Part shown: positions 1-64,000 of the stretch, piece by piece
How the letters are laid out: each line of letters begins with the position of its first letter
Numbering within the stretch: the stretch's first letter is position 1
Virus record (IMG/VR): IMGVR_UViG_3300007512_001547
Location: 73,584-137,583 of that record
Source of the DNA: a virus
Length of the DNA: 64,000 bases
Strand: one strand, 5' to 3'
Made by a program: the position numbers and the translations under genes
The notes under the pieces: generated by a model
Database searches by the model: none
What the model was told of the DNA's origin: nothing
What the model saw: only the letters and a program-made list of their open reading frames with translations

Positions 1-1
1 A

Positions 2-232
2 ACAAAATGGATAGATCTTTTTAAAAAACGTGGTACTTTAGCTGACCCTTATGTTTTACCATATTTTACACAATATCCACAATATATTGGAGGATCATTT
101 CATATAACATTTAACATTAACAAAAAGAATAAAATATATTTTCTAGACGCATATAATGTAACTAGTGGAAACCCTACAGTTTCTATGCAAACCTTTTCGT
201 TTGCCCACTACTTTTCCCATAAATATAAGTAA
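2..232 (+). CDS. 3' end of a gene entering from outside the window (76 aa visible), unknown product
   Basis: Open frame from base 2 (TKWIDLFKKRGTLADP...FSHKYK) to TAA 230-232, which overlaps the next ATG (TAATG). Confidence 0.6.
   Translation, partial: TKWIDLFKKRGTLADPYVLPYFTQYPQYIGGSFHITFNINKKNKIYFLDAYNVTSGNPTVSMQTFSFAHYFSHKYK
219..225 (+). promoter_or_regulatory. T4-late-like promoter core (ATAAATA)
   Basis: CATAAATA ending 6 nt before ATG 232; the same core and spacing recur at several other starts. Confidence 0.45.
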
Positions 233-519
233 TGAAAATTACAGAAATTATAATACATAAACGAATAGGTGAACAAGCAACTGCAGGTGCTACATCAAGC
301 GGCAATATAGCAACAGTTACATCACCACACGTTGCAATAGGCAAGGATAGAGGTAATAAATCCTATATAGGATCACCAGGACGTTCAGGCACAAAAGCAC
401 CAAAACTACCTAAAATAGTACAAAAGAAAAATAAAGACGGTACAGCTAAACCATGGCATGAATTAGGAAAAGGTACTAGTATGTTTGGTGGGCCTGTACA
501 ACGGAGACCATATCCATAA
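232..519 (+). CDS. Small hypothetical protein, putative head-associated (MKxxE(I/F) N-terminus)
   Basis: 95 aa; start MKITEII resembles the MKAQEFI and MKYNEFN starts of neighbours; coupled at both ends. Confidence 0.7.
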   Translation: MKITEIIIHKRIGEQATAGATSSGNIATVTSPHVAIGKDRGNKSYIGSPGRSGTKAPKLPKIVQKKNKDGTAKPWHELGKGTSMFGGPVQRRPYP

Positions 520-677
520 TGGAACTAAAAAAATGCAAGAACTGTGGTGGTGATTCACACTGCGAAACTAGAGCTACAAGAACGGAACATAGGTATCCAT
601 CTGAAGGCGGCGAAGAATATGAAATAGAAGTATGCCGTGAATGTAGATGCGACACTTGTAAATAAATACTACTATGA
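519..677 (+). CDS. 52-aa Cys-rich putative zinc-binding microprotein (not in ORF track)
   Basis: MELKKCKNCGGDSHCETRATRTEHRYPSEGGEEYEIEVCRECRCDTCKIILL; TAATG overlap upstream and ATGA overlap downstream; 7 Cys (CxxC, HC, CxxCxCxxC). Confidence 0.75.
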
Positions 678-1093
678 AAGCACAAGAATTTATTCAAGAA
701 GGCGCATCAATGTTACCTTACTTTAAAAAAGATGAAAAAACTTGGTCTTTTCCAGATGCTTGGGCAAAAGACGAAGCATTAGACACACCTTATATGAGTA
801 ATATGAGTATGCGTCAGTTTTTAGACACACTAGGATATGACAGTGATTTTGAAAGTGCAAGTCCAGTAGATGCAAAAGAATTTATAGGACGTACTACACA
901 ATGGTTACAAAAAAATATTGATAAACCATCACAAGAAATTCCAACAACAGTTGATAGATCCGGAGGCGGTGCTACAATGATAGGTGGCGGAAAACCAGAA
1001 GGTTGGGATAATAGACAAGTAAAACATCATAACGAATTAGCAAGAAAAATTTTAGCAAAATATCCAGAAGTAACACATTTTGGATTTAATTAA
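674..1093 (+). CDS. Hypothetical protein, putative head-associated
   Basis: 139 aa, starts MKAQEFIQEG; no recognisable catalytic motif. Confidence 0.75.
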   Translation: MKAQEFIQEGASMLPYFKKDEKTWSFPDAWAKDEALDTPYMSNMSMRQFLDTLGYDSDFESASPVDAKEFIGRTTQWLQKNIDKPSQEIPTTVDRSGGGATMIGGGKPEGWDNRQVKHHNELARKILAKYPEVTHFGFN

Positions 1094-1094
1094 T

Positions 1095-3221
1095 ATGAAA
1101 TATAACGAATTTAATAACCCTAGAGAAAAACCACAAGTTAGACCAGTAACAACCATGACGTCAAAAGAGCTTGGTGATAGAATAGAAAAAGCAAGAGCAA
1201 AAAATTATAAAAAACCTGAACCATTGGACTTTACAAAATTATGGAGTAAAGAAAAACCAGCAGTAGAAGCAGGTGTAACACCAGGCGGAACAAAAGTTGA
1301 TTATGCCAATATAATGTTTCGTGGTAAAGAAATAGATCATAATAGTATAGAATATGAAATGCAGGATTTTAGTGATATGATTTATGAGCTACATGGAGCA
1401 AAATATATAGATGGTACACCTTTAACTGATGAAGAATTACAAGAACTTGAAAGGACAGACGAATTTACTGACTGGGTTAGTATGGATTATGCATCATCTG
1501 GACCAGATGCGCCAGACGATTATCCATTTGAAGAAGACGGTATGACATCTGCTGATGTTGATCGAATAAGAAACCAAAAGTTTACTACCAACCAAATTAA
1601 ACAGGCTTATCGTGTTTTAAATCATCCAAGAGTTAAAGGTGGCAATTATACAGCCGCTTATAATATTATTAATAGAATTGCTCCTGGTCTAGCAGATCAC
1701 CCAGATGTTGCAAACGCATTAAGAAGAGCAAATGAAATGAAAGAAGATATAACAACAATGGCATCAAGAGTAATCAGAAATTATGCTAGAGAGATTGGTC
1801 CGGATTCCATGGACTATGGTATGTTTATGACATCAGCAGAACTATTAGACAAAGGTATGCTGAAATCATTAGCACAACTTATAGATAAGTCAGATACCGC
1901 TCCAAGAGAATACGTAATGAAAAAAATAGCGGATCATGATCCAGAGACATTTAAAAAAATGTATGGTGACCAAGAGGGTTATCTTTCTGTAATGAAACCA
2001 GCACAAGATTTAAAAGATGCTGACTACAATAACTCTTTACAAAATAAATTAGATAAAGCTATGCAAGAATACGACTCACCAGAAAAGAAAGCAGAACGTG
2101 ATGCATTAATGAAAAAGTATCTTGCTAAAGGTGGAAAAGTTGAAAAAGTACCAACAGGAAAAACTGCATACAAAGGAAAAGAATTAAAACCACAATATAA
2201 AAAAGATAATGGAACACCAATTACAAGTCCAATGAGCGACGAATCAGTGCAAGAAGACATTTCAGAAAAAGGCAGAATTGCTTTAGAAAAAGCAGGATTT
2301 GATCCAAATGCAATTCATGAGTATATGGCAGTGTTCAATGACCACGGTGATACTTCAGAGTTAGAAGACATGAACGAAGTTAAAATTGGAGTAGCAGATG
2401 CTATGGCCATGGTGTTAGCATCTCACGATGCTGGAGATATGTATCCAAAAAGTCCATATAGTAGTGATCCAAAATATAGAAGTAAAGAATCAGTTGAAGA
2501 ATCATCTATCAAACCTTATGTGTCAATGTATAAAGGTGATGATGGAAAAACTGTATATGACGTACTAGACAAAGACGGTAAATCAGCATACAAAACAAAA
2601 GATGAAAGATTAGCACAGCATTACTTCAAAAAAAATTATCAAAAATTAAAAGAAGACGGCGCTCCATTTGGTTCAGGCATGGAACTTTTAAGAATGGCAA
2701 TTATGAGAAAGTTTATTACTGTTCAAGAATGGGATTTATTAAAACACAAATGGAAAGAAGCGGCCGCTGAAGTTGAACAACAATATAGTGATTGGCCAGA
2801 AGGCGAAGGTTTTGGATCATCAGATCACAACTTTGCAATTAGAGATTTAATGACTGCTGTTGGATATGAATTTGATGACCAAGATACAAGTGGTAGATTT
2901 GTTGTTACAAAACAACCAGAAGAAATAGAAAAAGCAGGTATTAAAAATGTTAGAATGCAAGGTGAACCTGTTGCAACAGAAGGTGGTATGCCTGCTTCAA
3001 TTATTAAACATAAACAAAAACTTGCACATATGTCTGATGAAGAATTAGCAGATAGATTTAAAGATTTTGATGAACAAAGATTAAGACAAATGGCTTGGAG
3101 ACACGGATATGGTAAAATGAGTTCTCATTACTTGGACAGAGTTAGAAACCATATGACTAGCAAAAGAACTGGAACATACGAATCAAAACTTGCTAATATG
3201 TTAAATCAACGTCTTAAATAA
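1095..3221 (+). CDS. Large modular hydrophilic protein, putative internal head (poly)protein
   Basis: Likely start ATG 1095 (MKYNEF); ~708 aa of unrelated charged modules joined by short Glu-containing linkers. Confidence 0.75.
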   Translation: MKYNEFNNPREKPQVRPVTTMTSKELGDRIEKARAKNYKKPEPLDFTKLWSKEKPAVEAGVTPGGTKVDYANIMFRGKEIDHNSIEYEMQDFSDMIYELHGAKYIDGTPLTDEELQELERTDEFTDWVSMDYASSGPDAPDDYPFEEDGMTSADVDRIRNQKFTTNQIKQAYRVLNHPRVKGGNYTAAYNIINRIAPGLADHPDVANALRRANEMKEDITTMASRVIRNYAREIGPDSMDYGMFMTSAELLDKGMLKSLAQLIDKSDTAPREYVMKKIADHDPETFKKMYGDQEGYLSVMKPAQDLKDADYNNSLQNKLDKAMQEYDSPEKKAERDALMKKYLAKGGKVEKVPTGKTAYKGKELKPQYKKDNGTPITSPMSDESVQEDISEKGRIALEKAGFDPNAIHEYMAVFNDHGDTSELEDMNEVKIGVADAMAMVLASHDAGDMYPKSPYSSDPKYRSKESVEESSIKPYVSMYKGDDGKTVYDVLDKDGKSAYKTKDERLAQHYFKKNYQKLKEDGAPFGSGMELLRMAIMRKFITVQEWDLLKHKWKEAAAEVEQQYSDWPEGEGFGSSDHNFAIRDLMTAVGYEFDDQDTSGRFVVTKQPEEIEKAGIKNVRMQGEPVATEGGMPASIIKHKQKLAHMSDEELADRFKDFDEQRLRQMAWRHGYGKMSSHYLDRVRNHMTSKRTGTYESKLANMLNQRLK

Positions 3222-3233
3222 AACTACAACAAA

Positions 3234-3241
3234 TATAAATA
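3234..3241 (+). promoter_or_regulatory. T4-type late promoter TATAAATA
   Basis: Exact T4 late consensus, 5 nt before ATG 3247; no SD sequence. Confidence 0.6.
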
Positions 3242-3246
3242 CTTAG

Positions 3247-4080
3247 ATGGCACATAATAAATCCGAAGATAATAGTTTTAGAGACCTGGTTGCTCGTTTA
3301 AACGCAATGAGTAACATGACTCCTGAGCAAGAACGTGCATCTCTAATGGAATCAGTTGGCAAGGCACCAAAAGTACTAGACGACAAAGACATTTCATTAG
3401 CAGATATTGCCAAATTAGCAGGTATTAAAGAATATGTTGAACCTGTAAAAGTTTCTAAAAAAGCACAAAAACTAGTTGAGGAAATTACTAAAGAACCAAA
3501 AGTAGAATCAAGCATAGCTAAAGCAATAGCAGAGTCTGACGCTGATGATTCAATATCAACAAACATTAAAAAAGCAGTAACAGAAGAAAGCAATAGATTA
3601 GATAAAATTACTGAACTTGAAGCACAACTAGCAGAATTAAAAGCAGAACAAAAAGAAGAACAAACATATGATAGTAAAGCATTTAGAGACGTTATCTCAA
3701 CAGATATCGCAGAATATATTAAAAACGCAGAAGAATCTCAACTTGTTGAATTATACAACACTTTCTCAGACAATGAAGCAATTTACAATGAAGAACAAAA
3801 AAGCATTCTTGTCAAAACTCCAGAAACTACAGAAATAATTGCAGACGCAGAAAAAGCAGAAGCACCTGAAGAAGATGAAGTTGTTCAAGAAAAAGAACCA
3901 GAAGAAAGATCAGTAGACTTAGATAAAGAAGTTTTACCAGATCCTGGAACACCATCAGTAGAAACACCTGCTGTAGAAGATGGTGGCGAAGAAGTTGAAC
4001 TAGATGCTGTTGAACCAGCAATTGAAGTCCCTCAACAAGATAAATTTACCAACGATTTAGACCCAGTAGAAAAAAAATAA
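3247..4080 (+). CDS. Very acidic coiled-coil protein, possible prohead core/scaffold-like
   Basis: 277 aa, Glu/Asp-rich, coiled-coil segment (LDKITELEAQLAELKAEQKEE), late promoter upstream. Confidence 0.7.
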   Translation: MAHNKSEDNSFRDLVARLNAMSNMTPEQERASLMESVGKAPKVLDDKDISLADIAKLAGIKEYVEPVKVSKKAQKLVEEITKEPKVESSIAKAIAESDADDSISTNIKKAVTEESNRLDKITELEAQLAELKAEQKEEQTYDSKAFRDVISTDIAEYIKNAEESQLVELYNTFSDNEAIYNEEQKSILVKTPETTEIIADAEKAEAPEEDEVVQEKEPEERSVDLDKEVLPDPGTPSVETPAVEDGGEEVELDAVEPAIEVPQQDKFTNDLDPVEKK

Positions 4081-4089
4081 ATACCCTAT

Positions 4090-4326
4090 ATGACGGGTAT
4101 TCCTTACAACTATAAAGATTATATTAATGACGTTACTAAAATGCGTCAAAGAGGAGCCATTAGTGCAGGTGAACAAGTAAAATCTCCTAACAGTGCTGGT
4201 AGTAGAGGACTTGCAAAAGTTGAAGCATTTGCTGATAGTCCAAATCAAATAATGAAAAATAACGATGTAGTTGAAGAACACGATCAAGAATTACAACGTA
4301 TCATGAAATTAGCGGGTCTACTCTAA
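4090..4326 (+). CDS. Small hypothetical protein, putative head-associated
   Basis: 78 aa ending ELQRIMKLAGLL (KLAG also in the preceding ORF); ATAAATA 6 nt upstream. Confidence 0.7.
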   Translation: MTGIPYNYKDYINDVTKMRQRGAISAGEQVKSPNSAGSRGLAKVEAFADSPNQIMKNNDVVEEHDQELQRIMKLAGLL

Positions 4327-4333
4327 AAACCAT

Positions 4334-4362
4334 TTGCATATCATCTAAAACTGTTATATACT
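4334..4362 (+). promoter_or_regulatory. sigma70-type promoter
   Basis: TTGCAT-N17-TATACT, followed by SD AGGAG before ATG 4385. Confidence 0.7.
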
Positions 4363-4384
4363 TGTTATAACAACAGGAGAAACT

Positions 4385-4642
4385 ATGGCAGTAAGAAACT
4401 TTAACGAAGAAGAAAAACAAAAATTAATCCAAATTATATCACAAGGTTCACAAGTGTTAGGTGAAGTTGATGATTTACGATCTGGATTAAGAGATACCGT
4501 TAAGTCAATTGCAGAGGAATTAGAATTAAAACCTGCATTAATCAACAAAGCAATTTCCGTTGCACATAAAGGCAATTACCAAAATATTGCTGATGACATG
4601 GACGCATTAGAAAGCATACTAAACTCAGTCGGTAAACTTTAG
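4385..4642 (+). CDS. T4 DsbA/GapR-like double-stranded DNA-binding protein
   Basis: 85 aa helical pattern (L..II......GEVDDLR..LRD.VK..AEELE.KP..INKAI...HK) resembling T4 DsbA/DUF2312; sits just before the replication genes. Confidence 0.6.
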   Translation: MAVRNFNEEEKQKLIQIISQGSQVLGEVDDLRSGLRDTVKSIAEELELKPALINKAISVAHKGNYQNIADDMDALESILNSVGKL

Positions 4643-4920
4643 TGTATCGTTTACTCAAAGAATTTTGGGTAACAAGTTACAAACAAGATAAAATTGCTTT
4701 TTACCTAGAAGTATTTTCAGTCTCAGTTACGGTAGCAGGATCATATCTATTAACTTTTACCTCCCCAGGACCAGATATGCGTTTGATTTTTCCATTGTAT
4801 CTTTTAGGTTCATCTACTCTTGCATATGCATCATGGCGTAGAAGGATAATTTGGACTTGCGTTTTGGCATCATGGTTTACTATAATGAATGTAATAGGAA
4901 ATTTTAGAGTATTTTTATGA
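4642..4920 (+). CDS. Small membrane protein (about 3 TM helices)
   Basis: GTG start overlapping the upstream stop; three hydrophobic stretches. Confidence 0.7.
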   Translation: MYRLLKEFWVTSYKQDKIAFYLEVFSVSVTVAGSYLLTFTSPGPDMRLIFPLYLLGSSTLAYASWRRRIIWTCVLASWFTIMNVIGNFRVFL

Positions 4921-5153
4921 GAACAAAAACAAAATATATTCACGTTAATCAACACAAAATTCGTTCAAATAAAAAACATGGCTTAAATGATCCAGTTATC
5001 ACAATTAAACAAGGTTCTAAAAATACTTACTGTCACGAGGTTGCAATATTAGGACCAAGCCAAGTATTATATGGAGGTAATAATAAACCTTTACTTCCTT
5101 GTGGTGCTAGAGTTGTTATTAAAACAGAAAGTGATGTTGAAATTATTAAATGA
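4917..5153 (+). CDS. Hypothetical protein
   Basis: 78 aa, ATGA overlaps at both ends. Confidence 0.75.
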   Translation: MRTKTKYIHVNQHKIRSNKKHGLNDPVITIKQGSKNTYCHEVAILGPSQVLYGGNNKPLLPCGARVVIKTESDVEIIK

Positions 5154-7813
5154 GTTACATAGACGCTCTATATAAAAAAGACGAAGACAAAATTTACGTA
5201 GTAGAACGTGATTCTAAAAAAGGTCGTGTATTTGTAGATTATGATGCTAGGTATGTATTCTATTATCCAGACACAAGAGGCAAACATAAATCCATGACTG
5301 GTGAAACATTACAAAAAGTACAATGTCGTACATCAAAAGAATTCATTAAAGAGCAACGAATAAGGTCTAATAAAACTCTTTATGAACAAGATATCAATCC
5401 AGTGTTTAGATGCCTTGAGGAAAATTATTTAGGTAAAGAAACACCCAAGTTAAACGTACTGTTCTTTGATATCGAAGTGGACTTTGATCCTGAAAAGGGT
5501 TATGCCACAACTGATGATCCGTTCATGCCCATAACTGCCATAAGTTGTTATATGGAATGGACGGATCAATTAGTTACCCTTGCAATTCCACCAAAAACAA
5601 TTACAATGCAAGAAGCAAAAGTACTCACAGAGAGATTTCCTAATACAATGTTATTCGAAAAAGAAAAAGATATGCTTGATGCATTTTTACAATTAGTTGA
5701 AGATGCAGATATTTTATCAGGTTGGAACTCAGAAGGATATGACATTCCATACACAGTAGGACGAATACAAAAAGTTTTAAGCAGTGATGATACAAGACGT
5801 TTATGTTTTTGGGGAGAAAAACCTAAAAAAAGAGTATTTGAAAAATACGGTAGAGAACATTTAAGTTATGATTTAATTGGCAGAGTACATTTAGATTTAT
5901 TAGAGTTATATAGAAAATACACATATGAAGAACGTCATAGTTTTAGATTAGATGCAATAGGTGAACATGAATTAGGAGAAAAGAAAACTATATATGAAGG
6001 ATCGTTAGATTCACTTTATAAAAATGACTTTGGTTTGTTTATAGAATATAACAGACAAGACACACACTTACTTGCAAAATTAGAAAAGAAATTAAAATTT
6101 ATAGATTTGGCAAACGAAATAGCACACCAAAATACTGTATTGCTACAAACTACAATGGGTGCAGTTGCAGTTACAGAACAAGCAATCGTTAACGAAGCAC
6201 ATAGACGTGGCATGATTGTACCAGGTAGAAAATACAGAGAAAAAGACGCTGAACCAATTACGGCGGCAGGTGCTTATGTGGCAACTCCAAAAAAAGGTAT
6301 ACATGACTGGATAGGATCTATTGATATTAACTCACTATATCCATCTGTTATTAGAGCATTGAACATGGGTCCAGAAACTATTGTAGGACAAATAAGACCA
6401 GTAATAACATCAGCAGAAATAAACAGAGCAAAATTACAAAAAAAATCATTTGCGGCGGCTTGGGATAATCAATTTGGCAGTTGGGAATATCAAGCAGTAA
6501 TGAACAAAGATAAAGGTACAGAAATAGTTATAGATTGGGCTGACGGTACTAGTATTAGAATGTCAGCGGCACAACTGTATGATTTAGTATTTGAAAGTAA
6601 CAACAAATGGATGTTAAGTGCCAATGGCACAATATTCACATATGAATTTGAAGCAATTATTCCAGGACTACTTAAACGTTGGTATGCTGAACGAAAAGAA
6701 ATGCAACGTAAAATGCAACAGTCTGGAAGTAACGAAATTGAAAGAGCATATTGGGATAAAAGACAATTAGTTAAAAAAATTAATTTAAATAGTTTATATG
6801 GAGCACTTTTAAATCCTGGTTGTAGATTTTTTGATATACGTATAGGACAATCAGTAACATTAACAGGCAGATGCATTACAAAACACATGGCGGCAAAAGT
6901 AAATGATATTATTGCAGGCAAATATAATCATACTGGCGAATCTATAATTTATGGAGATACAGATTCAGTTTATTTTACAGCACATAAAACTTTACAAAAT
7001 GATATTAACGCAGGTAAAATTGCTTGGAATAAAGAATCAGTAATTGCATTATATGATAAAATTGCAGAGGAAATGAATACATCTTTTACAGGATTCATGA
7101 CTAACGCATTTCATTGTCCACATACACGTGGTTCTGTTATTAGAGCAGGTAGAGAACTTGTAGCAATTAAAGGATTATTCATTACAAAGAAAAGATATGC
7201 AGTATTATATTACGACATTGAAGGTGAACGTACAGATAACGCAGGTAAAGAAGGCAAAATGAAAGCTATGGGATTAGATTTAAAAAGATCTGATACTCCA
7301 ATATTTGTACAAGATTTTTTAAGTGATATATTATATATGGTATTAACAGGTAAAACAGAAAAACAAGTATTAAACAGGATTGGCGAATTTAGATCAGAAT
7401 TTAAAGCAAGACCTGGTTGGGAAAAAGGATCTCCAAAAAGAGCAAATAATGTTACAAAATATACCGACGAAGAAAAGAAAAAAGGCAAAGCAAATATGCC
7501 AGGACACGTAAGAGCAAGTATGAACTGGAACAACTGTAAACAAATGTATGGTGACAAGTATTCTTTACCTATATTAGATGGTGCAAAAGTTATTGTATGT
7601 AAACTTAAAAACAATCCATTAAACTATACAAGTATTGCATATCCTACAGATGAATTACGTATTCCAGAATGGTTTAAAGAACTACCTTTTGATTCTGAAG
7701 CTATGGAACAAACAATATTAAATCAAAAGATAGACAACCTAATAGGTGTATTAAATTGGGACGTACAAAGTACTGAAACCAGTAATACATTCAACAAACT
7801 GTTTGAATTCTAA
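5150..7813 (+). CDS. Family B DNA polymerase with 3'-5' exonuclease (T4 gp43-like)
   Basis: Exo motifs FFDIEVD, GWNSEGYDIPY, YNRQD; polymerase motifs DINSLYPS, KINLNSLYG, YGDTDS, KKRYA. Confidence 0.98.
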   Translation: MSYIDALYKKDEDKIYVVERDSKKGRVFVDYDARYVFYYPDTRGKHKSMTGETLQKVQCRTSKEFIKEQRIRSNKTLYEQDINPVFRCLEENYLGKETPKLNVLFFDIEVDFDPEKGYATTDDPFMPITAISCYMEWTDQLVTLAIPPKTITMQEAKVLTERFPNTMLFEKEKDMLDAFLQLVEDADILSGWNSEGYDIPYTVGRIQKVLSSDDTRRLCFWGEKPKKRVFEKYGREHLSYDLIGRVHLDLLELYRKYTYEERHSFRLDAIGEHELGEKKTIYEGSLDSLYKNDFGLFIEYNRQDTHLLAKLEKKLKFIDLANEIAHQNTVLLQTTMGAVAVTEQAIVNEAHRRGMIVPGRKYREKDAEPITAAGAYVATPKKGIHDWIGSIDINSLYPSVIRALNMGPETIVGQIRPVITSAEINRAKLQKKSFAAAWDNQFGSWEYQAVMNKDKGTEIVIDWADGTSIRMSAAQLYDLVFESNNKWMLSANGTIFTYEFEAIIPGLLKRWYAERKEMQRKMQQSGSNEIERAYWDKRQLVKKINLNSLYGALLNPGCRFFDIRIGQSVTLTGRCITKHMAAKVNDIIAGKYNHTGESIIYGDTDSVYFTAHKTLQNDINAGKIAWNKESVIALYDKIAEEMNTSFTGFMTNAFHCPHTRGSVIRAGRELVAIKGLFITKKRYAVLYYDIEGERTDNAGKEGKMKAMGLDLKRSDTPIFVQDFLSDILYMVLTGKTEKQVLNRIGEFRSEFKARPGWEKGSPKRANNVTKYTDEEKKKGKANMPGHVRASMNWNNCKQMYGDKYSLPILDGAKVIVCKLKNNPLNYTSIAYPTDELRIPEWFKELPFDSEAMEQTILNQKIDNLIGVLNWDVQSTETSNTFNKLFEF

Positions 7814-7821
7814 ATAGTATT

Positions 7822-8619
7822 ATGCTGAGTATAGAAGAAATAAAACTGTTAATTGAAAAACTTGAAAAAGTAAAAAAAGAAGATTTACAAAAATTAATTG
7901 ATTCTAATTTAAAAATTCTAAAAAATTTAGCAATAGCTATAGATGCTAATAATAACGAAGAAATTAACAGATTAGATAAGACTGTAGAATGGTATAGACT
8001 TGATCTGGAACAGAAAATAAAAAAGCCTGTTGTTGACCTGATGTTATATAGAACAATACAAACAAAAATATTTCAATTTGCTAAAACCAATATTTACAAT
8101 AGTTTAGAAATAGGCCCAGGTACAGGAATGTTTTCCAAAGAATTTAGATCATGGAGGAACAATTTCTTTTTAGAAACAATACCAGAACTAGAACTAAAAA
8201 TTAGAAGAAGATTTAAACCTCCACATCAAAAATATTTAAAATTTTATACAACACGCAGAACAGAATGTTCAAATATTCCACAAGGTTCATGCAACTTTGT
8301 GTTTAGTTGGGATACCTTTGTATTTTTTACACAAAATCATATACAACAATATCTACATGACATTAAAAGAGTGTTAATACCGGGTGGTTATGTGTTTATA
8401 CAATATGCTGATTGCCATTATGATTATGACTTACATCTAGCAAAACGTGGTTATTGGAATTATAATACCAAAACTGCAATGGAAAAAATTATTAAAGAAG
8501 AAGGTTATGAAATTATAGAAATGTTACAATTTAAACCAGGTGCCAATTATGCCATATTTAAAAAACCTGGTAAACAAAATCCTGCTATATATAAAATTTC
8601 TGAAATGACACTTGATTAA
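7822..8619 (+). CDS. Class I SAM-dependent methyltransferase
   Basis: Motif I LEIGPGTG, motif-like NFVFSWDTF and RVLIPGG; TAAATA 5 nt upstream. Confidence 0.85.
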   Translation: MLSIEEIKLLIEKLEKVKKEDLQKLIDSNLKILKNLAIAIDANNNEEINRLDKTVEWYRLDLEQKIKKPVVDLMLYRTIQTKIFQFAKTNIYNSLEIGPGTGMFSKEFRSWRNNFFLETIPELELKIRRRFKPPHQKYLKFYTTRRTECSNIPQGSCNFVFSWDTFVFFTQNHIQQYLHDIKRVLIPGGYVFIQYADCHYDYDLHLAKRGYWNYNTKTAMEKIIKEEGYEIIEMLQFKPGANYAIFKKPGKQNPAIYKISEMTLD

Positions 8620-8640
8620 TATATGAATAACCTATATAAT
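8612..8640 (+). promoter_or_regulatory. sigma70-type promoter, near-leaderless
   Basis: TTGATT-N17-TATAAT; -35 overlaps the last codons of the methyltransferase; ATG 8 nt downstream, no SD. Confidence 0.6.
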
Positions 8641-8648
8641 AAAGCACT

Positions 8649-9386
8649 ATGATAGATATCTTGAAAGACATTGTCAAGCATACGCATGGCTTGGGATTTT
8701 TAGATCTTGTTAAAATTACTGGAGACAGTAACGAGACTGTCATTGATTCAATGGCAGAAGACAGATCAGTTATCTTGCAAGGATCTTTTCACAAACCACA
8801 ATCAGAAATGGTTGGTACTTTTGGTATGCCACAGTTAGGCAAACTAGATATTCACTTGAAGTGCCCAGAATATAAAGAAAAAGCAAAAATAACTGTACTC
8901 AAAGGAACTAGGAATGGCGCTGAAGTGCCAACAGGTATTCATTTTGAAAATGAAAAAGGTGACTTTAAGAACGATTACAGATTTATGAATGCTGAAATTA
9001 TCAACGAGAAACTTAAAACAGTTAAATTTAAAGGTGTTAAGTGGGACGTTGAAATTGAACCAAGTGTGGCAAGTGTACAAAGATTTAACTTTCAGTCAGT
9101 AGCAAATACAGAACACAATTCTTTTGTTGTTAGAACAGAGAATGGTAACCTGGTATTCACATTTGGTGATCAAGCATCACACGGTGGAGAATTTGTTTTT
9201 GCAAACGGAATGAATGGAACTCTAAACAAAGGATGGAGTTGGCCTGTAGCACAGGTATTGCAAATACTGAAACTCTCTGATTCGGCAAAAGTTATGTTGC
9301 ATTTTTCTAACGAAGGTGCAATGATGATTTCTGTTGATTCAGGACTTGGCAAGTATCAATATATTATTCCAGCTCAGGCGCAATAA
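8649..9386 (+). CDS. Putative sliding clamp (gp45-like)
   Basis: 245 aa, two similar-sized alpha/beta halves, close to the polymerase gene; no diagnostic motif, so the assignment rests on size and context. Confidence 0.5.
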   Translation: MIDILKDIVKHTHGLGFLDLVKITGDSNETVIDSMAEDRSVILQGSFHKPQSEMVGTFGMPQLGKLDIHLKCPEYKEKAKITVLKGTRNGAEVPTGIHFENEKGDFKNDYRFMNAEIINEKLKTVKFKGVKWDVEIEPSVASVQRFNFQSVANTEHNSFVVRTENGNLVFTFGDQASHGGEFVFANGMNGTLNKGWSWPVAQVLQILKLSDSAKVMLHFSNEGAMMISVDSGLGKYQYIIPAQAQ

Positions 9387-10837
9387 TGACAGAAAATAAA
9401 AGGCAAGAACATTTAGGAGATTTTAATCGAAATTTTGCAGTGTTCTTGCCTGCTATTTCCAATTTTTTTAATACATTCATTTCCAGACAAAGAGTTACTA
9501 AAGGTACTCATATTCCAACAGAAAGAATTCCAAAAGGTTTAGACAGAGGAGTTGAAGGTTTAAACTTTATTAATCCAGACGAAGGTTACTTTACATATCC
9601 AACTGCATTATATTCAGCAGGACACGCTTGTTTAGATATGGATAAAGTTACAGACAGAGATTCTATGTGTGTTAATAGAGATCGAAAATTTAGTACAATA
9701 GTAGGCGACTCTGGTGGATATCAGATAGCAAAAGGTGTTATACAATTTGATTGGAAAGATTTTGAAGGTAACAAAGCAAATAAAGTTAGATCTAACATAT
9801 TAAATTGGTTAGAACTTATTGCAGACTGGTCAATGACATTAGATGTACCTACATGGGCGGCAGATGATTTAAACAGAGGCAAATCAGGATTAAACAGTTT
9901 CCAAGATTGTTTAGATGCTACAAAATTTAATAATGATTATTTCCAAAAAAATAGATTAGGACAAACAAAATTTTTAAATGTACTACAAGGTGATGATTGG
10001 GAGACTGGAACAATTTGGTATGATCAAATGAAAAAATACGAGTTTGAAGGTTGGGCATTTGGTGGTATTAATATGTGTGATATGGAAATACTACTTAAAA
10101 GACTAATTGTAATGAGAGATGAAAAGCAATTAGATGGCAAAGATTGGATTCACGTATTAGGAACATCACAATTAGATTGGGCTTGTTTCTTAACTGCAAT
10201 ACAAAGACAACTAAGAAAACATATCAATCCAAACGTTACAATAAGTTTTGATTCAGCATCTGCATTTTTATCAACTGCAAACGGTTTAGTTTATACACAA
10301 AATACATTTACTCCAAGTAGATTCTCATTTATTATGGATAAAGCACCAGATGACAAAAAAATGAAAGGTTCAGATATACCTTTTCCATTCCACAGTCAAA
10401 TTGGAGATAGATTAACAATGGGAGATGTTTGTTGGTATGGCGAAGGCGACCTAAATAAAAACAACAAAGAAGGTGCAACTTCTTGGGATAGTTTTAGTTA
10501 TTGTTTAATGATGTCTCACAATGTTTACAATCAAATCAAAGCAGTACAAGTAGCAAATGATTTAAACGATATTGAAAGTATAAAATATAAACCACAAGTA
10601 GGGCATTGGCGAAAAACAAAAGGATCAGATACAACCGATGAAATGAGTAATTTTGTTCCAAGAAATATATTATATTTCAATACACTTGTAGAAGAAGTAT
10701 TCACATCAGAGAATCCCATGGAAGTTATCAATAATGCTAGACCATTTTTAGCAGATATAAGAGGAACACGTTGGGCAAGACATACAGGTGGTGGTAAAGG
10801 TAAAAACAACTTTAGTTCATTATTTGAAGGAGGATAA
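9386..10837 (+). CDS. dpdA: TGT-fold guanine transglycosylase, DpdA-like (7-deazaguanine insertion into DNA)
   Basis: TGT motifs GDSGGYQ, TLDVP, VLQG, GWAFGG, HVLG, FDSAS; no CxCxxC Zn site; folE and queE in the same window. Confidence 0.8.
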   Translation: MTENKRQEHLGDFNRNFAVFLPAISNFFNTFISRQRVTKGTHIPTERIPKGLDRGVEGLNFINPDEGYFTYPTALYSAGHACLDMDKVTDRDSMCVNRDRKFSTIVGDSGGYQIAKGVIQFDWKDFEGNKANKVRSNILNWLELIADWSMTLDVPTWAADDLNRGKSGLNSFQDCLDATKFNNDYFQKNRLGQTKFLNVLQGDDWETGTIWYDQMKKYEFEGWAFGGINMCDMEILLKRLIVMRDEKQLDGKDWIHVLGTSQLDWACFLTAIQRQLRKHINPNVTISFDSASAFLSTANGLVYTQNTFTPSRFSFIMDKAPDDKKMKGSDIPFPFHSQIGDRLTMGDVCWYGEGDLNKNNKEGATSWDSFSYCLMMSHNVYNQIKAVQVANDLNDIESIKYKPQVGHWRKTKGSDTTDEMSNFVPRNILYFNTLVEEVFTSENPMEVINNARPFLADIRGTRWARHTGGGKGKNNFSSLFEGG

Positions 10838-12009
10838 TGCAAGATAATTTTTGCGTAATGCCGTTTGTACACGCATTTGTTACACCTAACATCATAAGTC
10901 CTTGTTGTGCCTATACTACACCACTCAAATTTAATTCAAAAAAACAATATTGGGCTTCTGAACAACTCAAAACAATTCAACAAAATATGTTGAGCAACAC
11001 ACGTGACGCAGGTTGCAGAGTTTGTTGGAAAAAAGAAGACAGAGGGTATAGCAGTTTAAGACAACATAGTAATCAAATTTACAAAGAACACATAGACTCA
11101 ATTAAAAGCAACAGTATTGATAAGCAACCATACTATCTTGATTTACGTTTAGGAAACTTATGTAACCTTAAATGTAGAATGTGTGTAAGTGAATGGAGCA
11201 GTCAAATTGCAGGAGAGATATTAGATAATCCTAATGAAGACTGGATAGACACACCTAAACAAAAAATAATTGAATTGGACGACGACTCATGGAAACTATT
11301 AGATAATTGGATTCCGTTTGTAAGACGTGTGTTCATGACTGGCGGAGAACCAACAATTATAAAACGTAACTTAGATTATATTGATAAAATTGTAGAATCA
11401 GGATATAGTAAAAATGTTGAACTTATTTTTACAACAAACGCCACAAATATAAATCAAAAATTTATAGAAATTAGTAAGAAATTTAAGAGTGTTAGTTTTA
11501 ATGTATCAATAGATGCAGTTGGTAATTTAGCAAATTATATTAGACATCCTAGTAATTGGAAAACTATTAAAAATAATTTACAAAACATTAATAAAAACGG
11601 TGTTGGAGTATCTTTTAACACAACTATACAATGGTTAAACATGACAAGATTAAATGAGATATTTGATTACATTGAAAATTGCAATATTGATTTTGGTGGT
11701 ATTTGGTTTCAATTGGTTACTGATCCATATTATCTTGATTCAATATATGCTCCAAATTTTATGAAAAAAAAATGTATTAACGATATAGAAGAATTTTTAC
11801 ATAGACCTTTTTTAAATAATCCAAAATTTAATAACATTCTTTTTGGTGAATTAAAGCAAAGTCTAATACAAACAAAGAACTTTTTGAGTAAAAACTTTAA
11901 CAATGTAAAATATACAGATGAGTTTTTAAAAAGGATGGAAATACTTGATAGATTAAGAAACCAAAATCTATTTGAGGTATTACCAGAATTAAAACAGATA
12001 GGAGAATAA
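10837..12009 (+). CDS. N-terminal twitch-domain radical SAM protein (copy 1)
   Basis: FCVMPF...PCC...CRVCW..E..SLR N-domain; core GNLCNLKCRMC; TGGEP. Confidence 0.93.
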   Translation: MQDNFCVMPFVHAFVTPNIISPCCAYTTPLKFNSKKQYWASEQLKTIQQNMLSNTRDAGCRVCWKKEDRGYSSLRQHSNQIYKEHIDSIKSNSIDKQPYYLDLRLGNLCNLKCRMCVSEWSSQIAGEILDNPNEDWIDTPKQKIIELDDDSWKLLDNWIPFVRRVFMTGGEPTIIKRNLDYIDKIVESGYSKNVELIFTTNATNINQKFIEISKKFKSVSFNVSIDAVGNLANYIRHPSNWKTIKNNLQNINKNGVGVSFNTTIQWLNMTRLNEIFDYIENCNIDFGGIWFQLVTDPYYLDSIYAPNFMKKKCINDIEEFLHRPFLNNPKFNNILFGELKQSLIQTKNFLSKNFNNVKYTDEFLKRMEILDRLRNQNLFEVLPELKQIGE

Positions 12010-12010
12010 A

Positions 12011-12208
12011 ATGGCTGGTAAAAACAAAAAATTAAAAAAATTACAAGATCATCATGATTACCTAAATCGAAAGGTAGATGACCTTACCAAAGACAGAAAA
12101 AAAGATAGAAGTGATGAAAGCAAACAACTTTTAATGCGTTTGAAAAAAACCAAACTTGCGATAAAAGATGCAATCGCTAAAACCAAACAAACATTGACAA
12201 AATCTTAG
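12011..12208 (+). CDS. DUF465/YdcH-like coiled-coil protein
   Basis: 65 aa pattern L...H..L...V..L......LKK.KLAIKD.I; SD AGGAG. Confidence 0.7.
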   Translation: MAGKNKKLKKLQDHHDYLNRKVDDLTKDRKKDRSDESKQLLMRLKKTKLAIKDAIAKTKQTLTKS

Positions 12209-12221
12209 GATATGCTATAAT
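12194..12221 (+). promoter_or_regulatory. sigma70-type promoter with extended -10
   Basis: TTGACA-N16-TATAAT with TGn; ATG 12229 is 7 nt downstream. Confidence 0.75.
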
Positions 12222-12228
12222 GTTAACA

Positions 12229-12765
12229 ATGAAAAGAACTTATGCAACAGGTATAAAAAAAGATGTTACTGTGTTTTCTGGATTGGAAATTGAGCATACG
12301 CCTGCATATGGCTTACAAACACTATTCATTGCTCGTAATGATTTAACATTTGATCAAATACAAGAAATGGCTGTAATAACCAATGCTGAAGCAATTTATT
12401 ATGGTGCAAATAGAAGTTATATGCACAATCAGTATATGCAAGTAGCACAAATTATGAAATTTTTAGAACACGGTTATTATGTAACTGTGGAATATCCTTT
12501 TGAATTACACCAAATGGTTGGACAAAAATTTGCATTAGTTTGGAAACATCCAAAATTTATTCCGTTCTGTTCAATTATAATGCCAGATTCAGAAGAAGAC
12601 TCATCGCTATGTTTTAAAATTGACGATATTGATTTTAACAAAACTAATCCCGGTGTATGGACAATGAGTATGAAAGATTTTAAAGATAAAGCAGGATTTA
12701 CTAAATGGGATCAATATATAAAAGATGAACCAATAGAAGAGAACAAAATATGGTCAATGAAGTAG
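12229..12765 (+). CDS. Hypothetical protein co-transcribed with the T-fold gene
   Basis: 178 aa from ATG 12229; the track's start at 12220 lies inside the -10 box. Confidence 0.75.
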   Translation: MKRTYATGIKKDVTVFSGLEIEHTPAYGLQTLFIARNDLTFDQIQEMAVITNAEAIYYGANRSYMHNQYMQVAQIMKFLEHGYYVTVEYPFELHQMVGQKFALVWKHPKFIPFCSIIMPDSEEDSSLCFKIDDIDFNKTNPGVWTMSMKDFKDKAGFTKWDQYIKDEPIEENKIWSMK

Positions 12766-13187
12766 AAGAAAGAAGAGATCAAGCATTAACGGAAAACTTG
12801 AGTAAAGCAAGTAAAATGATATGGGTTACTTTCCGTAAGGAAGGTATGCACAAATACCCAGCGGCATTAGAAGATCCAAAATTAAAAACAGGTGATGAAT
12901 ATGATGTATCGTTTTTAGGATACCCACATAGACATACGTTCCATTTTAAAGTTGCAATAGAAGTATTCCACGACGATAGAGATATTGAATTTATACAATT
13001 TCAAAGATGGATTTTAAGTTTATATAGTCAAGGTACATTACAAAACGACTTTAAAAGTTGTGAAATGATGTCAGATGATTTATACATTCAAATAACAAAA
13101 AAATATCCTGGCAGAAAAATTGAAATAGATGTTTCTGAAGATGGAGAAAACGGATCACACGCAGTATATGAAAGAAATAACGTTTAA
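12750..13187 (+). CDS. QueD-like T-fold protein with LxxxHRHxF motif (possible DpdL-type CDG decarboxylase or QueD substitute)
   Basis: LGYPHRHTF, DIEF, SCEMMS, VSEDGENG; lacks the canonical QueD CxxxHGH. Confidence 0.7.
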   Translation: MVNEVEERRDQALTENLSKASKMIWVTFRKEGMHKYPAALEDPKLKTGDEYDVSFLGYPHRHTFHFKVAIEVFHDDRDIEFIQFQRWILSLYSQGTLQNDFKSCEMMSDDLYIQITKKYPGRKIEIDVSEDGENGSHAVYERNNV

Positions 13188-13488
13188 AGAAAAAAGAGCA
13201 ACAACAAGAATGGGTTACCTACCAATTGGTGGAGGTGGACTTAATGCTTCATATACTTTTGTTGATGCAGTAGCAAATATATGCACTACCGCAGGTAATT
13301 TAGGTATGAAATATGGCAAAGATTTCATTTGGGCATATCACGGATATGACAATGAAGACGATGACTGTGTTACATTAATGGTGAAAGAAGACAAGTATGA
13401 AACTTTTTTACATTTAGCACTACAAAACTCACACAGAATTAAACACACCGTTAACGGCACAATCAAACTAACAAAGGAGAGAGCATGA
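13168..13488 (+). CDS. Hypothetical protein
   Basis: Likely start MKEITF at 13168; ATGA coupled to the next gene. Confidence 0.7.
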   Translation: MKEITFKEKRATTRMGYLPIGGGGLNASYTFVDAVANICTTAGNLGMKYGKDFIWAYHGYDNEDDDCVTLMVKEDKYETFLHLALQNSHRIKHTVNGTIKLTKERA

Positions 13489-13724
13489 CTAAACTATACG
13501 AAGTGAAGATAGAACTTACTGAAAAAATTAAGACACACAAAACCGAGTACATAAAAGCAGAATCAAAACATGAAGCGATGGAGAAGGTCGAAGGATTCGT
13601 TACAGACCAATATGTCAAAGATAACGACTTCAACTACACTGACGCCAATGCCATCAGCGCCAAACCAATCAGTGAGAGGGACTTCTCAAATGACAGGATC
13701 GGACTGCCATCAGACAACACATAA
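13485..13724 (+). CDS. Hypothetical protein (GC-elevated)
   Basis: 79 aa, SD AAGGAG, many C-ending codons. Confidence 0.7.
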   Translation: MTKLYEVKIELTEKIKTHKTEYIKAESKHEAMEKVEGFVTDQYVKDNDFNYTDANAISAKPISERDFSNDRIGLPSDNT

Positions 13725-13733
13725 GGAGGCAAG

Positions 13734-14264
13734 ATGAGAGTACCATATGTAAATTTTAAAACAAGAATAGGCGATAACGACGCAGTAGGTGGTTGTACAT
13801 TTATTGGAGGTGAATGGAAAGAAGTAGATACTACAGAAATATTTGACAATAAAAAAGTCGTTGTATTTGCACTTCCAGGAGCATTTACACCAACTTGTTC
13901 ATCACAACAAGTACCAGGATATGAAAAAATGTATGATGAAATTAAAGCACAAGGTATAGATGAAGTTTATTGCTTATCAGTAAATGATGCATTTGTAATG
14001 AATGCTTGGTTTAAAGATGAAAAAATTACAAAAGTTAAACCAATCGGCGATGGTGAAGGTGCATTTACACAAGGTATGGGTATGCTTGTGAATAAACCTG
14101 GACAAGGTTTTGGCATGAGGTCTTGGAGATACTCAATGCTTGTTGATAACGGAGAAGTTGTTAAACAATTTATTGAACCGGGTAAAAACGACGCTAGTGA
14201 TGACAACGATCCGTTTGAGGTTTCTGACGCTAAAACAATGTTAAATTATTTGAAGGGTGCATAA
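13734..14264 (+). CDS. Peroxiredoxin (Prx5/redoxin family)
   Basis: PGAFTPTCS peroxidatic motif, SVNDAFVMNAW, RSWRYSM; SD AAGGAGG. Confidence 0.95.
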   Translation: MRVPYVNFKTRIGDNDAVGGCTFIGGEWKEVDTTEIFDNKKVVVFALPGAFTPTCSSQQVPGYEKMYDEIKAQGIDEVYCLSVNDAFVMNAWFKDEKITKVKPIGDGEGAFTQGMGMLVNKPGQGFGMRSWRYSMLVDNGEVVKQFIEPGKNDASDDNDPFEVSDAKTMLNYLKGA

Positions 14265-14282
14265 GTCATCTAAATAACATGA

Positions 14283-15437
14283 ATGTCACGAAAAATACTA
14301 GAAAAAAATTTCTGTGTATTACCTTGGACAGGTTTTGAACTAGAACCTGACGGTGTAGTAAAAAACTGCATTATCTCAAAAGAAACTATTGGCAACATAC
14401 ATCAAAATAGCATAGAAGATATTCTTCAATCAGAAAAGAATCTTGAGATTAAAGCTCAAATGCTAAACAAAGAATTCCCAAATAATTGTGCAGGTTGTTA
14501 TTTTCAAGAAAAAGATCGTGCAACAAATTTTGAAAGTATTAGTAGTAGACTATATTATGCAAAAGAATTAGGCCCACACATTGACAATAAATTACTAGAC
14601 AAAAAAGATAACTTTGATTTAAGTCATGTTGATCTCAGATGGAATAATAAATGCAATCAGGCCTGTGTTTATTGTTACCCAGAATACAGTAGTAAATGGG
14701 CACAAGAATTAAACATTAAACAAGAGTTTGAAAAAGGAAATGTTGAAAAAGTAAAACAATATGTCTTTAAAAATATTAAAAAATTAAAAAACATCTATCT
14801 TGCTGGTGGTGAACCTTTACTTATAAACGAAAATCGTGAATTTTTAAAATTATTATTAGAACAAAATCCAGATGTACATATAAGAGTAAACACAAATTTA
14901 AGTTCAACAAAAACTGGAGTATTTGAATTATTGTGTAAATTTAAAAATGTCCATTGGACGGTAAGTGTTGAATCCATGGATAAGGAATATGAATATATTA
15001 GATACCATAGTTCATGGAAAGACTTTATAAAAAATCTAAAATACATACAAACACTTAATCATAAAATTAGTTTTAATATGTTGTATTTCATTTTAAACTA
15101 CAAAAGCATATTTGATTGCATTGATTACTTTAAATCGATAGGATTTCACAATAATAGTTTTATAATAGGACCATTATATACACCATTGTTTTTAAATGTT
15201 AGACATTTACCAAAAAATATAAAAGAAGAAGTTATTACTATGTTTGAAAACAAAATTGCTGAACAACCAGGATTTTACCTACAAAATAGTTTGGAAAATT
15301 GCTTAAAGTATTTGACTGAAAATGGTTTTAATGCTAATATAGAACTAACAAGACAAAACATTAAAAAAATGGATTTAAGAAGAAAATTAGATAGCGAAAA
15401 AGTATTTCCAGAATTATACAAAGAGGTACTAAATTGA
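14283..15437 (+). CDS. N-terminal twitch-domain radical SAM protein (copy 2)
   Basis: FCVLPW...C...CAGCY; NKCNQACVYC; AGGEP; TAAATA 6 nt upstream. Confidence 0.93.
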   Translation: MSRKILEKNFCVLPWTGFELEPDGVVKNCIISKETIGNIHQNSIEDILQSEKNLEIKAQMLNKEFPNNCAGCYFQEKDRATNFESISSRLYYAKELGPHIDNKLLDKKDNFDLSHVDLRWNNKCNQACVYCYPEYSSKWAQELNIKQEFEKGNVEKVKQYVFKNIKKLKNIYLAGGEPLLINENREFLKLLLEQNPDVHIRVNTNLSSTKTGVFELLCKFKNVHWTVSVESMDKEYEYIRYHSSWKDFIKNLKYIQTLNHKISFNMLYFILNYKSIFDCIDYFKSIGFHNNSFIIGPLYTPLFLNVRHLPKNIKEEVITMFENKIAEQPGFYLQNSLENCLKYLTENGFNANIELTRQNIKKMDLRRKLDSEKVFPELYKEVLN

Positions 15438-16609
15438 AAATATTTTACATGGGTTTAGAACCCTATGAAGGACGATATACATTACAATTAACAGAATGGA
15501 CTAAACGTGTTTATAAAAAACGTGATATTGACTATGTGATTGTTCCAGGTACTACTATTGACGATTCAAAAGCAATAGTAACAGGACAAGTTTTAGATGC
15601 ACATGGCAGAAGTTATTTTGGTATGAGCCAAATGATGAATCTTGTACAAATGATGAAAGCTGGCGAAGTTACTTCCGAGGATATAATATTTTTTGAGGAT
15701 ATGTTCCAACCAGGAATGGAATCTCTTCCATATATTTTACACCAAGTTGACAAAGAGCATATGCCAACAATATATTTGAGATGTTTAGCACAGGCAATTG
15801 ATCCTGATGACTTTGTACACGTTTGGGGAATGAGCAAATGGATGAGTTTATATGAACAGATGTGTAATGAAATTCCAAATGTCAATATACTTGCAACAAA
15901 CGAAGAAATGGTTGCACATATGCGTATAGCAAACTGGAAAGCACCTATATACAATATATCTGGTTTAAGTTTTGGCAAAGAAGAAGTACAAGAAAGAGTT
16001 CCTAATAGAAAAGCATTTAATGATAGAAAAATGAGAGTAATATTTGGAGCAAGATGGGATCAAGAAAAACAACCAGGATTTTTTATGGATATGATTGATC
16101 ACTGGAAAGCAAATCCAAAATTACCAGAAGTAGAATTTGCAATATGTTGTGGCGGTCCTTTAAGAAGTAATAACACTTCTTATGTAAACAGAGCAAGAAT
16201 AATGGAACAAGACGGTACATTAAAAATATATGAAAATTTAAAAAAGAATGAATACTACAACATACTTGCAGATTCAAGAGTATTGTTTAATTGTGCATTA
16301 CAAGATTGGACATCCAATACAGTATCAGAAGCAGACTCATTAGGCACAAACGTATTGTTTCCAGCATACAGAACATTTCCAGAAGTATTTGCTAACGATG
16401 AAACAAGAATGTATATTCCATGGAGCGGTAGAGACGCAATGGAAAAATTAAAAGTATTATTAATGAAACCATCCCCTAGTATAGGTCAAATATCTGATTG
16501 GACAGACGGTACAATAGATAGAATGATTGACATTATGACAGGCACGGGAGAACAATGGAGAAGAGATGGAAAACACTACAGAACACCAGTTTCCGAGTCC
16601 AAGTATTAA
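15434..16609 (+). CDS. GT-B fold glycosyltransferase (GT4-like)
   Basis: TTG start; IFGARWDQEKQP, then NCALQDWTSNTVSEA (GT4 E-x7-E-like region) and PAYRTFPE. Confidence 0.75.
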   Translation: MKIFYMGLEPYEGRYTLQLTEWTKRVYKKRDIDYVIVPGTTIDDSKAIVTGQVLDAHGRSYFGMSQMMNLVQMMKAGEVTSEDIIFFEDMFQPGMESLPYILHQVDKEHMPTIYLRCLAQAIDPDDFVHVWGMSKWMSLYEQMCNEIPNVNILATNEEMVAHMRIANWKAPIYNISGLSFGKEEVQERVPNRKAFNDRKMRVIFGARWDQEKQPGFFMDMIDHWKANPKLPEVEFAICCGGPLRSNNTSYVNRARIMEQDGTLKIYENLKKNEYYNILADSRVLFNCALQDWTSNTVSEADSLGTNVLFPAYRTFPEVFANDETRMYIPWSGRDAMEKLKVLLMKPSPSIGQISDWTDGTIDRMIDIMTGTGEQWRRDGKHYRTPVSESKY

Positions 16610-17597
16610 CACACTTACAAGATCTGTATTAGTTACAGGTGGAGGTGGCTATGTGGGTTCTCACACTTGCAAATTATTATCTAAAAATGGATACGTTCCT
16701 GTAACTGTTGATAGACATTACAGAGAAGGACTAGTATCGTTTGGGCCAAATTATAATTTACATCTACCACAAGAAATTAATAGATTAGATGAAATTATTA
16801 AAAGACATAACATTACAAGTTGTATACATTTTCTGGCCAGCACATCAGTATCTGAATCTGTTACAAATCCCTCATTATATTATAAAAACAATCTTATAAA
16901 CACAATTACATTACTAGACAAATTAGTTTCTTTAGATATTAAATCATTTGTATATTCTTCTAGTGCGGCAGTTTATGGCAATCCAGGAATGAAACTATGC
17001 AAAGAAACAGATCAATGCAATCCAATTAGTTCTTATGGTGGAAGTAAATTAATGATAGAACAAGTTTTAAAAGATTATCATAGAGCATATGGTATATCAT
17101 CAGTAGGATTAAGGTATTTTAATGCCGCTGGAGCAGACCCAGAAGGAGACGTTGGAGAATTAAGAGAAAAAGAAACACATATAATACCATTAGCCATTAA
17201 AGCATCTAGGCAACTAAAAACATTTAAATTATTTGGTGCAAAATTTCCAACAGAAGATGGCACGTGTGTTAGAGATTATGTTCATGTTATGGACCTTGCA
17301 GATGCACACATTAAGGCTTTAAACTATGCTCATGAAAATAATTGTGCCGATGTTTTTAATTTAGGTTCTGGAGCACCTGTTTCTAATAGAGAATTATTAG
17401 ATGTTATACAAAAGCATACAGGTAAAATGGATATTAAATTTGAGCCAAGCAGAGCAGGGGATCCTGCATATCTTGTAGCAGATATAACAAAGGTAAAAGA
17501 AATATTAAATTGGGAACCAACACAAAGTTCAATTGATAATATAGTAGCAACTGCATTAAGATGGTATAATAAGATGCACAAGAAAGATATCCATTAA
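16566..17597 (+). CDS. galE: UDP-glucose 4-epimerase
   Basis: VTGGGGYVGSH, SSSAAVYG, YGGSK, LRYFNAAGA, RDYVHVMDLADAH. Confidence 0.92.
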   Translation: MENTTEHQFPSPSINTLTRSVLVTGGGGYVGSHTCKLLSKNGYVPVTVDRHYREGLVSFGPNYNLHLPQEINRLDEIIKRHNITSCIHFLASTSVSESVTNPSLYYKNNLINTITLLDKLVSLDIKSFVYSSSAAVYGNPGMKLCKETDQCNPISSYGGSKLMIEQVLKDYHRAYGISSVGLRYFNAAGADPEGDVGELREKETHIIPLAIKASRQLKTFKLFGAKFPTEDGTCVRDYVHVMDLADAHIKALNYAHENNCADVFNLGSGAPVSNRELLDVIQKHTGKMDIKFEPSRAGDPAYLVADITKVKEILNWEPTQSSIDNIVATALRWYNKMHKKDIH

Positions 17598-18733
17598 TGG
17601 ATCCAAAGAAAAAATACCATTTATTCAAAACAAATAAAAATTTTTGTGTTGTTCCGTGGACTAATTTTGAAATATACACAAATGGAGATGTTAGAACCTG
17701 TTCAATGGGTGGCGAAACTTTAGGCAATATTAACAATCAAGATATTGAAGATATTTTACAAAGTGATACTATTAAACGAATTAAATCAAATATGCTAGAA
17801 AATAAACCAGATAAAAACTGTGTATCATGCTATCACAGATCTATTGAAGATAAAAATTTTTCATATCTACGAGATCATTACAACAAATTACTGGTCAAAG
17901 CAGATGTTGATTATGAAAACATTGAAACTTTTGATATGCACTGTATTGATTTGCATTGGTCTAATATATGTAATTTACGTTGTATAATGTGTAATCCACA
18001 ACAAAGCAGTTTGATTGCAAAAGATGAAAAGGAAATTATTACTCCAGTTAATAAAAAAAGTGTAGAAAAAATAATACAAATGACTGTTAAAAATCAAGCA
18101 AAAATAAAAGAAATATACTTGAGTGGTGGAGAACCATTTTATATTCCTTACAATGTACAACTTTTAAAACAACTGGAAAATAAAGATGTACCATTAAGAA
18201 TTAATACTAATATGCAATGGAAAAAAACAAATCCTTTATTACAAGCATTGAAAAATTTTAATAATGTTCAACTCACAATGAGTGCTGATGCTGTAGGTGA
18301 TAAATTTAATTATATAAGAAACGGAGCGGATTGGGACTTGTTTTGTAATAATTTAGAATATATTAAAAACAATACAAATTTTTCAATCAGAGTAAACACA
18401 ATTTTTAGTATAATCAATGCTGATTGTATAGATAATTTAATTAATTATTTTTATAACCAAATGAATATAACTGACATGACTATTAATTTAGTATATGTTC
18501 CTAATGCAATGGATCCAAGAAACTACCCTGCAGGAAAAAAAACAAATATCATATCTAAATTGCAAAAAATTAAAAAAACTATATCTAACGAACACACAAA
18601 TTTACTTAATAATTTAGAAAATTGTATCATGCAAATAAGTTTGGAAAATATAAAAGATTATGTTCCTACGTTAGATCATGTTACAAAAAAACATAAAACA
18701 AATTGGAGACAAGTATTTGTAGATTTAGTATGA
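17597..18733 (+). CDS. N-terminal twitch-domain radical SAM protein (copy 3)
   Basis: FCVVPW...TC...CVSCY; NICNLRCIMC; SGGEP. Confidence 0.93.
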   Translation: MDPKKKYHLFKTNKNFCVVPWTNFEIYTNGDVRTCSMGGETLGNINNQDIEDILQSDTIKRIKSNMLENKPDKNCVSCYHRSIEDKNFSYLRDHYNKLLVKADVDYENIETFDMHCIDLHWSNICNLRCIMCNPQQSSLIAKDEKEIITPVNKKSVEKIIQMTVKNQAKIKEIYLSGGEPFYIPYNVQLLKQLENKDVPLRINTNMQWKKTNPLLQALKNFNNVQLTMSADAVGDKFNYIRNGADWDLFCNNLEYIKNNTNFSIRVNTIFSIINADCIDNLINYFYNQMNITDMTINLVYVPNAMDPRNYPAGKKTNIISKLQKIKKTISNEHTNLLNNLENCIMQISLENIKDYVPTLDHVTKKHKTNWRQVFVDLV

Positions 18734-19341
18734 AGACAGCATTATTAATTGGTTGTGGCGGAAAAAGAGGAGAAGATTTAATAAAAGGTTGCCAACAGGC
18801 TGACTTTGACGTAATTAATATAGGTTCTAGTGAATCTAAATTAAAAAATGTAGAAAACATTAAGATTGATTGGAGAACCTTTGATATAATACAAATGCAT
18901 AAAATTTATAAACAACTGTCTTACAATTTTGACTTTATATTTTTTAATCAAAATTCATCGGCGTTGGCAAAAGAAAATTTTATTAATACAATTAAAACTG
19001 TAGATTTATGGAGTTTAACTAAGAGCTGGAGTAAAAGTTATTGGTTAAGTTGTCAATTTCCTTTTATAATAATCAAAACACTAGAAGAACAAAATAAGTT
19101 AGATAAAAATGCTACTATAGGTTGGATGCTGTCTAGTTACATTGATAAAAATGTTAAAGGTGTTGACGACTATGCTGATTACAGTGGTTATAAATTTACA
19201 AACTATTTAATAATGAAAAACTTTAATACAAAATACCAATGTTTTGGTATTAATCCCAAATTTGGTTCTTCTGACTATACAGATTTAATTTATAAAATTT
19301 GTAGCAACCAAATTAAATGCAATGGACAAATAATTGAATAA
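18730..19341 (+). CDS. Divergent Rossmann/SDR-like protein
   Basis: MKTALLIGCGGKRG glycine loop and a late YSGYK (YxxxK); only 203 aa. Confidence 0.55.
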   Translation: MKTALLIGCGGKRGEDLIKGCQQADFDVINIGSSESKLKNVENIKIDWRTFDIIQMHKIYKQLSYNFDFIFFNQNSSALAKENFINTIKTVDLWSLTKSWSKSYWLSCQFPFIIIKTLEEQNKLDKNATIGWMLSSYIDKNVKGVDDYADYSGYKFTNYLIMKNFNTKYQCFGINPKFGSSDYTDLIYKICSNQIKCNGQIIE

Positions 19342-19345
19342 TTGT

Positions 19346-19374
19346 TTGACAAAATGGTGCAACTACTGTAAAAT
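19346..19374 (+). promoter_or_regulatory. sigma70-type promoter
   Basis: TTGACA-N17-TAAAAT, then SD AAGGAG before ATG 19393. Confidence 0.75.
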
Positions 19375-19392
19375 AGTATATAAGGAGATACA

Positions 19393-19593
19393 ATGACAAA
19401 TGAAGAAGACAAAAGCTATGAAAATGAATCGGCCAGTCCATCACCAATGGTACAAATCTCAATTAAAGAGTATGACAAACTCAAAGAACATCAAAAATAT
19501 ATTACAGATAAAAGTTTAATTGCTGTAATTGATAAAATTGAAGAGTTAGTTAGAGCATTAAGAAAACACATAGTTAGAACAGATATAGAATAA
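19393..19593 (+). CDS. Small hypothetical protein
   Basis: 66 aa, good SD and promoter. Confidence 0.75.
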   Translation: MTNEEDKSYENESASPSPMVQISIKEYDKLKEHQKYITDKSLIAVIDKIEELVRALRKHIVRTDIE

Positions 19594-19596
19594 TAT

Positions 19597-20307
19597 ATGG
19601 ATGACACTTTAAAAGACAGTTGGATTGTTAAAGGTCCAATATCAAAAACAATTAAAGACAGAATTAAAAAAGCAGGAAAAAGATTTCACTGTAATGATAA
19701 TATTTCTGAATATATTGAGGATGGTGACTTAGAAAAATTACAAGTAGAGGTACAAGAAAAATTACAAGGAGTTTTGGAAAGTCTTGTAATTGATACAGAA
19801 AACGATCACAACACACAAGAAACTGCAAAACGTGTCGCAAAAATGTACATCAAAGAAACATTTGGTGGCAGATATAATCCAATGCCAAGAATTACACACT
19901 TTCCTAATATGGGATATAAGAGTATGTACACTAGTGGTCCAATCAGTATTAAATCAACGTGTGCTCACCATTTACAAAACATTGTAGGTAATGCTTGGGT
20001 AGGTATTATTCCAAATGGCAAAGTTATCGGATTAAGTAAGTTTAATAGAATTATTCACCATATTGTAGAAAGACCACAAATACAAGAAGAGATGACAACA
20101 CAAATTGCTGATGCATTAAAAGAATATGCACATACAAGTCATATTGCAGTAGTAGTTAAAGCAGAACATCATTGCATGACACACAGAGGCGTAAGAGAAC
20201 ACGAATCTGATATGACAACTGCAATTATGTTAGGTGCATTTAAAGAAGATCCAGCAACTAGAGATGAATTTTATAAAATTTGTATGAACATGAAGGGTCA
20301 TGAATAA
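19597..20307 (+). CDS. folE: GTP cyclohydrolase I
   Basis: ETAKRVAKMY, STCAHH, GLSK, RPQIQE, AEHHCMTHRG. Confidence 0.96.
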   Translation: MDDTLKDSWIVKGPISKTIKDRIKKAGKRFHCNDNISEYIEDGDLEKLQVEVQEKLQGVLESLVIDTENDHNTQETAKRVAKMYIKETFGGRYNPMPRITHFPNMGYKSMYTSGPISIKSTCAHHLQNIVGNAWVGIIPNGKVIGLSKFNRIIHHIVERPQIQEEMTTQIADALKEYAHTSHIAVVVKAEHHCMTHRGVREHESDMTTAIMLGAFKEDPATRDEFYKICMNMKGHE

Positions 20308-20575
20308 AAAACAATACCAAAAAGAAAAAGAAAGACAAGCTAACTTACAATCAGATAATGTAGAAATGGAAAATTGGGTTCCAAGTGAAGGTTCAATAGG
20401 CACCGTCGATACTATGAATATAGATTTTGACGTAGGTTATGATTCAGATCAAATGAATTTTGATTTTGAAAGAGATTTAAGAAAAAAATATCCTGCACTA
20501 AAAGATGCTTGGGAGCATTATCAAAATATAAAACAAATGTGTGAAGCAAGAGAAAAAGAAGAAGATGCGAATTAA
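20300..20575 (+). CDS. Hypothetical protein
   Basis: 91 aa ending KYPALKDAWEHYQNIKQMC; overlaps both neighbours. Confidence 0.7.
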   Translation: MNKKQYQKEKERQANLQSDNVEMENWVPSEGSIGTVDTMNIDFDVGYDSDQMNFDFERDLRKKYPALKDAWEHYQNIKQMCEAREKEEDAN

Positions 20576-21608
20576 CCAAGATCCAAAACTAAATTACGAA
20601 GACGTTTTATTACAACCAAAACGTTCCACGTTATCATCAAGAAAAGATGTAGACATGACTCGTAAGTTTACATTTCGGAACTCAGACAAAGTAATGAACT
20701 TTACACCAATCTTTGCAAGTAATATGGATGGTGTTGGTACATTTAGTATGGCAAAAATATTACAAGAATATAAAATGATGACTGTTATTACAAAATCCAC
20801 TACTCCAGATCAATGGAAAGAGGCAGTAGGCAATGGTGTAAGATTACAAAGTGTTTCTGTATGTACAGGCACAAATAAAATGTTTGATGATGAAGCTGAA
20901 GATTATACTAATATGCAAGAAATATTAAAAAGTTTTCCTGATATTAAAATGATTACAATAGATGTTGCTAATGCATATCATCAAAATATGGTTGGCTTTG
21001 TTCAAAAAGTTAGAGAAGAATATCCAGACAAAGTTATTGTAGCAGGTAACGTAGTAACACCTGAGATGACCGAAGAATTAATTATTAACGGTGCTGACGT
21101 AGTTAAAATAGGAATAGGACCAGGTAGTGTTTGCACTACACGAACAATGACTGGTGTTGGTGTTCCACAATTTTCAGCAATATTAGAATGTGCTGATGCG
21201 GCTAATGGTGTTGATGGACACATAATGGCGGATGGTGGTTGCACACAACCAGGAGATATTGCAAAAGCATTAGGTGGTGGTGCACATATGGTTATGATTG
21301 GCGGTATGTTAGCAGGACATAACGAATCAGAAGTAGAAGTAAAAGACGGATTTAGAGAATTTTATGGCATGAGTTCTGATCGTGCAAGAGAAGTACACGG
21401 CAAAAGAAAAGACGGATATAGAGGCAACGAAGGTAGAGTAGTACATTTACCTGATAGAGGACCTGTTAAAGAAACTATAGAAAATATACTTGGCGGTGTA
21501 AGAAGTGCTTGTACATATATTGGTGCAAGACGATTAAAAGATATGCCTAAATGTGCAACTTTTGTAACAACATACAACGTAATTAATAAAGTTTACGAGC
21601 AATTTTAA
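20565..21608 (+). CDS. guaC: GMP reductase
   Basis: YEDVLLQPKRSTLSSR, ASNMDGVGTF, DVANAY, KIGIGPGSVCTTR, ADGGC, FYGMSS, GGVRSACTYIGA. Confidence 0.95.
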   Translation: MRINQDPKLNYEDVLLQPKRSTLSSRKDVDMTRKFTFRNSDKVMNFTPIFASNMDGVGTFSMAKILQEYKMMTVITKSTTPDQWKEAVGNGVRLQSVSVCTGTNKMFDDEAEDYTNMQEILKSFPDIKMITIDVANAYHQNMVGFVQKVREEYPDKVIVAGNVVTPEMTEELIINGADVVKIGIGPGSVCTTRTMTGVGVPQFSAILECADAANGVDGHIMADGGCTQPGDIAKALGGGAHMVMIGGMLAGHNESEVEVKDGFREFYGMSSDRAREVHGKRKDGYRGNEGRVVHLPDRGPVKETIENILGGVRSACTYIGARRLKDMPKCATFVTTYNVINKVYEQF

Positions 21609-21625
21609 ATATTTAAATACATTAT

Positions 21626-22804
21626 ATGATTCCTAATAAGAATACATTTTGTATTGCTCCATGGTTTAGTGTTTTTATTGATTCAAGAAAAAAATTATCA
21701 CCATGTTGCAAAAGTAATAAGACAAACAAATACAATTATTCTCAATTAAACGATTATTTTTTTTCTAACGAATTAGAACAATTACGCAAAGACTTAATTA
21801 ATGGAATAAAAAACAAGACTTGTTCAGCATGTTGGGAAACAGAAGAACAAAACGGAGATTCATTACGAAAACAATACAATAGGACTTTAGCCATGAGATT
21901 TGATAAAGGTTCTATTCTCAATCAAATCAATAATCCATCAGTAAAAAATATAAAAAGTTTTGATCTAGTTCTAGGAAATTTATGCAATTTAAAGTGTATA
22001 ATGTGTAATCCAGGACAAAGTAGTCAATTACTAGCAGAAGCAAATTTAAATCCTGAATTGAAAAAATGGTATACAAAAAATACTACATATAATCAAAAAT
22101 TATTTAATTGGCCAGAAGACAATGATTTTGTCAACTGGTGTGAGAAAAATCTACCACAAAGTATTCATATAAAATTTACTGGTGGAGAACCTTTTATAAT
22201 TCCGGGGCTTCATAAAATTATAGAACAAATCCCAGACTCACAAAAGAAGAATTGTATTTTGCATTTTACTACAAATTTAACGAATATTAATAAAGATATA
22301 TTAAATTATTTTACAAAATTTAAAGAAGTTTGGCTGAGTGTTTCTTGCGAAGGTATAGAAGAAACACTAGAATATGTAAGATTTGGTCATAAATGGAAAA
22401 CACTAGATGAAAATTTTAAAATTATTCAAAATATGAATTCAAAAAACATTATTTTAGCAGTAAATTATGTTGTTCAAGCACTCAGTTATCATTCAATCAT
22501 AGCTATGGTTAAATATTTTGATTCACTTAAAATTAAAATAGATCCTATTATGTTATCAGATCCAAAACACTTCCATATTTCATCATTAACCAAATATGCT
22601 AAAAACAAATTTATATCCGATACTAAGGATTATAATGGTTTTAATAAAAGTTTTGTCAATTTTATAAGAAACATGTCTAAAAAATACATTGATCACGATA
22701 AAAGTCTTTCTAAAAAATGTATTAAACATTTAGAATTACTAGATAAAAGTAGAAAAACAAATTATAAAAAAATAATACCGTTTGAAAATTTACATCAAAT
22801 ATAG
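21626..22804 (+). CDS. N-terminal twitch-domain radical SAM protein (copy 4)
   Basis: FCIAPW...PCC...CSACW..E..SLR; GNLCNLKCIMC; TGGEP; TAAATA 6 nt upstream. Confidence 0.93.
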   Translation: MIPNKNTFCIAPWFSVFIDSRKKLSPCCKSNKTNKYNYSQLNDYFFSNELEQLRKDLINGIKNKTCSACWETEEQNGDSLRKQYNRTLAMRFDKGSILNQINNPSVKNIKSFDLVLGNLCNLKCIMCNPGQSSQLLAEANLNPELKKWYTKNTTYNQKLFNWPEDNDFVNWCEKNLPQSIHIKFTGGEPFIIPGLHKIIEQIPDSQKKNCILHFTTNLTNINKDILNYFTKFKEVWLSVSCEGIEETLEYVRFGHKWKTLDENFKIIQNMNSKNIILAVNYVVQALSYHSIIAMVKYFDSLKIKIDPIMLSDPKHFHISSLTKYAKNKFISDTKDYNGFNKSFVNFIRNMSKKYIDHDKSLSKKCIKHLELLDKSRKTNYKKIIPFENLHQI

Positions 22805-22815
22805 TAAAATAAAAT

Positions 22816-23274
22816 ATGGATACAAAGAAAAACTATTTTACAACAGGTCAAATGCGTAATGCATTAATACAAATAGAAGATCAAATGGTCCACTCCAATT
22901 GGATGCCAACTATTATATTAGGTATTAATAGAGGTGGTTGTATTCCTGGCGTTTACCTTTCACACAGACTTAATATAGCACACGAAGTACTTGATATACG
23001 ATTAAGAGATCATACAACAAAGCCAAATCTATCTGTATTAGAAAAAGCGTTTGCATTTCAAAAGAAAATTTTAATCATTGATGATATTAATGATACAGGA
23101 GCAACGTTCAATTATATTGTTGAAAATTTTAGTAAGGGTGATGGTAGAATTAAATTTGCCGCACTTATACATAATAAACCAAGCAAAGCAAAAGTAGATT
23201 ACCAAGGATACAAAATAGACAAGTCAAAAGATCCTGCATGGATTGTTTTCCCATGGGAAGAATGGGACAAATAA
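22816..23274 (+). CDS. Type I phosphoribosyltransferase (Gpt/Hpt-like)
   Basis: GINRGG, PRPP loop LIIDDINDTGAT, C-terminal WIVFPWE as in Gpt; TTGAAA-N17-TAAAAT (22782-22810) upstream. Confidence 0.9.
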   Translation: MDTKKNYFTTGQMRNALIQIEDQMVHSNWMPTIILGINRGGCIPGVYLSHRLNIAHEVLDIRLRDHTTKPNLSVLEKAFAFQKKILIIDDINDTGATFNYIVENFSKGDGRIKFAALIHNKPSKAKVDYQGYKIDKSKDPAWIVFPWEEWDK

Positions 23275-23285
23275 TTTACACTCTG

Positions 23286-23314
23286 TTGACAAATCATCTA
23301 AATAATAGTAAAAT
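23286..23314 (+). promoter_or_regulatory. sigma70-type promoter, leaderless
   Basis: TTGACA-N17-TAAAAT with ATG 23321 exactly 6 nt downstream. Confidence 0.75.
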
Positions 23315-23320
23315 AATATT

Positions 23321-23710
23321 ATGTCAAATATAGCAGGAAAAATTTGGGGATCTACAGAACTTATTCTCGCAAACAGTTCATTAGAATTTCATAGAATAGA
23401 TTATAAAAAAGGTGGTGTTTGCTCTAAACACAAACACGAATACAAATGGAATGGCTTCTATTGTATGACAGGAAAACTAAAAATTAAAGTATGGCAAAAA
23501 GATTACAATTTAGTAGACGAAACTATTTTAAACCCTGGCGATTTTACTGCTGTCAAACCACAATTATTCCATTCATTTGAAGGCTTAGAAGACGGTGTTG
23601 CATTTGAATTATATTGGGCAGAATTCAGACACAACGATATACAAAGAGAATCTGTAGGACACTTAACAGAAGGCAACGTAGTTAGACTGGATAAGAAAAA
23701 AGGAAAGTAA
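23321..23710 (+). CDS. Cupin-domain protein
   Basis: CSKHKHEYKWNGF...LNPGDF..VKPQLFHSF cupin metal-binding pattern. Confidence 0.8.
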   Translation: MSNIAGKIWGSTELILANSSLEFHRIDYKKGGVCSKHKHEYKWNGFYCMTGKLKIKVWQKDYNLVDETILNPGDFTAVKPQLFHSFEGLEDGVAFELYWAEFRHNDIQRESVGHLTEGNVVRLDKKKGK

Positions 23711-23711
23711 C

Positions 23712-24713
23712 ATGATTCCTATAAAAGGATATGCAACTTTTCACCCATTAAAACATTGTTGGATAGGATCCGGATTTAAAGCAGAATGGTTTCAAGATTT
23801 ACCTATATATAAAAATAACAAAATTATGGATCCTTTGAAACGTATTGCAGAGGAAACCGAAGAAGATTCTCAAACACTAGAAAAAATATTAAAAGATGCT
23901 GGTGTAAAAACACATCGCAGTTGGTTGGATATAGATAAGGTAGGTTCTCTTAAAAATATATTTCGTCCACCAGTTAACCCAAGAGACCATTTTGCAGTAA
24001 TTGGTGAAAAACTATATGCCTGCCATGGATCGGGTACTCCTGGATATGTAGATATTTTAAAACAAATAGACAAAAAAAATCTATACATAAACATACAAGA
24101 CAGTACAATTACTTCTGCTTGTATTTGTAGAGTAGGAAAAGATTTGTATTGGGATCACGGTGTTACTGACACAACCGAAGCAACTATAAAAAAATTTACA
24201 GACATTTGGACTAAGGAAGGATTTAGAGTACATAAATCAAACAGAGGTTATCATTCAGATGGTGTGTTTTGTGTTGTGAAACCTGGTTGTATTGTTTCAT
24301 TAAACGATATACAAGATTATAAAACAGAATTCCCAGGCTGGGACGTACTATATCTACCAGATCAATCGTGGGATAAAGTAAGTCCTTTTTTAGAAATGAA
24401 AAAAAAAGTAGGAGGACGTTGGTGGTTAAAAGGAGAAGAGCATAACGATCAATTAATTGAATTTGTTGACACATGGTTAAATGATTGGGTTGGTTATGTG
24501 GAAGAAACTGTATTTGATGTTAATATGTTGTCAGTTGACGAAAACAGAATAATATGCAACAATTACAACAAAGACGTATTTGAACATTTTAAAAAACATA
24601 AAGTTGAACCAATTATATTCAACTTTAGACATAGATACTTTTGGGATGGTGGAATACATTGTATAACACAAGATTTATATAGAGAAGGAAAAATGGAGGA
24701 TTACTTTGGCTGA
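23712..24713 (+). CDS. Amidinotransferase (pentein superfamily, Gly/inosamine-P amidinotransferase-like)
   Basis: NPRDH, HSDG, VFDVNML and C-terminal WDGGIHCIT with the catalytic Cys. Confidence 0.88.
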   Translation: MIPIKGYATFHPLKHCWIGSGFKAEWFQDLPIYKNNKIMDPLKRIAEETEEDSQTLEKILKDAGVKTHRSWLDIDKVGSLKNIFRPPVNPRDHFAVIGEKLYACHGSGTPGYVDILKQIDKKNLYINIQDSTITSACICRVGKDLYWDHGVTDTTEATIKKFTDIWTKEGFRVHKSNRGYHSDGVFCVVKPGCIVSLNDIQDYKTEFPGWDVLYLPDQSWDKVSPFLEMKKKVGGRWWLKGEEHNDQLIEFVDTWLNDWVGYVEETVFDVNMLSVDENRIICNNYNKDVFEHFKKHKVEPIIFNFRHRYFWDGGIHCITQDLYREGKMEDYFG

Positions 24714-25044
24714 CATATATCACATTTGGGCAGATCATCATAAAGACGTAGACGCATATGACTTTGCAAAAAAAATGCGAAAGTTTTTAGATGGTTTAGT
24801 TGAAATGGGTAAAATGAAAAGTTACAGACTTACAAGATCAAAATTAGGTTTTAGATCAATGGATATGCCTGAATTTCATGTTATGATGGAATTTACCAAT
24901 ATGCAACAACTAGATGATGCTATGACAAGCATAATCCGTAATGAAGAAAAAATAGATGAATCACACGTTTCGTTTAATCAATTAGTAAACAAAGAAACAA
25001 TACAACACTTTTTATACAGAGATTTTCCAGATGAACTCAAATAA
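24706..25044 (+). CDS. Ferredoxin-like dimeric barrel protein (DUF6614-like)
   Basis: Pattern Y..W......F......FL..L...G....YRLTR.KLGF......EFH.M.EF....QLD.A. Confidence 0.55.
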   Translation: MADIYHIWADHHKDVDAYDFAKKMRKFLDGLVEMGKMKSYRLTRSKLGFRSMDMPEFHVMMEFTNMQQLDDAMTSIIRNEEKIDESHVSFNQLVNKETIQHFLYRDFPDELK

Positions 25045-25942
25045 AAAAATAGTAATTGCTTACCATCCTGGAATGTATGGCGGATTACTAAGATGGTTAT
25101 TGGACAGATTTTCTCCTGATTGTAAATTTAAACACATTAACAATCCATGGGATGAACATGATAGAGTACATGGAGTATTTGAATACAATAACAAATTTAA
25201 TCGGGCAGATTTAAATTTTAAAGTACCATCAGATAATTCAACAAATAAGATAGTGATATATTTTAATTTATCTGATTTATTATTTGCAGAAAGATGTACT
25301 TTTTATAGAGGTGAGGGATTTGAAGATGATACAGGTAGATATAAGATACTTATATCTGACTCTGACATTAAATTGTTAAATTTATTTAAAATTGATAAAA
25401 CAAAAAACTCTAAAGCAGTTACTAAAGAACTTTACAAAATACAACTACATGACGGTGAAAATGGAATTTGGTCTGACCGTATTATTAAATTTATGTCAAA
25501 CCCAACTTACTATCAATTTCCTGTTTATGCACTCTGGAACAAAGATCTGTTCATACAACAACTTCGAACTATTAGCAATAAATTTATACTTGATTTAGAA
25601 ATTGACGAAACTATTATTGAAAACGTAACAAAAAAAATAAGTGAAACATTTGTTATAAAAACAAGAAACAGAGCAAAGACTGTATTAGAAGCAATACAAA
25701 ATAAACAACAAATGAATTGCAGTGAATTAGATATATTAGAACAGGCCTGGATAGAAGTTTTATTAGAAAAACAACACGATTCTATAATTTTTCCATATGG
25801 TACTAATTGGTTTAAAAATACCAATCAAATTAATGAATTTTTAGAAACATATCCTTCGTATCTAAAACATATGAATCCACGATTACCATGGTATAATAAT
25901 GCAAAAAATCCCTTTTATTGGAGTACGTTGACAGAAAAGTAA
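25031..25942 (+). CDS. Hypothetical protein, YxxGxxGxxL family, paralog A (possible sulfotransferase/P-loop-like fold)
   Basis: 303 aa starting IVIAYHPGMYGGLLRWLL; clear paralog of the next gene. Confidence 0.8.
   Translation: MNSNKKIVIAYHPGMYGGLLRWLLDRFSPDCKFKHINNPWDEHDRVHGVFEYNNKFNRADLNFKVPSDNSTNKIVIYFNLSDLLFAERCTFYRGEGFEDDTGRYKILISDSDIKLLNLFKIDKTKNSKAVTKELYKIQLHDGENGIWSDRIIKFMSNPTYYQFPVYALWNKDLFIQQLRTISNKFILDLEIDETIIENVTKKISETFVIKTRNRAKTVLEAIQNKQQMNCSELDILEQAWIEVLLEKQHDSIIFPYGTNWFKNTNQINEFLETYPSYLKHMNPRLPWYNNAKNPFYWSTLTEK
25094..25189 (+). repeat. 96-bp exact direct repeat, copy 1 (copy 2 at 26011-26106)
   Basis: TGGTTATTGGACAG...GAATACAAT identical at both loci by eye comparison. Confidence 0.92.
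25764..25900 (+). repeat. 137-bp direct repeat with 3 mismatches, copy 1 (copy 2 at 26693-26829)
   Basis: TAGAAAAACAACACG...GGTATAATAAT; differences AA/GG and T/A. Confidence 0.9.
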
Positions 25943-25956
25943 ATAGCTTAAACCAG

Positions 25957-26877
25957 ATGAGTAAAATACAAATTGTTTATCATTCAGGCACATATGGAAG
26001 ATTATTACGTTGGTTATTGGACAGATTTTCTCCTGATTGTAAATTTAAACACATTAACAATCCATGGGATGAACATGATAGAGTACATGGAGTATTTGAA
26101 TACAATCAAAGATTTAGGAGGGCACATCAAATAAAAAAAAACAGAGGTGAAAGTTCGATTGACCCGGAGGCAAGTAAAATAATTATAAATTTTAATCTAG
26201 ACGATTTATTGTTTGTTGAACGTTGTGGATTCTACAGGAACCCAAAAAATTATACAGAACAAGCAAGATACAAATCTATTATTAATGACACAGATATTAA
26301 AATTTTAAAATTGTTTAACATCAATAAAGACAAAATACACAAATCTGTTGCCAAAGAAATTTACAAAATACAATTACACGATCATGAAAACCATAGACAT
26401 TGGAAAGAAATGACAAAATATATGAAAAACAATAATCATTATCAATTCTCTATATATGCATTATGGAACAAAGAGAATTTTATTAAAGAGCTTAAAGCAA
26501 TATCTAACAAGTTCTCACTTGACCTAAATATCAATGAAGCTATTATAAGCAACATTACAGAAAAAATTAGTAAGATGTATCCAATTTCTACGAAATATAG
26601 AGCAAAAAATATTTTAAAAGCAATTAAAGAAAATACCAATATAGAGTGTAACGAATTAGATATACTTGAACAAGCATGGATAGAAGTAATACTAGAAAAA
26701 CAACACGATTCTATAATTTTTCCATATGGTACTAATTGGTTTGGAAATACCAATCAAATAAATGAATTTTTAGAAACATATCCTTCGTATCTAAAACATA
26801 TGAATCCACGATTACCATGGTATAATAATATAAAAAATCCATTTTATTACAATGAATTGACATACCCGCAAAAGTAG
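25957..26877 (+). CDS. Hypothetical protein, YxxGxxGxxL family, paralog B
   Basis: Likely start MSKIQIVYHSGTYGRLL at 25957, after TAAATA (25940-25945). Confidence 0.8.
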   Translation: MSKIQIVYHSGTYGRLLRWLLDRFSPDCKFKHINNPWDEHDRVHGVFEYNQRFRRAHQIKKNRGESSIDPEASKIIINFNLDDLLFVERCGFYRNPKNYTEQARYKSIINDTDIKILKLFNINKDKIHKSVAKEIYKIQLHDHENHRHWKEMTKYMKNNNHYQFSIYALWNKENFIKELKAISNKFSLDLNINEAIISNITEKISKMYPISTKYRAKNILKAIKENTNIECNELDILEQAWIEVILEKQHDSIIFPYGTNWFGNTNQINEFLETYPSYLKHMNPRLPWYNNIKNPFYYNELTYPQK

Positions 26878-26885
26878 TATACAAT
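26857..26885 (+). promoter_or_regulatory. sigma70-type promoter for queE
   Basis: TTGACA-N17-TACAAT; -35 lies inside the last codons of paralog B. Confidence 0.7.
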
Positions 26886-26926
26886 TAAAGAATAGTAGAA
26901 ACAACAAAAAATATAGATCCAAAAAT

Positions 26927-27814
26927 ATGGAAAAAATAAGATATTCAGAAATATTTCATTCAGTACAAGGTGAAGGGCGATTTGTAGGCGTACCTAGTGT
27001 ATTCTTTAGAGTATTTGGTTGCAATTTCCATTGTCATGGATTTGGGCAAGGTAGAGATAAAAGTAAATGGCTTAAACCAGAAGAAATGCCATATTCCACG
27101 CAAGACCTATCAGAACTTAAAAATATTAAAGATTTACCTGTTGTTGATATTGGCTGTGACGCAAGTGCAAGTTGGTCAACAAGATATAAACATTTAGTTG
27201 ATTGGGAACCTATAGATAAAATTGCAAAACAAATTATATCTTTCACACCAGAAAATAAGTGGATATGTTCTACAGGACAAGATATACATTTTGTTATAAC
27301 AGGTGGAGAACCTATGTTGTGGCAAAGAGAAACACAACATTTATTAAGACAACCACAATTTAATGATTTAAAAAATTTAACTATTGAAACTAATTGCACA
27401 CAACCATTTAAAGAAAACTTTGATAAATTTATGCACGGTTTAACTGCTGGTGATTATACAAAACATCCAGTTCACGTAACTTGGTCAACTTCACCAAAAT
27501 TATCAATATCAGGTGAGAAGTGGGAAAAAGCAATTAAACCTGAAGTTGCAAGACAATATTCAGAAATACCAAACACACATTTATATTTTAAATTTGTTGT
27601 TGAAGATGAAGAAGATTTAGAAGAAGTTGATATGGCAAGAAAAGCATATGCAGACGCAGGTGTAGAAGCAGACATATATCTAATGGCAGTAGGTGCCACA
27701 GTTGAAGGGCAATCTAAAACTGCTAAACAAGTCGCTGACTTATGTTTGAAATATGGTTTTAAATATTCTCCAAGACTGCACGTAGATTTATTTGGTAATA
27801 AGTGGGGAACATAA
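26927..27814 (+). CDS. queE: 7-carboxy-7-deazaguanine synthase (radical SAM), atypical Cys spacing
   Basis: YSEIFHSVQGEG...PSVFFR..GCN, ITGGEP, IETN, TSPKLS, SPRLHVDLFG; cluster motif CX3CX40C. Confidence 0.92.
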   Translation: MEKIRYSEIFHSVQGEGRFVGVPSVFFRVFGCNFHCHGFGQGRDKSKWLKPEEMPYSTQDLSELKNIKDLPVVDIGCDASASWSTRYKHLVDWEPIDKIAKQIISFTPENKWICSTGQDIHFVITGGEPMLWQRETQHLLRQPQFNDLKNLTIETNCTQPFKENFDKFMHGLTAGDYTKHPVHVTWSTSPKLSISGEKWEKAIKPEVARQYSEIPNTHLYFKFVVEDEEDLEEVDMARKAYADAGVEADIYLMAVGATVEGQSKTAKQVADLCLKYGFKYSPRLHVDLFGNKWGT

Positions 27815-28167
27815 TGATTGCAAAAAAAGGAAAAACAAACTATAATAAAACAATGAAAGTTAAAAAAACTACAAAACCGAGAGCAAAAAAGAAAACTACT
27901 AAAAGTGAGGAACCTTGGGTTAAGGTTTTAAATATAAATGTTAGTCCAGACAATCCACGTAATGGATTTTTTGAACTAGATTGGAATGACGAATTTGTTA
28001 ACAATTTAAAACAACATGGATATCTTGGTCAATCAGATGAAGAAATAGTTGACAGATGGTTTCAAACTCTCTGTCGAACAATTGGCAATGAGCAAGGTAT
28101 TGACGTTACTGGCTCTGGTTATGTTCAAATAAACAGACGAGATGATGGCAAAACAGAGGTCTCGTAA
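27814..28167 (+). CDS. Hypothetical protein
   Basis: TAATG coupled at both ends; basic N-terminus, EPWVKV...FFELDWNDEF. Confidence 0.75.
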   Translation: MIAKKGKTNYNKTMKVKKTTKPRAKKKTTKSEEPWVKVLNINVSPDNPRNGFFELDWNDEFVNNLKQHGYLGQSDEEIVDRWFQTLCRTIGNEQGIDVTGSGYVQINRRDDGKTEVS

Positions 28168-29153
28168 TGACCCACATATTAGTTGATACAGCAAACACAT
28201 TTTTTCGTGCTAGGCATGTAATTAGAGGAGACACGTCTGAAAAAATAGGTATGGCTATCCATATCACTATGAACTCTATTAAAAAAGCATGGCAAGACTT
28301 TAACGGTACACACATGGTTTTCTGTTTAGAAGGACGTAGTTGGCGTAAAGACCACTATACTCCATACAAAAAAAATAGAAAAGAAGTGTTTGAAGCAATG
28401 ACTGAAAAAGAGAAAGATGAAAATAAAGTATTTTGGGAGTGTTATGATGATTTTATTGATTTTATTAAAACAAAAACCAATGTTACTGTATTACAAAACT
28501 CACGTTGCGAAGCAGATGACTTAATTGCACGTTGGATTGATAAGCATCCAAACAAAAAACACGTAATTTTAAGTACTGACAAAGATCTAAATCAACTTGT
28601 AAGTGAAAATGTTAAGCAATACAACGGTATTACAGAAACCACTATTACACACGAAGGTTGGTTTGACGGAAAAGGAAATGAAATTATAGACAAGAAAACA
28701 AAAACACCAAAAGGAGCACCAAATCCAGAGTGGATTATATTCGAAAAAAGTATGAGAGGCGATCCTAGTGATAATATTTTTAGTGCATACCCTGGTGTTA
28801 GAACAAAAGGCACTAAAAATAAAATAGGATTGCAAGAAGCATTTGCAGATCGTAATGAAAAAGGATATACTTGGAATAATATAATGTTATCTAAATGGGT
28901 TGATACAGAAGGTACTGAACATAGAGTAATAGACGATTACGAAAGAAACAAGTTATTAGTAGATCTTCACGCACAACCAGAAGCCATTGTAGAAGAACTA
29001 GATCAAACGATTACACAGGCTAAGGCAGAAAATAAAAGTATAGATCAAGTTGGAATCAGATTCATGAGGTTCTGTGCCAAGTATGATTTAAATAGAATTA
29101 GTGAGCAGGCTCAACTATACGTAGAGCCCTTTAATGCGAGGTTAAGTGTATGA
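28167..29153 (+). CDS. 5'-3' exonuclease / T4 RNase H-like (FEN1/PIN fold)
   Basis: LVDTAN, SWRKD.Y..YK..R, EADDLIA, STDKD, GDPSDNI. Confidence 0.92.
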   Translation: MTHILVDTANTFFRARHVIRGDTSEKIGMAIHITMNSIKKAWQDFNGTHMVFCLEGRSWRKDHYTPYKKNRKEVFEAMTEKEKDENKVFWECYDDFIDFIKTKTNVTVLQNSRCEADDLIARWIDKHPNKKHVILSTDKDLNQLVSENVKQYNGITETTITHEGWFDGKGNEIIDKKTKTPKGAPNPEWIIFEKSMRGDPSDNIFSAYPGVRTKGTKNKIGLQEAFADRNEKGYTWNNIMLSKWVDTEGTEHRVIDDYERNKLLVDLHAQPEAIVEELDQTITQAKAENKSIDQVGIRFMRFCAKYDLNRISEQAQLYVEPFNARLSV

Positions 29154-29665
29154 CAATAAAAGCAAAAACACTTGTAAAAGACAAGTTTTGGATTGTTGAA
29201 GAACGCGGTCAAAAATTAGGTACCCTTCAAAAAAAAGAAGATAATGGTTGGATCTTTTTAAGTAAAAAAGATCATAGACAAGTGTTTCACACACAGGAGA
29301 GCCTGTTCACCAAATTTGGTTTTAATATTTTTAAAGAGAAAATTAAAGAAGTAGAAGAAAAGTCAGTTGATAAATGGGACGTAAAACAAGCACAAGATTT
29401 TGAAGTACATGGCTATCCATGTTCACAAAAACCTTATAATTCATTATGGGACGTACAAAAAAAATTACCTCTGTATACAAAAACACCAAAATCCAAATCA
29501 ATGTTTTGTGCAGGTTATTACATTGTAAAATTTGAAACTGTAAATTGGCGTAAAGCATACTGTCCAAAAATTATTACACTACAAAGGTATCCTTACAAAG
29601 GACCTATAAAATCAAAAACTGAAATGGTATCACAACTAAATGACGCACTCAAAAATTCAAACTAA
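29150..29665 (+). CDS. Hypothetical protein
   Basis: 171 aa, ATGA overlap with the exonuclease. Confidence 0.75.
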   Translation: MTIKAKTLVKDKFWIVEERGQKLGTLQKKEDNGWIFLSKKDHRQVFHTQESLFTKFGFNIFKEKIKEVEEKSVDKWDVKQAQDFEVHGYPCSQKPYNSLWDVQKKLPLYTKTPKSKSMFCAGYYIVKFETVNWRKAYCPKIITLQRYPYKGPIKSKTEMVSQLNDALKNSN

Positions 29666-29888
29666 ACCAATTGAAGATTTGCTAGGTAGAATAAGAACCT
29701 TACGTCAAAAAGGTGAACGTGAAATTAGGATACCAGCTAGTGAAGCTGACAAGTTAGCAGATTCTTTATCACAAGTCATGACAAGAATAGTCACTATTCA
29801 AGAAGAAATAATTGAAGCACTCAAAACTGCCAAAGAAGCACAAACGATCAATATTGAGATGGACGGTGGCGACTTTAATAAAAAATAG
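29640..29888 (+). CDS. Hypothetical protein
   Basis: 82 aa helical, ends MDGGDF. Confidence 0.7.
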   Translation: MTHSKIQTKPIEDLLGRIRTLRQKGEREIRIPASEADKLADSLSQVMTRIVTIQEEIIEALKTAKEAQTINIEMDGGDFNKK

Positions 29889-29919
29889 TAATACAATTAT
29901 TGGTAAATATAGTTGTATC

Positions 29920-30207
29920 ATGAGCAGGCCAAAACCAACAGTGTTACTACAGCACAGTAATAAAACTACCTATAAAATGGACGAAGTCCTTGCGGCTGAA
30001 GGCATATGGGCAGTTTTTTATGATGGTAAACCAATCAACTTAAAATCGTCAAGTTTGGTTGCGAATTATCCAGGACCAAAATACAAGAAAGTATCATTCT
30101 CTAATCCAGGCCATGCAGAGAATTTGGCTAAGAAGTTAAACACACAACACAACACCGATAAATTTGGTGTGTATCTTTTAAAAACTGGCGACAAATTCTC
30201 TAGATAA
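29920..30207 (+). CDS. Hypothetical protein
   Basis: Likely start MSRPKP at 29920, after TAAATA (29904-29909). Confidence 0.7.
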   Translation: MSRPKPTVLLQHSNKTTYKMDEVLAAEGIWAVFYDGKPINLKSSSLVANYPGPKYKKVSFSNPGHAENLAKKLNTQHNTDKFGVYLLKTGDKFSR

Positions 30208-30215
30208 TTAAGTGT

Positions 30216-30611
30216 ATGGACACAAAGACAGCCTACACTCGAACCTTCCTTACACTCAAGGAACAACCATTACACGATGAAAGTATAAAAGCGGCTTATT
30301 TTAGTTGGTGGCAAAATGTACGAGAAAGCTACCAAGCAAGATCACTGAGATTAACAAAAATAGGCTATGAATGTGTGAAATCCTTAGATATTAAAACCTA
30401 TGAAATTAAATTTCCTGCTAAAATCATATTCAGACCACAAACATTTTTATGGTTAGATGAATTTGTTGACTGCCCATATTATGTAGACAAAAAGCAAATT
30501 GTTGTAACCATGGAAAAAATGGCATTACAACTCATGATGTTTGCTGGAGATGTAACAAAATACGGTTTAGCACGGGCTATGAGCAAGGCCGATGAGGGGA
30601 AAAATACGTGA
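30216..30611 (+). CDS. Hypothetical protein
   Basis: 131 aa; ATAATTA variant 5 nt upstream. Confidence 0.7.
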   Translation: MDTKTAYTRTFLTLKEQPLHDESIKAAYFSWWQNVRESYQARSLRLTKIGYECVKSLDIKTYEIKFPAKIIFRPQTFLWLDEFVDCPYYVDKKQIVVTMEKMALQLMMFAGDVTKYGLARAMSKADEGKNT

Positions 30612-31765
30612 ACCAATATTCATGTGAATTTATAGACAAAGGATTATTTGTTTCTCACAGAGGAACAAGTTTATGTTGTGTTAATGAACAAATCGAAAAA
30701 CCAACGCAACTACCAAGCAAATTTTGGAATAGTAAAAAAAGACAACAAGCTATAATTAGAAGTCACAAAGATATGCCTGTCGATGGCTGTGCTTCTTGTT
30801 ATAGACTTGAAAGTAAAAAGTTGCCAAGTAATAGGACAAGATTGAAAAAACACAATTCTCTTCCTACCAAAGATCTACCAGTACTTTTAGATTTAGATTT
30901 TAGCAATTTATGTAATTTAAAATGTATAATGTGCAATTCAGAACGTAGTTCTGAGTTGGCAAAAGACAAAAAACTATATGTAAACAATAAAGGAGTATCT
31001 CAAGTTTCTAAACAAGTTATAGATGACCTAATTAATATATCCGCAGAAGTAAAAGAAATTCAAATACAAGGTGGAGAACCTAGTATTATGGAAGATAACA
31101 ATTATTATTTTCAAAGGCTTGACGAAAAAGGTTACTCAAAAAACATAACCGTATTGATTAACATAAATGGTACAAATTTAAATAAAAAATTTTGTAATTC
31201 TTTAAAAAATTTTAAATCAGTTAGATTAAGTGTTAGCATAGACAGTTATGGGTTAGCAAACAACTATATTAGATGGCCTAGTAAATTTGAAGCAATTGAT
31301 AAAAACGTTCGTGCATTAGCCAAATACAAAAATTTCCATACAGAAGTTTTTAGCACAATTAACGTATTATCTTTATTCGATTACAAAAACTTTTTATTTT
31401 GGTGTAAAGAAATGGAATCATTTTATGCTACAAACGGAAAAACCTTTAGAGTTACACCATCAAAAATATTAAATCCAATTTATTATAGTCCATTTATTGC
31501 AACAAACAATCTTAAAGATTACTTTATACACCAAATAAACGATTTTTTACAATATAATAATTTAACCCATAATAGCAAATGGAAATTAGAAATGTTAATG
31601 TTTTTAAAATCGTTAAAAGAAGCAAAAACAAACCATAATGCAATAAAACAATTAATGTATCAAGTAAAATACCTTGATGAGCAACGAAATACAAGCATTG
31701 AGCATTTTATTCCTAATTTTTCTCTTCTTCTGGACAAAAATCCTAGTAAAATAGCGACTTTTTAG
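30608..31765 (+). CDS. N-terminal twitch-domain radical SAM protein (copy 5)
   Basis: GTG start; SCEF...LCC...CASCY..E..SNR; NLCNLKCIMC; QGGEP. Confidence 0.92.
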   Translation: MNQYSCEFIDKGLFVSHRGTSLCCVNEQIEKPTQLPSKFWNSKKRQQAIIRSHKDMPVDGCASCYRLESKKLPSNRTRLKKHNSLPTKDLPVLLDLDFSNLCNLKCIMCNSERSSELAKDKKLYVNNKGVSQVSKQVIDDLINISAEVKEIQIQGGEPSIMEDNNYYFQRLDEKGYSKNITVLININGTNLNKKFCNSLKNFKSVRLSVSIDSYGLANNYIRWPSKFEAIDKNVRALAKYKNFHTEVFSTINVLSLFDYKNFLFWCKEMESFYATNGKTFRVTPSKILNPIYYSPFIATNNLKDYFIHQINDFLQYNNLTHNSKWKLEMLMFLKSLKEAKTNHNAIKQLMYQVKYLDEQRNTSIEHFIPNFSLLLDKNPSKIATF

Positions 31766-31778
31766 CCATAATACCAGG

Positions 31779-31806
31779 TTGACGTATTACAATACTATGT
31801 TATTAT
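31779..31806 (+). promoter_or_regulatory. sigma70-type promoter with extended -10
   Basis: TTGACG-N16-TATTAT with TGn; SD AGGAG before ATG 31839. Confidence 0.6.
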
Positions 31807-31838
31807 AGTATTATAAACATTTAAACAGGAGTGTACAA

Positions 31839-32942
31839 ATGGCAAGAACCAAAAACAAAGAACAAGCAATAGGCAGTCAAAATAGAACTGTAACGCCAAA
31901 CGAGGCAAAATCAGCATTAACACATTGTATCAAATTACAAAGACCAATAATGATGTGGGGGGCACCTGGTATTGGTAAATCCGACATAGTTAAACAAATT
32001 GCAGATTCACAAAAAAGAGAAGTTATCGATATTAGACTTCCTTTATGGGAACCTACAGATATTAAGGGTATTCCTTATTACAATTCAAAAGAAAACAACA
32101 TGGTTTGGGCTAGTCCTGCAGAACTGCCAACTGATCTTAAATCGACTGCTATTGTATTCTTAGATGAATTGAACTCAGCGGCACCGGCAGTACAAGCGGC
32201 GGCTTATCAACTTATTTTAAACAGAAGAGTAGGACAATATCATTTGCCAGAAGGCGTTTCAATTGTAGCGGCTGGTAATAGAGATAGTGATAAAGGTGTC
32301 ACTTACAGAATGCCTGCTCCGTTAGCCAACAGATTTGTTCACATTGAACTAAGAGTGGACTATGACGATTGGTTACAATGGGCAACAGACAAACATATCC
32401 ATTCTGATGTGGTAGGTTATTGCACATTCGCAAAACAAGATTTATATGATTTTGATCCTAAAGGATCAAGTAGATCATTCGCAACTCCGAGATCATGGAG
32501 TTTCGTATCACAACTTCTATCAGATGACCTGCCAGAAAGTACGCTCACTGACCTCGTTGCAGGTTGCGTAGGAGAAGGCCTGGCCGTTAAGTTTATGAAT
32601 CATCGTAAGGTTAGCGGTCAGTTACCTAACCCATCTGATATATTGAGCGGTAAGGTTAAAGATCTTAAAACTAAAGAAATATCAGCGATGTATTCACTTA
32701 CAGTTTCGTTGTGTTATGAATTACAACAGGCACATGAAAAGAAAGTGAAAAATTGGAACGAACAAGCAGATAGATTTTTTCACTATATGATGGACAACTT
32801 TGAAACAGAGTTGGTTGTTATGGGTGCTAAAATTGCACTGACAAACTATAAACTTCCGTTCGATCCTAGCAAGTTGAAATCATTTGATAGGTTCCATAAG
32901 AAGTTTGGCAAGTATGTCATAACTGCTATGGAGTCTAAATAA
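31839..32942 (+). CDS. MoxR-like AAA+ ATPase
   Basis: Walker A GAPGIGKS, Walker B LFLDELN-type (VFLDELN), AAGN, Arg finger PLANRF. Confidence 0.92.
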   Translation: MARTKNKEQAIGSQNRTVTPNEAKSALTHCIKLQRPIMMWGAPGIGKSDIVKQIADSQKREVIDIRLPLWEPTDIKGIPYYNSKENNMVWASPAELPTDLKSTAIVFLDELNSAAPAVQAAAYQLILNRRVGQYHLPEGVSIVAAGNRDSDKGVTYRMPAPLANRFVHIELRVDYDDWLQWATDKHIHSDVVGYCTFAKQDLYDFDPKGSSRSFATPRSWSFVSQLLSDDLPESTLTDLVAGCVGEGLAVKFMNHRKVSGQLPNPSDILSGKVKDLKTKEISAMYSLTVSLCYELQQAHEKKVKNWNEQADRFFHYMMDNFETELVVMGAKIALTNYKLPFDPSKLKSFDRFHKKFGKYVITAMESK

Positions 32943-32945
32943 TGT
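32927..32945 (+). repeat. 19-bp direct repeat flanking an inserted gene (copy 2 at 33640-33658)
   Basis: TATGGAGTCTAAATAATGT at both ends of ORF 32942-33655; extends to 25 bp with 2 mismatches. Confidence 0.92.
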
Positions 32946-33655
32946 ATTACCGAGGACCAATAGATTATAAAAAAAGTAAAAATTTTTCAAATAATGATGA
33001 ATGTATTTGGATAGTATATCCTCCGGGTGCAGGAGGAGATTTACTTGCAACAATAATTAATTATCATTATTTAGAAACAGGTTCTTCATTTTTTGGAATA
33101 AGTGATCGAGGAAAAGTTATGTTTTCTCCTACTGATGGAAAAACTGCTGGATTAGAAGTTGAAGGTACTATTATCTTTAATAAACAACTAATCCATGACA
33201 TTAATAACGAAATTGGAAAAAATACATTATCATATAATATGTTAGATATGGTTCTATTTTCTAATCATAATTGGAGAGATTGCGTTGTTGAAAACATATT
33301 ATCTTTTTTTAAAAAAGCAAAAATAATAAGAATACTACCAAAAAATAAAAATGAAGCAGAGATTATTAAATGGCTGAGTATGTTTAAAAACCTATCTAAA
33401 AACCTATCATTTGATGATGATATAATAAAACAAGTCTCATTTGAAAAATTTAAAACTAATTTACAAGATGAAAGATTATTTGAAATAAAATTTCATGAGT
33501 TATTAAATAAAAAAAAATTTGAGAACGTTTATACAAGATTAATAAAATATTTAAATCTACCGTGCAAATTAATTAGTTTTGATTTTATAGAATTTTGGTT
33601 AAGTAACCAACATCCAACAATTAGAAAAAATTTAACTAGTATGGAGTCTAAATAA
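32942..33655 (+). CDS. Inserted accessory gene, YxxGxxGxxL family
   Basis: IWIVYPPGAGGDLLATII; AT-richer than its neighbours; ends MESK like the upstream ATPase. Confidence 0.8.
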   Translation: MYYRGPIDYKKSKNFSNNDECIWIVYPPGAGGDLLATIINYHYLETGSSFFGISDRGKVMFSPTDGKTAGLEVEGTIIFNKQLIHDINNEIGKNTLSYNMLDMVLFSNHNWRDCVVENILSFFKKAKIIRILPKNKNEAEIIKWLSMFKNLSKNLSFDDDIIKQVSFEKFKTNLQDERLFEIKFHELLNKKKFENVYTRLIKYLNLPCKLISFDFIEFWLSNQHPTIRKNLTSMESK

Positions 33656-34890
33656 TGTCAGACTACCATAATCAAAAAATCATAGACAAACTAGTGACAG
33701 CGAGGATTGCCTTACTATTGAAACACCCTTTCTTTGGCAACCTTGCTACTAGATTGAAACTTGTGAATGCAGATGATTGGTGTCCTACTGCTGGTACAGA
33801 TGGTAGATACTTTTATTACAATACAAAATTTATAGATTCACTTACACCAAAAGAAGCAGAGTTCTTATTTGGTCATGAAGTTCTACATAATGTATTTGAA
33901 CATATGTTAGTTAGAATTGGAAATAGAGATCCACAACTTTGGAACATAGCGGCAGACTATGCCGTTAACCAAATACTTGTTGACGGAAAAATTGGAGAAA
34001 TGCCAAAGGGTAAAAAAGGTGAGAACAAAGGCTTCCAAGATGAAAAATACAAGGATTGGCCAGCAGAAAGAATATATGATGACATCTATAAACAAGCCAA
34101 AAAGAATGGTAAGAAGATGTTAGACAAATTAGGTAAACTTATGGACGAACACGTTGATTGGGGCAAAGAGCCAGGATCAGGTGGAAAAGGAAAAGATAAA
34201 AACGGAAAAGGAAAACAACCAGTTTATTCTAAAGAAGAATTAAAAAAAATCAGAGACGAAGTAAAAGAAGCAATGGTGAGTGCCGCACAATCTACAGGTG
34301 CAGGTAACTTACCGGGGGCTTTACAAAGATTAGTTGCTGACTTAACAGAACCAAAAATGGATTGGAGAGAAATACTTCAACAACAAATTATGAGTACAAT
34401 TAAATCAGATTATACCTGGATGAGACCTAGTAGAAAATCATGGCACACATCTGCTATACTACCAGGACAAAACAATGACGAAATGATTGATATATGTTTG
34501 GCTCTTGATGCTTCTGGTTCGATAAGCAATGAACAATGTAAAGAATTTTTGACAGAAGTAAAAAACATAATGGATCAATACAAAGATTTTAGAATACATC
34601 TTTGGACTTTTGACACAGAAGTTTTTAATCCAAAAGTGTTTACACCAGATAATGCAGATGAATTATTAGATTATAAATTAGGTTCAGGTGGTGGTACAGA
34701 GTTTGAATGTAATTGGGATTATATGAAAAGAGAAGGTATAGAACCTAAAAAATTTATAATGTTTACAGATGGTTGGCCATTTAATAGTTGGGGAGATGAA
34801 ACTTATTGTGATACAATATTTTTAATTAATAACCCATACGAAAGAGGAATAGAAGCACCATTTGGAATGACTGTACAATACAATGACTAA
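33655..34890 (+). CDS. Metallopeptidase-like (HExxH) plus vWA domain protein, partner of the AAA ATPase
   Basis: HEVLH, NIAADYAVN, MIDAS-type LALDASGS (DxSxS), GGGT, FTDG. Confidence 0.9.
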   Translation: MSDYHNQKIIDKLVTARIALLLKHPFFGNLATRLKLVNADDWCPTAGTDGRYFYYNTKFIDSLTPKEAEFLFGHEVLHNVFEHMLVRIGNRDPQLWNIAADYAVNQILVDGKIGEMPKGKKGENKGFQDEKYKDWPAERIYDDIYKQAKKNGKKMLDKLGKLMDEHVDWGKEPGSGGKGKDKNGKGKQPVYSKEELKKIRDEVKEAMVSAAQSTGAGNLPGALQRLVADLTEPKMDWREILQQQIMSTIKSDYTWMRPSRKSWHTSAILPGQNNDEMIDICLALDASGSISNEQCKEFLTEVKNIMDQYKDFRIHLWTFDTEVFNPKVFTPDNADELLDYKLGSGGGTEFECNWDYMKREGIEPKKFIMFTDGWPFNSWGDETYCDTIFLINNPYERGIEAPFGMTVQYND

Positions 34891-35188
34891 TATGCTTTAC
34901 CAAACTATAACCCCAGGCTTATATGCACAAATAAATATTTGCATGATTAAAACAGCCAAAGAACATTTAGAAAATAGTAAAATGAATTATCAAAAACATT
35001 TTACTCATTCATTATACAATGCTTATCTATTAACAATAATCGTTTTTAGTTCTGTTATCCATGCATTCTTTCCTATGGTGTTAAGACAACATGCCGCTAG
35101 AGGAGTTGTAAGAATTTATAATTCTATGAAAAAACATGCACACCTAAGAAAAATGATTAATGATGAGAGCAAAAATGTTAAAGATTAA
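34883..35188 (+). CDS. Small hypothetical protein (DUF6356-like)
   Basis: KEHLENSKMNY.KH....L.....L......IHAFFP pattern; true start may be the downstream MIKTAK. Confidence 0.6.
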   Translation: MTNMLYQTITPGLYAQINICMIKTAKEHLENSKMNYQKHFTHSLYNAYLLTIIVFSSVIHAFFPMVLRQHAARGVVRIYNSMKKHAHLRKMINDESKNVKD

Positions 35189-35444
35189 TCCAAAAAACTT
35201 TTACCAAAGAGAATTACATATATTACCACCACATTTTGTTAATACTGTAATAAAAGCAACTGAATACGATGTTGAGAACATACGAACATGGATTTATGAA
35301 CATTGTTCAGGTAGATATTCAATTACCAATGATATAATAACATACAACGACAAAACTAAACCTGTTACTGTTTTTGGATTTGAAAACCCAGGTGATCTTA
35401 CTCTATTTGCGTTAAGCGGTCTAGCTCAAAACAATCAAAAATAA
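35160..35444 (+). CDS. Hypothetical protein
   Basis: 94 aa, WIYEHCSGRY...VFGFENPGD. Confidence 0.7.
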   Translation: MMRAKMLKINPKNFYQRELHILPPHFVNTVIKATEYDVENIRTWIYEHCSGRYSITNDIITYNDKTKPVTVFGFENPGDLTLFALSGLAQNNQK

Positions 35445-35447
35445 CTA

Positions 35448-35476
35448 TTGCATTTGATAATTAATTTTAGTATAAT
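35448..35476 (+). promoter_or_regulatory. sigma70-type promoter
   Basis: TTGCAT-N17-TATAAT; SD AGGAG before ATG 35521. Confidence 0.75.
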
Positions 35477-35520
35477 ATATGTATATTAAATAACTAATTG
35501 CAATTAGGAGAAATACAAAA

Positions 35521-35829
35521 ATGGCAACAAAAAAGAGAACTTTAAAAAAGCCAACAACTGCCACTACAAAGGCACCAACAGAAACGGCTACAGCTAATTC
35601 GGCACCAGCAGGTGGACCACAACCAGATCCTAATGCTTTATCAATTGGCGACTTAAAAAATCTTTCATCAATACTTGATGTAGCATCTACAAGAGGTGCA
35701 TTCAAGGCTGGAGAAATGGCAGGTGTAGGATTTTTATATAACAAACTTCAGGCGTTCTTAGCCAAAGTGGCACCACCTGAACCTGCGAAAGAAGCAGAAC
35801 CTACAACAACAGGCACAGGAGGAAAATAA
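35521..35829 (+). CDS. Hypothetical protein
   Basis: 102 aa; low-complexity ends, core ILDVASTRGAFKAGEM..VG.LYNKL. Confidence 0.75.
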   Translation: MATKKRTLKKPTTATTKAPTETATANSAPAGGPQPDPNALSIGDLKNLSSILDVASTRGAFKAGEMAGVGFLYNKLQAFLAKVAPPEPAKEAEPTTTGTGGK

Positions 35830-35830
35830 T

Positions 35831-36379
35831 ATGCCACTAGTAAATGTAAACAACCAGGCTATGCCAATGGATAGTGGAACAGGTAAACCTGGAGAAGGAC
35901 AAACAGGTCCGAGAAGACACTTCAAACATATTGGAGAACTTGCGGATGAAAGTAAGGCAAAGGTAGTAATTGTTTATAGAACTGTACCAGGTGAACCAAA
36001 TAACTGTTTGATAGTAGGTACAAAATTTTTACCTGACCTATACCACAATGCACTAATGAGAGCAGTAGAATCAGATGGTGGGCAAGACGCAAAAGAACTA
36101 GGTGAATTTTTAGGCAGACAAACATTTCCAGATGGAACTAATATGTTGGCCGTATTACATAATGACAACTATATTAAAAAGTTTACAACTAAAGAGATTA
36201 TAGTTACTTTTGGAAATACTGTAGAAGGTAGAATTGCACTAAACAAATTAAACGAACAAATGGCAAGAGATCTAGGTGTTAAAGTATCTGAATTAGCAGT
36301 CAAAGACGAAACACCAGTTACGGCTGAAGCGGCTACTACTAAAAAAGCAGATGCCAAAAAAACTACCGCCAAAAAATAG
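35831..36379 (+). CDS. Hypothetical protein
   Basis: 182 aa, FKHIGE...VVIVYRTVPGEP. Confidence 0.75.
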   Translation: MPLVNVNNQAMPMDSGTGKPGEGQTGPRRHFKHIGELADESKAKVVIVYRTVPGEPNNCLIVGTKFLPDLYHNALMRAVESDGGQDAKELGEFLGRQTFPDGTNMLAVLHNDNYIKKFTTKEIIVTFGNTVEGRIALNKLNEQMARDLGVKVSELAVKDETPVTAEAATTKKADAKKTTAKK

Positions 36380-36695
36380 TAGTTGGGTACAATTAACAAA
36401 AGATTTTGTTAAGGAATGGCCCGAGATTCTTGAAGGATTACACTTCAAGAATATGCCCGTCAAATATCTACTTTACTGCAATATTAATCTTAAAAATCAT
36501 ATAACGATACATTATGATATTAAAAAAGAATTAAAAATTAAAAGTCAAGATTCTATAGCACGTTTTCTTAAAAAAACAATTGAAGCAAATTACTTTAAAA
36601 TTAAAAATGTAGATTTGAAATTTGATATTCCTGCACTAAAACGTGATATGGAATCACGAACAAATACAATATTAGCAAAAACTTTTAAGAAATAA
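36351..36695 (+). CDS. Hypothetical protein
   Basis: 114 aa, overlaps both neighbours. Confidence 0.7.
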   Translation: MPKKLPPKNSSWVQLTKDFVKEWPEILEGLHFKNMPVKYLLYCNINLKNHITIHYDIKKELKIKSQDSIARFLKKTIEANYFKIKNVDLKFDIPALKRDMESRTNTILAKTFKK

Positions 36696-37753
36696 TGATA
36701 GCACTATCTGGTTTTGGCTACGAAAGAAAGCTAAAAAATCCATCTAAGGCATTTGCCGAAACATGGAAGTCTAAAAGTTTTATCAACGGGCCTGCTGTAA
36801 AAGAATTTGAAAAGCAGTTTGCTCAATACTGTGGCACAAATCATTGTGTTGCAGTAAGTTCATGCACATCTGCACTACACTTATCACTTCTAGCCTTAGG
36901 TATTGGACCAGGAGACGAAGTTATTACTGTACCATACACTTGGGTCAGTACAGTTGAGGTTATAAAACAAGTAGGCGCCACACCAGTATTTGCTGACATA
37001 AGTCTTAATGATATGTGTATAGATCCAAAGGAAGTCGCTAAAAAAATAAACAATAAAACTAAAGCAATCATTGGTGTAGATCTTTATGGAAATGTATGCG
37101 ATATAGACGAATTAAAAAAGTTTAATGTTCCAGTTATACAAGATTCTGCACAAAGCACAGGTGCTTTTTATAAAAGCAAAAGAGTGGGTAGTGTTGCTGA
37201 CTTAACTTGTTTTAGTTTCTATCCTACAAAAAATTTAAGTTGTTGGGGAGATGCGGGTGCTGTCACAGGCAATGAAAAATATTTAAAAACAATCAGGCAA
37301 TTGAGAAACCATGGTCAGTCTACTAGATTTAAAATGCATATGGTTGGATGGAATGCAAGAATGGATTCGATACAAGCAGAAGTGCTTCTTAACAAACTAC
37401 CAGAATTAGACAAACACAATGCCAGACGTAGAGCAAATGCTACACTGTACAATGGAACCCTATGGAAGTCTGTGGAAATACCAGTCCAAAATATTAACAG
37501 TTTACACGTCTATCATCAATACATAATAAAACATAAAAAAATTAACAACATCGAAAAGGCTTTACTAGGCAAGGGAATACAGTCTAGAAGATACTATCCA
37601 ACACCTTTACACAAAACAGAAACATACAAAGATGAAAATTCTTATCCAAATTCTGAATATTGTAGCAGTAATGCATTGGCAATTCCTGTACATCAATATT
37701 TGACAGATAGCGAAGTTAAAACTATAATAAAAACTATTAAAGAAGCAACATGA
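36695..37753 (+). CDS. DegT/DnrJ/EryC1/StrS PLP-dependent sugar aminotransferase
   Basis: SSCTSALHLSL, DSAQS, FSFYPTKNL..GDAG (PLP Lys), G.N.RMD.IQA. Confidence 0.95.
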   Translation: MIALSGFGYERKLKNPSKAFAETWKSKSFINGPAVKEFEKQFAQYCGTNHCVAVSSCTSALHLSLLALGIGPGDEVITVPYTWVSTVEVIKQVGATPVFADISLNDMCIDPKEVAKKINNKTKAIIGVDLYGNVCDIDELKKFNVPVIQDSAQSTGAFYKSKRVGSVADLTCFSFYPTKNLSCWGDAGAVTGNEKYLKTIRQLRNHGQSTRFKMHMVGWNARMDSIQAEVLLNKLPELDKHNARRRANATLYNGTLWKSVEIPVQNINSLHVYHQYIIKHKKINNIEKALLGKGIQSRRYYPTPLHKTETYKDENSYPNSEYCSSNALAIPVHQYLTDSEVKTIIKTIKEAT

Positions 37754-38649
37754 GATTAGCAGTAATAGGTACAGGATATTGGGGAAGTAAAATTGTAGAT
37801 ACAATTAAAAAAATGAATCTACAAGTATCTCTATATGATTTAAATGACAATATAGATGCAATTGTTCCTAGTTTAATTGATGGTGTAATAATTGCCACTC
37901 CTGCACAAACACATATAACCCTTGCAAAAGTATTTTTAAGAAGAGGTATTGATTGTTTAGTTGAAAAACCTGCGTTTATGAACATGGCTGAATATAACGA
38001 GATAGCACCTTATACTGCTAATGCAAAATTAATGGCAGGACACATATTGTTATATAATGAACACTTTGATTTTTTAAAACAAACAGTTGTTGACAAAGAA
38101 ATATTACACATTGAACATCGTAGATTGGCATGGGGAAGATTACAAAAAGATATTAATCCAATATTACACTATGCACCACACGACATAGCCATTTTAGATA
38201 ACTTGTTAGGTACTATGCCAGATGAGATACATAGCACAGGCATACACATTATAAAACAAACACAACCTGACTTTGTCACTTGTAATTTAAAGTATGGCAA
38301 AGTAACTGTACAATTACAAATGGGTTGGTACTACCATAAGAAAGTTAGGGATATTTCTGTTATAACAGACAAAGGTACACTTATTTGGAATGATGCTGAG
38401 AACAAAAGCAAATGGATTAGCCAAACAATAGAAGATGGTCGACAGATACAACATATGGATCTAGACAAAACATTTACTGAATCTACGTCTCCTATGCAGA
38501 GACAAATATCAGCATTTATAGACTATTGCGAGAAAGACAAATTACCAGATTCAAGCATGGAACATATTAAAAAAGTTACATACATTGTAGAGTGTATGGA
38601 GAAAAGTTTAAAAACAGGAGAGGTTGTATGTCCTTCAAAAAAATATTAG
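37750..38649 (+). CDS. Gfo/Idh/MocA family oxidoreductase
   Basis: VIGTGYWG, IATPAQTH, LVEKP, GHILLYN, HDIA. Confidence 0.92.
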   Translation: MRLAVIGTGYWGSKIVDTIKKMNLQVSLYDLNDNIDAIVPSLIDGVIIATPAQTHITLAKVFLRRGIDCLVEKPAFMNMAEYNEIAPYTANAKLMAGHILLYNEHFDFLKQTVVDKEILHIEHRRLAWGRLQKDINPILHYAPHDIAILDNLLGTMPDEIHSTGIHIIKQTQPDFVTCNLKYGKVTVQLQMGWYYHKKVRDISVITDKGTLIWNDAENKSKWISQTIEDGRQIQHMDLDKTFTESTSPMQRQISAFIDYCEKDKLPDSSMEHIKKVTYIVECMEKSLKTGEVVCPSKKY

Positions 38650-39269
38650 CCATAGGTGCACATCCAGACGATGTTGAACTAGGTTGCTCAGGTACATTAT
38701 TAAAGTATCAAGCAGAAGGTTCTCACATTGACATTGTTATTTGTAGAGATGATAACGCACCAAAGCCAAGTACTTGGAGAGACAGAGAAAAGATGCAGAC
38801 AGAATACAAAAAGTCTGAAGAACTATTTGGAATTAAATTTAATATACTTGAAAATCCTACCGATAACGATGGAAGGCCAGTTCTAGAATGGAATAGTAAG
38901 TTTGTTAAGAAAATGGACGACATTGTTTATAATGACAACTATGATCTTATAATAACACACAGTCCAGGAGACCATCATCAGGATCATGTGAATACTTTTC
39001 ACATTGTTAATTCTTCTTTACGTAGATGGAAAGGAGAGTTTTGGTTGATGGAGGGCGGACCATACAGTAATAAAAATCAACAATTTAACCCAAATGTGTT
39101 TATAGACATATCTGATTACATAGATAAAAAAATCGAGTTAGTTAGTTGTTATGACAGTTATTTCTCTGATACATTATTACACAATATAAAAGGACTTGCG
39201 GCATACAGAGGACAGATGACTGACTCTAAATATGCTGAAGCTTTCGAATGCAAATGGAGAACACTATGA
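38628..39269 (+). CDS. PIG-L/LmbE family deacetylase
   Basis: GAHPDDVELG, THSPGDHHQDH; start ATG 38628 after SD AGGAG. Confidence 0.92.
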   Translation: MSFKKILAIGAHPDDVELGCSGTLLKYQAEGSHIDIVICRDDNAPKPSTWRDREKMQTEYKKSEELFGIKFNILENPTDNDGRPVLEWNSKFVKKMDDIVYNDNYDLIITHSPGDHHQDHVNTFHIVNSSLRRWKGEFWLMEGGPYSNKNQQFNPNVFIDISDYIDKKIELVSCYDSYFSDTLLHNIKGLAAYRGQMTDSKYAEAFECKWRTL

Positions 39270-40267
39270 GAATACTAATATTAGGGGGCTATGGATTTAT
39301 AGGTAGCCATATTTGTCAACAATTAAAATCAGAAGGACACACAATAGGAGTTGTAGATTGTTATCATCAATATTACACGTTTCCAGATTGGGAATACTAT
39401 CCTGTGCTTAATCAAAGAAAAGAAATTACAAAAACAGATAAAGAATACATAGGACAAATAGAAAACTTTCAATTTATGGAACAAACATTTGAAGATTTTA
39501 AGCCAGACAGAATTATTCATGTTGCTACTTTTCCAAATGCAAAAATGGTTAAAAGAAATGTGTTAGATGCAACTAATAATATGATTACTGCTACTGCATA
39601 CATATTAGATCTATGTGTCAAACATAAGGTACAAAAGATAGTTTATGCTTCAAGCAGTATGGTATATGGAGAGTTTAATAATCAAATACCAGACGAAGAA
39701 GTTATACCAGAACCAAATACATTGTACGGCTCATACAAAAAACAAGGTGAAACTATGTGCAAGATATGGAACAGAGAGTATGGCTTACCTTATATTATTA
39801 TGAGACCATCAGCACTTTATGGCACACGTGATACTATATGCAGAGTCATCAGCCAAATGTTAAAGAGTGTATTAACGACCGGTGATATGACTGTGCAGGG
39901 ACCTGATAATAAATTAGACTTCTCAAATGTACTGGATGTTGCCAAATACTTTTCATTAGCTACTACAAACGAAGTACTCAACGAAACATTTAATTGTACT
40001 CGTGGTAATGGTAGAAAAATTATAGACGCGGCAGAGATAATAAAATCAAAAATAGGTACTGGAAATATTATTACTAAACCACATGATTCATTCTATCCAA
40101 ACAGAGATACACTAAACAGTGATAAAGCAAAAACTATGTTTAATTTTAATCCAACAATAGATATAGAAGAAGGTATTCCAAAATATATTAATTGGTTTTT
40201 AGAACAACCTTTTTATTTTAATAATTTAAATATTAATCCAAAGTTTGCTCTGGGTACAAAGACTTAA
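39266..40267 (+). CDS. NAD-dependent epimerase/dehydratase (extended SDR)
   Basis: GGYGFIGSH, ASSSMVYG, YGSYK, RPSALYG. Confidence 0.92.
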   Translation: MRILILGGYGFIGSHICQQLKSEGHTIGVVDCYHQYYTFPDWEYYPVLNQRKEITKTDKEYIGQIENFQFMEQTFEDFKPDRIIHVATFPNAKMVKRNVLDATNNMITATAYILDLCVKHKVQKIVYASSSMVYGEFNNQIPDEEVIPEPNTLYGSYKKQGETMCKIWNREYGLPYIIMRPSALYGTRDTICRVISQMLKSVLTTGDMTVQGPDNKLDFSNVLDVAKYFSLATTNEVLNETFNCTRGNGRKIIDAAEIIKSKIGTGNIITKPHDSFYPNRDTLNSDKAKTMFNFNPTIDIEEGIPKYINWFLEQPFYFNNLNINPKFALGTKT

Positions 40268-41549
40268 ACTGCTCTTTAATCCATTCATAATCATAAGAAT
40301 ACATTAATTTATTGTAATCATTTTTGTAGTTGTTGTAATGCTTCTGACCATCAACTGCACCTTGATATATCCATTTAGCATTCTCACCATTACCCAACGT
40401 ACTCCATTTTTTAAGTCTGTATTTAGATTCCACTGTTGGTTTCATTTGTAATAATTTTATAACTTCCCTAAATGATGACCTATAAGCTAACAATGGTGTT
40501 TCGTTACAGTTACTAATTGCAGACAATATAGGTACTGAATGATGTGCTTGTGACAATGTAAAATCTAAACCTGGCTTTGTTGTTTTCATTACTAGATCTT
40601 TATTGTAAAGTATAACGCCTCCCCAACCATATGTTAGATCTATCACAGAATTATAACAATCAAATATGTAATGACAAGGGTTCCTTAACCTCTCTGGTTG
40701 AAAATCGAATTTAAAACTATCTACTATTTCGCTCTTTGGGAACACAGCAAAGAAATATTCTGTTTTACTCATCTGTGCCGCGGCCATGTAAGCAAGTGTC
40801 TGTCCTTGTACACCTTTGCTCCATTTAGCTCTAGGAAATTTTTCTTTTAATTTATTATATCGTTTTTCAGCACTAGGTTCGTCATACGATATAAAAACTA
40901 TGTCCATTGGATTTATATTATAGTCTAAGTCATAATGTACACTTCTTTCTACATCATAAAATTGTTTTAAATTATCTTGCTTTGGTACCAACATAATATC
41001 TTTTGTGTTACCCCAAGAATACAGTTTAACGTCTTCCCAGAAGCTAGGGTAAAAATTTGGCACTTTGTCAGGATCCAATTCTTTATTATACAGCCATGTA
41101 TAGTATTCTTCACTGTTATTGTATGCGGTAATTGGATCACTTAATTTAAATGCAATTTTTGGTATTATGTTTTGAAAAAGATTAGCATGAGCATGATAAT
41201 TAATGTCTTGAAAATCTCGCAAATATTGTATGTTGTACATCTGTTCTTTAAATTCTTTTGTAGGTATCAACATAATATTACCTTCTTTATTTGTTCCACC
41301 GTTAGGGTGCGTGTTGTACCATACGTGTATTTGATTTTTTTCGTGTTGTTCTGGAATGTAATCTATATCTATAGTTTTCATATTAATGAAACTAGAAAAA
41401 AACCAGAAGTACTCTGTCTTAATCTCCCCTACTACACTCTTAAGTATTTCAAAATAACTCTTAACAAAAGGTACTACCCTAGTGTTAGCAAAAGGACTTG
41501 GAAAAAATCCTGTATCTTTAAATCTGACCTGTACACTATCAAACGCCAT
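40233..41549 (-). CDS. Glycosyltransferase-like (GT-A) protein with an N-terminal extension; paralog of 51242-52141
   Basis: DIVFISYDEP.A, GVQG...AY.AAA..S.TEYFF, YGWGGVILY, YRSSFRE; DxD replaced by FPKSE; start 41549 after GGAG. Confidence 0.7.
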   Translation of the reverse strand: MAFDSVQVRFKDTGFFPSPFANTRVVPFVKSYFEILKSVVGEIKTEYFWFFSSFINMKTIDIDYIPEQHEKNQIHVWYNTHPNGGTNKEGNIMLIPTKEFKEQMYNIQYLRDFQDINYHAHANLFQNIIPKIAFKLSDPITAYNNSEEYYTWLYNKELDPDKVPNFYPSFWEDVKLYSWGNTKDIMLVPKQDNLKQFYDVERSVHYDLDYNINPMDIVFISYDEPSAEKRYNKLKEKFPRAKWSKGVQGQTLAYMAAAQMSKTEYFFAVFPKSEIVDSFKFDFQPERLRNPCHYIFDCYNSVIDLTYGWGGVILYNKDLVMKTTKPGLDFTLSQAHHSVPILSAISNCNETPLLAYRSSFREVIKLLQMKPTVESKYRLKKWSTLGNGENAKWIYQGAVDGQKHYNNYKNDYNKLMYSYDYEWIKEQFKSLYPEQTLD

Positions 41550-41573
41550 AAAAGTCTCCACCATTAAGTTTTA

Positions 41574-43037
41574 TCATAGTACTTTTACTCCATATTTGGC
41601 TGTCCAGTCTTTACCATCTTTGGTGTCATTTACCATTGGCATACCCTTAATGTTCAAACTGGTGTTTAACAATATTGGACAACCTGTTTTCTTTTTCCAT
41701 GCTTTAAGTAACTCATAAAACCCTTCGTTATCGCTTTTAGCGACGGTTTGCACCCTAGATGTATTATCATAGTGTATTATGGCAGGACAGTCTTTACCAT
41801 GCGTGTACGTTGCTGTATATTGCATATAAGGGGTGTTTAAAACACCTTTAGGTAGCTTAAAATACTCGTTTACATCCTCTTCTAAAATGGCAGGAGCAAA
41901 CGGTCTAAACTTTTGTCTTCTTTTAATTTGATTTACCATATCCTTAATTTCCAATCCTCTTGGGTCAGCTAAAAGAGATCTATTACCAAGAGCTCTTGGT
42001 CCAAACTCTGCTCTACCATTTGCAACTCCTACCATTTTATTTTCTGTTAATTCTTTTATAATTTTATCTACTGGATATTCTCCTTCTATGTTATATCCTA
42101 AAAATGGACTCTTCCAATCTAAGTGTCTTTGTTCCGATGCCGCGATACATCCTAACGAACTTCCTGCATCTCCTGGATTAGGTATAATCCAAATGTTATC
42201 AAACAATCCCATATTTGCTAATGCAGTGTTTGCCGCACAATTAAGAGCAACTCCGCCTGCATAAACTAAATTTCTGCTACCATACTTAGATGCTCTATGC
42301 CATAAATCTGCAAGACATTCTTCAAGAACTGATTGTATACTTGCGGCTATATCCATAACATCTGCTTCTGGATGCCAATCACTTAACCCTCTATGTAAAT
42401 TCTTTTTTAATTTAAAAGGTGATTGTATCACAAAGTCTTCATAGATATCATCTTTATATCTTGGTTTTCCATAAGCCGCCATTCCCATTAAAATATATTC
42501 TTCTTCTGCAGGTTTTAATCCACAACGTTGTGTAAATGCAGAATATAATATGCCCAAACTATGTGGATACTTTATAGTTTCTTTTCGTTCTATCCAAACT
42601 TTGTTAGCAGTAGATATTGATACTGTATCCCATTCACCTATTGCATCCACTGTTAAAATAGTTGCTTCTCGAAATGGTGAAGTAAAATATCCTGCCGCGG
42701 CATGACTATCATGATGTTTTACATATTCATCTATTTTAATTTTAAAATTATCTAAATGCCATTGTGGCATTTCTGTATAACTTAAAGCATCACTGTATTG
42801 TCCTGCATAAAATTGTCGTGTTTTCTTTAATAAAGGTTTTTCGTAATAAACAACTTTGTCAAAAGGACCATATGTCATTGCTTCATTTACTATTCGCCAA
42901 TTTAAATAAAAATCATTTTTAACTTTTGAATAACGTTCTGCATGAGCGGCCCATAGCACTTCGCCTATACCACTGCTGTAATCAACAACTGCCATTGCGG
43001 CATCGTGATTCATACAGTTTATACCTAATATTCTCAT
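41574..43037 (-). CDS. Carbamoyltransferase (NodU/CmcH/TobZ family)
   Basis: HDAAMA, HHDSHAAAGYF, DAIGE, SLGILYS, GGVALNC, GRAEFGPRALGNRSLLADPR, RPFAP, SRVQTV, LLNTSLN. Confidence 0.96.
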   Translation of the reverse strand: MRILGINCMNHDAAMAVVDYSSGIGEVLWAAHAERYSKVKNDFYLNWRIVNEAMTYGPFDKVVYYEKPLLKKTRQFYAGQYSDALSYTEMPQWHLDNFKIKIDEYVKHHDSHAAAGYFTSPFREATILTVDAIGEWDTVSISTANKVWIERKETIKYPHSLGILYSAFTQRCGLKPAEEEYILMGMAAYGKPRYKDDIYEDFVIQSPFKLKKNLHRGLSDWHPEADVMDIAASIQSVLEECLADLWHRASKYGSRNLVYAGGVALNCAANTALANMGLFDNIWIIPNPGDAGSSLGCIAASEQRHLDWKSPFLGYNIEGEYPVDKIIKELTENKMVGVANGRAEFGPRALGNRSLLADPRGLEIKDMVNQIKRRQKFRPFAPAILEEDVNEYFKLPKGVLNTPYMQYTATYTHGKDCPAIIHYDNTSRVQTVAKSDNEGFYELLKAWKKKTGCPILLNTSLNIKGMPMVNDTKDGKDWTAKYGVKVL

Positions 43038-43588
43038 CTTTTTAATTTAAACCATTTTTTTGCTTGTTTTAAATAATTTTTCCACCATTTATTTTCAATT
43101 GTATATTCAAAATTTTGTGAGGTTTTGTTTACTTGTAATTCTTTAGCACCATTCCTTAAATGAAATTCTCGTGCCATATCTGTTAATGGTGATAATGTAA
43201 CTAATCGATTTAAATGATTTGATTTTTTAATCATTTTAAAAACTTCTTGTATTATTCTTTTTCCACCACCTTTTTTCTTTGACCAAACTGTATAAGCAAT
43301 AGCAATATTGCCTTGTATTCCTGCTCTATGAGTTGCCTGTATAAAAGCATCTTTACTCATTAAATCTAATTCTTCTATCGTCTTTGGTATTTCGTGTGTA
43401 AAGGCAAAGCACATAACCGCAACAATATCTTTGCCAAGTTTTAAACCATATATTTTTCTACCCCAATCTTTTCTAAACTTATTATCCAATTCAGGCCTCA
43501 CAGGATCTTCTTTGAAATGACAATATTTCATTTCAACTAACTCCACTTTTTTAAGCCAATCAAATGTTAACTTTTTAATTTTTTTCAT
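43034..43588 (-). CDS. Hypothetical protein, possible GNAT-like fold
   Basis: AYTVWS..KGGG..II and VTLSP...A..FH..NGA, reminiscent of an acyl-CoA-binding loop. Confidence 0.6.
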   Translation of the reverse strand: MKKIKKLTFDWLKKVELVEMKYCHFKEDPVRPELDNKFRKDWGRKIYGLKLGKDIVAVMCFAFTHEIPKTIEELDLMSKDAFIQATHRAGIQGNIAIAYTVWSKKKGGGKRIIQEVFKMIKKSNHLNRLVTLSPLTDMAREFHLRNGAKELQVNKTSQNFEYTIENKWWKNYLKQAKKWFKLKR

Positions 43589-43872
43589 TTGTTTACTTTT
43601 ATTTCTTCACTCTCTCCATAATACGGAGATGCAAGAGAGTGTGGTTTTATTATAAATCCTCTTATATTATACATTTTAATTTGTGCTAATAAATTTCCTG
43701 CTTCTGCTAAAGCAAACCAAAATGCATTTTTTTCATAGAGATAAATCCAACTAAACTTCCTAGGATATTTCTTACCGTTAATATAAACTTTCCAACCATT
43801 AACAATATTATAATTTCCCCATTTATGTTTAATATTAAACCTTCGACTAAATTTTTTACATTTAATTTCCAT
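43585..43872 (-). CDS. Hypothetical protein
   Basis: 95 aa, aromatic/basic, ATGA coupled downstream. Confidence 0.55.
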   Translation of the reverse strand: MEIKCKKFSRRFNIKHKWGNYNIVNGWKVYINGKKYPRKFSWIYLYEKNAFWFALAEAGNLLAQIKMYNIRGFIIKPHSLASPYYGESEEIKVNK

Positions 43873-43879
43873 TTAAATC

Positions 43880-43984
43880 TTATTTGTATATAAACGGGTC
43901 TTTTTTCTTTAGTTCTTTTAATCTTTTACGATAAGCAAGTTCTTGCTTAATCTTATTGATTATTTTTTTAATCCATCCGAACAT
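43880..43984 (-). CDS. 34-aa basic microprotein (not in ORF track)
   Basis: MFGWIKKIINKIKQELAYRKRLKEL...KDPFIYK; SD GGAGG 5 nt upstream; fills the gap in the operon. Confidence 0.7.
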   Translation of the reverse strand: MFGWIKKIINKIKQELAYRKRLKELKKKDPFIYK

Positions 43985-44789
43985 TTTTTCCTCCTATTAT
44001 TTCATTAAACTTAGGTTGCATTAATTTTACAGCATCTCTGTGTGCTTTGTCTAGCGGGTGTGTTGTACCACGTTCATATTCATTCAATAATGCCCATTGA
44101 TTAAATCCCATACAACGATCACCAAAGAAAAACCATCTGGTTAAATCTATTTCTTTATGTAATGCTAACATAAATGGATCTTGATCTTTGTGGTTATCAA
44201 AGTCTCTGTAAAACAAACTATTATCAGCAAGTGTAAACATATATGGAATTTTCTTTTTTTCTAAAATATTCTGTAACCAAATAATAGATTTCCAGCTCAA
44301 ATATGTTTCATGATATTCATTAGCGGCGTGTTTATAAATTGCTTCAGCAAATGGTTTAACTCCTGTATTAATTAATAACTCTTCTCTTCTTTTCCATTGT
44401 TCTTGTTGTGCTTCGGATCCTACTAACGCAGTATGTCGCTCTTCACTTGCTATTTTAGTGTCCCAGGGAGATATTGTTGCCCAACGAGTTTTTTCTAAAT
44501 TTCTATGTCGTGGCATCGCCCAATCATAACGAGATAAAAAACTCCACATTACAACAACACAACCAATATCTGTTGTATTTGCTACTGCATTAAAAACTCT
44601 TCTTGCAATTCCTGGATTTCCTGTACCAGGTCTTGCTGTACAAATATAATTGTCTGGTTGACAATAATTTTCTTCTTGACTTAAAACATATGCCCAACTT
44701 TGCTTAGATGGTGTTTTACCTTCATTATCATCAGACAATTCGTGTCCAAATGTAAAACTACAACCTCCTGCTATAAATTTTTTATTCAT
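43968..44789 (-). CDS. SGNH/GDSL hydrolase-like protein (possible sugar O-acyl esterase or transferase)
   Basis: Block I GGCSFTFG, block II GTGN, C-terminal THP...H. Confidence 0.8.
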   Translation of the reverse strand: MNKKFIAGGCSFTFGHELSDDNEGKTPSKQSWAYVLSQEENYCQPDNYICTARPGTGNPGIARRVFNAVANTTDIGCVVVMWSFLSRYDWAMPRHRNLEKTRWATISPWDTKIASEERHTALVGSEAQQEQWKRREELLINTGVKPFAEAIYKHAANEYHETYLSWKSIIWLQNILEKKKIPYMFTLADNSLFYRDFDNHKDQDPFMLALHKEIDLTRWFFFGDRCMGFNQWALLNEYERGTTHPLDKAHRDAVKLMQPKFNEIIGGKNVRMD

Positions 44790-45948
44790 ATATTTGTAAT
44801 ACCTTATTTAAAAGTGGAAAAACATCTCCAAAATCTTCTTTTCTATACTTGTCTGTTTGTAATATCCTTGCTTTTCTTTGCTCTCTAATTTCTTCTGAAT
44901 CTCTATGTGCTGAATTCATAAATCTTAATGTGGGTTGAAAATCTGTAAGCATTGAGTATCTACTATTAACAATATTTTTAACCTGTTTAGGTAATGTTTG
45001 TATGTTAAAATAATCTGGATCAAAACAGGTATTAACATAAAAGAATTTAGGTTGATATTGTGCTACCCATAATGAAATTTTTGCTAAACTAAAAATATTA
45101 AAAATACTAATTGTTGTACAAATTTGAAACTCCATATTATGAGTTTGATATGTTTTAAACTCTACAAGATTATGATTAACTTCTCTCCAGTTAGCAGGGT
45201 GTCTTTGATATTGAAACTGCTCTCCTACATCATCAATACTAAATGCTATTTCAACTCTTTTAAAATATCTCCACAGGTCAAATATTTCTCTAGGCGGCAA
45301 TTGTGTTCCATTTGTGTTGTAGTGTATATCTATATTTTTTGCATAACCTTTTTCAACACAATGCATTAATATTTTAAAATGATCTCGTATCATAAAAGGT
45401 TCACCACCTGTAAACTCAAAATATTCTGCATCTGCTAAACATTCTTGTATGTCATCAAAAAATGTAGGATGTTTTTTTGGCCAACCACCTTCTTTTAGAT
45501 TTTTTCTTGCGACTGGATTTTCTCCATAATCTAATTCTTCCTGTGCCCACTTGCTGGAACTCCAACTGCCACATATTCTACATTTTAAATTACATACGTT
45601 GCCCAACTTAAAATCTATAAACTTTAGTGTTGGCTCGCTATTAGGGGTCCAGTCTTTTAAACTGTTACGCATTTTATAAATTGAATTCATACGTTTTGAT
45701 GTTTTTCCAACACTTTCTTCTTGCCAACAACTTTCACAACTTAAAGGACGTTCTCCATTTTTAAATTTTTGTCTTAATTTTTTCATATATTCAGAACTTT
45801 GTATTGTTTTTAAATCAGTTTCATATACTTTAACATTGGGTATATTTCCTTTATATAAACAACAAGGCGAAGCACCTCCATTTACATCTACTTCTAAATG
45901 TGTCCACGGTAATGGACATATATTTGATTTTATATACTTTTCCACCAT
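44782..45948 (-). CDS. N-terminal twitch-domain radical SAM protein (copy 6)
   Basis: ICPLPW...PCC...CESCW..E..SKR; GNVCNLKCRIC; TGGEP. Confidence 0.93.
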   Translation of the reverse strand: MVEKYIKSNICPLPWTHLEVDVNGGASPCCLYKGNIPNVKVYETDLKTIQSSEYMKKLRQKFKNGERPLSCESCWQEESVGKTSKRMNSIYKMRNSLKDWTPNSEPTLKFIDFKLGNVCNLKCRICGSWSSSKWAQEELDYGENPVARKNLKEGGWPKKHPTFFDDIQECLADAEYFEFTGGEPFMIRDHFKILMHCVEKGYAKNIDIHYNTNGTQLPPREIFDLWRYFKRVEIAFSIDDVGEQFQYQRHPANWREVNHNLVEFKTYQTHNMEFQICTTISIFNIFSLAKISLWVAQYQPKFFYVNTCFDPDYFNIQTLPKQVKNIVNSRYSMLTDFQPTLRFMNSAHRDSEEIREQRKARILQTDKYRKEDFGDVFPLLNKVLQIYE

Positions 45949-47276
45949 TCCAATACCTCTGGTTCTTTTATTAATATTTTTGTAATATCTGTTCCACGAA
46001 TTTTATCTAAACGCTCGCATTCTTCTTTTCCTGATTTCCAACCTTTCATACAAGTTTCTTTATCATAACGTTGTTCATTAGTAGGATGATTTTTCAAATC
46101 GTCCAATCCTTCTAAAAATGCCATGTTAAACACTGTAGGTTTTTCGTTTTTAACTTTGTCTTTAACTTTGTCTACCATTTTGTGTAATAATTTTTGAGGC
46201 ATAAACAAAGGACTCATGAATACATCAGGACTAAAAGTAAATACTTTTTTACATAATAACGGTATTTTCAAATCTTTTTGTAATTCATACATATTTTCTA
46301 AGTCAAATAATCCAGGAAGTGTTACAGTAAGATCTAATTGTAATTGTCTTGGATGCCTTACGAATTTTTTTGCATATTGCATATTAGAATACCATTCGTT
46401 ATATTTTAAACCTGTTCTAATATATTCACCAATTTCGCCAGTTCCGTCTATTGATGCATTTATTTGCCAATCTTGAAATTTTGAAAGAATATCATCAAAT
46501 AAATTTAATTTAAAAAATTTAATTCTACTCATATTAGAATTATACCTAACATAAACTTGATTTGCATATCCTAATTCTACTACACGTTGCATGGCAATCC
46601 AGTGTATTTTCCACATTAACGGTTCTCCACCGCACCAATAAAACTCTCTAATAGTTTTCTCTTCAATTGCTTTTGTAAATTCTTTAACCATTGTTTGATC
46701 ATGGAACTTTTGCAATATTGCTTGTACATCTTTCCTACCCCAAATTCTATATTTTGTGTATAGTTCAGGTTTGCGATGTTTTTTATTTTCCGCCTCCCAA
46801 CTACTACTCAACATATCACCACACATTCTACAACTAAAATTACAAAGATTAGAAAATCTATAATCCCAACTAACAACTTTCATTGTTGTTACACCGGTGT
46901 CATCTGTTGACTCAAATGCTTTATCTATATCGTTTCCGTAAAATCTGTTGAAGTGCTGTCTATACACCTGTGCATTAAGCAGTTTATGATTACAAGTAGC
47001 ACATTGTGGTATTTCTTCTCCGGCCATTAATTTAAGCCTAACTGATTTCATATATTCAGAATTCCAATGCTCATCTAAACTTTTTAAATTAATTTTACCT
47101 GAACTTATATTACTCTTATAATCTTTTGGTAGTGTGTCAATATATTGTTTAAAATTATTGGAATCTTCACGACTTGCACAACACAATCGCCTTTCCATTT
47201 GAGGTGACATATAAGTATGCACCCATGGCGCCATACAGAATGTTTTATTACCTTCGTTTGGTTTAATTTTTTTCAT
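45930..47276 (-). CDS. N-terminal twitch-domain radical SAM protein (copy 7)
   Basis: Likely start MKKIKP at 47276; FCMAPW...LCC...CATC; NLCNFSCRMC; CGGEP. Confidence 0.93.
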   Translation of the reverse strand: MKKIKPNEGNKTFCMAPWVHTYMSPQMERRLCCASREDSNNFKQYIDTLPKDYKSNISSGKINLKSLDEHWNSEYMKSVRLKLMAGEEIPQCATCNHKLLNAQVYRQHFNRFYGNDIDKAFESTDDTGVTTMKVVSWDYRFSNLCNFSCRMCGDMLSSSWEAENKKHRKPELYTKYRIWGRKDVQAILQKFHDQTMVKEFTKAIEEKTIREFYWCGGEPLMWKIHWIAMQRVVELGYANQVYVRYNSNMSRIKFFKLNLFDDILSKFQDWQINASIDGTGEIGEYIRTGLKYNEWYSNMQYAKKFVRHPRQLQLDLTVTLPGLFDLENMYELQKDLKIPLLCKKVFTFSPDVFMSPLFMPQKLLHKMVDKVKDKVKNEKPTVFNMAFLEGLDDLKNHPTNEQRYDKETCMKGWKSGKEECERLDKIRGTDITKILIKEPEVLEWWKSI

Positions 47277-48555
47277 ATTTGTCAAATAATTCTTTCCATT
47301 CTGGAAACGTATCAGTAAACGTTTCGTCTCTAATTTTATCATATTTCTTTGTTTCTCTGAAAAACAATTCAAGTTTATCTGTTTTATCTCTTCTAAAAAG
47401 ATAATCCAAAGCACTTTCATATCCTTTAGTTGCACGAGTAAGATGATCTTGTGCTTTTAACCATTCTATATGTTTTTCGTATTTTTCTTTTATTTGTTGC
47501 TTAAATTCTTCTGGCAAAAGATCCATACGTTGCCATAACGGAAACTGCAATAAATTAAAATTAAAATCTTGTGGTTTAATCAATCCTTGCTCTACCCAAT
47601 TCTTATGAAAATCTACAACGTGTAATGCATTTACTAATCCTACTGTTGAACTAATATAAAAATCAACTTGTGGACAAACTACTAACATACGTTTTCTATT
47701 TGCTACAATATCTTTCCATACAGTTCCTTTACGCATTAATTCTGCTCTTGGTCCTTCTGCATCTAAACTTGCTCCTATAGATACTGAATCAAATTTATTC
47801 CATAATTCAAATATATCTGTACCTTTAAATTTGGACTTACTAAAATTTGTATTATAAATTAACCTAACATGATACATTTTACGTTTGTCTAATTCTTTTA
47901 AAATTCTTAGATGTTCTTCCATTATAATTGGTTCACCACCAGCAAAATAAAACTGTTCCACATGATCAAATTGTTCTAATAATTGATCCCATATATCATT
48001 AGAAGTCCTACCAACTTTCATAATTTTTGCATGGGGTGGTGGACTACCTGTTAATTTTTTGTGATCTTCGTACCAATTAGAACTAAACCATGTACCACAA
48101 CTTCTACAAGCCATGTTACACAAATTACTAAAACGTATATCCCAATATTTTATTACAAAGTCTGCTGAACCATCTGACTGTGTAGTATTAACCATATCAA
48201 TATTATGTCCAAAATGTTTGTTTGAACTTAAACGTAAACTAAAGAATCCAGATTTTTCTTGATCATAACACTTAAAACATTCACGTGATGGTTTGTTTGC
48301 TAACATATTCAAACGCATTTGTTTCATTTTATCACCATTCCAAACTTCAGCCATTGATTGTTTATTAAGATCACCAACTGGCAATTTGTCTAAAGCAAAA
48401 CAACAAGAATATGCTCTGCCATCTGGAAATGCGTGAAGGTGCATCCATGGCAACATACAAAAATTGTCACTTTCTATTAATAACTCCTTTTGTTTAGGAG
48501 TCATATCTTTTATTTTTAATTTCTCAGGCTCTTTTGCTCCGTACTCATATGCCAC
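47263..48555 (-). CDS. N-terminal twitch-domain radical SAM protein (copy 8)
   Basis: GTG start; FCMLPW...SCC...CFKCY..E..SLR; NLCNMACRSC; AGGEP. Confidence 0.93.
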   Translation of the reverse strand: MAYEYGAKEPEKLKIKDMTPKQKELLIESDNFCMLPWMHLHAFPDGRAYSCCFALDKLPVGDLNKQSMAEVWNGDKMKQMRLNMLANKPSRECFKCYDQEKSGFFSLRLSSNKHFGHNIDMVNTTQSDGSADFVIKYWDIRFSNLCNMACRSCGTWFSSNWYEDHKKLTGSPPPHAKIMKVGRTSNDIWDQLLEQFDHVEQFYFAGGEPIIMEEHLRILKELDKRKMYHVRLIYNTNFSKSKFKGTDIFELWNKFDSVSIGASLDAEGPRAELMRKGTVWKDIVANRKRMLVVCPQVDFYISSTVGLVNALHVVDFHKNWVEQGLIKPQDFNFNLLQFPLWQRMDLLPEEFKQQIKEKYEKHIEWLKAQDHLTRATKGYESALDYLFRRDKTDKLELFFRETKKYDKIRDETFTDTFPEWKELFDKYEKN

Positions 48556-49888
48556 GATACCATTCTCCTATTATTGGGAAAGTTTTTTCAAAATCTTTTC
48601 CTCTTCGTTTGTCATATTGACTATAAAATAACTTAAAGTCTTTTTGTAATTTTTCTCTTGCGGCCGCTCCAGCGTGTGGTGTTTTAACAACATCTAAATA
48701 ATCAATTAATCTTTGTGTATGATTAATTTCCATTTCTTCTAAATGTTGTTGATTATTTTTTAAAAATTTTTCAATATCCCCTTTAAACTTATTACGTAAA
48801 TCATCTGGCAATACCAAAGGTGATTGAAAACTTGGAAACCTTAAAATATTAAGTGTATAATTTATTGTTGGTCCGTAAATCTTACTTGCATTTTTTAACC
48901 ATACAATTTTTTCTAAAAATTCAGCCAGTGATTCTAAACACAATGCATTGATTGTACACATATTGTGAATTTCTGCTGGTACTTTATCAACCATCATGTG
49001 TAATACTTGACTATACCAATCTCCATAATTTAATCCGTCTCTAATATATTCTGCTTGTCTAAATGTTGCTTCATTACTAGTGTACAAGTGAAATCTATCA
49101 AAGTTTTTTAATTTCTTTTTAAAACGTTCTATAATATCTTGTTTTGCACCTAAATTAGAATTAATTGCAATACGCATATGAGGATTCATTTTGTGTCCTT
49201 GTGTTTCTATCCAATCTAACAGTCTCCATAAATTAGGCGACATCATAGGTTCACCGCCTGTTATTCTTAATTCATCTAAACTTTTATGCAAATCTGTTTC
49301 CCACCAAGTGTAAAATGCTTCAACATAAGGATTAGTTTCATCTTTTTTATAAGGTTCTGCTGATTCATGACTGTGAGTAAAATGATTTCTTCCGTCTGTT
49401 GTCATATCTGTGTATGGACCTTTTTGTTTAATGTCTCTTGCCCATGTTGTGCTAAATGCAGGATTGCAATAAGAACAAGCAAAATTACAAGTTCTGTCAA
49501 ATGCTATTTCTAATGTTTTTAAATTCCAATCAATTTCGTGACTCTCAGTAAATGCTTCTTCTAAATGACCACTGTCAAATATTTTTGATTTGTATACCCT
49601 ATCTGATATAGCATCTTTGCCAATGTCTTCTATTTTCCAACAATATTCACAACCTGCAGGTCTTTCACCACACTGCATTTGTTTACGTTGCTCCTTCTTT
49701 TGCCATGTATTGTGTATTGCAGATGGATTTGTTTTTATTTCTTCTAAATCTATTTTGTGTGGTAATGGGTGATGACAACTTGTAGTCATACCACTGCCTA
49801 ACCATATAGTTGCATTGAACCATTTAGCACCACAAAAACTTGCTGACTTTGTATCTAATATTTGTTTTTTATATTCTAAATCTTTCAT
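48545..49888 (-). CDS. N-terminal twitch-domain radical SAM protein (copy 9)
   Basis: FCGAKW...SCHH...CEYCW..E..SDR; TCNFACSYC; TGGEP. Confidence 0.93.
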   Translation of the reverse strand: MKDLEYKKQILDTKSASFCGAKWFNATIWLGSGMTTSCHHPLPHKIDLEEIKTNPSAIHNTWQKKEQRKQMQCGERPAGCEYCWKIEDIGKDAISDRVYKSKIFDSGHLEEAFTESHEIDWNLKTLEIAFDRTCNFACSYCNPAFSTTWARDIKQKGPYTDMTTDGRNHFTHSHESAEPYKKDETNPYVEAFYTWWETDLHKSLDELRITGGEPMMSPNLWRLLDWIETQGHKMNPHMRIAINSNLGAKQDIIERFKKKLKNFDRFHLYTSNEATFRQAEYIRDGLNYGDWYSQVLHMMVDKVPAEIHNMCTINALCLESLAEFLEKIVWLKNASKIYGPTINYTLNILRFPSFQSPLVLPDDLRNKFKGDIEKFLKNNQQHLEEMEINHTQRLIDYLDVVKTPHAGAAAREKLQKDFKLFYSQYDKRRGKDFEKTFPIIGEWYRGI

Positions 49889-51255
49889 GCGTTTTTACAC
49901 TCCTGCCAAAATTCTGACATTTCTGGGAATACTGTTTCAAAGTTTGTTAAGCGTCTACGATCATGTTCGTTAAAAAATGCGTAAAAGTTCTTTTTAGTTT
50001 GCGTACTAGTGTCTGCATTTTTACGCCAATAAGCTAAATTGCGTAACATTTTTTGAATCTCAAAGTCTTTGAATATGTGTAATCCTTTATCTTCTCCAGA
50101 ATTTTCTCTCATATATTCTATGTTGGCTTCATGTATTGCTTGATATGCCTCAGGCAATAATGTTATCTGTTGCCATGCAGGCTGTCTAAGCAATGGTATA
50201 TCAAACCATACTCGTTGATACGTTTTACTATGTCGTTTTCGTAATTCTAAAATACCTTCTAATAACTTATCCAAACTTGTAACACTAAGATTATTGTATG
50301 TGATTATAAAAGTAACTGAATTACGTACTGGTATACGATCCAAAAATTCATCTACATTATCCCACATACGATTAAATTCTAATCCATTTCTAATATATTC
50401 TGCTTGTTTACCCCATGCATCAACTGAAACAAATTGCATGAAATGTTCAACTTTCTCCTCAATACAGATTTTCTTAACCATATCAAAATATTTGTTTTTT
50501 AATTTGTTATTAGGTGGACACATATTACTGGTTACGTTTAAGTGTAAGTCTTGTTTTGGATTATTAATAACGTATTCAAATACTTTATATGTGTTATTGT
50601 CCATCATAGGTTCACCACCTGTCATACGAAAATGTTTTAAATTTTTATATAATGTAGGCCACCACTTCCAAAAAGCAGTAACATAAGGATTATCTTCTTT
50701 ATGTGGTATTGGACGTTTTCTTCCTTGAAAGTGTTCAGGTGCATTGTGGGGAGGAGATGTTGGATATTGGCCATATACAGCAATCTCCTTCCCCCACGTT
50801 GTCGAGAATTGTGGTGAGCAATAAGAACACTTAAAATTACAAGCATTATTAAAGTTTACTTCCACATATCTCGGTGTCCAACGTTCGTCCATTGGATTTT
50901 GTTTAATTGCTGTAAAGTCTTGCATGGCCCATGGTTCACCAGAACGATAATGTCTATCTGACATTTCGCCTGTGTCTTCCATTTTCCAACAATATGAACA
51001 ACCCTCAGGCCGTTCTCCTTTAAGCATTTGTTGTCTTTGATTTAATTTTTCTGCTGTATTATGTAGTGCCGCAGGATTATCTTCTAATTTTGTTGCATCT
51101 ATTTCATGTAAAGGTGGATGATAGCAACTGTTTGTTAATCCAGTAGGCAAGTGTAATGAAACTTGATTCCATTTTGCCAAACACATAGTTGGTGAAACAT
51201 TATCAAGTAAACTTTTAGCCAACTCTGCATCTGCTTTATAATTACTTGTACTCAC
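49885..51255 (-). CDS. N-terminal twitch-domain radical SAM protein (copy 10)
   Basis: GTG start; MCLAKW...SCYH...CSYCW..E..SDR; ACNFKCSYC; TGGEP. Confidence 0.93.
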   Translation of the reverse strand: MSTSNYKADAELAKSLLDNVSPTMCLAKWNQVSLHLPTGLTNSCYHPPLHEIDATKLEDNPAALHNTAEKLNQRQQMLKGERPEGCSYCWKMEDTGEMSDRHYRSGEPWAMQDFTAIKQNPMDERWTPRYVEVNFNNACNFKCSYCSPQFSTTWGKEIAVYGQYPTSPPHNAPEHFQGRKRPIPHKEDNPYVTAFWKWWPTLYKNLKHFRMTGGEPMMDNNTYKVFEYVINNPKQDLHLNVTSNMCPPNNKLKNKYFDMVKKICIEEKVEHFMQFVSVDAWGKQAEYIRNGLEFNRMWDNVDEFLDRIPVRNSVTFIITYNNLSVTSLDKLLEGILELRKRHSKTYQRVWFDIPLLRQPAWQQITLLPEAYQAIHEANIEYMRENSGEDKGLHIFKDFEIQKMLRNLAYWRKNADTSTQTKKNFYAFFNEHDRRRLTNFETVFPEMSEFWQECKNA

Positions 51256-52141
51256 GGTCTTGTACTCCTGTGTTGAATGGGCGTGGCATTACAAATTTAA
51301 AAAAATTGCTTTGGTCTTCATCAAAATTTTCACAAGGTATATCTATTCTTTGCTTAAGACTATTGCCATATACTTCTAAATCTTCATCTACTTTATCTTC
51401 AACTATACCATTTGCAAATAAATCTGCCATTTTATCTAACTCTCTAATTTGTATAAATTCGGTTGAATCCACAGTAGTTGAATAACAACCCATTCTTGCT
51501 CCTAACATAGCATACTTGCCATACTCAACATCTGCACCTACAGTCATCCACGTGGTTAGTATTCTAAGATTGCTACCTTGTATAACACGCATAAAATTTT
51601 GTGGTGGTATATGTTTACCTTGATTTAAACTCATCTTAACACCTTCTCTATAACCTGCTATCCAAGCCTGTTGTGGTGTTGCATTAATAACAGTAGTTGA
51701 ATAACAATTATGTAAATTTTCATGAGGTACTGTCCAACAAAAATCTATTTCTGCTTTTTCATCTTTTGCGTTTTCGTGTGTTTTCATTTGCAAACAAGTT
51801 TCACGTGGCCATCCTACCAAACCACCATTGCCATATACTAAATTATTAACATTATTTCTTGCTCGCCAACGATGTACGGCTTTTGGATCTGTTTTAGACC
51901 AATCTAAAGTTTGTAATAAAAAACTCTCATCTATAATATTGTCTCCATCAACTGAAATAAAAAAATCTGTTTCTGCTTTTTCTGCCGCGGCTTTGTGTGC
52001 TGAATCAAATCCTTTAACTCCGTCAACACGCTTTGCCCACGGCACTTTGCTTAACAAGTCTGCCCAATTCTCTTCTTTGTTTGGTTCAGCATAACTTATA
52101 AAAACAAAGTCTAAATCCGAGACTCTTACTCTATCCGCCAT
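51242..52141 (-). CDS. GT-A fold glycosyltransferase-like protein
   Basis: DFVFISYAEP, GVKGFDSAHKAAA, SVDGDN (DxD), YGNGGL, AGYREG. Confidence 0.75.
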   Translation of the reverse strand: MADRVRVSDLDFVFISYAEPNKEENWADLLSKVPWAKRVDGVKGFDSAHKAAAEKAETDFFISVDGDNIIDESFLLQTLDWSKTDPKAVHRWRARNNVNNLVYGNGGLVGWPRETCLQMKTHENAKDEKAEIDFCWTVPHENLHNCYSTTVINATPQQAWIAGYREGVKMSLNQGKHIPPQNFMRVIQGSNLRILTTWMTVGADVEYGKYAMLGARMGCYSTTVDSTEFIQIRELDKMADLFANGIVEDKVDEDLEVYGNSLKQRIDIPCENFDEDQSNFFKFVMPRPFNTGVQDREYK

Positions 52142-52422
52142 ACATACCCTTCCTTACCAATATTTTTAACCCAAAAAGGATTTTTTTTATAAAATTTAAC
52201 TCCGTTATCTGCCTTATGCATTAATGGTTGTCGCTGTTCTACAGGTATACGTTTTTTTCTTACAACTTCTCCTTTTTTCCACGTATAATTTTCCTCACCT
52301 GCTCTTGTTATTTCTAAATAACGTTCTAATGTTACAACTATACTTTGACCTTCGATAGTAACCACGTGAGGTTGTCTTTCTTTTGGCTTAAAATTTTCTA
52401 ATGCTTCAAAAAATCCTGGCAT
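52126..52422 (-). CDS. Hypothetical protein
   Basis: 98 aa, overlaps both neighbours. Confidence 0.65.
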   Translation of the reverse strand: MPGFFEALENFKPKERQPHVVTIEGQSIVVTLERYLEITRAGEENYTWKKGEVVRKKRIPVEQRQPLMHKADNGVKFYKKNPFWVKNIGKEGYVWRIE

Positions 52423-53206
52423 TTAATTCCTCTGGTAATGATTTGTTATAATAATGAAATATTCTTGATTGCTTATATCCACCTACATAAACTTTTTCAT
52501 CTATTTGCATTGGATATAGATATTGATCGTTAATAAATGCTTGGGTTAATCCATTTATTGCATTTTTATTATGCATAAAATTAAACCAATCATATTTTAT
52601 ACGTAATTCATTTAATGGATCTTGTATTTTAAGTGCAAGAGCATATACAACATCTGTTGATGATTGCTCATCATGACAATTTATTAAAAATTTATTCCGT
52701 ACAACAGGCCAATTTAACATAATGCCTTTACATAAATTATAAAATGTTTGTGCTTGTCTACTTTTTCTAAAATAAGTTAATCCGTTATATACATCTGGCA
52801 AATTATTTGTAACAAATAATTTTCTATAAGGTGTATGTTCAATAATTGTGTCTCTATAACATCTTACATGATAAGAAAAAACCATATTATGTTGATGCAA
52901 ATAATTCCACCACCAATCTGTGTTACTTGTAAACAACATATCAGCTTCTAATTTAATTGTGTGCTTAAAAGGTGTTAAATTAAAAACTTGCCATTCGTTG
53001 TTTAACTTCCATTCCTGATCTTTGCTATAATCTTGTTCTAATACAACTACATGATCAAATTCTTCATGATCAACTAGTTTATCAGTTATAATACATACTT
53101 TATTTTGCCTATTATGCTTTTTAATTGACTTTGCAAGACGTTTACTTAACTCTATATAATCAGTTGTGGAGTTATTCAATGCAAACCAAACATATCCTCT
53201 ATCCAT
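52406..53206 (-). CDS. GT-A fold (GT8-like) nucleotide-diphospho-sugar transferase
   Basis: G.V.FA.N....Y...A..LA.SI pattern, TPFKHTIKLEADML (ExD), YNGLTYFRKS, DVVYALA. Confidence 0.7.
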   Translation of the reverse strand: MDRGYVWFALNNSTTDYIELSKRLAKSIKKHNRQNKVCIITDKLVDHEEFDHVVVLEQDYSKDQEWKLNNEWQVFNLTPFKHTIKLEADMLFTSNTDWWWNYLHQHNMVFSYHVRCYRDTIIEHTPYRKLFVTNNLPDVYNGLTYFRKSRQAQTFYNLCKGIMLNWPVVRNKFLINCHDEQSSTDVVYALALKIQDPLNELRIKYDWFNFMHNKNAINGLTQAFINDQYLYPMQIDEKVYVGGYKQSRIFHYYNKSLPEELNARIF

Positions 53207-53963
53207 TTACAAACTCCTTATCCATAACATGAACATCTTGTTCTTCAACCATATTAACTTTATTATTGTACTTGAATGTTATTGTTTTATCCGACATATC
53301 TAATACATCTACTTCATGTGATATCATAGCCATTGGTGTTGGAATAAAATTTTTATGAGAATTAAATCCATTTAACTGATGTAATGCTATTGCAAAAGCA
53401 AAATCATTTCTATAATTTTTATATTTTATACGATACAAATTTCTATAATGAGCATAGTATTGTTGTATGTGTTGAATTAAATTAAAAACTTGTTCTGCAA
53501 ATACTGATTTACGAAAAATAGTAACCGTTGCCCAAACTATTGGTACTGTTGATTCATTTTTACCTTCAATCATATTTTCACCTGTTAAATCATATACGTT
53601 ATTGTGTAATAAAAAATCATACTTTGTATTTGCATACGTTAATAGATTATTAGTAAAAACAAAGTAATCACAATCCATAAGAATTGTAGTATCATAAGGT
53701 GAGTGTTTGTATGCTAAACTTCTTTCTAAATTATGCCAAGCAATACTTTGACCTCTATAACTTCTTCTATTGCCTACTTTATTATCAACAATCTTGTAAT
53801 TAATCATACCTAAAGGTTTAAACTTTTTGTAAGTTTCAAAATTAGTAACAATAGTAATTTCTAATTTTAGATATTTTCGTATTTGTGCTACACAACGTTC
53901 AGCTAACAAGTGGTAGTTAACTTCAGGCGTATTGAAACAATACATTAATACACCTGTTGTCAT
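53199..53963 (-). CDS. GT-A fold (GT8-like) transferase, paralog of the preceding gene
   Basis: SPYDTTILMDCDYF (DxD), WATVTIFRKS, RNDFAFAIA. Confidence 0.72.
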   Translation of the reverse strand: MTTGVLMYCFNTPEVNYHLLAERCVAQIRKYLKLEITIVTNFETYKKFKPLGMINYKIVDNKVGNRRSYRGQSIAWHNLERSLAYKHSPYDTTILMDCDYFVFTNNLLTYANTKYDFLLHNNVYDLTGENMIEGKNESTVPIVWATVTIFRKSVFAEQVFNLIQHIQQYYAHYRNLYRIKYKNYRNDFAFAIALHQLNGFNSHKNFIPTPMAMISHEVDVLDMSDKTITFKYNNKVNMVEEQDVHVMDKEFVNG

Positions 53964-54280
53964 TTTAACCTTTTATTCTTTAGATCCTCGTGTAGTTGAT
54001 GGTATGAATTTAATGTTTCTTGATTTCTTTCAATCAATATTCTCAAAAATTCATCTGGATCTATTATGTGACACGGATTATCATTAGTATCTAACATATA
54101 AAACTCCTTAGAGTGTGCTTTAAATGTTTGAACTACATTTATGGTATCAGCGTCTGCACGAAATAATCTACCATTGTATGCTATAATCTGTCTGGATTTT
54201 AACTTTTCCAGAGCATTCTTTTTAATTTGGTTTAGATCGTGTGCTAGATCAGAATAGTTTTTGAGAGTGCCAATATCCAT
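53960..54280 (-). CDS. Hypothetical protein, weakly DUF4376/tail-fibre-assembly-like; first gene of the glyco operon
   Basis: 106 aa, YNG..F.AD...LD.NDNP pattern; directly behind a consensus promoter. Confidence 0.6.
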   Translation of the reverse strand: MDIGTLKNYSDLAHDLNQIKKNALEKLKSRQIIAYNGRLFRADADTINVVQTFKAHSKEFYMLDTNDNPCHIIDPDEFLRILIERNQETLNSYHQLHEDLKNKRLK

Positions 54281-54286
54281 AACTGT

Positions 54287-54315
54287 ATTATACAGTTAAT
54301 TATGGACTGTGTCAA
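54287..54315 (-). promoter_or_regulatory. Perfect-consensus sigma70 promoter, leaderless, overlapped by a 19-bp palindrome
   Basis: Minus strand TTGACA-N17-TATAAT, ATG 6 nt downstream; TAACTGTAT-T-ATACAGTTA at 54280-54298. Confidence 0.8.
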
Positions 54316-54334
54316 TGTGGTAAAATGTTTTTTA

Positions 54335-55303
54335 TTATGATGTAGTATTAGATACTGTTGCGTCAGATGAAATAGCACCAACTGAAGCCAACCCTTGTGC
54401 AGTTGTTGGATTCACTGTATGTAATGCAACGTCTGTTACACCAATATAGTTTGCATATTGATCAACACCTGATGTATTACCATCAGTAAATGTTCCGTCA
54501 CCGGTATCTGGATCAAAAGTTTCCCACTTCATTGTTACCGTTACTGCTGAAGCTACTGCGGCATCTAATTTTGCCGAAATTTGAACATACATTGATGTAT
54601 ATGTTCCTGAAGATTGTGTAAGTTTTAATAATACTGTATAACCAGTACCTAAGTCATAAAGACCATTTGATAATCCGTTAGTTGTTACAGTTTCACCTGA
54701 ACCTGATCTAGTTGATGTTTGTGATTTAAGATCAAAGTTACCTATTGCTGTAATCATTTCGTCAACTGAACTATCTTTTGAAGTTGCTGAACTACCACCG
54801 TTACCAGTTCTAGTCATTTTCAATCTCATAGTTCCACCTGCGTTAAAAAACCATCTTAATTGATTGTTATTAGCAAATGTTATTGAATGTTCTACTACGT
54901 GCGAAGTATTCCATCTTCCTGATGCCGCCGCACTTTCTAATTCTGCACTTTCTGATATTGCTGTTGCTGACGTAGATCCGCCTGCAACTTCAGCCGCTAA
55001 AGATGCCAAGTCTGCCACTAATGCTGATTTAATTGCAATAGTGTCACCTGCTGATCTTGCCGCTGTTGAAGTTAATGTGTCATTTGTATGATTTGCAATA
55101 TTATCCATACCTGTAAACAAGGAATTCCATTCTGCCGCTGTAATTGTATCACCTGCTACGTTAGTTGCTATTGCTGTTTGTCCTAATCCATAATTTAACG
55201 CACCAGTTCCTGCGAAGTGGTTGTATCCGTATGGTGAACTTGATGAATTTACAAAAGTATTATACTCGTCATCTAAAATTTTTTCGCCTACTACATATCC
55301 CAT
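54335..55303 (-). CDS. Virion structural protein (tail/baseplate-associated)
   Basis: 322 aa Ser/Thr/Gly/Ala-rich; repeated G.TITA.EW..L motif and FFNAGG; lies in the tail gene block. Confidence 0.7.
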   Translation of the reverse strand: MGYVVGEKILDDEYNTFVNSSSSPYGYNHFAGTGALNYGLGQTAIATNVAGDTITAAEWNSLFTGMDNIANHTNDTLTSTAARSAGDTIAIKSALVADLASLAAEVAGGSTSATAISESAELESAAASGRWNTSHVVEHSITFANNNQLRWFFNAGGTMRLKMTRTGNGGSSATSKDSSVDEMITAIGNFDLKSQTSTRSGSGETVTTNGLSNGLYDLGTGYTVLLKLTQSSGTYTSMYVQISAKLDAAVASAVTVTMKWETFDPDTGDGTFTDGNTSGVDQYANYIGVTDVALHTVNPTTAQGLASVGAISSDATVSNTTS

Positions 55304-55307
55304 ATTG

Positions 55308-56957
55308 CTATTTAACTCCTATCACACATTCTGTTAATGTTGTTTCTTCGTTGTATTTAGCCTTCAACAGTCTTCCTAGTACATTAAACGTGGTACACTC
55401 ATCTAAATTAGCTACTTTAGCTAAACCATTGCCTGCTGATACTATACGATCCCCTGCTTGTCCTGTACCTTGTAATTTAACAAATACTCGTCCTTTTAAT
55501 GCTATCATTGGGTGTGATTGGTTGTTTCCTGCTTGAGCATTCATCAAAAATGCTGGACTATCACTTACTACACCAAAAACATTGTTGCATAATTCTTTAT
55601 TACATTTTGTAATTTCTTCTGAACCACCTAACATTACAACGTCACCTGCTTCTAATGGCATATCTGAAGCATAACGCTCGGCCAAATCAGCGTATTGTGC
55701 CGCTGTTGATGTTGCGTGTACTACATTGGCTCGTATATCTACTAAAGTTGCGGCTGATAATTCGTCATCTCCGCCACCTGATTTAAATGCTGTCCAGGCT
55801 CCGCCTGCATTTCCATAAATTGTTGTACCATCATCTGCAAAAGTTTCATCCCAAACCCAAAATAAGTCTTGTTCAGTAGCAGAAGATGTTTCTCCTCTGT
55901 TTACTTTTAATCCTGTATAACTTGGCATACCTGCGTTTGAAGATATGTTTCTGTTTAATTCTATAATATTGTCTTCAACTGTTAATGTTGATACGTTAGT
56001 TGTAACTGAATCTCCATCAACTATTAAATTTCCTTTAACTCTTAAATCACCTACTGATGGCAGTTCTAATCTTCCTGTATCACCATCTAAAGTCATTAAT
56101 GTAGTTGTTGCACCACCGTCATTTACTGTAAAAATAATATCTTTGTTTGATGTTGTGTTTGCAATGGTTAAATTATCACTTGACATTGTGAAAGTTACAT
56201 CTGAACCTGCACCTAAAGTTAATGCGGCTCCATCAACTAGCAATCCTAATGTACCTGTTGATGTATCATTTGCGTTTGATCTAAGATAGTTTGCCGCCGC
56301 AACTCCACCTAATGCATCTGAGTCTGTGGAAGTTCCTCTAAATTTTGCTGATGAAACTGTTGATGATAATTGTAAACCTTGTGCAACTGTTGAGAAACCT
56401 GCGGCCGCTAATGCCACTGCATTTGTTTCTGAACTTGACGGTGTAAATGCTAAATTAGAAGCAACTGCAATTACGGCATCGTTTGCAACTAATTTTAAAA
56501 TTGATCTATTAACGCCTGTGTTGTCTTGTACTGTTTCTGGTACAACATTTGTTACGCCTGATCCAGCAGTCGAAGTTGGACCAACAAGTACCCAAGCAGA
56601 TCCTGAATGAACATATAATTGTGAATTTGTTGTATCAAACCACATATCACCTTGTACTGCATTGGTTGGTGACGTTGTTGAGTTTGTTGATGACCCTACT
56701 GGTTTCCATTTTGAACCTGTATAAACATTAATTTGTTTATTTGTTTGGTCATACCAAAGTTGACCTGTAATTTTGTTTGAAGGAGCTGATGTATTATTAA
56801 AGTTTTCTAAAAGTTTTACAAGATTTTCGTTTAACTTCTCACCAAATCCTGCATACCCTTTTCCTATGAGTGTAAGATCCGTAGTAGCGGTATCAATTGT
56901 ACCATCTGCTAAAGTGACCAATAAGGTCCCGAATGTATTGTTAATCTTATACGCCAT
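55308..56957 (-). CDS. Tail fibre/appendage protein with a C-terminal intramolecular-chaperone (peptidase G2-like) domain
   Basis: N-terminus shared with 59257 and 60680; C-terminal YADLAERY...GVVS..P...ALKGRV.V...GDRIV. Confidence 0.8.
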   Translation of the reverse strand: MAYKINNTFGTLLVTLADGTIDTATTDLTLIGKGYAGFGEKLNENLVKLLENFNNTSAPSNKITGQLWYDQTNKQINVYTGSKWKPVGSSTNSTTSPTNAVQGDMWFDTTNSQLYVHSGSAWVLVGPTSTAGSGVTNVVPETVQDNTGVNRSILKLVANDAVIAVASNLAFTPSSSETNAVALAAAGFSTVAQGLQLSSTVSSAKFRGTSTDSDALGGVAAANYLRSNANDTSTGTLGLLVDGAALTLGAGSDVTFTMSSDNLTIANTTSNKDIIFTVNDGGATTTLMTLDGDTGRLELPSVGDLRVKGNLIVDGDSVTTNVSTLTVEDNIIELNRNISSNAGMPSYTGLKVNRGETSSATEQDLFWVWDETFADDGTTIYGNAGGAWTAFKSGGGDDELSAATLVDIRANVVHATSTAAQYADLAERYASDMPLEAGDVVMLGGSEEITKCNKELCNNVFGVVSDSPAFLMNAQAGNNQSHPMIALKGRVFVKLQGTGQAGDRIVSAGNGLAKVANLDECTTFNVLGRLLKAKYNEETTLTECVIGVK

Positions 56958-56968
56958 ATATATATATA

Positions 56969-57148
56969 TTAGTTAGATGCGTTATCTCTAACTTCAATCA
57001 ACCAACTTACATCACCAACTAATTTAATCAAAATATTTGCAAAATATGGATCCAGTTTTCCTTGAACATATGCCTGTTCATGATCATCCCAAATATCTTT
57101 TGTATCAATTGTATTAATAAAATCTGCTACTTCCTGTTTTGTTGCCAT
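56969..57148 (-). CDS. 59-aa hypothetical protein (not in ORF track)
   Basis: MATKQEVADFINTIDTKDIWDDHEQAYVQGKLDPYFANILIKLVGDVSWLIEVRDNASN; SD AAGGAG and TAAATA upstream. Confidence 0.8.
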   Translation of the reverse strand: MATKQEVADFINTIDTKDIWDDHEQAYVQGKLDPYFANILIKLVGDVSWLIEVRDNASN

Positions 57149-57174
57149 TTAAATGTTCTCCTTATGGTTATTTA

Positions 57175-57642
57175 TTAGTCTTTACGTTGCTTCTTGAATT
57201 GCTCATCATCTGAAATCCAGTGTAAATCTTTAGAATAATTACCATCTAAATCACGTAAAAACGTCTTAACATTGGTTTCTGTAAGTATCATATTGTGGAA
57301 TTTAACATATCTTTTATGCAACTCTCTTTCTTTAGTTGCGGTATAAACTAGTTTCATTCCTTTAGATTTTGCAAGTTCTATTATAGCATCAATGCACATT
57401 TTTAAGGCTTTATGTACATCTCTCTTATTTGTACTTTTATCTGCTACAATCCATTCCATAAAAGCAAACTGTGTTCCTACTCCTATATATAATCCACCTG
57501 CACATATAGGCTTGCCGTCTATTTCAACTATAATTCCATCTGGTGGAAGACATTCTTTTGGAACTGTTCCAAACTTCCACTCATTCCACCATTTTACCAG
57601 AATTGAATAATCCTTGTCCAAAATCCATTTTCTATATTTCAT
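57175..57642 (-). CDS. GNAT-like hypothetical protein
   Basis: LPPDG.IVE.DG.PICAGGLY...AFMEWIV...AK.KG.K.VY topology typical of phage GNAT-fold proteins in tail modules. Confidence 0.6.
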   Translation of the reverse strand: MKYRKWILDKDYSILVKWWNEWKFGTVPKECLPPDGIIVEIDGKPICAGGLYIGVGTQFAFMEWIVADKSTNKRDVHKALKMCIDAIIELAKSKGMKLVYTATKERELHKRYVKFHNMILTETNVKTFLRDLDGNYSKDLHWISDDEQFKKQRKD

Positions 57643-57656
57643 TATAAACTATTTTA

Positions 57657-59252
57657 TTATTTTTTATTGATAAAATCAACAACTTCTTCGTCTAATGCGT
57701 CTGAATGTTCTCTATACTCGTTAAAGTATTTTTCCCCTAGTTTTTGTAAACCTATTTTTTCATTTACTTCAAAATAATCTGTGAACAATATTTTGTTTAT
57801 TAGTATTCTTCTATTTTCACAGCCAAAAATGTAAACTACATGATCACCAGTTCCTAAAGATTTACCAATTTCACTATCTCTAACTCTAACCCATTTATTA
57901 TTTTCTTTTACCATATGAGAACCTGCTACTTTAATACCATTATAATCATATAAATTATTAATTAAAAATTTACCTGTAGCAAATACAAAACCACCTATAG
58001 CAACTTTATCTTTTAATTTAATTTCTTCAATTGGTTTAGTACTACCATCCTCCATTGTAATAAGTGTACCTTCTAAGAAACAACCATCATCTCTTCCTGC
58101 ATTGGAAAAGTTGTTACCTGCTAATCCAGTTGCCATATGAGGATTTATATCTCTTGGTCTTGGTACGAATGGTTTACCTTCGCCTGGTTGGTTAGGTGCA
58201 CTTATTGGAATTGTATGGACAGTTGGAACTCCTCCTGTTCCTAGAGTTCCTGATGTTACACCTCCATCACTGTTTCCAAATCCTGCGGCAAGTGATGAGA
58301 ATAAAATATCAACAGTCCAAATTGCTTTCCACGCTCCACTTACTTTAGTATATCCACCAAGTAATCTTTTCCATACACCTGATACTTTAGTGTATATTGC
58401 TGTCATATTTTTCCATGTACCTGAAACTTTATGTTTTCCTTCAGCAGGTATAGTAAAAATTAAAACTGCTTTTCCGTTTCCACCTGCTTGTGATTCTGCT
58501 CCGCCTTCTGCTATGCCTGATGAATAATATGCGTTTCCTGTTCCACCTGGTACTTTACCTGAACCATTGTCTTCTGAGCCTCCACTTGGTACAAGATTTG
58601 ATCCAGAATATCCTGAATTTCCTCCAGCGTCACCATAGGCCCCTGATCCACCTTTTCCACCATCGGCTCCACCGCCTCCAGCTCCACCGCCGCCACCATC
58701 TCCTGCGTGGTCTGCGCCATTTTCTCCTAATGAATCTGGAGAATTTCCTGTTGCTGAATTTGTATTAATACCTGCACCTCCTCTGGAATATGATCCACCA
58801 CCTCCAGAACCAGCACCACCGCCTGCAATAGCTAATTCAATATTGTTTACTGATTGTCCACTTTCAAATAATGTTACTGTTGTGGCACCACCTCCGCCAC
58901 CTCCAGAACCTGAAGCACCGATTGAGCCTGAACTTCCACCTACTCCTCCAGAATAGCCAGTTACACTTTGTCCATTTTTTCCACCTTCAGCTTCTTGGCC
59001 TGACTGTCCACCAGCTCCACCGCCACCTACCGCGACACACATTTTTTTAACACCATCATATGCTGTCATATCTAAACTTGTTTTTGATACAAAATGTCCT
59101 GCGGCCGCGTCTGCTCCTGGGCCTGTTGCGTCTGATCCGCCAGAACCTCCAGCACCTCCCCATAGATAAAGAGTGAGTGCAGTAACTCCTATTGGTACAT
59201 CTGCTATTTGAAGTGTTCCTGAATAATTGAATTCTTTTATGACCGTTGCCAT
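57657..59252 (-). CDS. Glycine-rich tail/fibre protein with a C-terminal Hint (Hedgehog/intein-like) domain
   Basis: LWGGAGG and GGGGGG-rich N-region; from Cys391 CFLEGTLITMEDGSTKPIEEI...V.GSH.V...VY...FTDYFE. Confidence 0.82.
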   Translation of the reverse strand: MATVIKEFNYSGTLQIADVPIGVTALTLYLWGGAGGSGGSDATGPGADAAAGHFVSKTSLDMTAYDGVKKMCVAVGGGGAGGQSGQEAEGGKNGQSVTGYSGGVGGSSGSIGASGSGGGGGGATTVTLFESGQSVNNIELAIAGGGAGSGGGGSYSRGGAGINTNSATGNSPDSLGENGADHAGDGGGGGAGGGGADGGKGGSGAYGDAGGNSGYSGSNLVPSGGSEDNGSGKVPGGTGNAYYSSGIAEGGAESQAGGNGKAVLIFTIPAEGKHKVSGTWKNMTAIYTKVSGVWKRLLGGYTKVSGAWKAIWTVDILFSSLAAGFGNSDGGVTSGTLGTGGVPTVHTIPISAPNQPGEGKPFVPRPRDINPHMATGLAGNNFSNAGRDDGCFLEGTLITMEDGSTKPIEEIKLKDKVAIGGFVFATGKFLINNLYDYNGIKVAGSHMVKENNKWVRVRDSEIGKSLGTGDHVVYIFGCENRRILINKILFTDYFEVNEKIGLQKLGEKYFNEYREHSDALDEEVVDFINKK

Positions 59253-59256
59253 GGGA

Positions 59257-60648
59257 TTATGCCTCCCTTACAAACCAAAAGTCTCCGTCTGAGCCATCAC
59301 CTGAAGTTGGTGCACTAGTTGAAACAGTTTTTAGTGATCCGCCCCATTTTGTACTTAAAGTCGCACATGCACCAATAGTAGGTACATTTAAATTTGATGT
59401 ATCAGTATATGTAATAGCCGTAACTGCCGCCAATGTTGCTGTTGTAACTTTAACGTTACCGGCCGCTGATGTTTTTAATACTTTTTCTTTTGAAGCATTA
59501 CCATCTGCAACTGCATCTGCTAATCTAATAACTTGTGAATATGAAGCGCCTTGTCCTGCGGCAAAATAATTTTCAGATACATCATAAAATAATCTTGCGT
59601 CATCGGTATCACCAGTTTCAACAATTAATCCTGCATCTGCTTCTGCGTTACCTGTGTTTACTTTAATAAATGCATCATCATAAGTTGATACATTTGATGT
59701 TGTAGAATTATATTCTCCAGAAATATTTAAATTACCTGTGATTGTTACATCACCAGTAATTGCTACTGCACCTGTACTACCTGTAAATGCTAAAGGAGTC
59801 TTTGTTACTCCTCCATCATTAATTGTAAAACTTAAATTTTTATCTTGTGAAGTTTGTGCAACTGTTACATGATTGCTTGAAACTGTTACTGTTAATTCTT
59901 GTGCGTCACCTACTATTAATCCTGTGTCTGTATCAATTGTTAATGCACCTGTTGTTGTATCTGCCGCATCTGCTCTTAAAAAGTTTCCACCTGCAATAAC
60001 TGTACCTGAAGTATTTGATGTACTTGATACGTCAAGTGCTGTTGCTGAAGTTGTTGTTCCTTCAAATACTGCACCCAAAGTTGAATTTAAAGTAATACCT
60101 GCTTTAATTGAAGCAAATCCTGTTTGTGATACTGACGGTGTAAATGTTTCTTTTGATAAAATTGCTACTCTAGTATTTCCTGCATACATTGAAGAAACAA
60201 CTTTGTTTCCACCTGCACTTGCAAGTGTTTCAACTTTCCATCCTGATAATGTTTGTGTTGATGAATAAACTGGTCCTGCTAACAACCATGCTGATCCAGT
60301 ATAAAGATACAACTGATCATCATCAGAGTCAATCCAAAGATCTCCTGCTGAAGCAGAAGTTGGTGCTGTTGCTTGTGATTTTGCACTACCTGATGGTTTA
60401 AAACTTGTTCCATTATAAACTTTTAATTGACTTGTGTTTGCATCAAACCATAACTCACCTTTTAAAGGTGCTGTTGGTGCTGATGTTGAACTTGAACTCT
60501 CTAATAATTTAACAAGGTTTTCATTTAATGCTTCACCAAATCCTGAATAACTTTTTCCAAAAAGTTGTAAAGTTGTTGTACTATTAACTGTACCGTCTGT
60601 TATTGTAGCTACTACTGAGCCATCTGTTTTATTAATTGTGTATGCCAT
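59257..60648 (-). CDS. Tail fibre/baseplate-associated protein (paralog family)
   Basis: MAYTINKTDG...GKSYSGFGEALNENLVKLLE...GELWFD; C-terminal STSAPTSGDGSDGDFWF; TAAATA 7 nt upstream. Confidence 0.8.
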   Translation of the reverse strand: MAYTINKTDGSVVATITDGTVNSTTTLQLFGKSYSGFGEALNENLVKLLESSSSTSAPTAPLKGELWFDANTSQLKVYNGTSFKPSGSAKSQATAPTSASAGDLWIDSDDDQLYLYTGSAWLLAGPVYSSTQTLSGWKVETLASAGGNKVVSSMYAGNTRVAILSKETFTPSVSQTGFASIKAGITLNSTLGAVFEGTTTSATALDVSSTSNTSGTVIAGGNFLRADAADTTTGALTIDTDTGLIVGDAQELTVTVSSNHVTVAQTSQDKNLSFTINDGGVTKTPLAFTGSTGAVAITGDVTITGNLNISGEYNSTTSNVSTYDDAFIKVNTGNAEADAGLIVETGDTDDARLFYDVSENYFAAGQGASYSQVIRLADAVADGNASKEKVLKTSAAGNVKVTTATLAAVTAITYTDTSNLNVPTIGACATLSTKWGGSLKTVSTSAPTSGDGSDGDFWFVREA

Positions 60649-60679
60649 ATACCATTATTTATTTGTTCTGCACTCCTTA

Positions 60680-62176
60680 TTAACCTGTGCTAATTTTTAA
60701 ATCTCCTGAACTATTCCATAACTGACCAGCATTTGATGGGTCAGAAGTAGGTAAACTACTCATCATAACCACTGCACCAGTAACTGTTAGTCCGTCGTTT
60801 ACAGTAACCTGACTAGAATCATCTGATGCTATATTGTTTACATTTAAAGTCTCATTAATTTTTATTGCACTTGAATCATCTGAACTAATAGTTGTTCCAT
60901 TTACTCTCAATGCACCTAAAATTAAATGACCTGTGCCTGAAGGAGAAATAACTAAATCTTCGTTTGATCTACGTCCTGAAATATTATTTTGTGTAATTGA
61001 TACTCCGTCTGTTGTTATTGTAGTACTGGCAACAGTATCTACGTATGCGTTTGCAAACGTTGTTGCAACTGCACCTAGATTATATGTTGAACCTGTACTT
61101 GGTAAAATTATTTGTGATGTTAATGTGCCTGATAAAGTACCTCCAGATAATAATAAGTTTAAACTTGATGAACCTGTTACGGTTCCTGTTACATCTCCAG
61201 TTACGTTTCCTGTAACTGCTCCTGTAATTGGACCAGTAAAAGCAGTTGCATTTACAGTACCAGTTACATCTAATTTTGTAGTTGGTGTTGTTGTTCCTAT
61301 TCCAACTCTTGATTCTGATCCATCAATAGACATTACAGTTGTTGTAGTTCCACCATCATTAACTTTAAAAGTAATATCTGTATTTGAAACTGTGTTTGCT
61401 ATAATTACACCACCAGAATCAACTGTAAGTGATAAGTCACTATCTCCACCAATTACAACACCTCCATCATTGGCTACTGTAATTGTGCCTGACGTTGTAT
61501 CATTTGCATTTGATCTCAAATAATTTGCCGCCGCTACTCCACCTAATGCATCTGAATCAGTTGCTGTTCCTTGAAATTTTGTATCTGTATCTGCTGTTGT
61601 TAATGTTATTCCTTTTTTAATTGAAGCAAATCCTGTTATAGCCGCTTTTGGTGTAAACGCAGTTTCATCAGAAACTATTGCAACTAATGTTCCATCGTTA
61701 TACCATTTTGTAATATTTTTAGAAGCATCAGTTGAATCTAAAATTGTATCGTAAACAAATCCTTGACTTGTTCCTGTTGCTGATGGTGGACCTACCAAAA
61801 CACTTGCTGAGCCATCATAAAAATAAAGTTGTTTTGTATCTGAGTCAACCCACATATCTCCCGAAGTTAACGTAGTAGGTGCTGATGCTTGATATGGCAC
61901 AGTACCACCTGCAGGAATAAAAGCTGATCCATTATAAACTTTTAAACTTGTATTTGTACTATCCCACCAAAGTTGTCCAATAATTGGTTTTGTAGGTGCT
62001 GTTGTATTTGAAAAATTTTCCATTAGGTGTAGGAAATTTTCTGCAATTACTTCTCCATAACCTGCATAACCTTTTCCAAGTAAACTTAAATCGGTCTGTG
62101 TATTAACTACACCATCTTGCACCGTATAAGAATTTGGTGATGCTGAACTATTTGTTTTGTTTACAGTATATGGCAT
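60680..62176 (-). CDS. Tail fibre/baseplate-associated protein (paralog family)
   Basis: MPYTVNK...GKGYAGYGE..AENFLHLMENF...GQLWWD; C-terminal LPTSDPSNAGQLWN. Confidence 0.8.
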   Translation of the reverse strand: MPYTVNKTNSSASPNSYTVQDGVVNTQTDLSLLGKGYAGYGEVIAENFLHLMENFSNTTAPTKPIIGQLWWDSTNTSLKVYNGSAFIPAGGTVPYQASAPTTLTSGDMWVDSDTKQLYFYDGSASVLVGPPSATGTSQGFVYDTILDSTDASKNITKWYNDGTLVAIVSDETAFTPKAAITGFASIKKGITLTTADTDTKFQGTATDSDALGGVAAANYLRSNANDTTSGTITVANDGGVVIGGDSDLSLTVDSGGVIIANTVSNTDITFKVNDGGTTTTVMSIDGSESRVGIGTTTPTTKLDVTGTVNATAFTGPITGAVTGNVTGDVTGTVTGSSSLNLLLSGGTLSGTLTSQIILPSTGSTYNLGAVATTFANAYVDTVASTTITTDGVSITQNNISGRRSNEDLVISPSGTGHLILGALRVNGTTISSDDSSAIKINETLNVNNIASDDSSQVTVNDGLTVTGAVVMMSSLPTSDPSNAGQLWNSSGDLKISTG

Positions 62177-62179
62177 TTA

Positions 62180-62905
62180 TTAATATCCTGTGTTACCACC
62201 CGAAGTTGTTCCACTTACAGTATTTGATGTTGATAATGCAGTTGAACTTGTTTCAGTAAATGTTGTTAAACTTTGTATTCTTAATGTATAATCAATTTGA
62301 ATTAATCTGTTTAATGATTTTTGTACTGGGTGGAATATAACGTGTGTTAATAATTTATTTGTACTTCCGTTTTCCGTTCCTTCCCAACTTTTTAATCCTA
62401 ATTCATCAAACACATAATCTCCATTAAAATTTGTTGTGTTATCAAAAGCCTCTTGTCCTGTTGGCTCACCATAATCTAAAGTACAAGTACAAACAATGTC
62501 AGTATACTTGTTACCTGCTGTATGTCGTACTTCCATTTTGTTTCTTGTTGTATCTTTATTTGTAGATGAATTATCATCTATTACTTTATAATATGTTTGA
62601 TTGTAAAGTGTAGAATTTGTACCTGTTGAATTTGGCGTTAGATAAGTTATAATTCCTGTTGGATCGACAGATGTTCCACCATTACCAAATGCCATTTCAT
62701 GTACGAAACCTGTTGTTTTATTTGACAAACTGTTTGACAAACTTTGAGACATATTTTCGTAATGAATAGCATTACTTTTATCTACTATTACTTCGCCTGT
62801 CTCTGGATCAAATATTTTGATATGTCCAGTCATCATTACTCCACTATGATCTTGTGGCTTTTTAGTCTCTTCTTTATGTTCGTTTTGTTTATTTTCTTCA
62901 GTCAT
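62180..62905 (-). CDS. Virion structural protein (baseplate-like)
   Basis: GHIKIFDP...NAIH, MAFGNGG, FDELGL, LLTHVIFHPVQKSLNR.IQIDYT; TAAATA 7 nt upstream. Confidence 0.72.
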   Translation of the reverse strand: MTEENKQNEHKEETKKPQDHSGVMMTGHIKIFDPETGEVIVDKSNAIHYENMSQSLSNSLSNKTTGFVHEMAFGNGGTSVDPTGIITYLTPNSTGTNSTLYNQTYYKVIDDNSSTNKDTTRNKMEVRHTAGNKYTDIVCTCTLDYGEPTGQEAFDNTTNFNGDYVFDELGLKSWEGTENGSTNKLLTHVIFHPVQKSLNRLIQIDYTLRIQSLTTFTETSSTALSTSNTVSGTTSGGNTGY

Positions 62906-62915
62906 CCTAGTGTAT

Positions 62916-64000
62916 TTATTCAGGTGCGTTTGTTGGTTCTCCTGCTATGAATTTAGCCTGTTGAGTAGTCGAGGCTTGTAATCCTTTGCCGTTTGAAGGA
63001 TTGCCATCTGCCGCAGTGTACCATACCTGTCCTTTCTTATGTAATATTTTAATTTGTGTTCCGTCTGCTGGTGGAGTAACATGTAAAGTAACGTTCAGTT
63101 CTAAAGTATATTGGTTAATATCGTCTCCAGTCCATCCGCAAACATACAGTTTAGTTCCACCATCTCCAAAGCAGAAACCTCTTGGTTTAGTCTCTTGATC
63201 ATATACAGCAAACGATTTATTTGAATAAGATGCTGTTGAAACGTCCCAGGCAGTTGCTAATCTATATTGATATATTTCTGGAAGACCAGTTCCGTTTAAA
63301 ACATACATTGTAGTTCCATCTGAATCAAATTGTACTGATGATGGTTTTGCACTTCCGACTGGTAAACTATAAGCATCAACAAAAGTTGCTGTTGAAACAT
63401 CAAAACCTGTGCTTAATGTATATTCATTTATATCATCACCTAGCCAACCAGTAACAAACATCTTGGTTCCGTCATTACTAAATGCCAAACCATAAGGCGA
63501 CGCCTCTTGAGACCCTACACTAAAACTATGTGTATAGGAAGCCGTTGAAAGATCAAATCCTGTAGTTAATGCATATTCATCAACCTGATCTTGACCTTGA
63601 CCTAACACAAATAGTTTAGTTCCGTCTGTATTAAATTCTATACTATTTGCCGCATTGTCTCCTGCATCAGATACTTCACTGATATCTAACTTGTATACAA
63701 AACTTATTGTTGAAACGTCCCAGGCAGTTGATGCTGAATATTCATAAACTCCATCGTTGGCTCTGCCTAACATAAACATTTTAGTTCCGTCATTGTTCCA
63801 CTTAACATCTCTTACGTCGTTATCTTGTGAATTCAAAGAGGCAGAAACTTTGCTAAATGATGCTTTTGAAATATCTGTATCATCGCCGCCTATAGAGTAA
63901 TTTATAGTAGAACCGTCCTCGCTCGTCAACAACAATCGTTGGCCACCAATGAATATGTCTAATTGACGAGCGTCGGTCGGTGCTTGTGATAAAGCAAACG
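62916..64000 (-). CDS. C-terminal part of a large structural protein containing a beta-propeller; start lies outside the window
   Basis: Frame stays open to the window edge (FALSQAPTDARQLDIFIGGQRLLLTSEDG...); five repeats of (G/S)xxF/WxxDGTK(M/L)(F/Y)V, most followed by Y.L.T(A/G)(W/F)D(V/L)ST. Confidence 0.8.
   Translation of the reverse strand, partial: FALSQAPTDARQLDIFIGGQRLLLTSEDGSTINYSIGGDDTDISKASFSKVSASLNSQDNDVRDVKWNNDGTKMFMLGRANDGVYEYSASTAWDVSTISFVYKLDISEVSDAGDNAANSIEFNTDGTKLFVLGQGQDQVDEYALTTGFDLSTASYTHSFSVGSQEASPYGLAFSNDGTKMFVTGWLGDDINEYTLSTGFDVSTATFVDAYSLPVGSAKPSSVQFDSDGTTMYVLNGTGLPEIYQYRLATAWDVSTASYSNKSFAVYDQETKPRGFCFGDGGTKLYVCGWTGDDINQYTLELNVTLHVTPPADGTQIKILHKKGQVWYTAADGNPSNGKGLQASTTQQAKFIAGEPTNAPE

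Follow-up and report, generated by a model that had tools for sequence, protein, structure and literature searches.

N-terminal-twitch radical SAM genes expanded in an uncultured marine giant phage and their association with glycan and tail-fibre genes

This study identified ten paralogous radical SAM genes of one family in a 64,000-nucleotide window (the whole stretch of DNA analysed) from an uncultured marine giant phage, whose lineage is very common in ocean metagenomes. These genes, eleven when the whole contig is counted, encode what appear to be functional N-terminal-twitch radical SAM proteins (N_Twi_rSAM, NCBIfam NF033640), the enzyme activity being predicted from sequence. Five of them, R6-R10, form a translationally coupled operon with predicted GT-A-fold proteins and a carbamoyltransferase. 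As the copies are packed among sugar-building genes beside tail-fibre genes, their most likely role is to modify an unusual sugar chain by radical chemistry. Radical tailoring of sugars is the best-supported reading of the set, and on its basis, the gene context, we give it an even chance of being correct.

Family membership, domain order and divergence

All ten proteins matched the NF033640 model (398 positions) end to end, from model positions 1-20 through 392-398, at 208-403 bits against a curated cut-off of 170 bits, R8 being the highest-scoring copy. The initial annotation had counted ten paralogs between 10837 and 51255, and all ten ORFs were found there, intact, each with one CxxxCxxC and one GGEP in a scan of the window (Table 1). 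A six-frame search of the contig gave 11 matches exceeding the cut-off, the eleventh copy lying at 69198-70289 of the contig, 3.3 kb upstream of the window start. This copy, too, fits the model over its full length and has the N-terminal Cys pattern, CxxxCxxC and GGEP of the family. For R7, start-codon analysis indicated that ATG 47276 is most likely the start, not GTG 47435 of the longest ORF; from this ATG the gene overlaps the end of R8 by 14 nt.

Table 1. Coordinates of the radical SAM copies and associated genes in the window
Feature	Coordinates	Strand	Support
R1, N_Twi_rSAM, 390 aa	10837..12009	+	NF033640 335.8 bits
R2, N_Twi_rSAM, 384 aa	14283..15437	+	NF033640 268 bits; Pfam SPASM residues 11-73
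Weak GT-B-like gene, between R2 and R3	15434..16609	+	three GT-B families E 0.01-0.03, below threshold, residues 187-346
SDR NAD-epimerase/dehydratase, between R2 and R3	16566..17597	+	Epimerase PF01370 E 1e-45
R3, N_Twi_rSAM, 378 aa	17597..18733	+	NF033640 252.6 bits
R4, N_Twi_rSAM, 392 aa	21626..22804	+	NF033640 274.8 bits
R5, N_Twi_rSAM, 385 aa	30608..31765	+	NF033640 208 bits
NDP-aminosugar gene set, convergent on operon	36695..40267	+	Pfam
443-aa protein; C-terminal half (212-441) paralogous to 299-aa protein	40233..41564	-	hhalign probability 100, E 1e-76
Carbamoyltransferase (NodU/CmcH type)	41574..43037	-	Carbam_trans_C E 9e-53, Carbam_trans_N E 5e-42
273-aa protein, N-terminal GGCSFTFG (SGNH-like by motif only), coupled to R6	43968..44789	-	
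R6, tandem N_Twi_rSAM, 388 aa	44782..45948	-	NF033640 359 bits
R7, tandem N_Twi_rSAM, 448 aa from ATG 47276	45930..47276	-	NF033640 314 bits
R8, tandem N_Twi_rSAM, 430 aa	47263..48555	-	NF033640 403 bits
R9, tandem N_Twi_rSAM, 447 aa, CxAKW/SCxH subtype	48545..49888	-	NF033640 294.6 bits
R10, tandem N_Twi_rSAM, 456 aa, CxAKW/SCxH subtype	49885..51255	-	NF033640 334 bits
299-aa predicted GT-A-fold protein, coupled to R10	51242..52141	-	AF2 pLDDT 91.3; Foldseek
Two paralogs, 266 and 254 aa, candidate GT8/Nucleotid_trans-like transferases	52406..53963	-	hhalign probability 99.8 mutually
Ser/Thr-rich (20-28%) tail-fibre-like genes, upstream of and co-oriented with operon	54335..62176	-	

Every copy has the features that define the radical SAM superfamily, namely CxxxCxxC with a GGE motif and a partial TIM barrel core, and in all ten the CxxxCxxC core is preceded by an N-terminal domain with four to five cysteines. 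The motif series is exemplified by R1 (CVMPF, CC, CRVCWKKE, SLR, CNLKCRMC, GGEP). Checked copy by copy, the second cysteine or CC followed by CxxC, as well as GGEP, was kept throughout. The remaining motifs listed in the initial annotation were less uniform: the first cysteine stands in CxxPW/F in eight copies, in CxAKW in R9 and R10 and in CEFID in R5, and SxR is replaced in R3 (YLR) and R7 (YR).

The unusual domain order proposed for these proteins was borne out. Pfam placed Radical_SAM mid-protein in each copy and SPASM at the N-terminus of five (residues 11-97), and positions 7-77 of the NF033640 profile aligned with residues 184-257 of BtrN, its twitch domain (E 7e-7). These two matches indicate that the permutation, with the auxiliary Fe-S domain ahead of the core, is real. 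The four or five cysteines ahead of the core fit one auxiliary cluster (twitch), not two (SPASM). The family is not an unknown one: it is already curated as NF033640, with more than 8,000 clusters of 50% identity at E<1e-30, although its name carries no function or assigned reaction, and a literature search found no experimental study of the family.

The expectation of an expanded and diversified set was supported, and the copies are old, as shown by their divergence and by orthogroups conserved across related phages. Pairwise identity among the copies was 16-36%. Each of R6-R10 had 1:1 orthologs in five related phage contigs of 170-340 kb (G001-G005; SH-aLRT 100 for R7), and R2 had one in G004 and G005 (SH-aLRT 100). 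Against the G004 orthologs dN/dS was 0.08-0.47 (R6 0.19, R9 0.08), which points to purifying selection on the copies. R9 and R10 formed their own clade (SH-aLRT 100), as their separate CxAKW/SCxH subtype had suggested, and this clade takes in gp349 of Ralstonia phage RsoM2USA. R3 was the sister of R2 at 36% identity in both the identity matrix and the tree, the R6 clade included a bacterial member, and R5 was the most divergent paralog, with a branch of 1.51 and no PW after its first cysteine. Orthologs of R8 at 76-91% identity numbered thousands in marine metagenomes. The polymerase of the source phage was closest to those of Atu_ph07/Phosso-type jumbo phages (470-490 kb), not pelagimyophages, and N_Twi_rSAM copies also occur in Vibrio phages K566/K567.

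Compared with NF033640 members in general, the phage set stands out by copy number (10-11 per phage versus 0-4 in sampled bacteria) and by its constant linkage to genes for tail fibres and GT-A proteins.

Gene context of the tandem and dispersed copies

The coupled gene chain containing R6-R10 spans 54280 to 43968. Its 299-aa protein showed no Pfam or PHROG match; all of its top Foldseek matches were GT-A enzymes (RmlT, WrtF, TarS, TarP, K4CP) at probability 0.95-1.0, with TM only 0.31-0.36 and identity of 6-13%, and it carries a DxD-like VDGDN motif after a beta-strand. The GT-A assignment by fold concerns this one protein, and the others are leads. Its paralog, the C-terminal half of the 443-aa protein, is encoded at the end of the operon. 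The ESM Atlas neighbours of the 266- and 254-aa paralogs carry PF03407/PF01501 at 0.95-0.96, and their GT8/Nucleotid_trans-like identity is taken as a lead only. The 273-aa protein had no match in Pfam, PHROG or PDB. The facing NDP-aminosugar set comprises a DegT aminotransferase (Pfam E 6e-103), a GFO/IDH/MocA oxidoreductase (2e-9), a PIG-L deacetylase (7e-17) and an SDR epimerase/dehydratase (3e-37). The tail-fibre-like genes have common N-termini and ATAAATA boxes 14 nt before two starts, and 55308-56957 matches PHROG tail-fibre families. The location of the glycan block behind these genes suggests decoration of the virion or the host envelope.

Part of this arrangement recurs in a cultured soil phage. 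Synteny with gp355-gp348 of RsoM2USA extends over the 54335-49885 block and takes in the GT-A paralog: the tail-fibre-like genes are homologous to gp355, the 266- and 254-aa proteins to gp352/gp353, the 299-aa protein is 39% identical to gp350, the 443-aa protein is 35% identical to gp348, and R9 and R10 are each 36% identical to gp349 (R10, E 7e-85). This gp348-gp355 block adjoins ORF356, 359 and 361, which are virion proteins confirmed by mass spectrometry (PMC8504454).

The synteny with a tail module also bears on the idea that the product of the island is not a surface glycan but a small molecule secreted in free form, for example a pseudo-oligosaccharide resembling aminoglycosides. The DegT, GFO/MocA, PIG-L deacetylase, carbamoyltransferase and twitch radical SAM genes do recall butirosin/neomycin-type pathways, which use a comparable enzyme set. 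However, the genes scanned included neither a 2-deoxy-scyllo-inosose synthase nor a resistance gene or an exporter, and the bacterial contexts resemble O-antigen or capsule loci (WbsX, RmlC/D, GT2, GT4); we therefore regard a secreted product as highly improbable.

Bacterial N_Twi_rSAM homologs were found in <1% of sampled species genomes and were located in glycan clusters. In the context sample of six loci from two phyla, the Bacteroidota loci contained GT2, GT4, epimerase, GDSL, carbamoyltransferase and PMT_2 genes, and the Pseudomonadota loci contained WbsX GT, RmlC/RmlD, TylF and GT2 genes; homologs of the phage carbamoyltransferase, at 33% identity, adjoin bacterial N_Twi_rSAM genes. The sugar-biosynthesis context noted for the phage copies is thus seen around the bacterial homologs as well. 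In the Bacteroidota clusters PhyH dioxygenases dominate (23 of 112 neighbouring ORFs), with Asp/Asn beta-hydroxylases and B12-radical SAM genes also present, and these three kinds of neighbour would fit peptide or lipid tailoring equally.

The five dispersed copies had been described as singletons among core genes. This does not apply to R2 and R3, which form a coupled four-gene unit with the GT-B-like gene and the SDR epimerase, in which stops overlap starts. A redoxin gene (13734-14264) immediately precedes R2. The neighbours of R1, R4 and R5 are PolB, a methyltransferase, FolE, an IMPDH/GMP-reductase-family gene, a weak QueE-like gene and a 5'-3' exonuclease, FolE (19597-20307) and the IMPDH/GMP-reductase-family gene (20541-21608) preceding R4. 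The start of R1 overlaps the stop of a 483-aa gene.

This neighbourhood of replication and nucleotide genes, not sugar genes, counts against the sugar reading, and some copies, chiefly R1, R4 and R5, might instead act on nucleotides or DNA bases, in 7-deazaguanine-type or other DNA hypermodification or in making viperin-like modified nucleotides. Viperin and MoaA, both nucleotide users, recur as second-tier matches in sequence and fold, and the arginines that are invariant (R108, R275) or near-invariant (R81, R409) across the NF033640 family would suit phosphate binding. However, the fold match of viperin to R8 is restricted to the core (Z 11.5), the ten copies scored 18-38 bits against the prokaryotic viperin model NF038283 (Viperin_w_prok; cut-off 180), and a DpdA proposed beside R1 had no counterpart in Pfam, PHROG or PDB. 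The clusters that hold the bacterial homologs are devoted to glycans and not to DNA modification, and no nucleotide genes were found near the conserved core set R6-R10. We consider a nucleotide or base substrate improbable.

Structural comparison and the question of substrate

The AF2 model of R8 (pLDDT 95.4) has a beta/alpha core resembling solved radical SAM enzymes (Z 8-13), with Z 11-13 for this core against SPASM/twitch enzymes. Four enzymes were tied as best fold neighbours, anSMEcpe (4K36), BlsE (7VOB), CteB (5WGG) and SkfB (6EFN), at Z 12.6-12.8 over 221-243 aligned residues with 12-17% identity; SuiB, also a peptide modifier, was another of the top neighbours. BlsE is a nucleoside-sugar decarboxylase whose substrate is a nucleoside-linked glucuronic acid, and the other three act on peptides. 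BtrN (4M7S/4M7T), the 2-deoxy-scyllo-inosamine dehydrogenase of the butirosin pathway, is the archetype of twitch enzymes that have a single cluster and act on a sugar-like carbon. The likeness to BtrN holds for the N-terminal domain and not for the whole fold (Z 5.5 over 114 residues). In BtrN the twitch follows the barrel, whereas in the phage proteins it precedes it, and these are 110-190 residues longer, with a four-helix C-terminal extension. The reversed order and low whole-chain score lower the case that the copies are BtrN homologs, not that they work like BtrN. As BtrN is not the nearest fold and three of the four top enzymes act on peptides, it is context, and not fold, that argues for sugar tailoring. 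The fold neighbours are divided among peptide modifiers, BlsE and the nucleotide users viperin and MoaA, so that the proteins themselves give no indication of the substrate. All equivalog models gave 15-48 bits against cut-offs of 265-720.

These fold matches lend themselves to another reading, in which the enzymes modify either tail fibres rich in Ser/Thr or a small peptide encoded alongside, oxidising Cys/Ser, introducing cross-links or epimerising residues in the manner of anSME, sactisynthases, radical epimerases and cyclophane synthases. It would accord with tail-fibre genes preceding the operon, with the fusion of some family members to Sel1 or TPR protein-binding repeats, and with the beta-hydroxylase, PhyH and B12-radical SAM neighbours in Bacteroidota, as in proteusin-type RiPP clusters. 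The architecture nevertheless differs from that of peptide enzymes. In all four top neighbours the auxiliary domains are C-terminal, whereas the phage copies have only 4-5 cysteines outside the core, all N-terminal; this count fits one cluster, in contrast to the two of anSME and CteB and the two-cluster SPASM domain of most peptide maturases. The phage proteins lack the N-terminal domains with which CteB and SkfB recognise peptides, Pfam detected no RRE or leader-binding domain, and no precursor-like repeated small ORF was noticed in an unsystematic look. The genes that constantly accompany the family, whether in the phage, in RsoM2USA or in either bacterial phylum, are those for glycosyltransferases and NDP-sugar enzymes. 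Protein or peptide modification seems unlikely to us.

Under the preferred reading of sugar tailoring, each paralog would hold a [4Fe-4S] cluster at the CxxxCxxC site of its partial TIM barrel, and four conserved cysteines of the BtrN-type twitch ahead of the barrel would hold one auxiliary [4Fe-4S] cluster. SAM would be reductively cleaved to a 5'-deoxyadenosyl radical, which may abstract hydrogen from a specific carbon of an NDP-sugar or of a residue in a growing glycan, and the substrate radical could be resolved via the twitch cluster by oxidation, epimerisation or dehydration. The partners of R6-R10 would be the predicted GT-A transferases and the carbamoyltransferase of their operon together with the NDP-aminosugar pathway that faces it, and the product would be a heavily edited glycan, which may decorate the virion, on its Ser/Thr-rich fibres, or the host envelope.

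Implications for marine phages and the N_Twi_rSAM family

Radical SAM gene sets have been described in marine T4-like phages: one 183-kb viral genome carries 12 radical SAM genes and an A-type Fe-S carrier, and pelagimyophages carry 'radical SAM cassettes' with glycosyltransferases in a tail-fibre 'host recognition cluster' (Nishimura et al. 2017, PMC5332604; Zaragoza-Solas et al. 2020, PMC7029224). These reports give no family assignment, permuted twitch architecture or reaction for their genes. The likeness to the present set is one of description, and an A-type Fe-S carrier gene is also present on the contig studied here.

A more far-reaching proposal, which we hold to be possible but rather doubtful, is that a conserved module of GT-A transferases and N-terminal-twitch proteins attaches a radically edited glycan to the phages' own tail fibres, in abundant marine jumbo phages and RsoM2USA, as a new virion modification setting host range. 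Each of the five conserved orthogroups of N_Twi_rSAM would then stand for a radical reaction of its own, and the family would cover several new ones directed at sugars. Because gp348-gp355 of RsoM2USA are syntenic and Vibrio phages K566/K567 carry copies, the question can be put directly to bench tests.

Known radical SAM enzymes that edit sugars are few and prized (BtrN, DesII, AprD4, NeoN and BlsE). In the current study, N_Twi_rSAM was found concentrated ten-fold in one marine phage lineage and locked to glycosyltransferase and tail-fibre genes. Should sugars prove to be the substrates, this expansion would bring to light new oxygen-independent carbohydrate chemistry and a phage-made glycan that likely affects host recognition or superinfection.

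Permuted architecture and age of the radical SAM paralogs

Exactly ten open reading frames of the window, here R1-R10, carry CxxxCxxC, and their positions agree with the coordinates that the initial annotation gave for the radical SAM genes. All ten matched the NCBIfam model N_Twi_rSAM (NF033640, cut-off 170 bits) over essentially all of its 398 positions with 208-403 bits, and the runner-up models (viperin, MoaA, NirJ, and peptide maturases) scored 15-48 bits, far under their own cut-offs. An eleventh copy, R0, lies 3.3 kb upstream of the window. The family is already catalogued under NF033640 as "twitch domain-containing radical SAM protein".

The claim that an auxiliary Fe-S domain precedes the TIM barrel was borne out, since Pfam places Radical_SAM centrally in the copies and SPASM at the extreme N-terminus in five, and, when PDB sequences were searched with a profile built from 106 members of the family, positions 7-77 aligned with BtrN residues 184-257 (E 7e-7). 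As these residues are the C-terminal twitch domain of BtrN, the auxiliary-cluster domain has indeed been relocated to the N-terminal end. Ahead of the core, four or five cysteines are present in every copy, and therefore one auxiliary cluster (twitch) rather than two (SPASM) is indicated. These data establish both the family membership and the twitch-then-core order. The sequence motifs described for this domain hold overall, except that R5 lacks PW and R3 and R7 lack SxR; R7 probably starts at ATG 47276, giving 448 aa.

The family profile retrieved 8,473 clusters at 50% identity (E<1e-30), among them what look like two- and three-fold fusions. Longer members carry Sel1/TPR repeats or tandem self-duplications only, and therefore the fusion partners give no functional hint. 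In the representative library, P0121-P0148 and P0214 (770-1466 aa) each combine two or three complete N_Twi_rSAM units in a single chain, some with TPR or Sel1 repeats; these are candidate fusions or, alternatively, read-through gene calls.

The eleven copies share 16-36% pairwise identity. The comparison of phylogeny and copy number across related phages that the initial annotation had proposed revealed 7-10 copies over the cut-off in each of five related contigs (172-338 kb; one 97% complete) and five one-to-one orthogroups, as R6, R7, R8, R9, and R10 each clustered with one ortholog per related contig (5/5, SH-aLRT 95-100) in a 69-sequence tree. Orthologs of R2, R3, and R4 were confined to the closest contigs, and R0, R1, and R5 lay on long or poorly resolved branches. 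Bacterial sequences fell inside the R6 and R8 clades, and gp349 of the cultured Ralstonia phage RsoM2USA inside the R9/R10 clade. Against the orthologs in G004, one of the related contigs, dN/dS was 0.08-0.19 for the tandem five (R6-R10) and 0.16-0.47 for R2-R4. The paralogy is therefore ancient and selected, with conserved orthogroups; judging from the low identity, the orthogroup conservation, and the low dN/dS, the duplications are old and every copy is kept by selection. Degenerate or pseudogene paralogs were ruled out by the intact reading frames, the retained motifs, and dN/dS below 0.5.

The tandem order is R10-R9-R8-R7-R6 in the window versus R10-R9-R8-R6-R7 in the more distant contigs G001-G003 (loci L103, L110, and L114), and G003 carries seven tandem copies versus five in the window.

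The tandem block and its counterpart in a cultured phage

The tandem five belong to a run of genes whose stops and starts overlap or abut. In order of transcription, Ser/Thr-rich tail-fibre-like genes (PHROG tail-fibre matches; Ser+Thr 20-28%) are followed by a 106-aa gene, the 254- and 266-aa paralogs, a 98-aa gene, a 299-aa gene, R10, R9, R8, R7, R6, genes of 273, 95, and 184 aa, a carbamoyltransferase, and a 443-aa gene. A DegT aminotransferase, a GFO/IDH/MocA oxidoreductase, a PIG-L deacetylase, and an SDR epimerase/dehydratase converge on the block from the + strand.

Positions of the features discussed (window coordinates unless marked) and their counterparts in Ralstonia phage RsoM2USA
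Feature	Position	Strand	RsoM2USA
DpdA reading, rejected	9386-10837		
FolE and IMPDH/GMP-reductase-family genes	19597-21608		
QueE-like gene	26927-27814		
MoxR, 237-aa, and DUF2201/VWA genes	31839-34890		
443-aa gene, GT-A paralog in C-terminal half	40233-41564		gp348 (35%)
273-aa gene	43968-44789		
R6-R10	44782-51255	-	gp349 (R9/R10, 36%)
299-aa gene, predicted GT-A fold	51242-52141		gp350 (39%)
266-/254-aa paralogs	52406, 53199		gp352 (52406), gp353 (53199)
Gene at 53960	53960		gp354
Coupled gene chain	54280 to 43968	-	
Tail-fibre-like genes	62176-54335	-	gp355 (54335/55308)
Gly-rich 531-aa gene	57657-59252		
ATAAATA boxes	219, 662, 3235	+	
ATAAATA boxes	60662, 62919	-	
A-type Fe-S carrier	G000:C1:39800-40105 (contig)		
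R0	69198-70289 (contig)		

The 299-aa protein had zero Pfam or PHROG matches. Its predicted structure (pLDDT 91.3) had GT-A proteins as all of its top fold matches (RmlT, WrtF, TarS, TarP, and K4CP; probability 0.95-1.0, TM 0.31-0.36), it contains a VDGDN motif, and hhalign related it to the C-terminal half of the 443-aa protein (probability 100). By fold and hhalign, only these two are GT-A-linked. The 254- and 266-aa genes are mutual paralogs (hhalign probability 99.8) with a language-model lead to Nucleotid_trans/GT8 (0.95-0.96); a GT-A reading of this pair was rejected, as hhalign gave no tie to the GT-A family of the 299-aa protein. An SGNH reading of the 273-aa gene was also set aside, its sole basis being a motif.

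The tandem five are thus physically coupled to proteins with a predicted GT-A fold, to a carbamoyltransferase, and to enzymes for NDP-sugars beside tail-fibre genes, and their translational coupling to those neighbours is probable. Amid the tail-fibre-like genes lies that of a 531-aa protein (22% Gly, GGxGG runs, weak Gly_rich_2 match), followed by a 155-aa gene.

Queried by tblastn, R6, R8, and R10 matched family members in one uncultured marine viral fragment from single-cell amplification and in three records of isolate phages, Ralstonia RsoM2USA, Vibrio K566, and Vibrio K567; all of the matched phage genes are annotated as hypothetical or generic radical SAM. RsoM2USA gp355-gp348 match the window block gene for gene. 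In the published virion proteomics of RsoM2USA (PMC8504454), the products of ORF356, ORF359 (tail sheath), and ORF361, all adjacent to the gp348-gp355 block, were found to be structural. The GT-A/radical SAM module thus accompanies the tail region as a conserved appendage, in soil and sea phages alike.

Dispersed copies and the phage lineage

The five dispersed copies had been described as singletons among core genes, which does not apply to R2 and R3: these enclose a weak GT-B-like gene plus another SDR epimerase gene within one coupled unit, with a redoxin gene immediately upstream. The neighbours of R1, R4, and R5 are PolB, a methyltransferase, FolE, a GMP-reductase-family gene, a weak QueE-like gene, a 5'-3' exonuclease, and MoxR/VWA genes. 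FolE (GTP cyclohydrolase I, E 4e-48), the IMPDH/GMP-reductase-family gene (E 1e-67), and the QueE-like gene, whose match to PDB QueE (E 5e-5) covers the N-terminal 50 residues only, hint at a partial 7-deazaguanine pathway. With R1, R4, and R5 placed among replication and nucleotide genes, modification of nucleotides or DNA, mainly by these three, was considered, and we regard it as quite unlikely. A DpdA reading of another gene was rejected, since Pfam, PHROG, and PDB all lacked a match.

Directly after R5 lie a MoxR-type AAA ATPase, a 237-aa gene, and a DUF2201 metallopeptidase-like/VWA protein, forming a MoxR-VWA chaperone-like pair. An A-type Fe-S carrier (PF01521, E 1e-14) is encoded upstream of the window on the same contig as the eleven copies; a flavodoxin was not found on the contig. 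The same combination, a carrier of this type with 12 radical SAM genes, is reported from the genome of another marine virus (Nishimura et al. 2017, PMC5332604).

The IMG/VR virus contig measures 137.6 kb (CheckV completeness 29%), and the window, its final 64 kb, has about 31% GC, with gene strand flipping from + to - near 40.2 kb. Its family-B DNA polymerase is nearest to those of the jumbo phages Sinorhizobium Phosso (50.6%) and Agrobacterium Atu_ph07 (45.5%), of 469-490 kb, followed by Escherichia and Vibrio jumbo phages of ~350 kb (about 42%). This polymerase affinity marks the contig as a piece of the genome of a very large T4-superfamily-like myophage. Marine assemblies from Tara, ENA, and JGI contain orthologs of window genes extremely often (76-94% identity), and a megablast comparison of the operon with 50,697 phage records gave zero near-DNA matches.

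A single-protein scan of genome contigs returned mostly phage contigs mis-binned into MAGs of three phyla. The MAGs TMED41, TMED56, and MED606 (L079, L080, and L081), labelled Betaproteobacteria, Verrucomicrobia, and Rickettsiales, contain short contigs of the same phage lineage with 4-8 N_Twi_rSAM matches over the cut-off per MAG; this is almost certainly mis-binning, and therefore no host was deduced from them. ATAAATA boxes, which look like a T4-type late promoter, stand 12-14 nt before five start codons in the window, two of them of tail-fibre-like genes and none of radical SAM genes.

Bacterial relatives and possible chemistry

The family is rare in species-representative genomes, with matches over the cut-off in 3/301 Bacteroidota, 3/401 Pseudomonadota (one being a MAG with a mis-binned phage contig), and none of 14 control genomes; where present, it usually occurs as 2-4 adjacent copies. 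Among 112 neighbouring open reading frames in four Bacteroidota genomes were 23 PhyH dioxygenases, 7 GT2, 4 methyltransferases, 4 GDSL-like proteins, 3 Asp/Asn hydroxylases, 3 B12-binding radical SAM proteins, 2 WelO5, and 2 carbamoyltransferases with 33% identity to that of the phage. One of these loci has GT4, an SDR epimerase, and a PMT_2 gene, and two Pseudomonadota loci include a WbsX glycosyltransferase, RmlC, RmlD, TylF, and GT2. The common denominator of these neighbourhoods is glycan genes.

The Bacteroidota clusters, rich in oxygenases, would also be compatible with other products of extensive tailoring. In the four genomes (L094-L100 and L082), N_Twi_rSAM genes stand beside runs of up to about ten consecutive genes of ~300 aa, the PhyH genes there belonging to the PhyH-family Fe(II)/2OG dioxygenases; this looks like a very oxygenase-rich, uncharacterised tailoring cluster.

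Solved structures of the N_Twi_rSAM family are lacking. The AlphaFold2 model of R8 (106-sequence alignment; mean pLDDT 95.4, pTM 0.92) has a small N-terminal beta-hairpin-plus-helices domain (~30-125), a beta/alpha core (~135-340), and a four-helix C-terminal extension. The structure prediction foreseen in the initial annotation thus gave a confident radical SAM core but left the substrate class undistinguished, as Foldseek and VIA-align matched the generic core only and the Z scores were tied among enzymes with differing substrates (anSMEcpe 12.8, BlsE 12.8, CteB 12.7, SkfB 12.6, SuiB 11.7, viperin 11.5, GDGT-MAS 11.3, and MoaA 11.2), whereas BtrN as a whole structure reached only Z 5.5. The substrates of these neighbours include peptides, a nucleoside sugar acid, nucleotides, and lipids. 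Modification of proteins or peptides by the phage enzymes is unlikely.

The radical tailoring of sugars put forward earlier gains from the glycan-gene context in phage and bacteria, but the R8 fold does not reveal a substrate; we give carbohydrate tailoring about an even chance. In this chemistry, the enzymes would abstract hydrogen from sugar carbons, and the twitch cluster would complete the redox step. The outcome may be an oxidation like that of BtrN, or epimerisation or dehydration, as carried out by other sugar-directed radical SAM enzymes. Each orthogroup may handle a different step of one glycan, and the candidate acceptors would be virion fibres, the host envelope, or a free product. 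A free aminoglycoside-like compound as the product is, in our estimate, very improbable.

Earlier papers have noted, without analysing them, many radical SAM genes in the genomes of marine T4-like viruses, as well as 'radical SAM cassettes' with glycosyltransferases in pelagimyophage host-recognition clusters (PMC5332604, PMC7029224); our literature search turned up no publication that deals with the N-terminal twitch family or what it does. To this, the current study adds evidence that five distinct enzymes are conserved at the level of orthologs, a probable GT-A identity, from its fold, for a partner that lacked annotation, tallies of bacterial neighbourhoods, and a synteny with a cultured phage by which experiments become possible.

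Follow-up and report, generated by a model that had tools for sequence, protein, structure and literature searches.

The window analysed here, 64,000 nucleotides of an uncultured marine giant phage fragment, carries an operon of 16 co-directional genes that runs on the minus strand from position 54280 to 40233, directly after the tail-fibre genes. ORF analysis bears out the initial annotation of these genes as coupled, because 13 of the 15 junctions overlap (in gene order -4, -8, -17, -16, -14, -4, -11, -14, -19, -8, -17, +7, -4, -4 and +9 nt). The phage belongs to an Atu_ph07/Phosso-like jumbo class (DNA polymerase 45-51% identity), and the 137-kb contig covers only ~29% of the genome. The locus comprises the following features.

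54335..63998, minus: fibre-like and structural genes, the upstream context (PHROG tail-fibre and virion-protein matches)
54287..54315, minus: sigma-70-type promoter TTGACA-17-TATAAT (12/12 consensus match; conserved in relatives)
53960..54280, minus: s106, conserved small protein, first operon gene (homologue RsoM2USA ORF354)
53199..53963, minus: GTx254, GT8-like GT-A protein with a DCD motif (invariant D and H..K in the alignment; RsoM2USA ORF353)
52406..53206, minus: GTx266, GT8/GT6-like protein with a predicted retaining-type GT-A fold (AF2 model, Foldseek)
52126..52422, minus: s98, small protein conserved in 62 related loci
51242..52141, minus: GTy299, predicted GT2-like GT-A fold (residues 3-176) with a helical C-terminal domain (model)
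49885..51255, minus: rS1, N-terminal-twitch (N-twitch) radical SAM protein (NF033640, 334 bits; synteny)
48545..49888, minus: rS2, N-twitch radical SAM protein (NF033640; 53% identity to RsoM2USA ORF202)
47263..48555, minus: rS3, N-twitch radical SAM protein (NF033640, 403 bits; Pfam SPASM at residues 33-97)
45930..47276, minus: rS4, N-twitch radical SAM protein (NF033640; start reset to the ATG at 47276, a 14-nt overlap; the longest ORF begins at 47435)
44782..45948, minus: rS5, N-twitch radical SAM protein (NF033640, 359 bits)
43968..44789, minus: SGNH/GDSL-like protein, by motifs only
43880..43984, minus: 34-aa basic peptide ending ...YRKRLKELKKKDPFIYK (conserved in relatives)
43585..43872, minus: s95, a 95-aa ORF (ORF only)
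43034..43588, minus: p184, candidate GNAT-fold acyltransferase (Pfam MCD C-terminal domain, E 0.0011, below cut-off)
41574..43037, minus: NodU/CmcH-type carbamoyltransferase with an HHxxH motif (Pfam N and C domains, 145 and 179 bits)
40233..41564, minus: GTy443, a GTy299 paralogue in its C-terminal half
36695..40267, plus: convergent amino-sugar genes for a DegT aminotransferase, GFO/IDH/MocA oxidoreductase, PIG-L deacetylase and NAD epimerase/dehydratase

The single consensus promoter that had been proposed for the operon is kept in nearly all of ~65 related loci, amid variable surrounding sequence. Its -10 box stops 6 nt ahead of the first-gene ATG, an arrangement of the leaderless type. 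Promoter-like sites overall show no excess over shuffled sequence (95 versus 95.4), and the same architecture is matched ahead of plus-strand genes at 8649, 12229, 22816, 23321 and 27853; this promoter class also precedes clamp, replication and metabolism genes. The upstream fibre genes lie on the operon strand and are Ser/Thr-rich, as first noted (S+T 20-28%, against ~10% in the operon enzymes). The operon is therefore in line with them by strand and adjacency but not by promoter, since several of the upstream genes are preceded by late-type ATAAATA boxes, which occur only ahead of fibre genes, whereas the operon has its own sigma-70-type element. This suggests that the operon is expressed early or in the middle of infection, rather than together with the virion. 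Other parts of the window hold FolE and GMP-reductase-like genes.

None of the four proteins initially annotated as GT-A enzymes has a glycosyltransferase match in Pfam, PHROGs or NCBIfam, but structural models confirm the fold in two of them. The GTx266 model (pLDDT 91.2) matches glycogenin (Foldseek E 1e-7, TM ~0.5) and has Nucleotid_trans / Glyco_transf_8 proteins as Atlas neighbours, with EAD where DxD is expected. GTy299 (pLDDT 95.8) matches B4GALNT1 (VIA Z 10.5, rmsd 2.9 A over 142 residues), below which its structural neighbours are GT-A enzymes and nucleotidyltransferases only, PBCV-1 A64R among them (Z 8.2-8.3). It has an invariant D65-G-D67, its family comprises 1178 clusters at 50% identity, and in relatives of 715-809 aa the domain is joined to GT-B (MGT/MurG-like) domains. 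Paralogy confirms the other two as GT-A relatives: GTx254 is the neighbouring paralogue of GTx266, and the C-terminal half of GTy443 is a paralogue of GTy299 that has lost the DxD (VFPKSE, against VDGD in relatives). Three GT-A enzymes in the operon thus have catalytic motifs. Searches assigned no family to the N-terminal 215 aa of GTy443.

All five radical SAM proteins, described from the outset as twitch enzymes, match NCBIfam NF033640 (N_Twi_rSAM) over the whole model length, scoring 294-403 bits where the cut-off is 170, and share a Cys-rich domain at the N-terminus together with the motifs CxxxCxxC and GGEP. Only rS1 is found as a radical SAM copy in every relative. Such proteins are spread across the whole window, 10 in 64 kb. 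We found no paper on NF033640 and no solved relative, so membership of this family is a name, not a reaction; its single-copy bacterial members stand in contexts unrelated to sugars.

The carbamoyltransferase, also recognized initially, belongs to an O-carbamoyltransferase family that acts on sugar hydroxyls. The SGNH assignment stands at the motif level (invariant G9-x-S11-F-T13, G55, N58 and H244-P) and goes no further; the paralogue group matches DUF6071, and a relative at locus L078 combines DUF6071 with a weak Lipase_GDSL match. The p184 protein, with a KKGGGK motif and no PDB match, is possibly, on weak grounds, a GNAT-fold acyltransferase. We found no family or PDB match for s106, and no homologue of s95 in any related locus, so s95 may be lineage-specific or spurious. 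In the 34-aa peptide the C-terminal 17 residues are invariant and conservation is above that of any operon enzyme. Peptide and carbamoyltransferase occur together in 43 of 43 untruncated phage loci and in RsoM2USA, which carries an unannotated copy of the peptide. A predicted complex between the two gains weak support from modelling: ipSAE is 0.50 (runs 0.50, 0.02 and 0.51; best control 0.01), with partner pLDDT at least 57 and at least 71% of contacts shared. Of 80 solved complexes 58 attain this mark, as do 2 of 110 mismatches; in the range up to ipSAE 0.60, however, only 7 of the 80 passed, along with both mismatches.

The arrangement fibre, promoter, s106, GTx, GTx, GTy, rS1 occurs at 76 IMG/VR loci, with identities as low as 42%, and the core order is unchanged across 42% to 95% identity. 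The cultured Ralstonia jumbo phage RsoM2USA shares this arrangement, directly after the fibre-like ORF355 and within the structural block ORF355-383 (PMC8504454). The synteny check initially suggested in related jumbo phages thus finds the fibre link retained in deeply diverged phages. Genes after rS1 differ among relatives and form a swappable cassette, which in L078 holds NTP-transferase, kinase, DHQ-synthase-like (sugar-phosphate-cyclase-like) and SDR genes, and both the L075-L081 clade and the RsoM2USA core locus have a fibre-linked core that lacks the peptide. Elsewhere among relatives, epimerase and DegT homologues come after the carbamoyltransferase and share the strand of the operon, inside which they lie. 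Judged by DNA polymerase, the closest cultured relative is Atu_ph07, in which the fibre pair is present but the module is not. Two pairings, GTy with N-twitch radical SAMs and carbamoyltransferase with radical SAMs, reappear in contigs that are not related, and long Bdellovibrionota contigs hold GTy and N-twitch radical SAM arrays with no phage fibres. Because ~90 kb of RsoM2USA separates the fibre-linked core from the part with the carbamoyltransferase, the peptide and the second radical SAM, the 16 genes are, on this comparison, two joined modules and not the one indivisible assembly line originally envisaged.

What we observe is gene content, folds, family membership, synteny and promoter class, and from these we infer all reactions and the acceptor. 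The GT-A motifs, the carbamoyltransferase, the amino-sugar neighbours and the alternative cassettes of relatives support the initial proposal of a build-then-edit pathway, as does a variability after rS1 that resembles surface-glycan loci; the non-sugar contexts of bacterial NF033640 members weaken it. Hydropathy shows nothing like a transmembrane segment in any operon protein (the highest Kyte-Doolittle mean over 19 residues is below 1.5). We consider it very probable that the operon encodes a soluble pathway for glycan building and editing, a judgement that covers this sugar part. The whole reading, in which the pathway is cytoplasmic and its acceptor is a phage-made protein, we advance tentatively, as possible rather than probable.

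In this pathway a fixed core (s106, two GT8-like glycosyltransferases, s98, the GT2-like GTy299 and rS1) would transfer sugars from host-derived or phage-tailored nucleotide sugars to the acceptor. Between the core and the terminal GT-A-like protein would sit the interchangeable cassette, here four more N-twitch radical SAMs, the SGNH-like protein as an esterase or acyl-handling enzyme, the 34-aa peptide, the possible GNAT and the O-carbamoyltransferase. By analogy with BtrN and HygY, the radical SAMs could epimerise, oxidise or deoxygenate sugars by radical C-H chemistry, with de/acylation and carbamoylation as further edits, and the adjoining DegT, GFO, PIG-L and epimerase genes could supply amino sugars. 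The likeliest acceptor would be a phage-made protein, the adjacent tail-fibre proteins foremost, in which case the host-recognition apparatus would be coated with a variable glycan. The early or middle promoter class, the distance of the RsoM2USA carbamoyltransferase module from fibres, the missing module in Atu_ph07 and the fibre-free Bdellovibrionota arrays all weaken a virion target, and the position next to the fibres may be a matter of inheritance or of a permissive hypervariable site, with no functional link behind it.

An early-type sigma-70 promoter would also suit enzymes that alter cytoplasmic O-chain or capsule precursors early in infection, a change of the cell surface that would keep competing phages from adsorbing or spare progeny from loss on debris. 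GT8, DegT, WbpB-like GFO and epimerase are typical of LPS pathways, and the cassette varies as in O-antigen loci. However, Pfam and Kyte-Doolittle analysis find no initiating phosphoglycosyltransferase, flippase, polymerase or any membrane protein in the 14 kb, the known phage O-antigen modifiers (Gtr, Oac) are to our knowledge membrane proteins, and the strict post-fibre position in distant phages would be coincidence. Even with O-chain modification favoured for fibre-linked GT8 and radical SAM cassettes (PMC7029224), we regard remodelling of the host envelope as unlikely.

A peptide-anchored or free small-molecule product likewise seems doubtful. The 34-aa peptide, with a conserved Tyr in DPFIYK, would be a primer or substrate that is glycosylated in a glycogenin-like manner, radically modified and carbamoylated; in the other variant the enzymes would yield an aminoglycoside-like pseudo-oligosaccharide. 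The conservation of the peptide, its co-occurrence with the carbamoyltransferase, their weakly supported complex, the DHQ-synthase-like cyclase of L078 and an enzyme set like that of butirosin/neomycin (DegT, twitch radical SAM, PIG-L, glycosyltransferases, carbamoyltransferase) speak for it. Against these stand the peptide-free, fibre-linked cores, the lack of a peptidase, RRE-type domain or exporter, and the lack of a sugar-phosphate cyclase or NTP-transferase within the 137-kb contig, and the very basic peptide helix could be a mere small subunit.

That there is no single pathway, but a hypervariable post-fibre insertion hotspot gathering unrelated accessory enzymes, is very unlikely: clade-specific content after rS1, the division over two loci in RsoM2USA, the radical SAMs throughout the window and an ORF without relatives (s95) would fit, but the overlapping junctions, single conserved promoter, constant core order and pairings that recur in unrelated contigs would not. 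We know of no DNA glycosylation with GT8-like enzymes, carbamoyltransferases or PIG-L deacetylases, which counts against a role in DNA hypermodification. Decoration of a modified base against restriction fits the early-type promoter, the solubility of every operon protein, the FolE and GMP-reductase-like genes and multi-GT phage DNA glycosylation (Pyle et al. 2024, as cited in PMC12619734), but is the least expected, given that it leaves the fibre linkage unexplained and that Pfam detects no thymidylate-synthase-like hydroxymethylase, TET/JBP or TGT/DpdA in the contig (~29% of the genome; the TET model matched no control).

The twitch domain is N-terminal in the operon enzymes and C-terminal in BtrN, HygY and NeoN, with no sequence relation detected beyond the superfamily. 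BtrN, a dehydrogenase, and HygY, an epimerase, combine a radical SAM core with one auxiliary-cluster twitch domain, and all three act on amino sugars or cyclitols beside DegT-type aminotransferases, PIG-L/LmbE deacetylases and glycosyltransferases; the tobramycin pathway also includes a carbamoyltransferase. Unlike aminoglycoside pathways, the 137-kb contig has no 2-deoxy-scyllo-inosose synthase. Editing of aminoglycoside sugars by these enzymes is established according to references listed in PMC10991966. In mycobacteriophages (Freeman et al. 2023, as cited in PMC12619734) and chloroviruses, virus-encoded soluble GT-A enzymes glycosylate structural proteins in the cytoplasm, and the operon likewise encodes soluble GT-A proteins. 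Those systems use a small number of glycosyltransferases and lack radical SAM arrays, a carbamoyltransferase and a conserved peptide, and their virion glycan is demonstrated, whereas that of the operon is a prediction.

The operon type is partly described already, in the host recognition cluster (HRC) of pelagimyophages and cyanomyophages, marine myophages in which fibres are linked to GT8 and radical SAM cassettes (Zaragoza-Solas et al. 2020, PMC7029224). The initial view that no such system had been described therefore does not hold in full. The HRC account is descriptive, reads the genes as host O-chain modification and concerns phages of ~140-190 kb rather than a jumbo phage; it names no N-twitch family, fixed core order, carbamoyltransferase/peptide module or promoter. 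The HTVC008M carbamoyltransferase is surrounded by nucleotide-metabolism genes and is not next to the fibres.

The sixteen-gene operon proposed in the initial annotation is borne out, with 16 ORFs on the minus strand from 54280 to 40233 in the order s106, GTx254, GTx266, s98, GTy299, rS1 to rS5, an SGNH-like gene, a micro-ORF, s95, p184, a carbamoyltransferase gene and GTy443 (s106, s98, s95 and p184 encode small proteins). Most of the junctions overlap (in order, -4, -8, -17, -16, -14, -4, -11, -14, -19, -8, -17, +7, -4, -4 and +9 nt), with the start of rS4 placed at the ATG at 47276; its longest ORF would overlap the neighbouring gene by 173 nt. The consensus promoter noted ahead of the operon is a 12/12 match to the sigma-70 pattern TTGACA-17-TATAAT at 54315-54287 on the minus strand. 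The window covers bases 73584-137583 of a 137.6-kb IMG/VR contig of 29% completeness (CheckV). The family-B DNA polymerase encoded at 5150-7813 shares 45-51% identity with the enzymes of two jumbo phages of 470-490 kb, Sinorhizobium phage Phosso and Agrobacterium phage Atu_ph07, and the contig is accordingly part of the genome of a T4-related jumbo phage. Marine samples, Tara among them, are the source of close homologues.

The nine same-strand genes upstream of the operon (54335-63998) are fibre-like, in line with the claimed adjacency to Ser/Thr-rich fibre genes: an N-terminal fibre motif is common to them, Ser and Thr make up 20-28% of their residues, and their matches include tail-fibre and virion-protein families of PHROGs and a PA5oct virion protein. 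Genes for a DegT/EryC1 aminotransferase, a GFO/IDH/MocA oxidoreductase, a PIG-L deacetylase and an NAD epimerase/dehydratase converge on the operon from the plus strand. In four related loci (L024, L041, L044 and L082) epimerase and DegT homologues come after the carbamoyltransferase gene on the operon strand, so that the amino-sugar link is not accidental to a single genome. Two minus-strand genes of note lie amid the fibre genes. One (57657-59252) encodes a 531-aa protein whose N-terminal half is rich in glycine (weak Gly_rich_2 match) and which has a C-terminal Hint-like start (CFLEGT...); it is perhaps self-processing and structural. The other (57175-57642) encodes a 155-aa protein of phrog_17252 (unknown function), conserved in 32 related loci, where fibre genes flank it.

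Gene order is conserved among related phages and stays linked to the fibre genes. With rS1 as query, IMG/VR yielded 76 loci, and in every locus that reaches far enough the order is fib549 and f322 (the fibre-like genes just upstream), promoter, s106, GTx, GTx, (s98), GTy, rS1. In the close clade rS1 is followed by rS2-5, SGNH, the micro-ORF, p184 and the carbamoyltransferase gene. In a distant clade (L075-L081; rS1 42% identical) rS1 is the sole radical SAM gene, followed by a different 9-kb cassette (two DUF7796-like, two DUF6071/GDSL-like, nucleotidyltransferase, RuBisCO-like, APH/MtnK-like kinase, DHQ-synthase-like and SDR genes) and then by a terminal GTy-like gene. The core of the cultured Ralstonia jumbo phage RsoM2USA (ORF354-348) directly follows the fibre-like ORF355 within the structural block, and an rS2-type radical SAM gene, a copy of the micro-peptide and a carbamoyltransferase gene (ORF202-199) lie about 90 kb from it. 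Together, these comparisons indicate that the operon consists of a fixed, fibre-linked core and a swappable tailoring cassette ahead of the last gene. Atu_ph07 has the pair of f241 and fibre genes, with no module within 14 kb, and the carbamoyltransferase gene of phage HTVC008M has no fibre linkage. The alternative cassette of one distant relative, L078:11747-20408 (IMGVR_UViG_3300008113_005242), could serve to produce an NDP-cyclitol or an unusual sugar, or to salvage the 5'-deoxyadenosine that radical SAM turnover releases.

The five genes read as twitch radical SAM proteins are all full-length members of NCBIfam NF033640 (N_Twi_rSAM, "twitch domain-containing radical SAM protein"), rS1 to rS5 scoring 334, 295, 403, 314 and 359 bits against a curated cut-off of 170 bits. 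The Cys-rich twitch/SPASM-like domain comes before the CxxxCxxC core, and Pfam SPASM precedes Radical_SAM in three of the five. Invariant residues in alignment A4 are C146, C150 and C153 (CxxxCxxC), G206-G-E-P (the SAM-binding GGEP) and the N-terminal C33, C93 and C96. Eleven genes in the contig exceed the cut-off, ten of them in the window, where five lie outside the operon:

Further N-twitch radical SAM genes in the window
10837-12009, plus strand, N-twitch radical SAM gene
14283-15437, plus strand, N-twitch radical SAM gene
17597-18733, plus strand, N-twitch radical SAM gene
21626-22804, plus strand, N-twitch radical SAM gene
30608-31765, plus strand, N-twitch radical SAM gene

Interspersed with these are a weakly GT-B-like gene (15434-16609) and genes for a GalE-like epimerase, a peroxiredoxin, FolE and GMP-reductase/IMPDH-like proteins. 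Analogy with three other twitch enzymes, BtrN, HygY and NeoN, is the sole basis for the chemistry proposed for the N-twitch enzymes.

All four proteins described as GT-A enzymes can be assigned the GT-A fold, GTx266 and GTy299 from structural models and GTx254 and GTy443 by paralogy, but GTy443 has lost the DxD motif. None of the four matches Pfam, PHROGs or NCBIfam at E 0.01 (PF00535, Glycos_transf_2, reaches 15.3 bits on GTy299, under its cut-off), and neither the GTx nor the GTy proteins match Pfam Glyco_transf_8 (PF01501) or PF00535 above threshold; we therefore file them under the GT-A fold and not as GT8 or GT2 members. GTy299 represents a very large unnamed family with more than 7,500 near relatives (1,178 clusters at 50% identity), and its D65-G-D67 is invariant. 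In its AlphaFold model (pLDDT 95.8), residues 3-176 form a GT-A fold that aligns with B4GALNT1 (VIA Z 10.5, rmsd 2.9 A, 142 residues); the next neighbours are WrtF, ThuS/SunS, SpsA, TarS, two viral proteins (A197 and A64R) and two nucleotidyltransferases that share the fold (IspD and MobA). By Foldseek alone the match is marginal (E 1e-3), and sequence and profile searches of the PDB with GTy299 and its alignment A1 gave nothing. Relatives of 715-809 aa (P0199, P0203, P0226 and P0247) carry the GTy domain fused behind a GT-B (MGT/MurG-like) domain, and P0122-P0129 have two GTy domains in tandem.

The GTx266 model (pLDDT 91.2) matches glycogenin (GT8) and ABO transferases (GT6) in Foldseek (E 1e-7, prob 1.00, TM about 0.5), with agreement from its Atlas neighbours; a PDB profile search with the GTx alignment A2 returned NleB and glycogenin only, at E 0.15-0.8, too weak for use alone. 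GTx266 has EAD at the DxD position, with the second Asp alone invariant, and its paralogue GTx254 has DCD. In GTy443 (443 aa), the C-terminal half is the GTy299 paralogue, and VFPKSE stands in place of the VDGD of RsoM2USA ORF348 and the L078 homologue, so that in this phage GTy443 is probably not a conventional transferase.

Among the tailoring genes, the claimed carbamoyltransferase (41574-43037) is an intact NodU/CmcH-type enzyme by domains (Carbam_trans_N 145 bits and Carbam_trans_C 178.8 bits, above cut-off; phrog_1601 316 bits) and by its HHxxH metal motif (H108, H109 and H112 invariant). The SGNH protein is a candidate by motif: several blocks are invariant (G-(C/D)-S-F-T, G55, N58 and H244-P), but the Asp three residues ahead of the His is not conserved and Pfam gives no match. 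The assignment rests on these motifs and on relatives that match DUF6071 and, weakly, Lipase_GDSL. Pfam, PHROGs and NCBIfam likewise have no match for the SGNH-like protein, s106, s98, s95 or the N-terminal half of GTy443, and PDB sequence and profile searches found none for the SGNH-like protein (A3) or s106 (A6). With p184 (A5) the PDB search gave chance-level TCP-1 rows only, and p184 is GNAT-like at best. No membrane-spanning segment occurs among the operon proteins.

We consider it very probable that the operon encodes a soluble pathway that builds and edits a glycan. Its acceptor may be a phage-made protein of the host-recognition apparatus, a tentative reading that we favour because fibre adjacency is kept in three deeply diverged lineages while the cassette varies. 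The -35/-10 pair of the operon promoter is kept in nearly all relatives, with variable flanks, and the -10 box ends 6 nt upstream of the invariant Met-Asp start of s106, with no Shine-Dalgarno sequence. A comparable layout of strong sigma-70-like boxes is found at five plus-strand genes of the replication/metabolism region:

Sigma-70-like promoters with the -10 box ending 5-8 nt before the start codon and no room for a Shine-Dalgarno sequence
8612-8640, plus strand, promoter of the gene at 8649
12194-12221, plus strand, promoter of the gene at 12229
22782-22810, plus strand, promoter of the gene at 22816
23286-23314, plus strand, promoter of the gene at 23321
27818-27846, plus strand, promoter of the gene at 27853

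Non-late genes of the phage seem to be carried on leaderless or near-leaderless mRNAs. ATAAATA/TTAAATA boxes, 11-26 nt upstream of the start, are found only at fibre-region genes. By promoter sequence the operon therefore falls into the non-late class, and co-expression with the late structural genes is not indicated, its promoter being of sigma-70 type and not of the ATAAATA late type. There is no terminator between f322 and the operon, so read-through is possible. Logan contigs (from runs with small word shares) have pieces on operon and fibre genes alike, from which start, strand and level are not readable and in which DNA carry-over is possible; one contig of an RNA library crosses the operon promoter (54084-54327), again with possible DNA carry-over. 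The non-late promoter class, the LPS-like enzyme families and the published interpretation of similar islands (PMC7029224) would all fit remodelling of the host envelope, which we nevertheless regard as unlikely.

A peptide or small-molecule product, which we judge equally improbable, is suggested by an invariant micro-peptide and by the aminoglycoside-like logic of the enzymes. The micro-ORF (43984-43880, 34 aa) has an invariant C-terminal half, ...YRKRLKELKKKDPFIYK, versus 57-70% identity for the flanking enzymes, and on this conservation is a genuine gene. It accompanies the carbamoyltransferase gene in 43 of 43 untruncated phage loci, tracking that gene and not a radical SAM gene. A predicted complex of the two proteins scored ipSAE 0.50 (runs 0.50, 0.02 and 0.51; best control 0.01), with partner pLDDT of at least 57 and at least 71% shared contacts. 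In calibration, 58 of the 80 solved complexes and 2 of the 110 mismatched pairs passed the mark, and among those passing, only 7 of the solved complexes but both mismatches had a score no higher than 0.60; the prediction lends weak support to an association, which we take as a lead only. Its counterpart is an unannotated 36-aa ORF ending ...RKQDPFIYK in locus L009 (about 13891-14002, minus strand), between ORF201 and ORF200 of RsoM2USA, where the GenBank record gives the 108-nt stretch as intergenic. The core module also occurs without the micro-peptide, the operon has no peptidase and no RRE by Pfam as hallmarks of a RiPP, and, against a small-molecule product, a search of the contig found neither an aminoglycoside-type cyclase nor sugar activation. 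There is little to support DNA modification, as the contig (about 29% of the genome) has no ThyA-like, TET/JBP or TGT match, although the TET model matched no control; the lack of a Pfam TGT domain in the contig does not support a DpdA call.

Returning to the glycan pathway, its parts can be joined into one reading that we regard as a long shot. The N-twitch family would be a new glycan-editing class, in which arrays of 1-15 paralogues each make their own radical C-H edit (epimerisation, oxidation or deoxygenation) of a phage-built glycan; the glycogenin-like GT8 enzymes would prime the glycan on a tyrosine of a protein or peptide, with the ...DPFIYK peptide as primer or obligate carbamoyltransferase partner. 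Abundant marine and soil jumbo phages would then bear a 'glyco-code' that evolves fast on their host-recognition apparatus.

Sugar-editing radical SAM enzymes are rare and prized in natural-product chemistry. NF033640 is uncharacterised, and occurs here in arrays of five to fifteen, always beside glycosyltransferases, in phages very abundant in ocean metagenomes. With a product on the tail fibres, host recognition by phages would gain a layer of glycan, and a product on the host would be a soluble-enzyme path to superinfection exclusion; either would give the family its first assigned reaction. Since the cultured RsoM2USA has the same modules, chemistry and target are directly testable; its published proteomics covers abundant gel bands only (PMC8504454).

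The initial annotation knew of no description of such a system. Fibre-linked GT8 genes with radical SAM cassettes of marine myophages are in fact already in print, at a descriptive level (PMC7029224). In content the operon with its fibre genes matches the host recognition cluster of that paper, a variable island within the structural region that combines tail-fibre genes with glycosyltransferase genes and radical SAM cassettes; the defining flanks of the cluster are VrlC and gp14. Our literature searches found no earlier description of the N-twitch family as such, the fixed core, the carbamoyltransferase-peptide module or the promoter, no paper pairing 'N-terminal twitch' with 'radical SAM', and nothing relevant on phage, twitch and GT together. 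The 'Moraphage' paper mentions core glycosyltransferases but neither radical SAM nor carbamoyltransferase (PMC12619734), and we dropped its equation with the lineage of the window on that ground.

The bacterial contexts of the N-twitch family are heterogeneous. Single-copy genes lie beside ACP, ketosynthase and AMP-ligase genes in Paenibacillus and beside proline racemase and methyltransferase genes in Nitratireductor, with no sugar connection in either, and the neighbours at a Bdellovibrionia chromosomal locus are further radical SAM genes and unknowns only; bacterial gene context was therefore dropped as a guide to substrate. Arrays of 3-8 N-twitch genes occur in L119, L134, L136, L150, L154 and other loci among L087-L164, on contigs from bins of Bdellovibrionota, Gammaproteobacteria MED685 and other groups; at some of the loci, genes of GTy or carbamoyltransferase type are present as well. 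Among these 'MAG' contigs, L087-L089 and L142 look like phage DNA of the window's clade.
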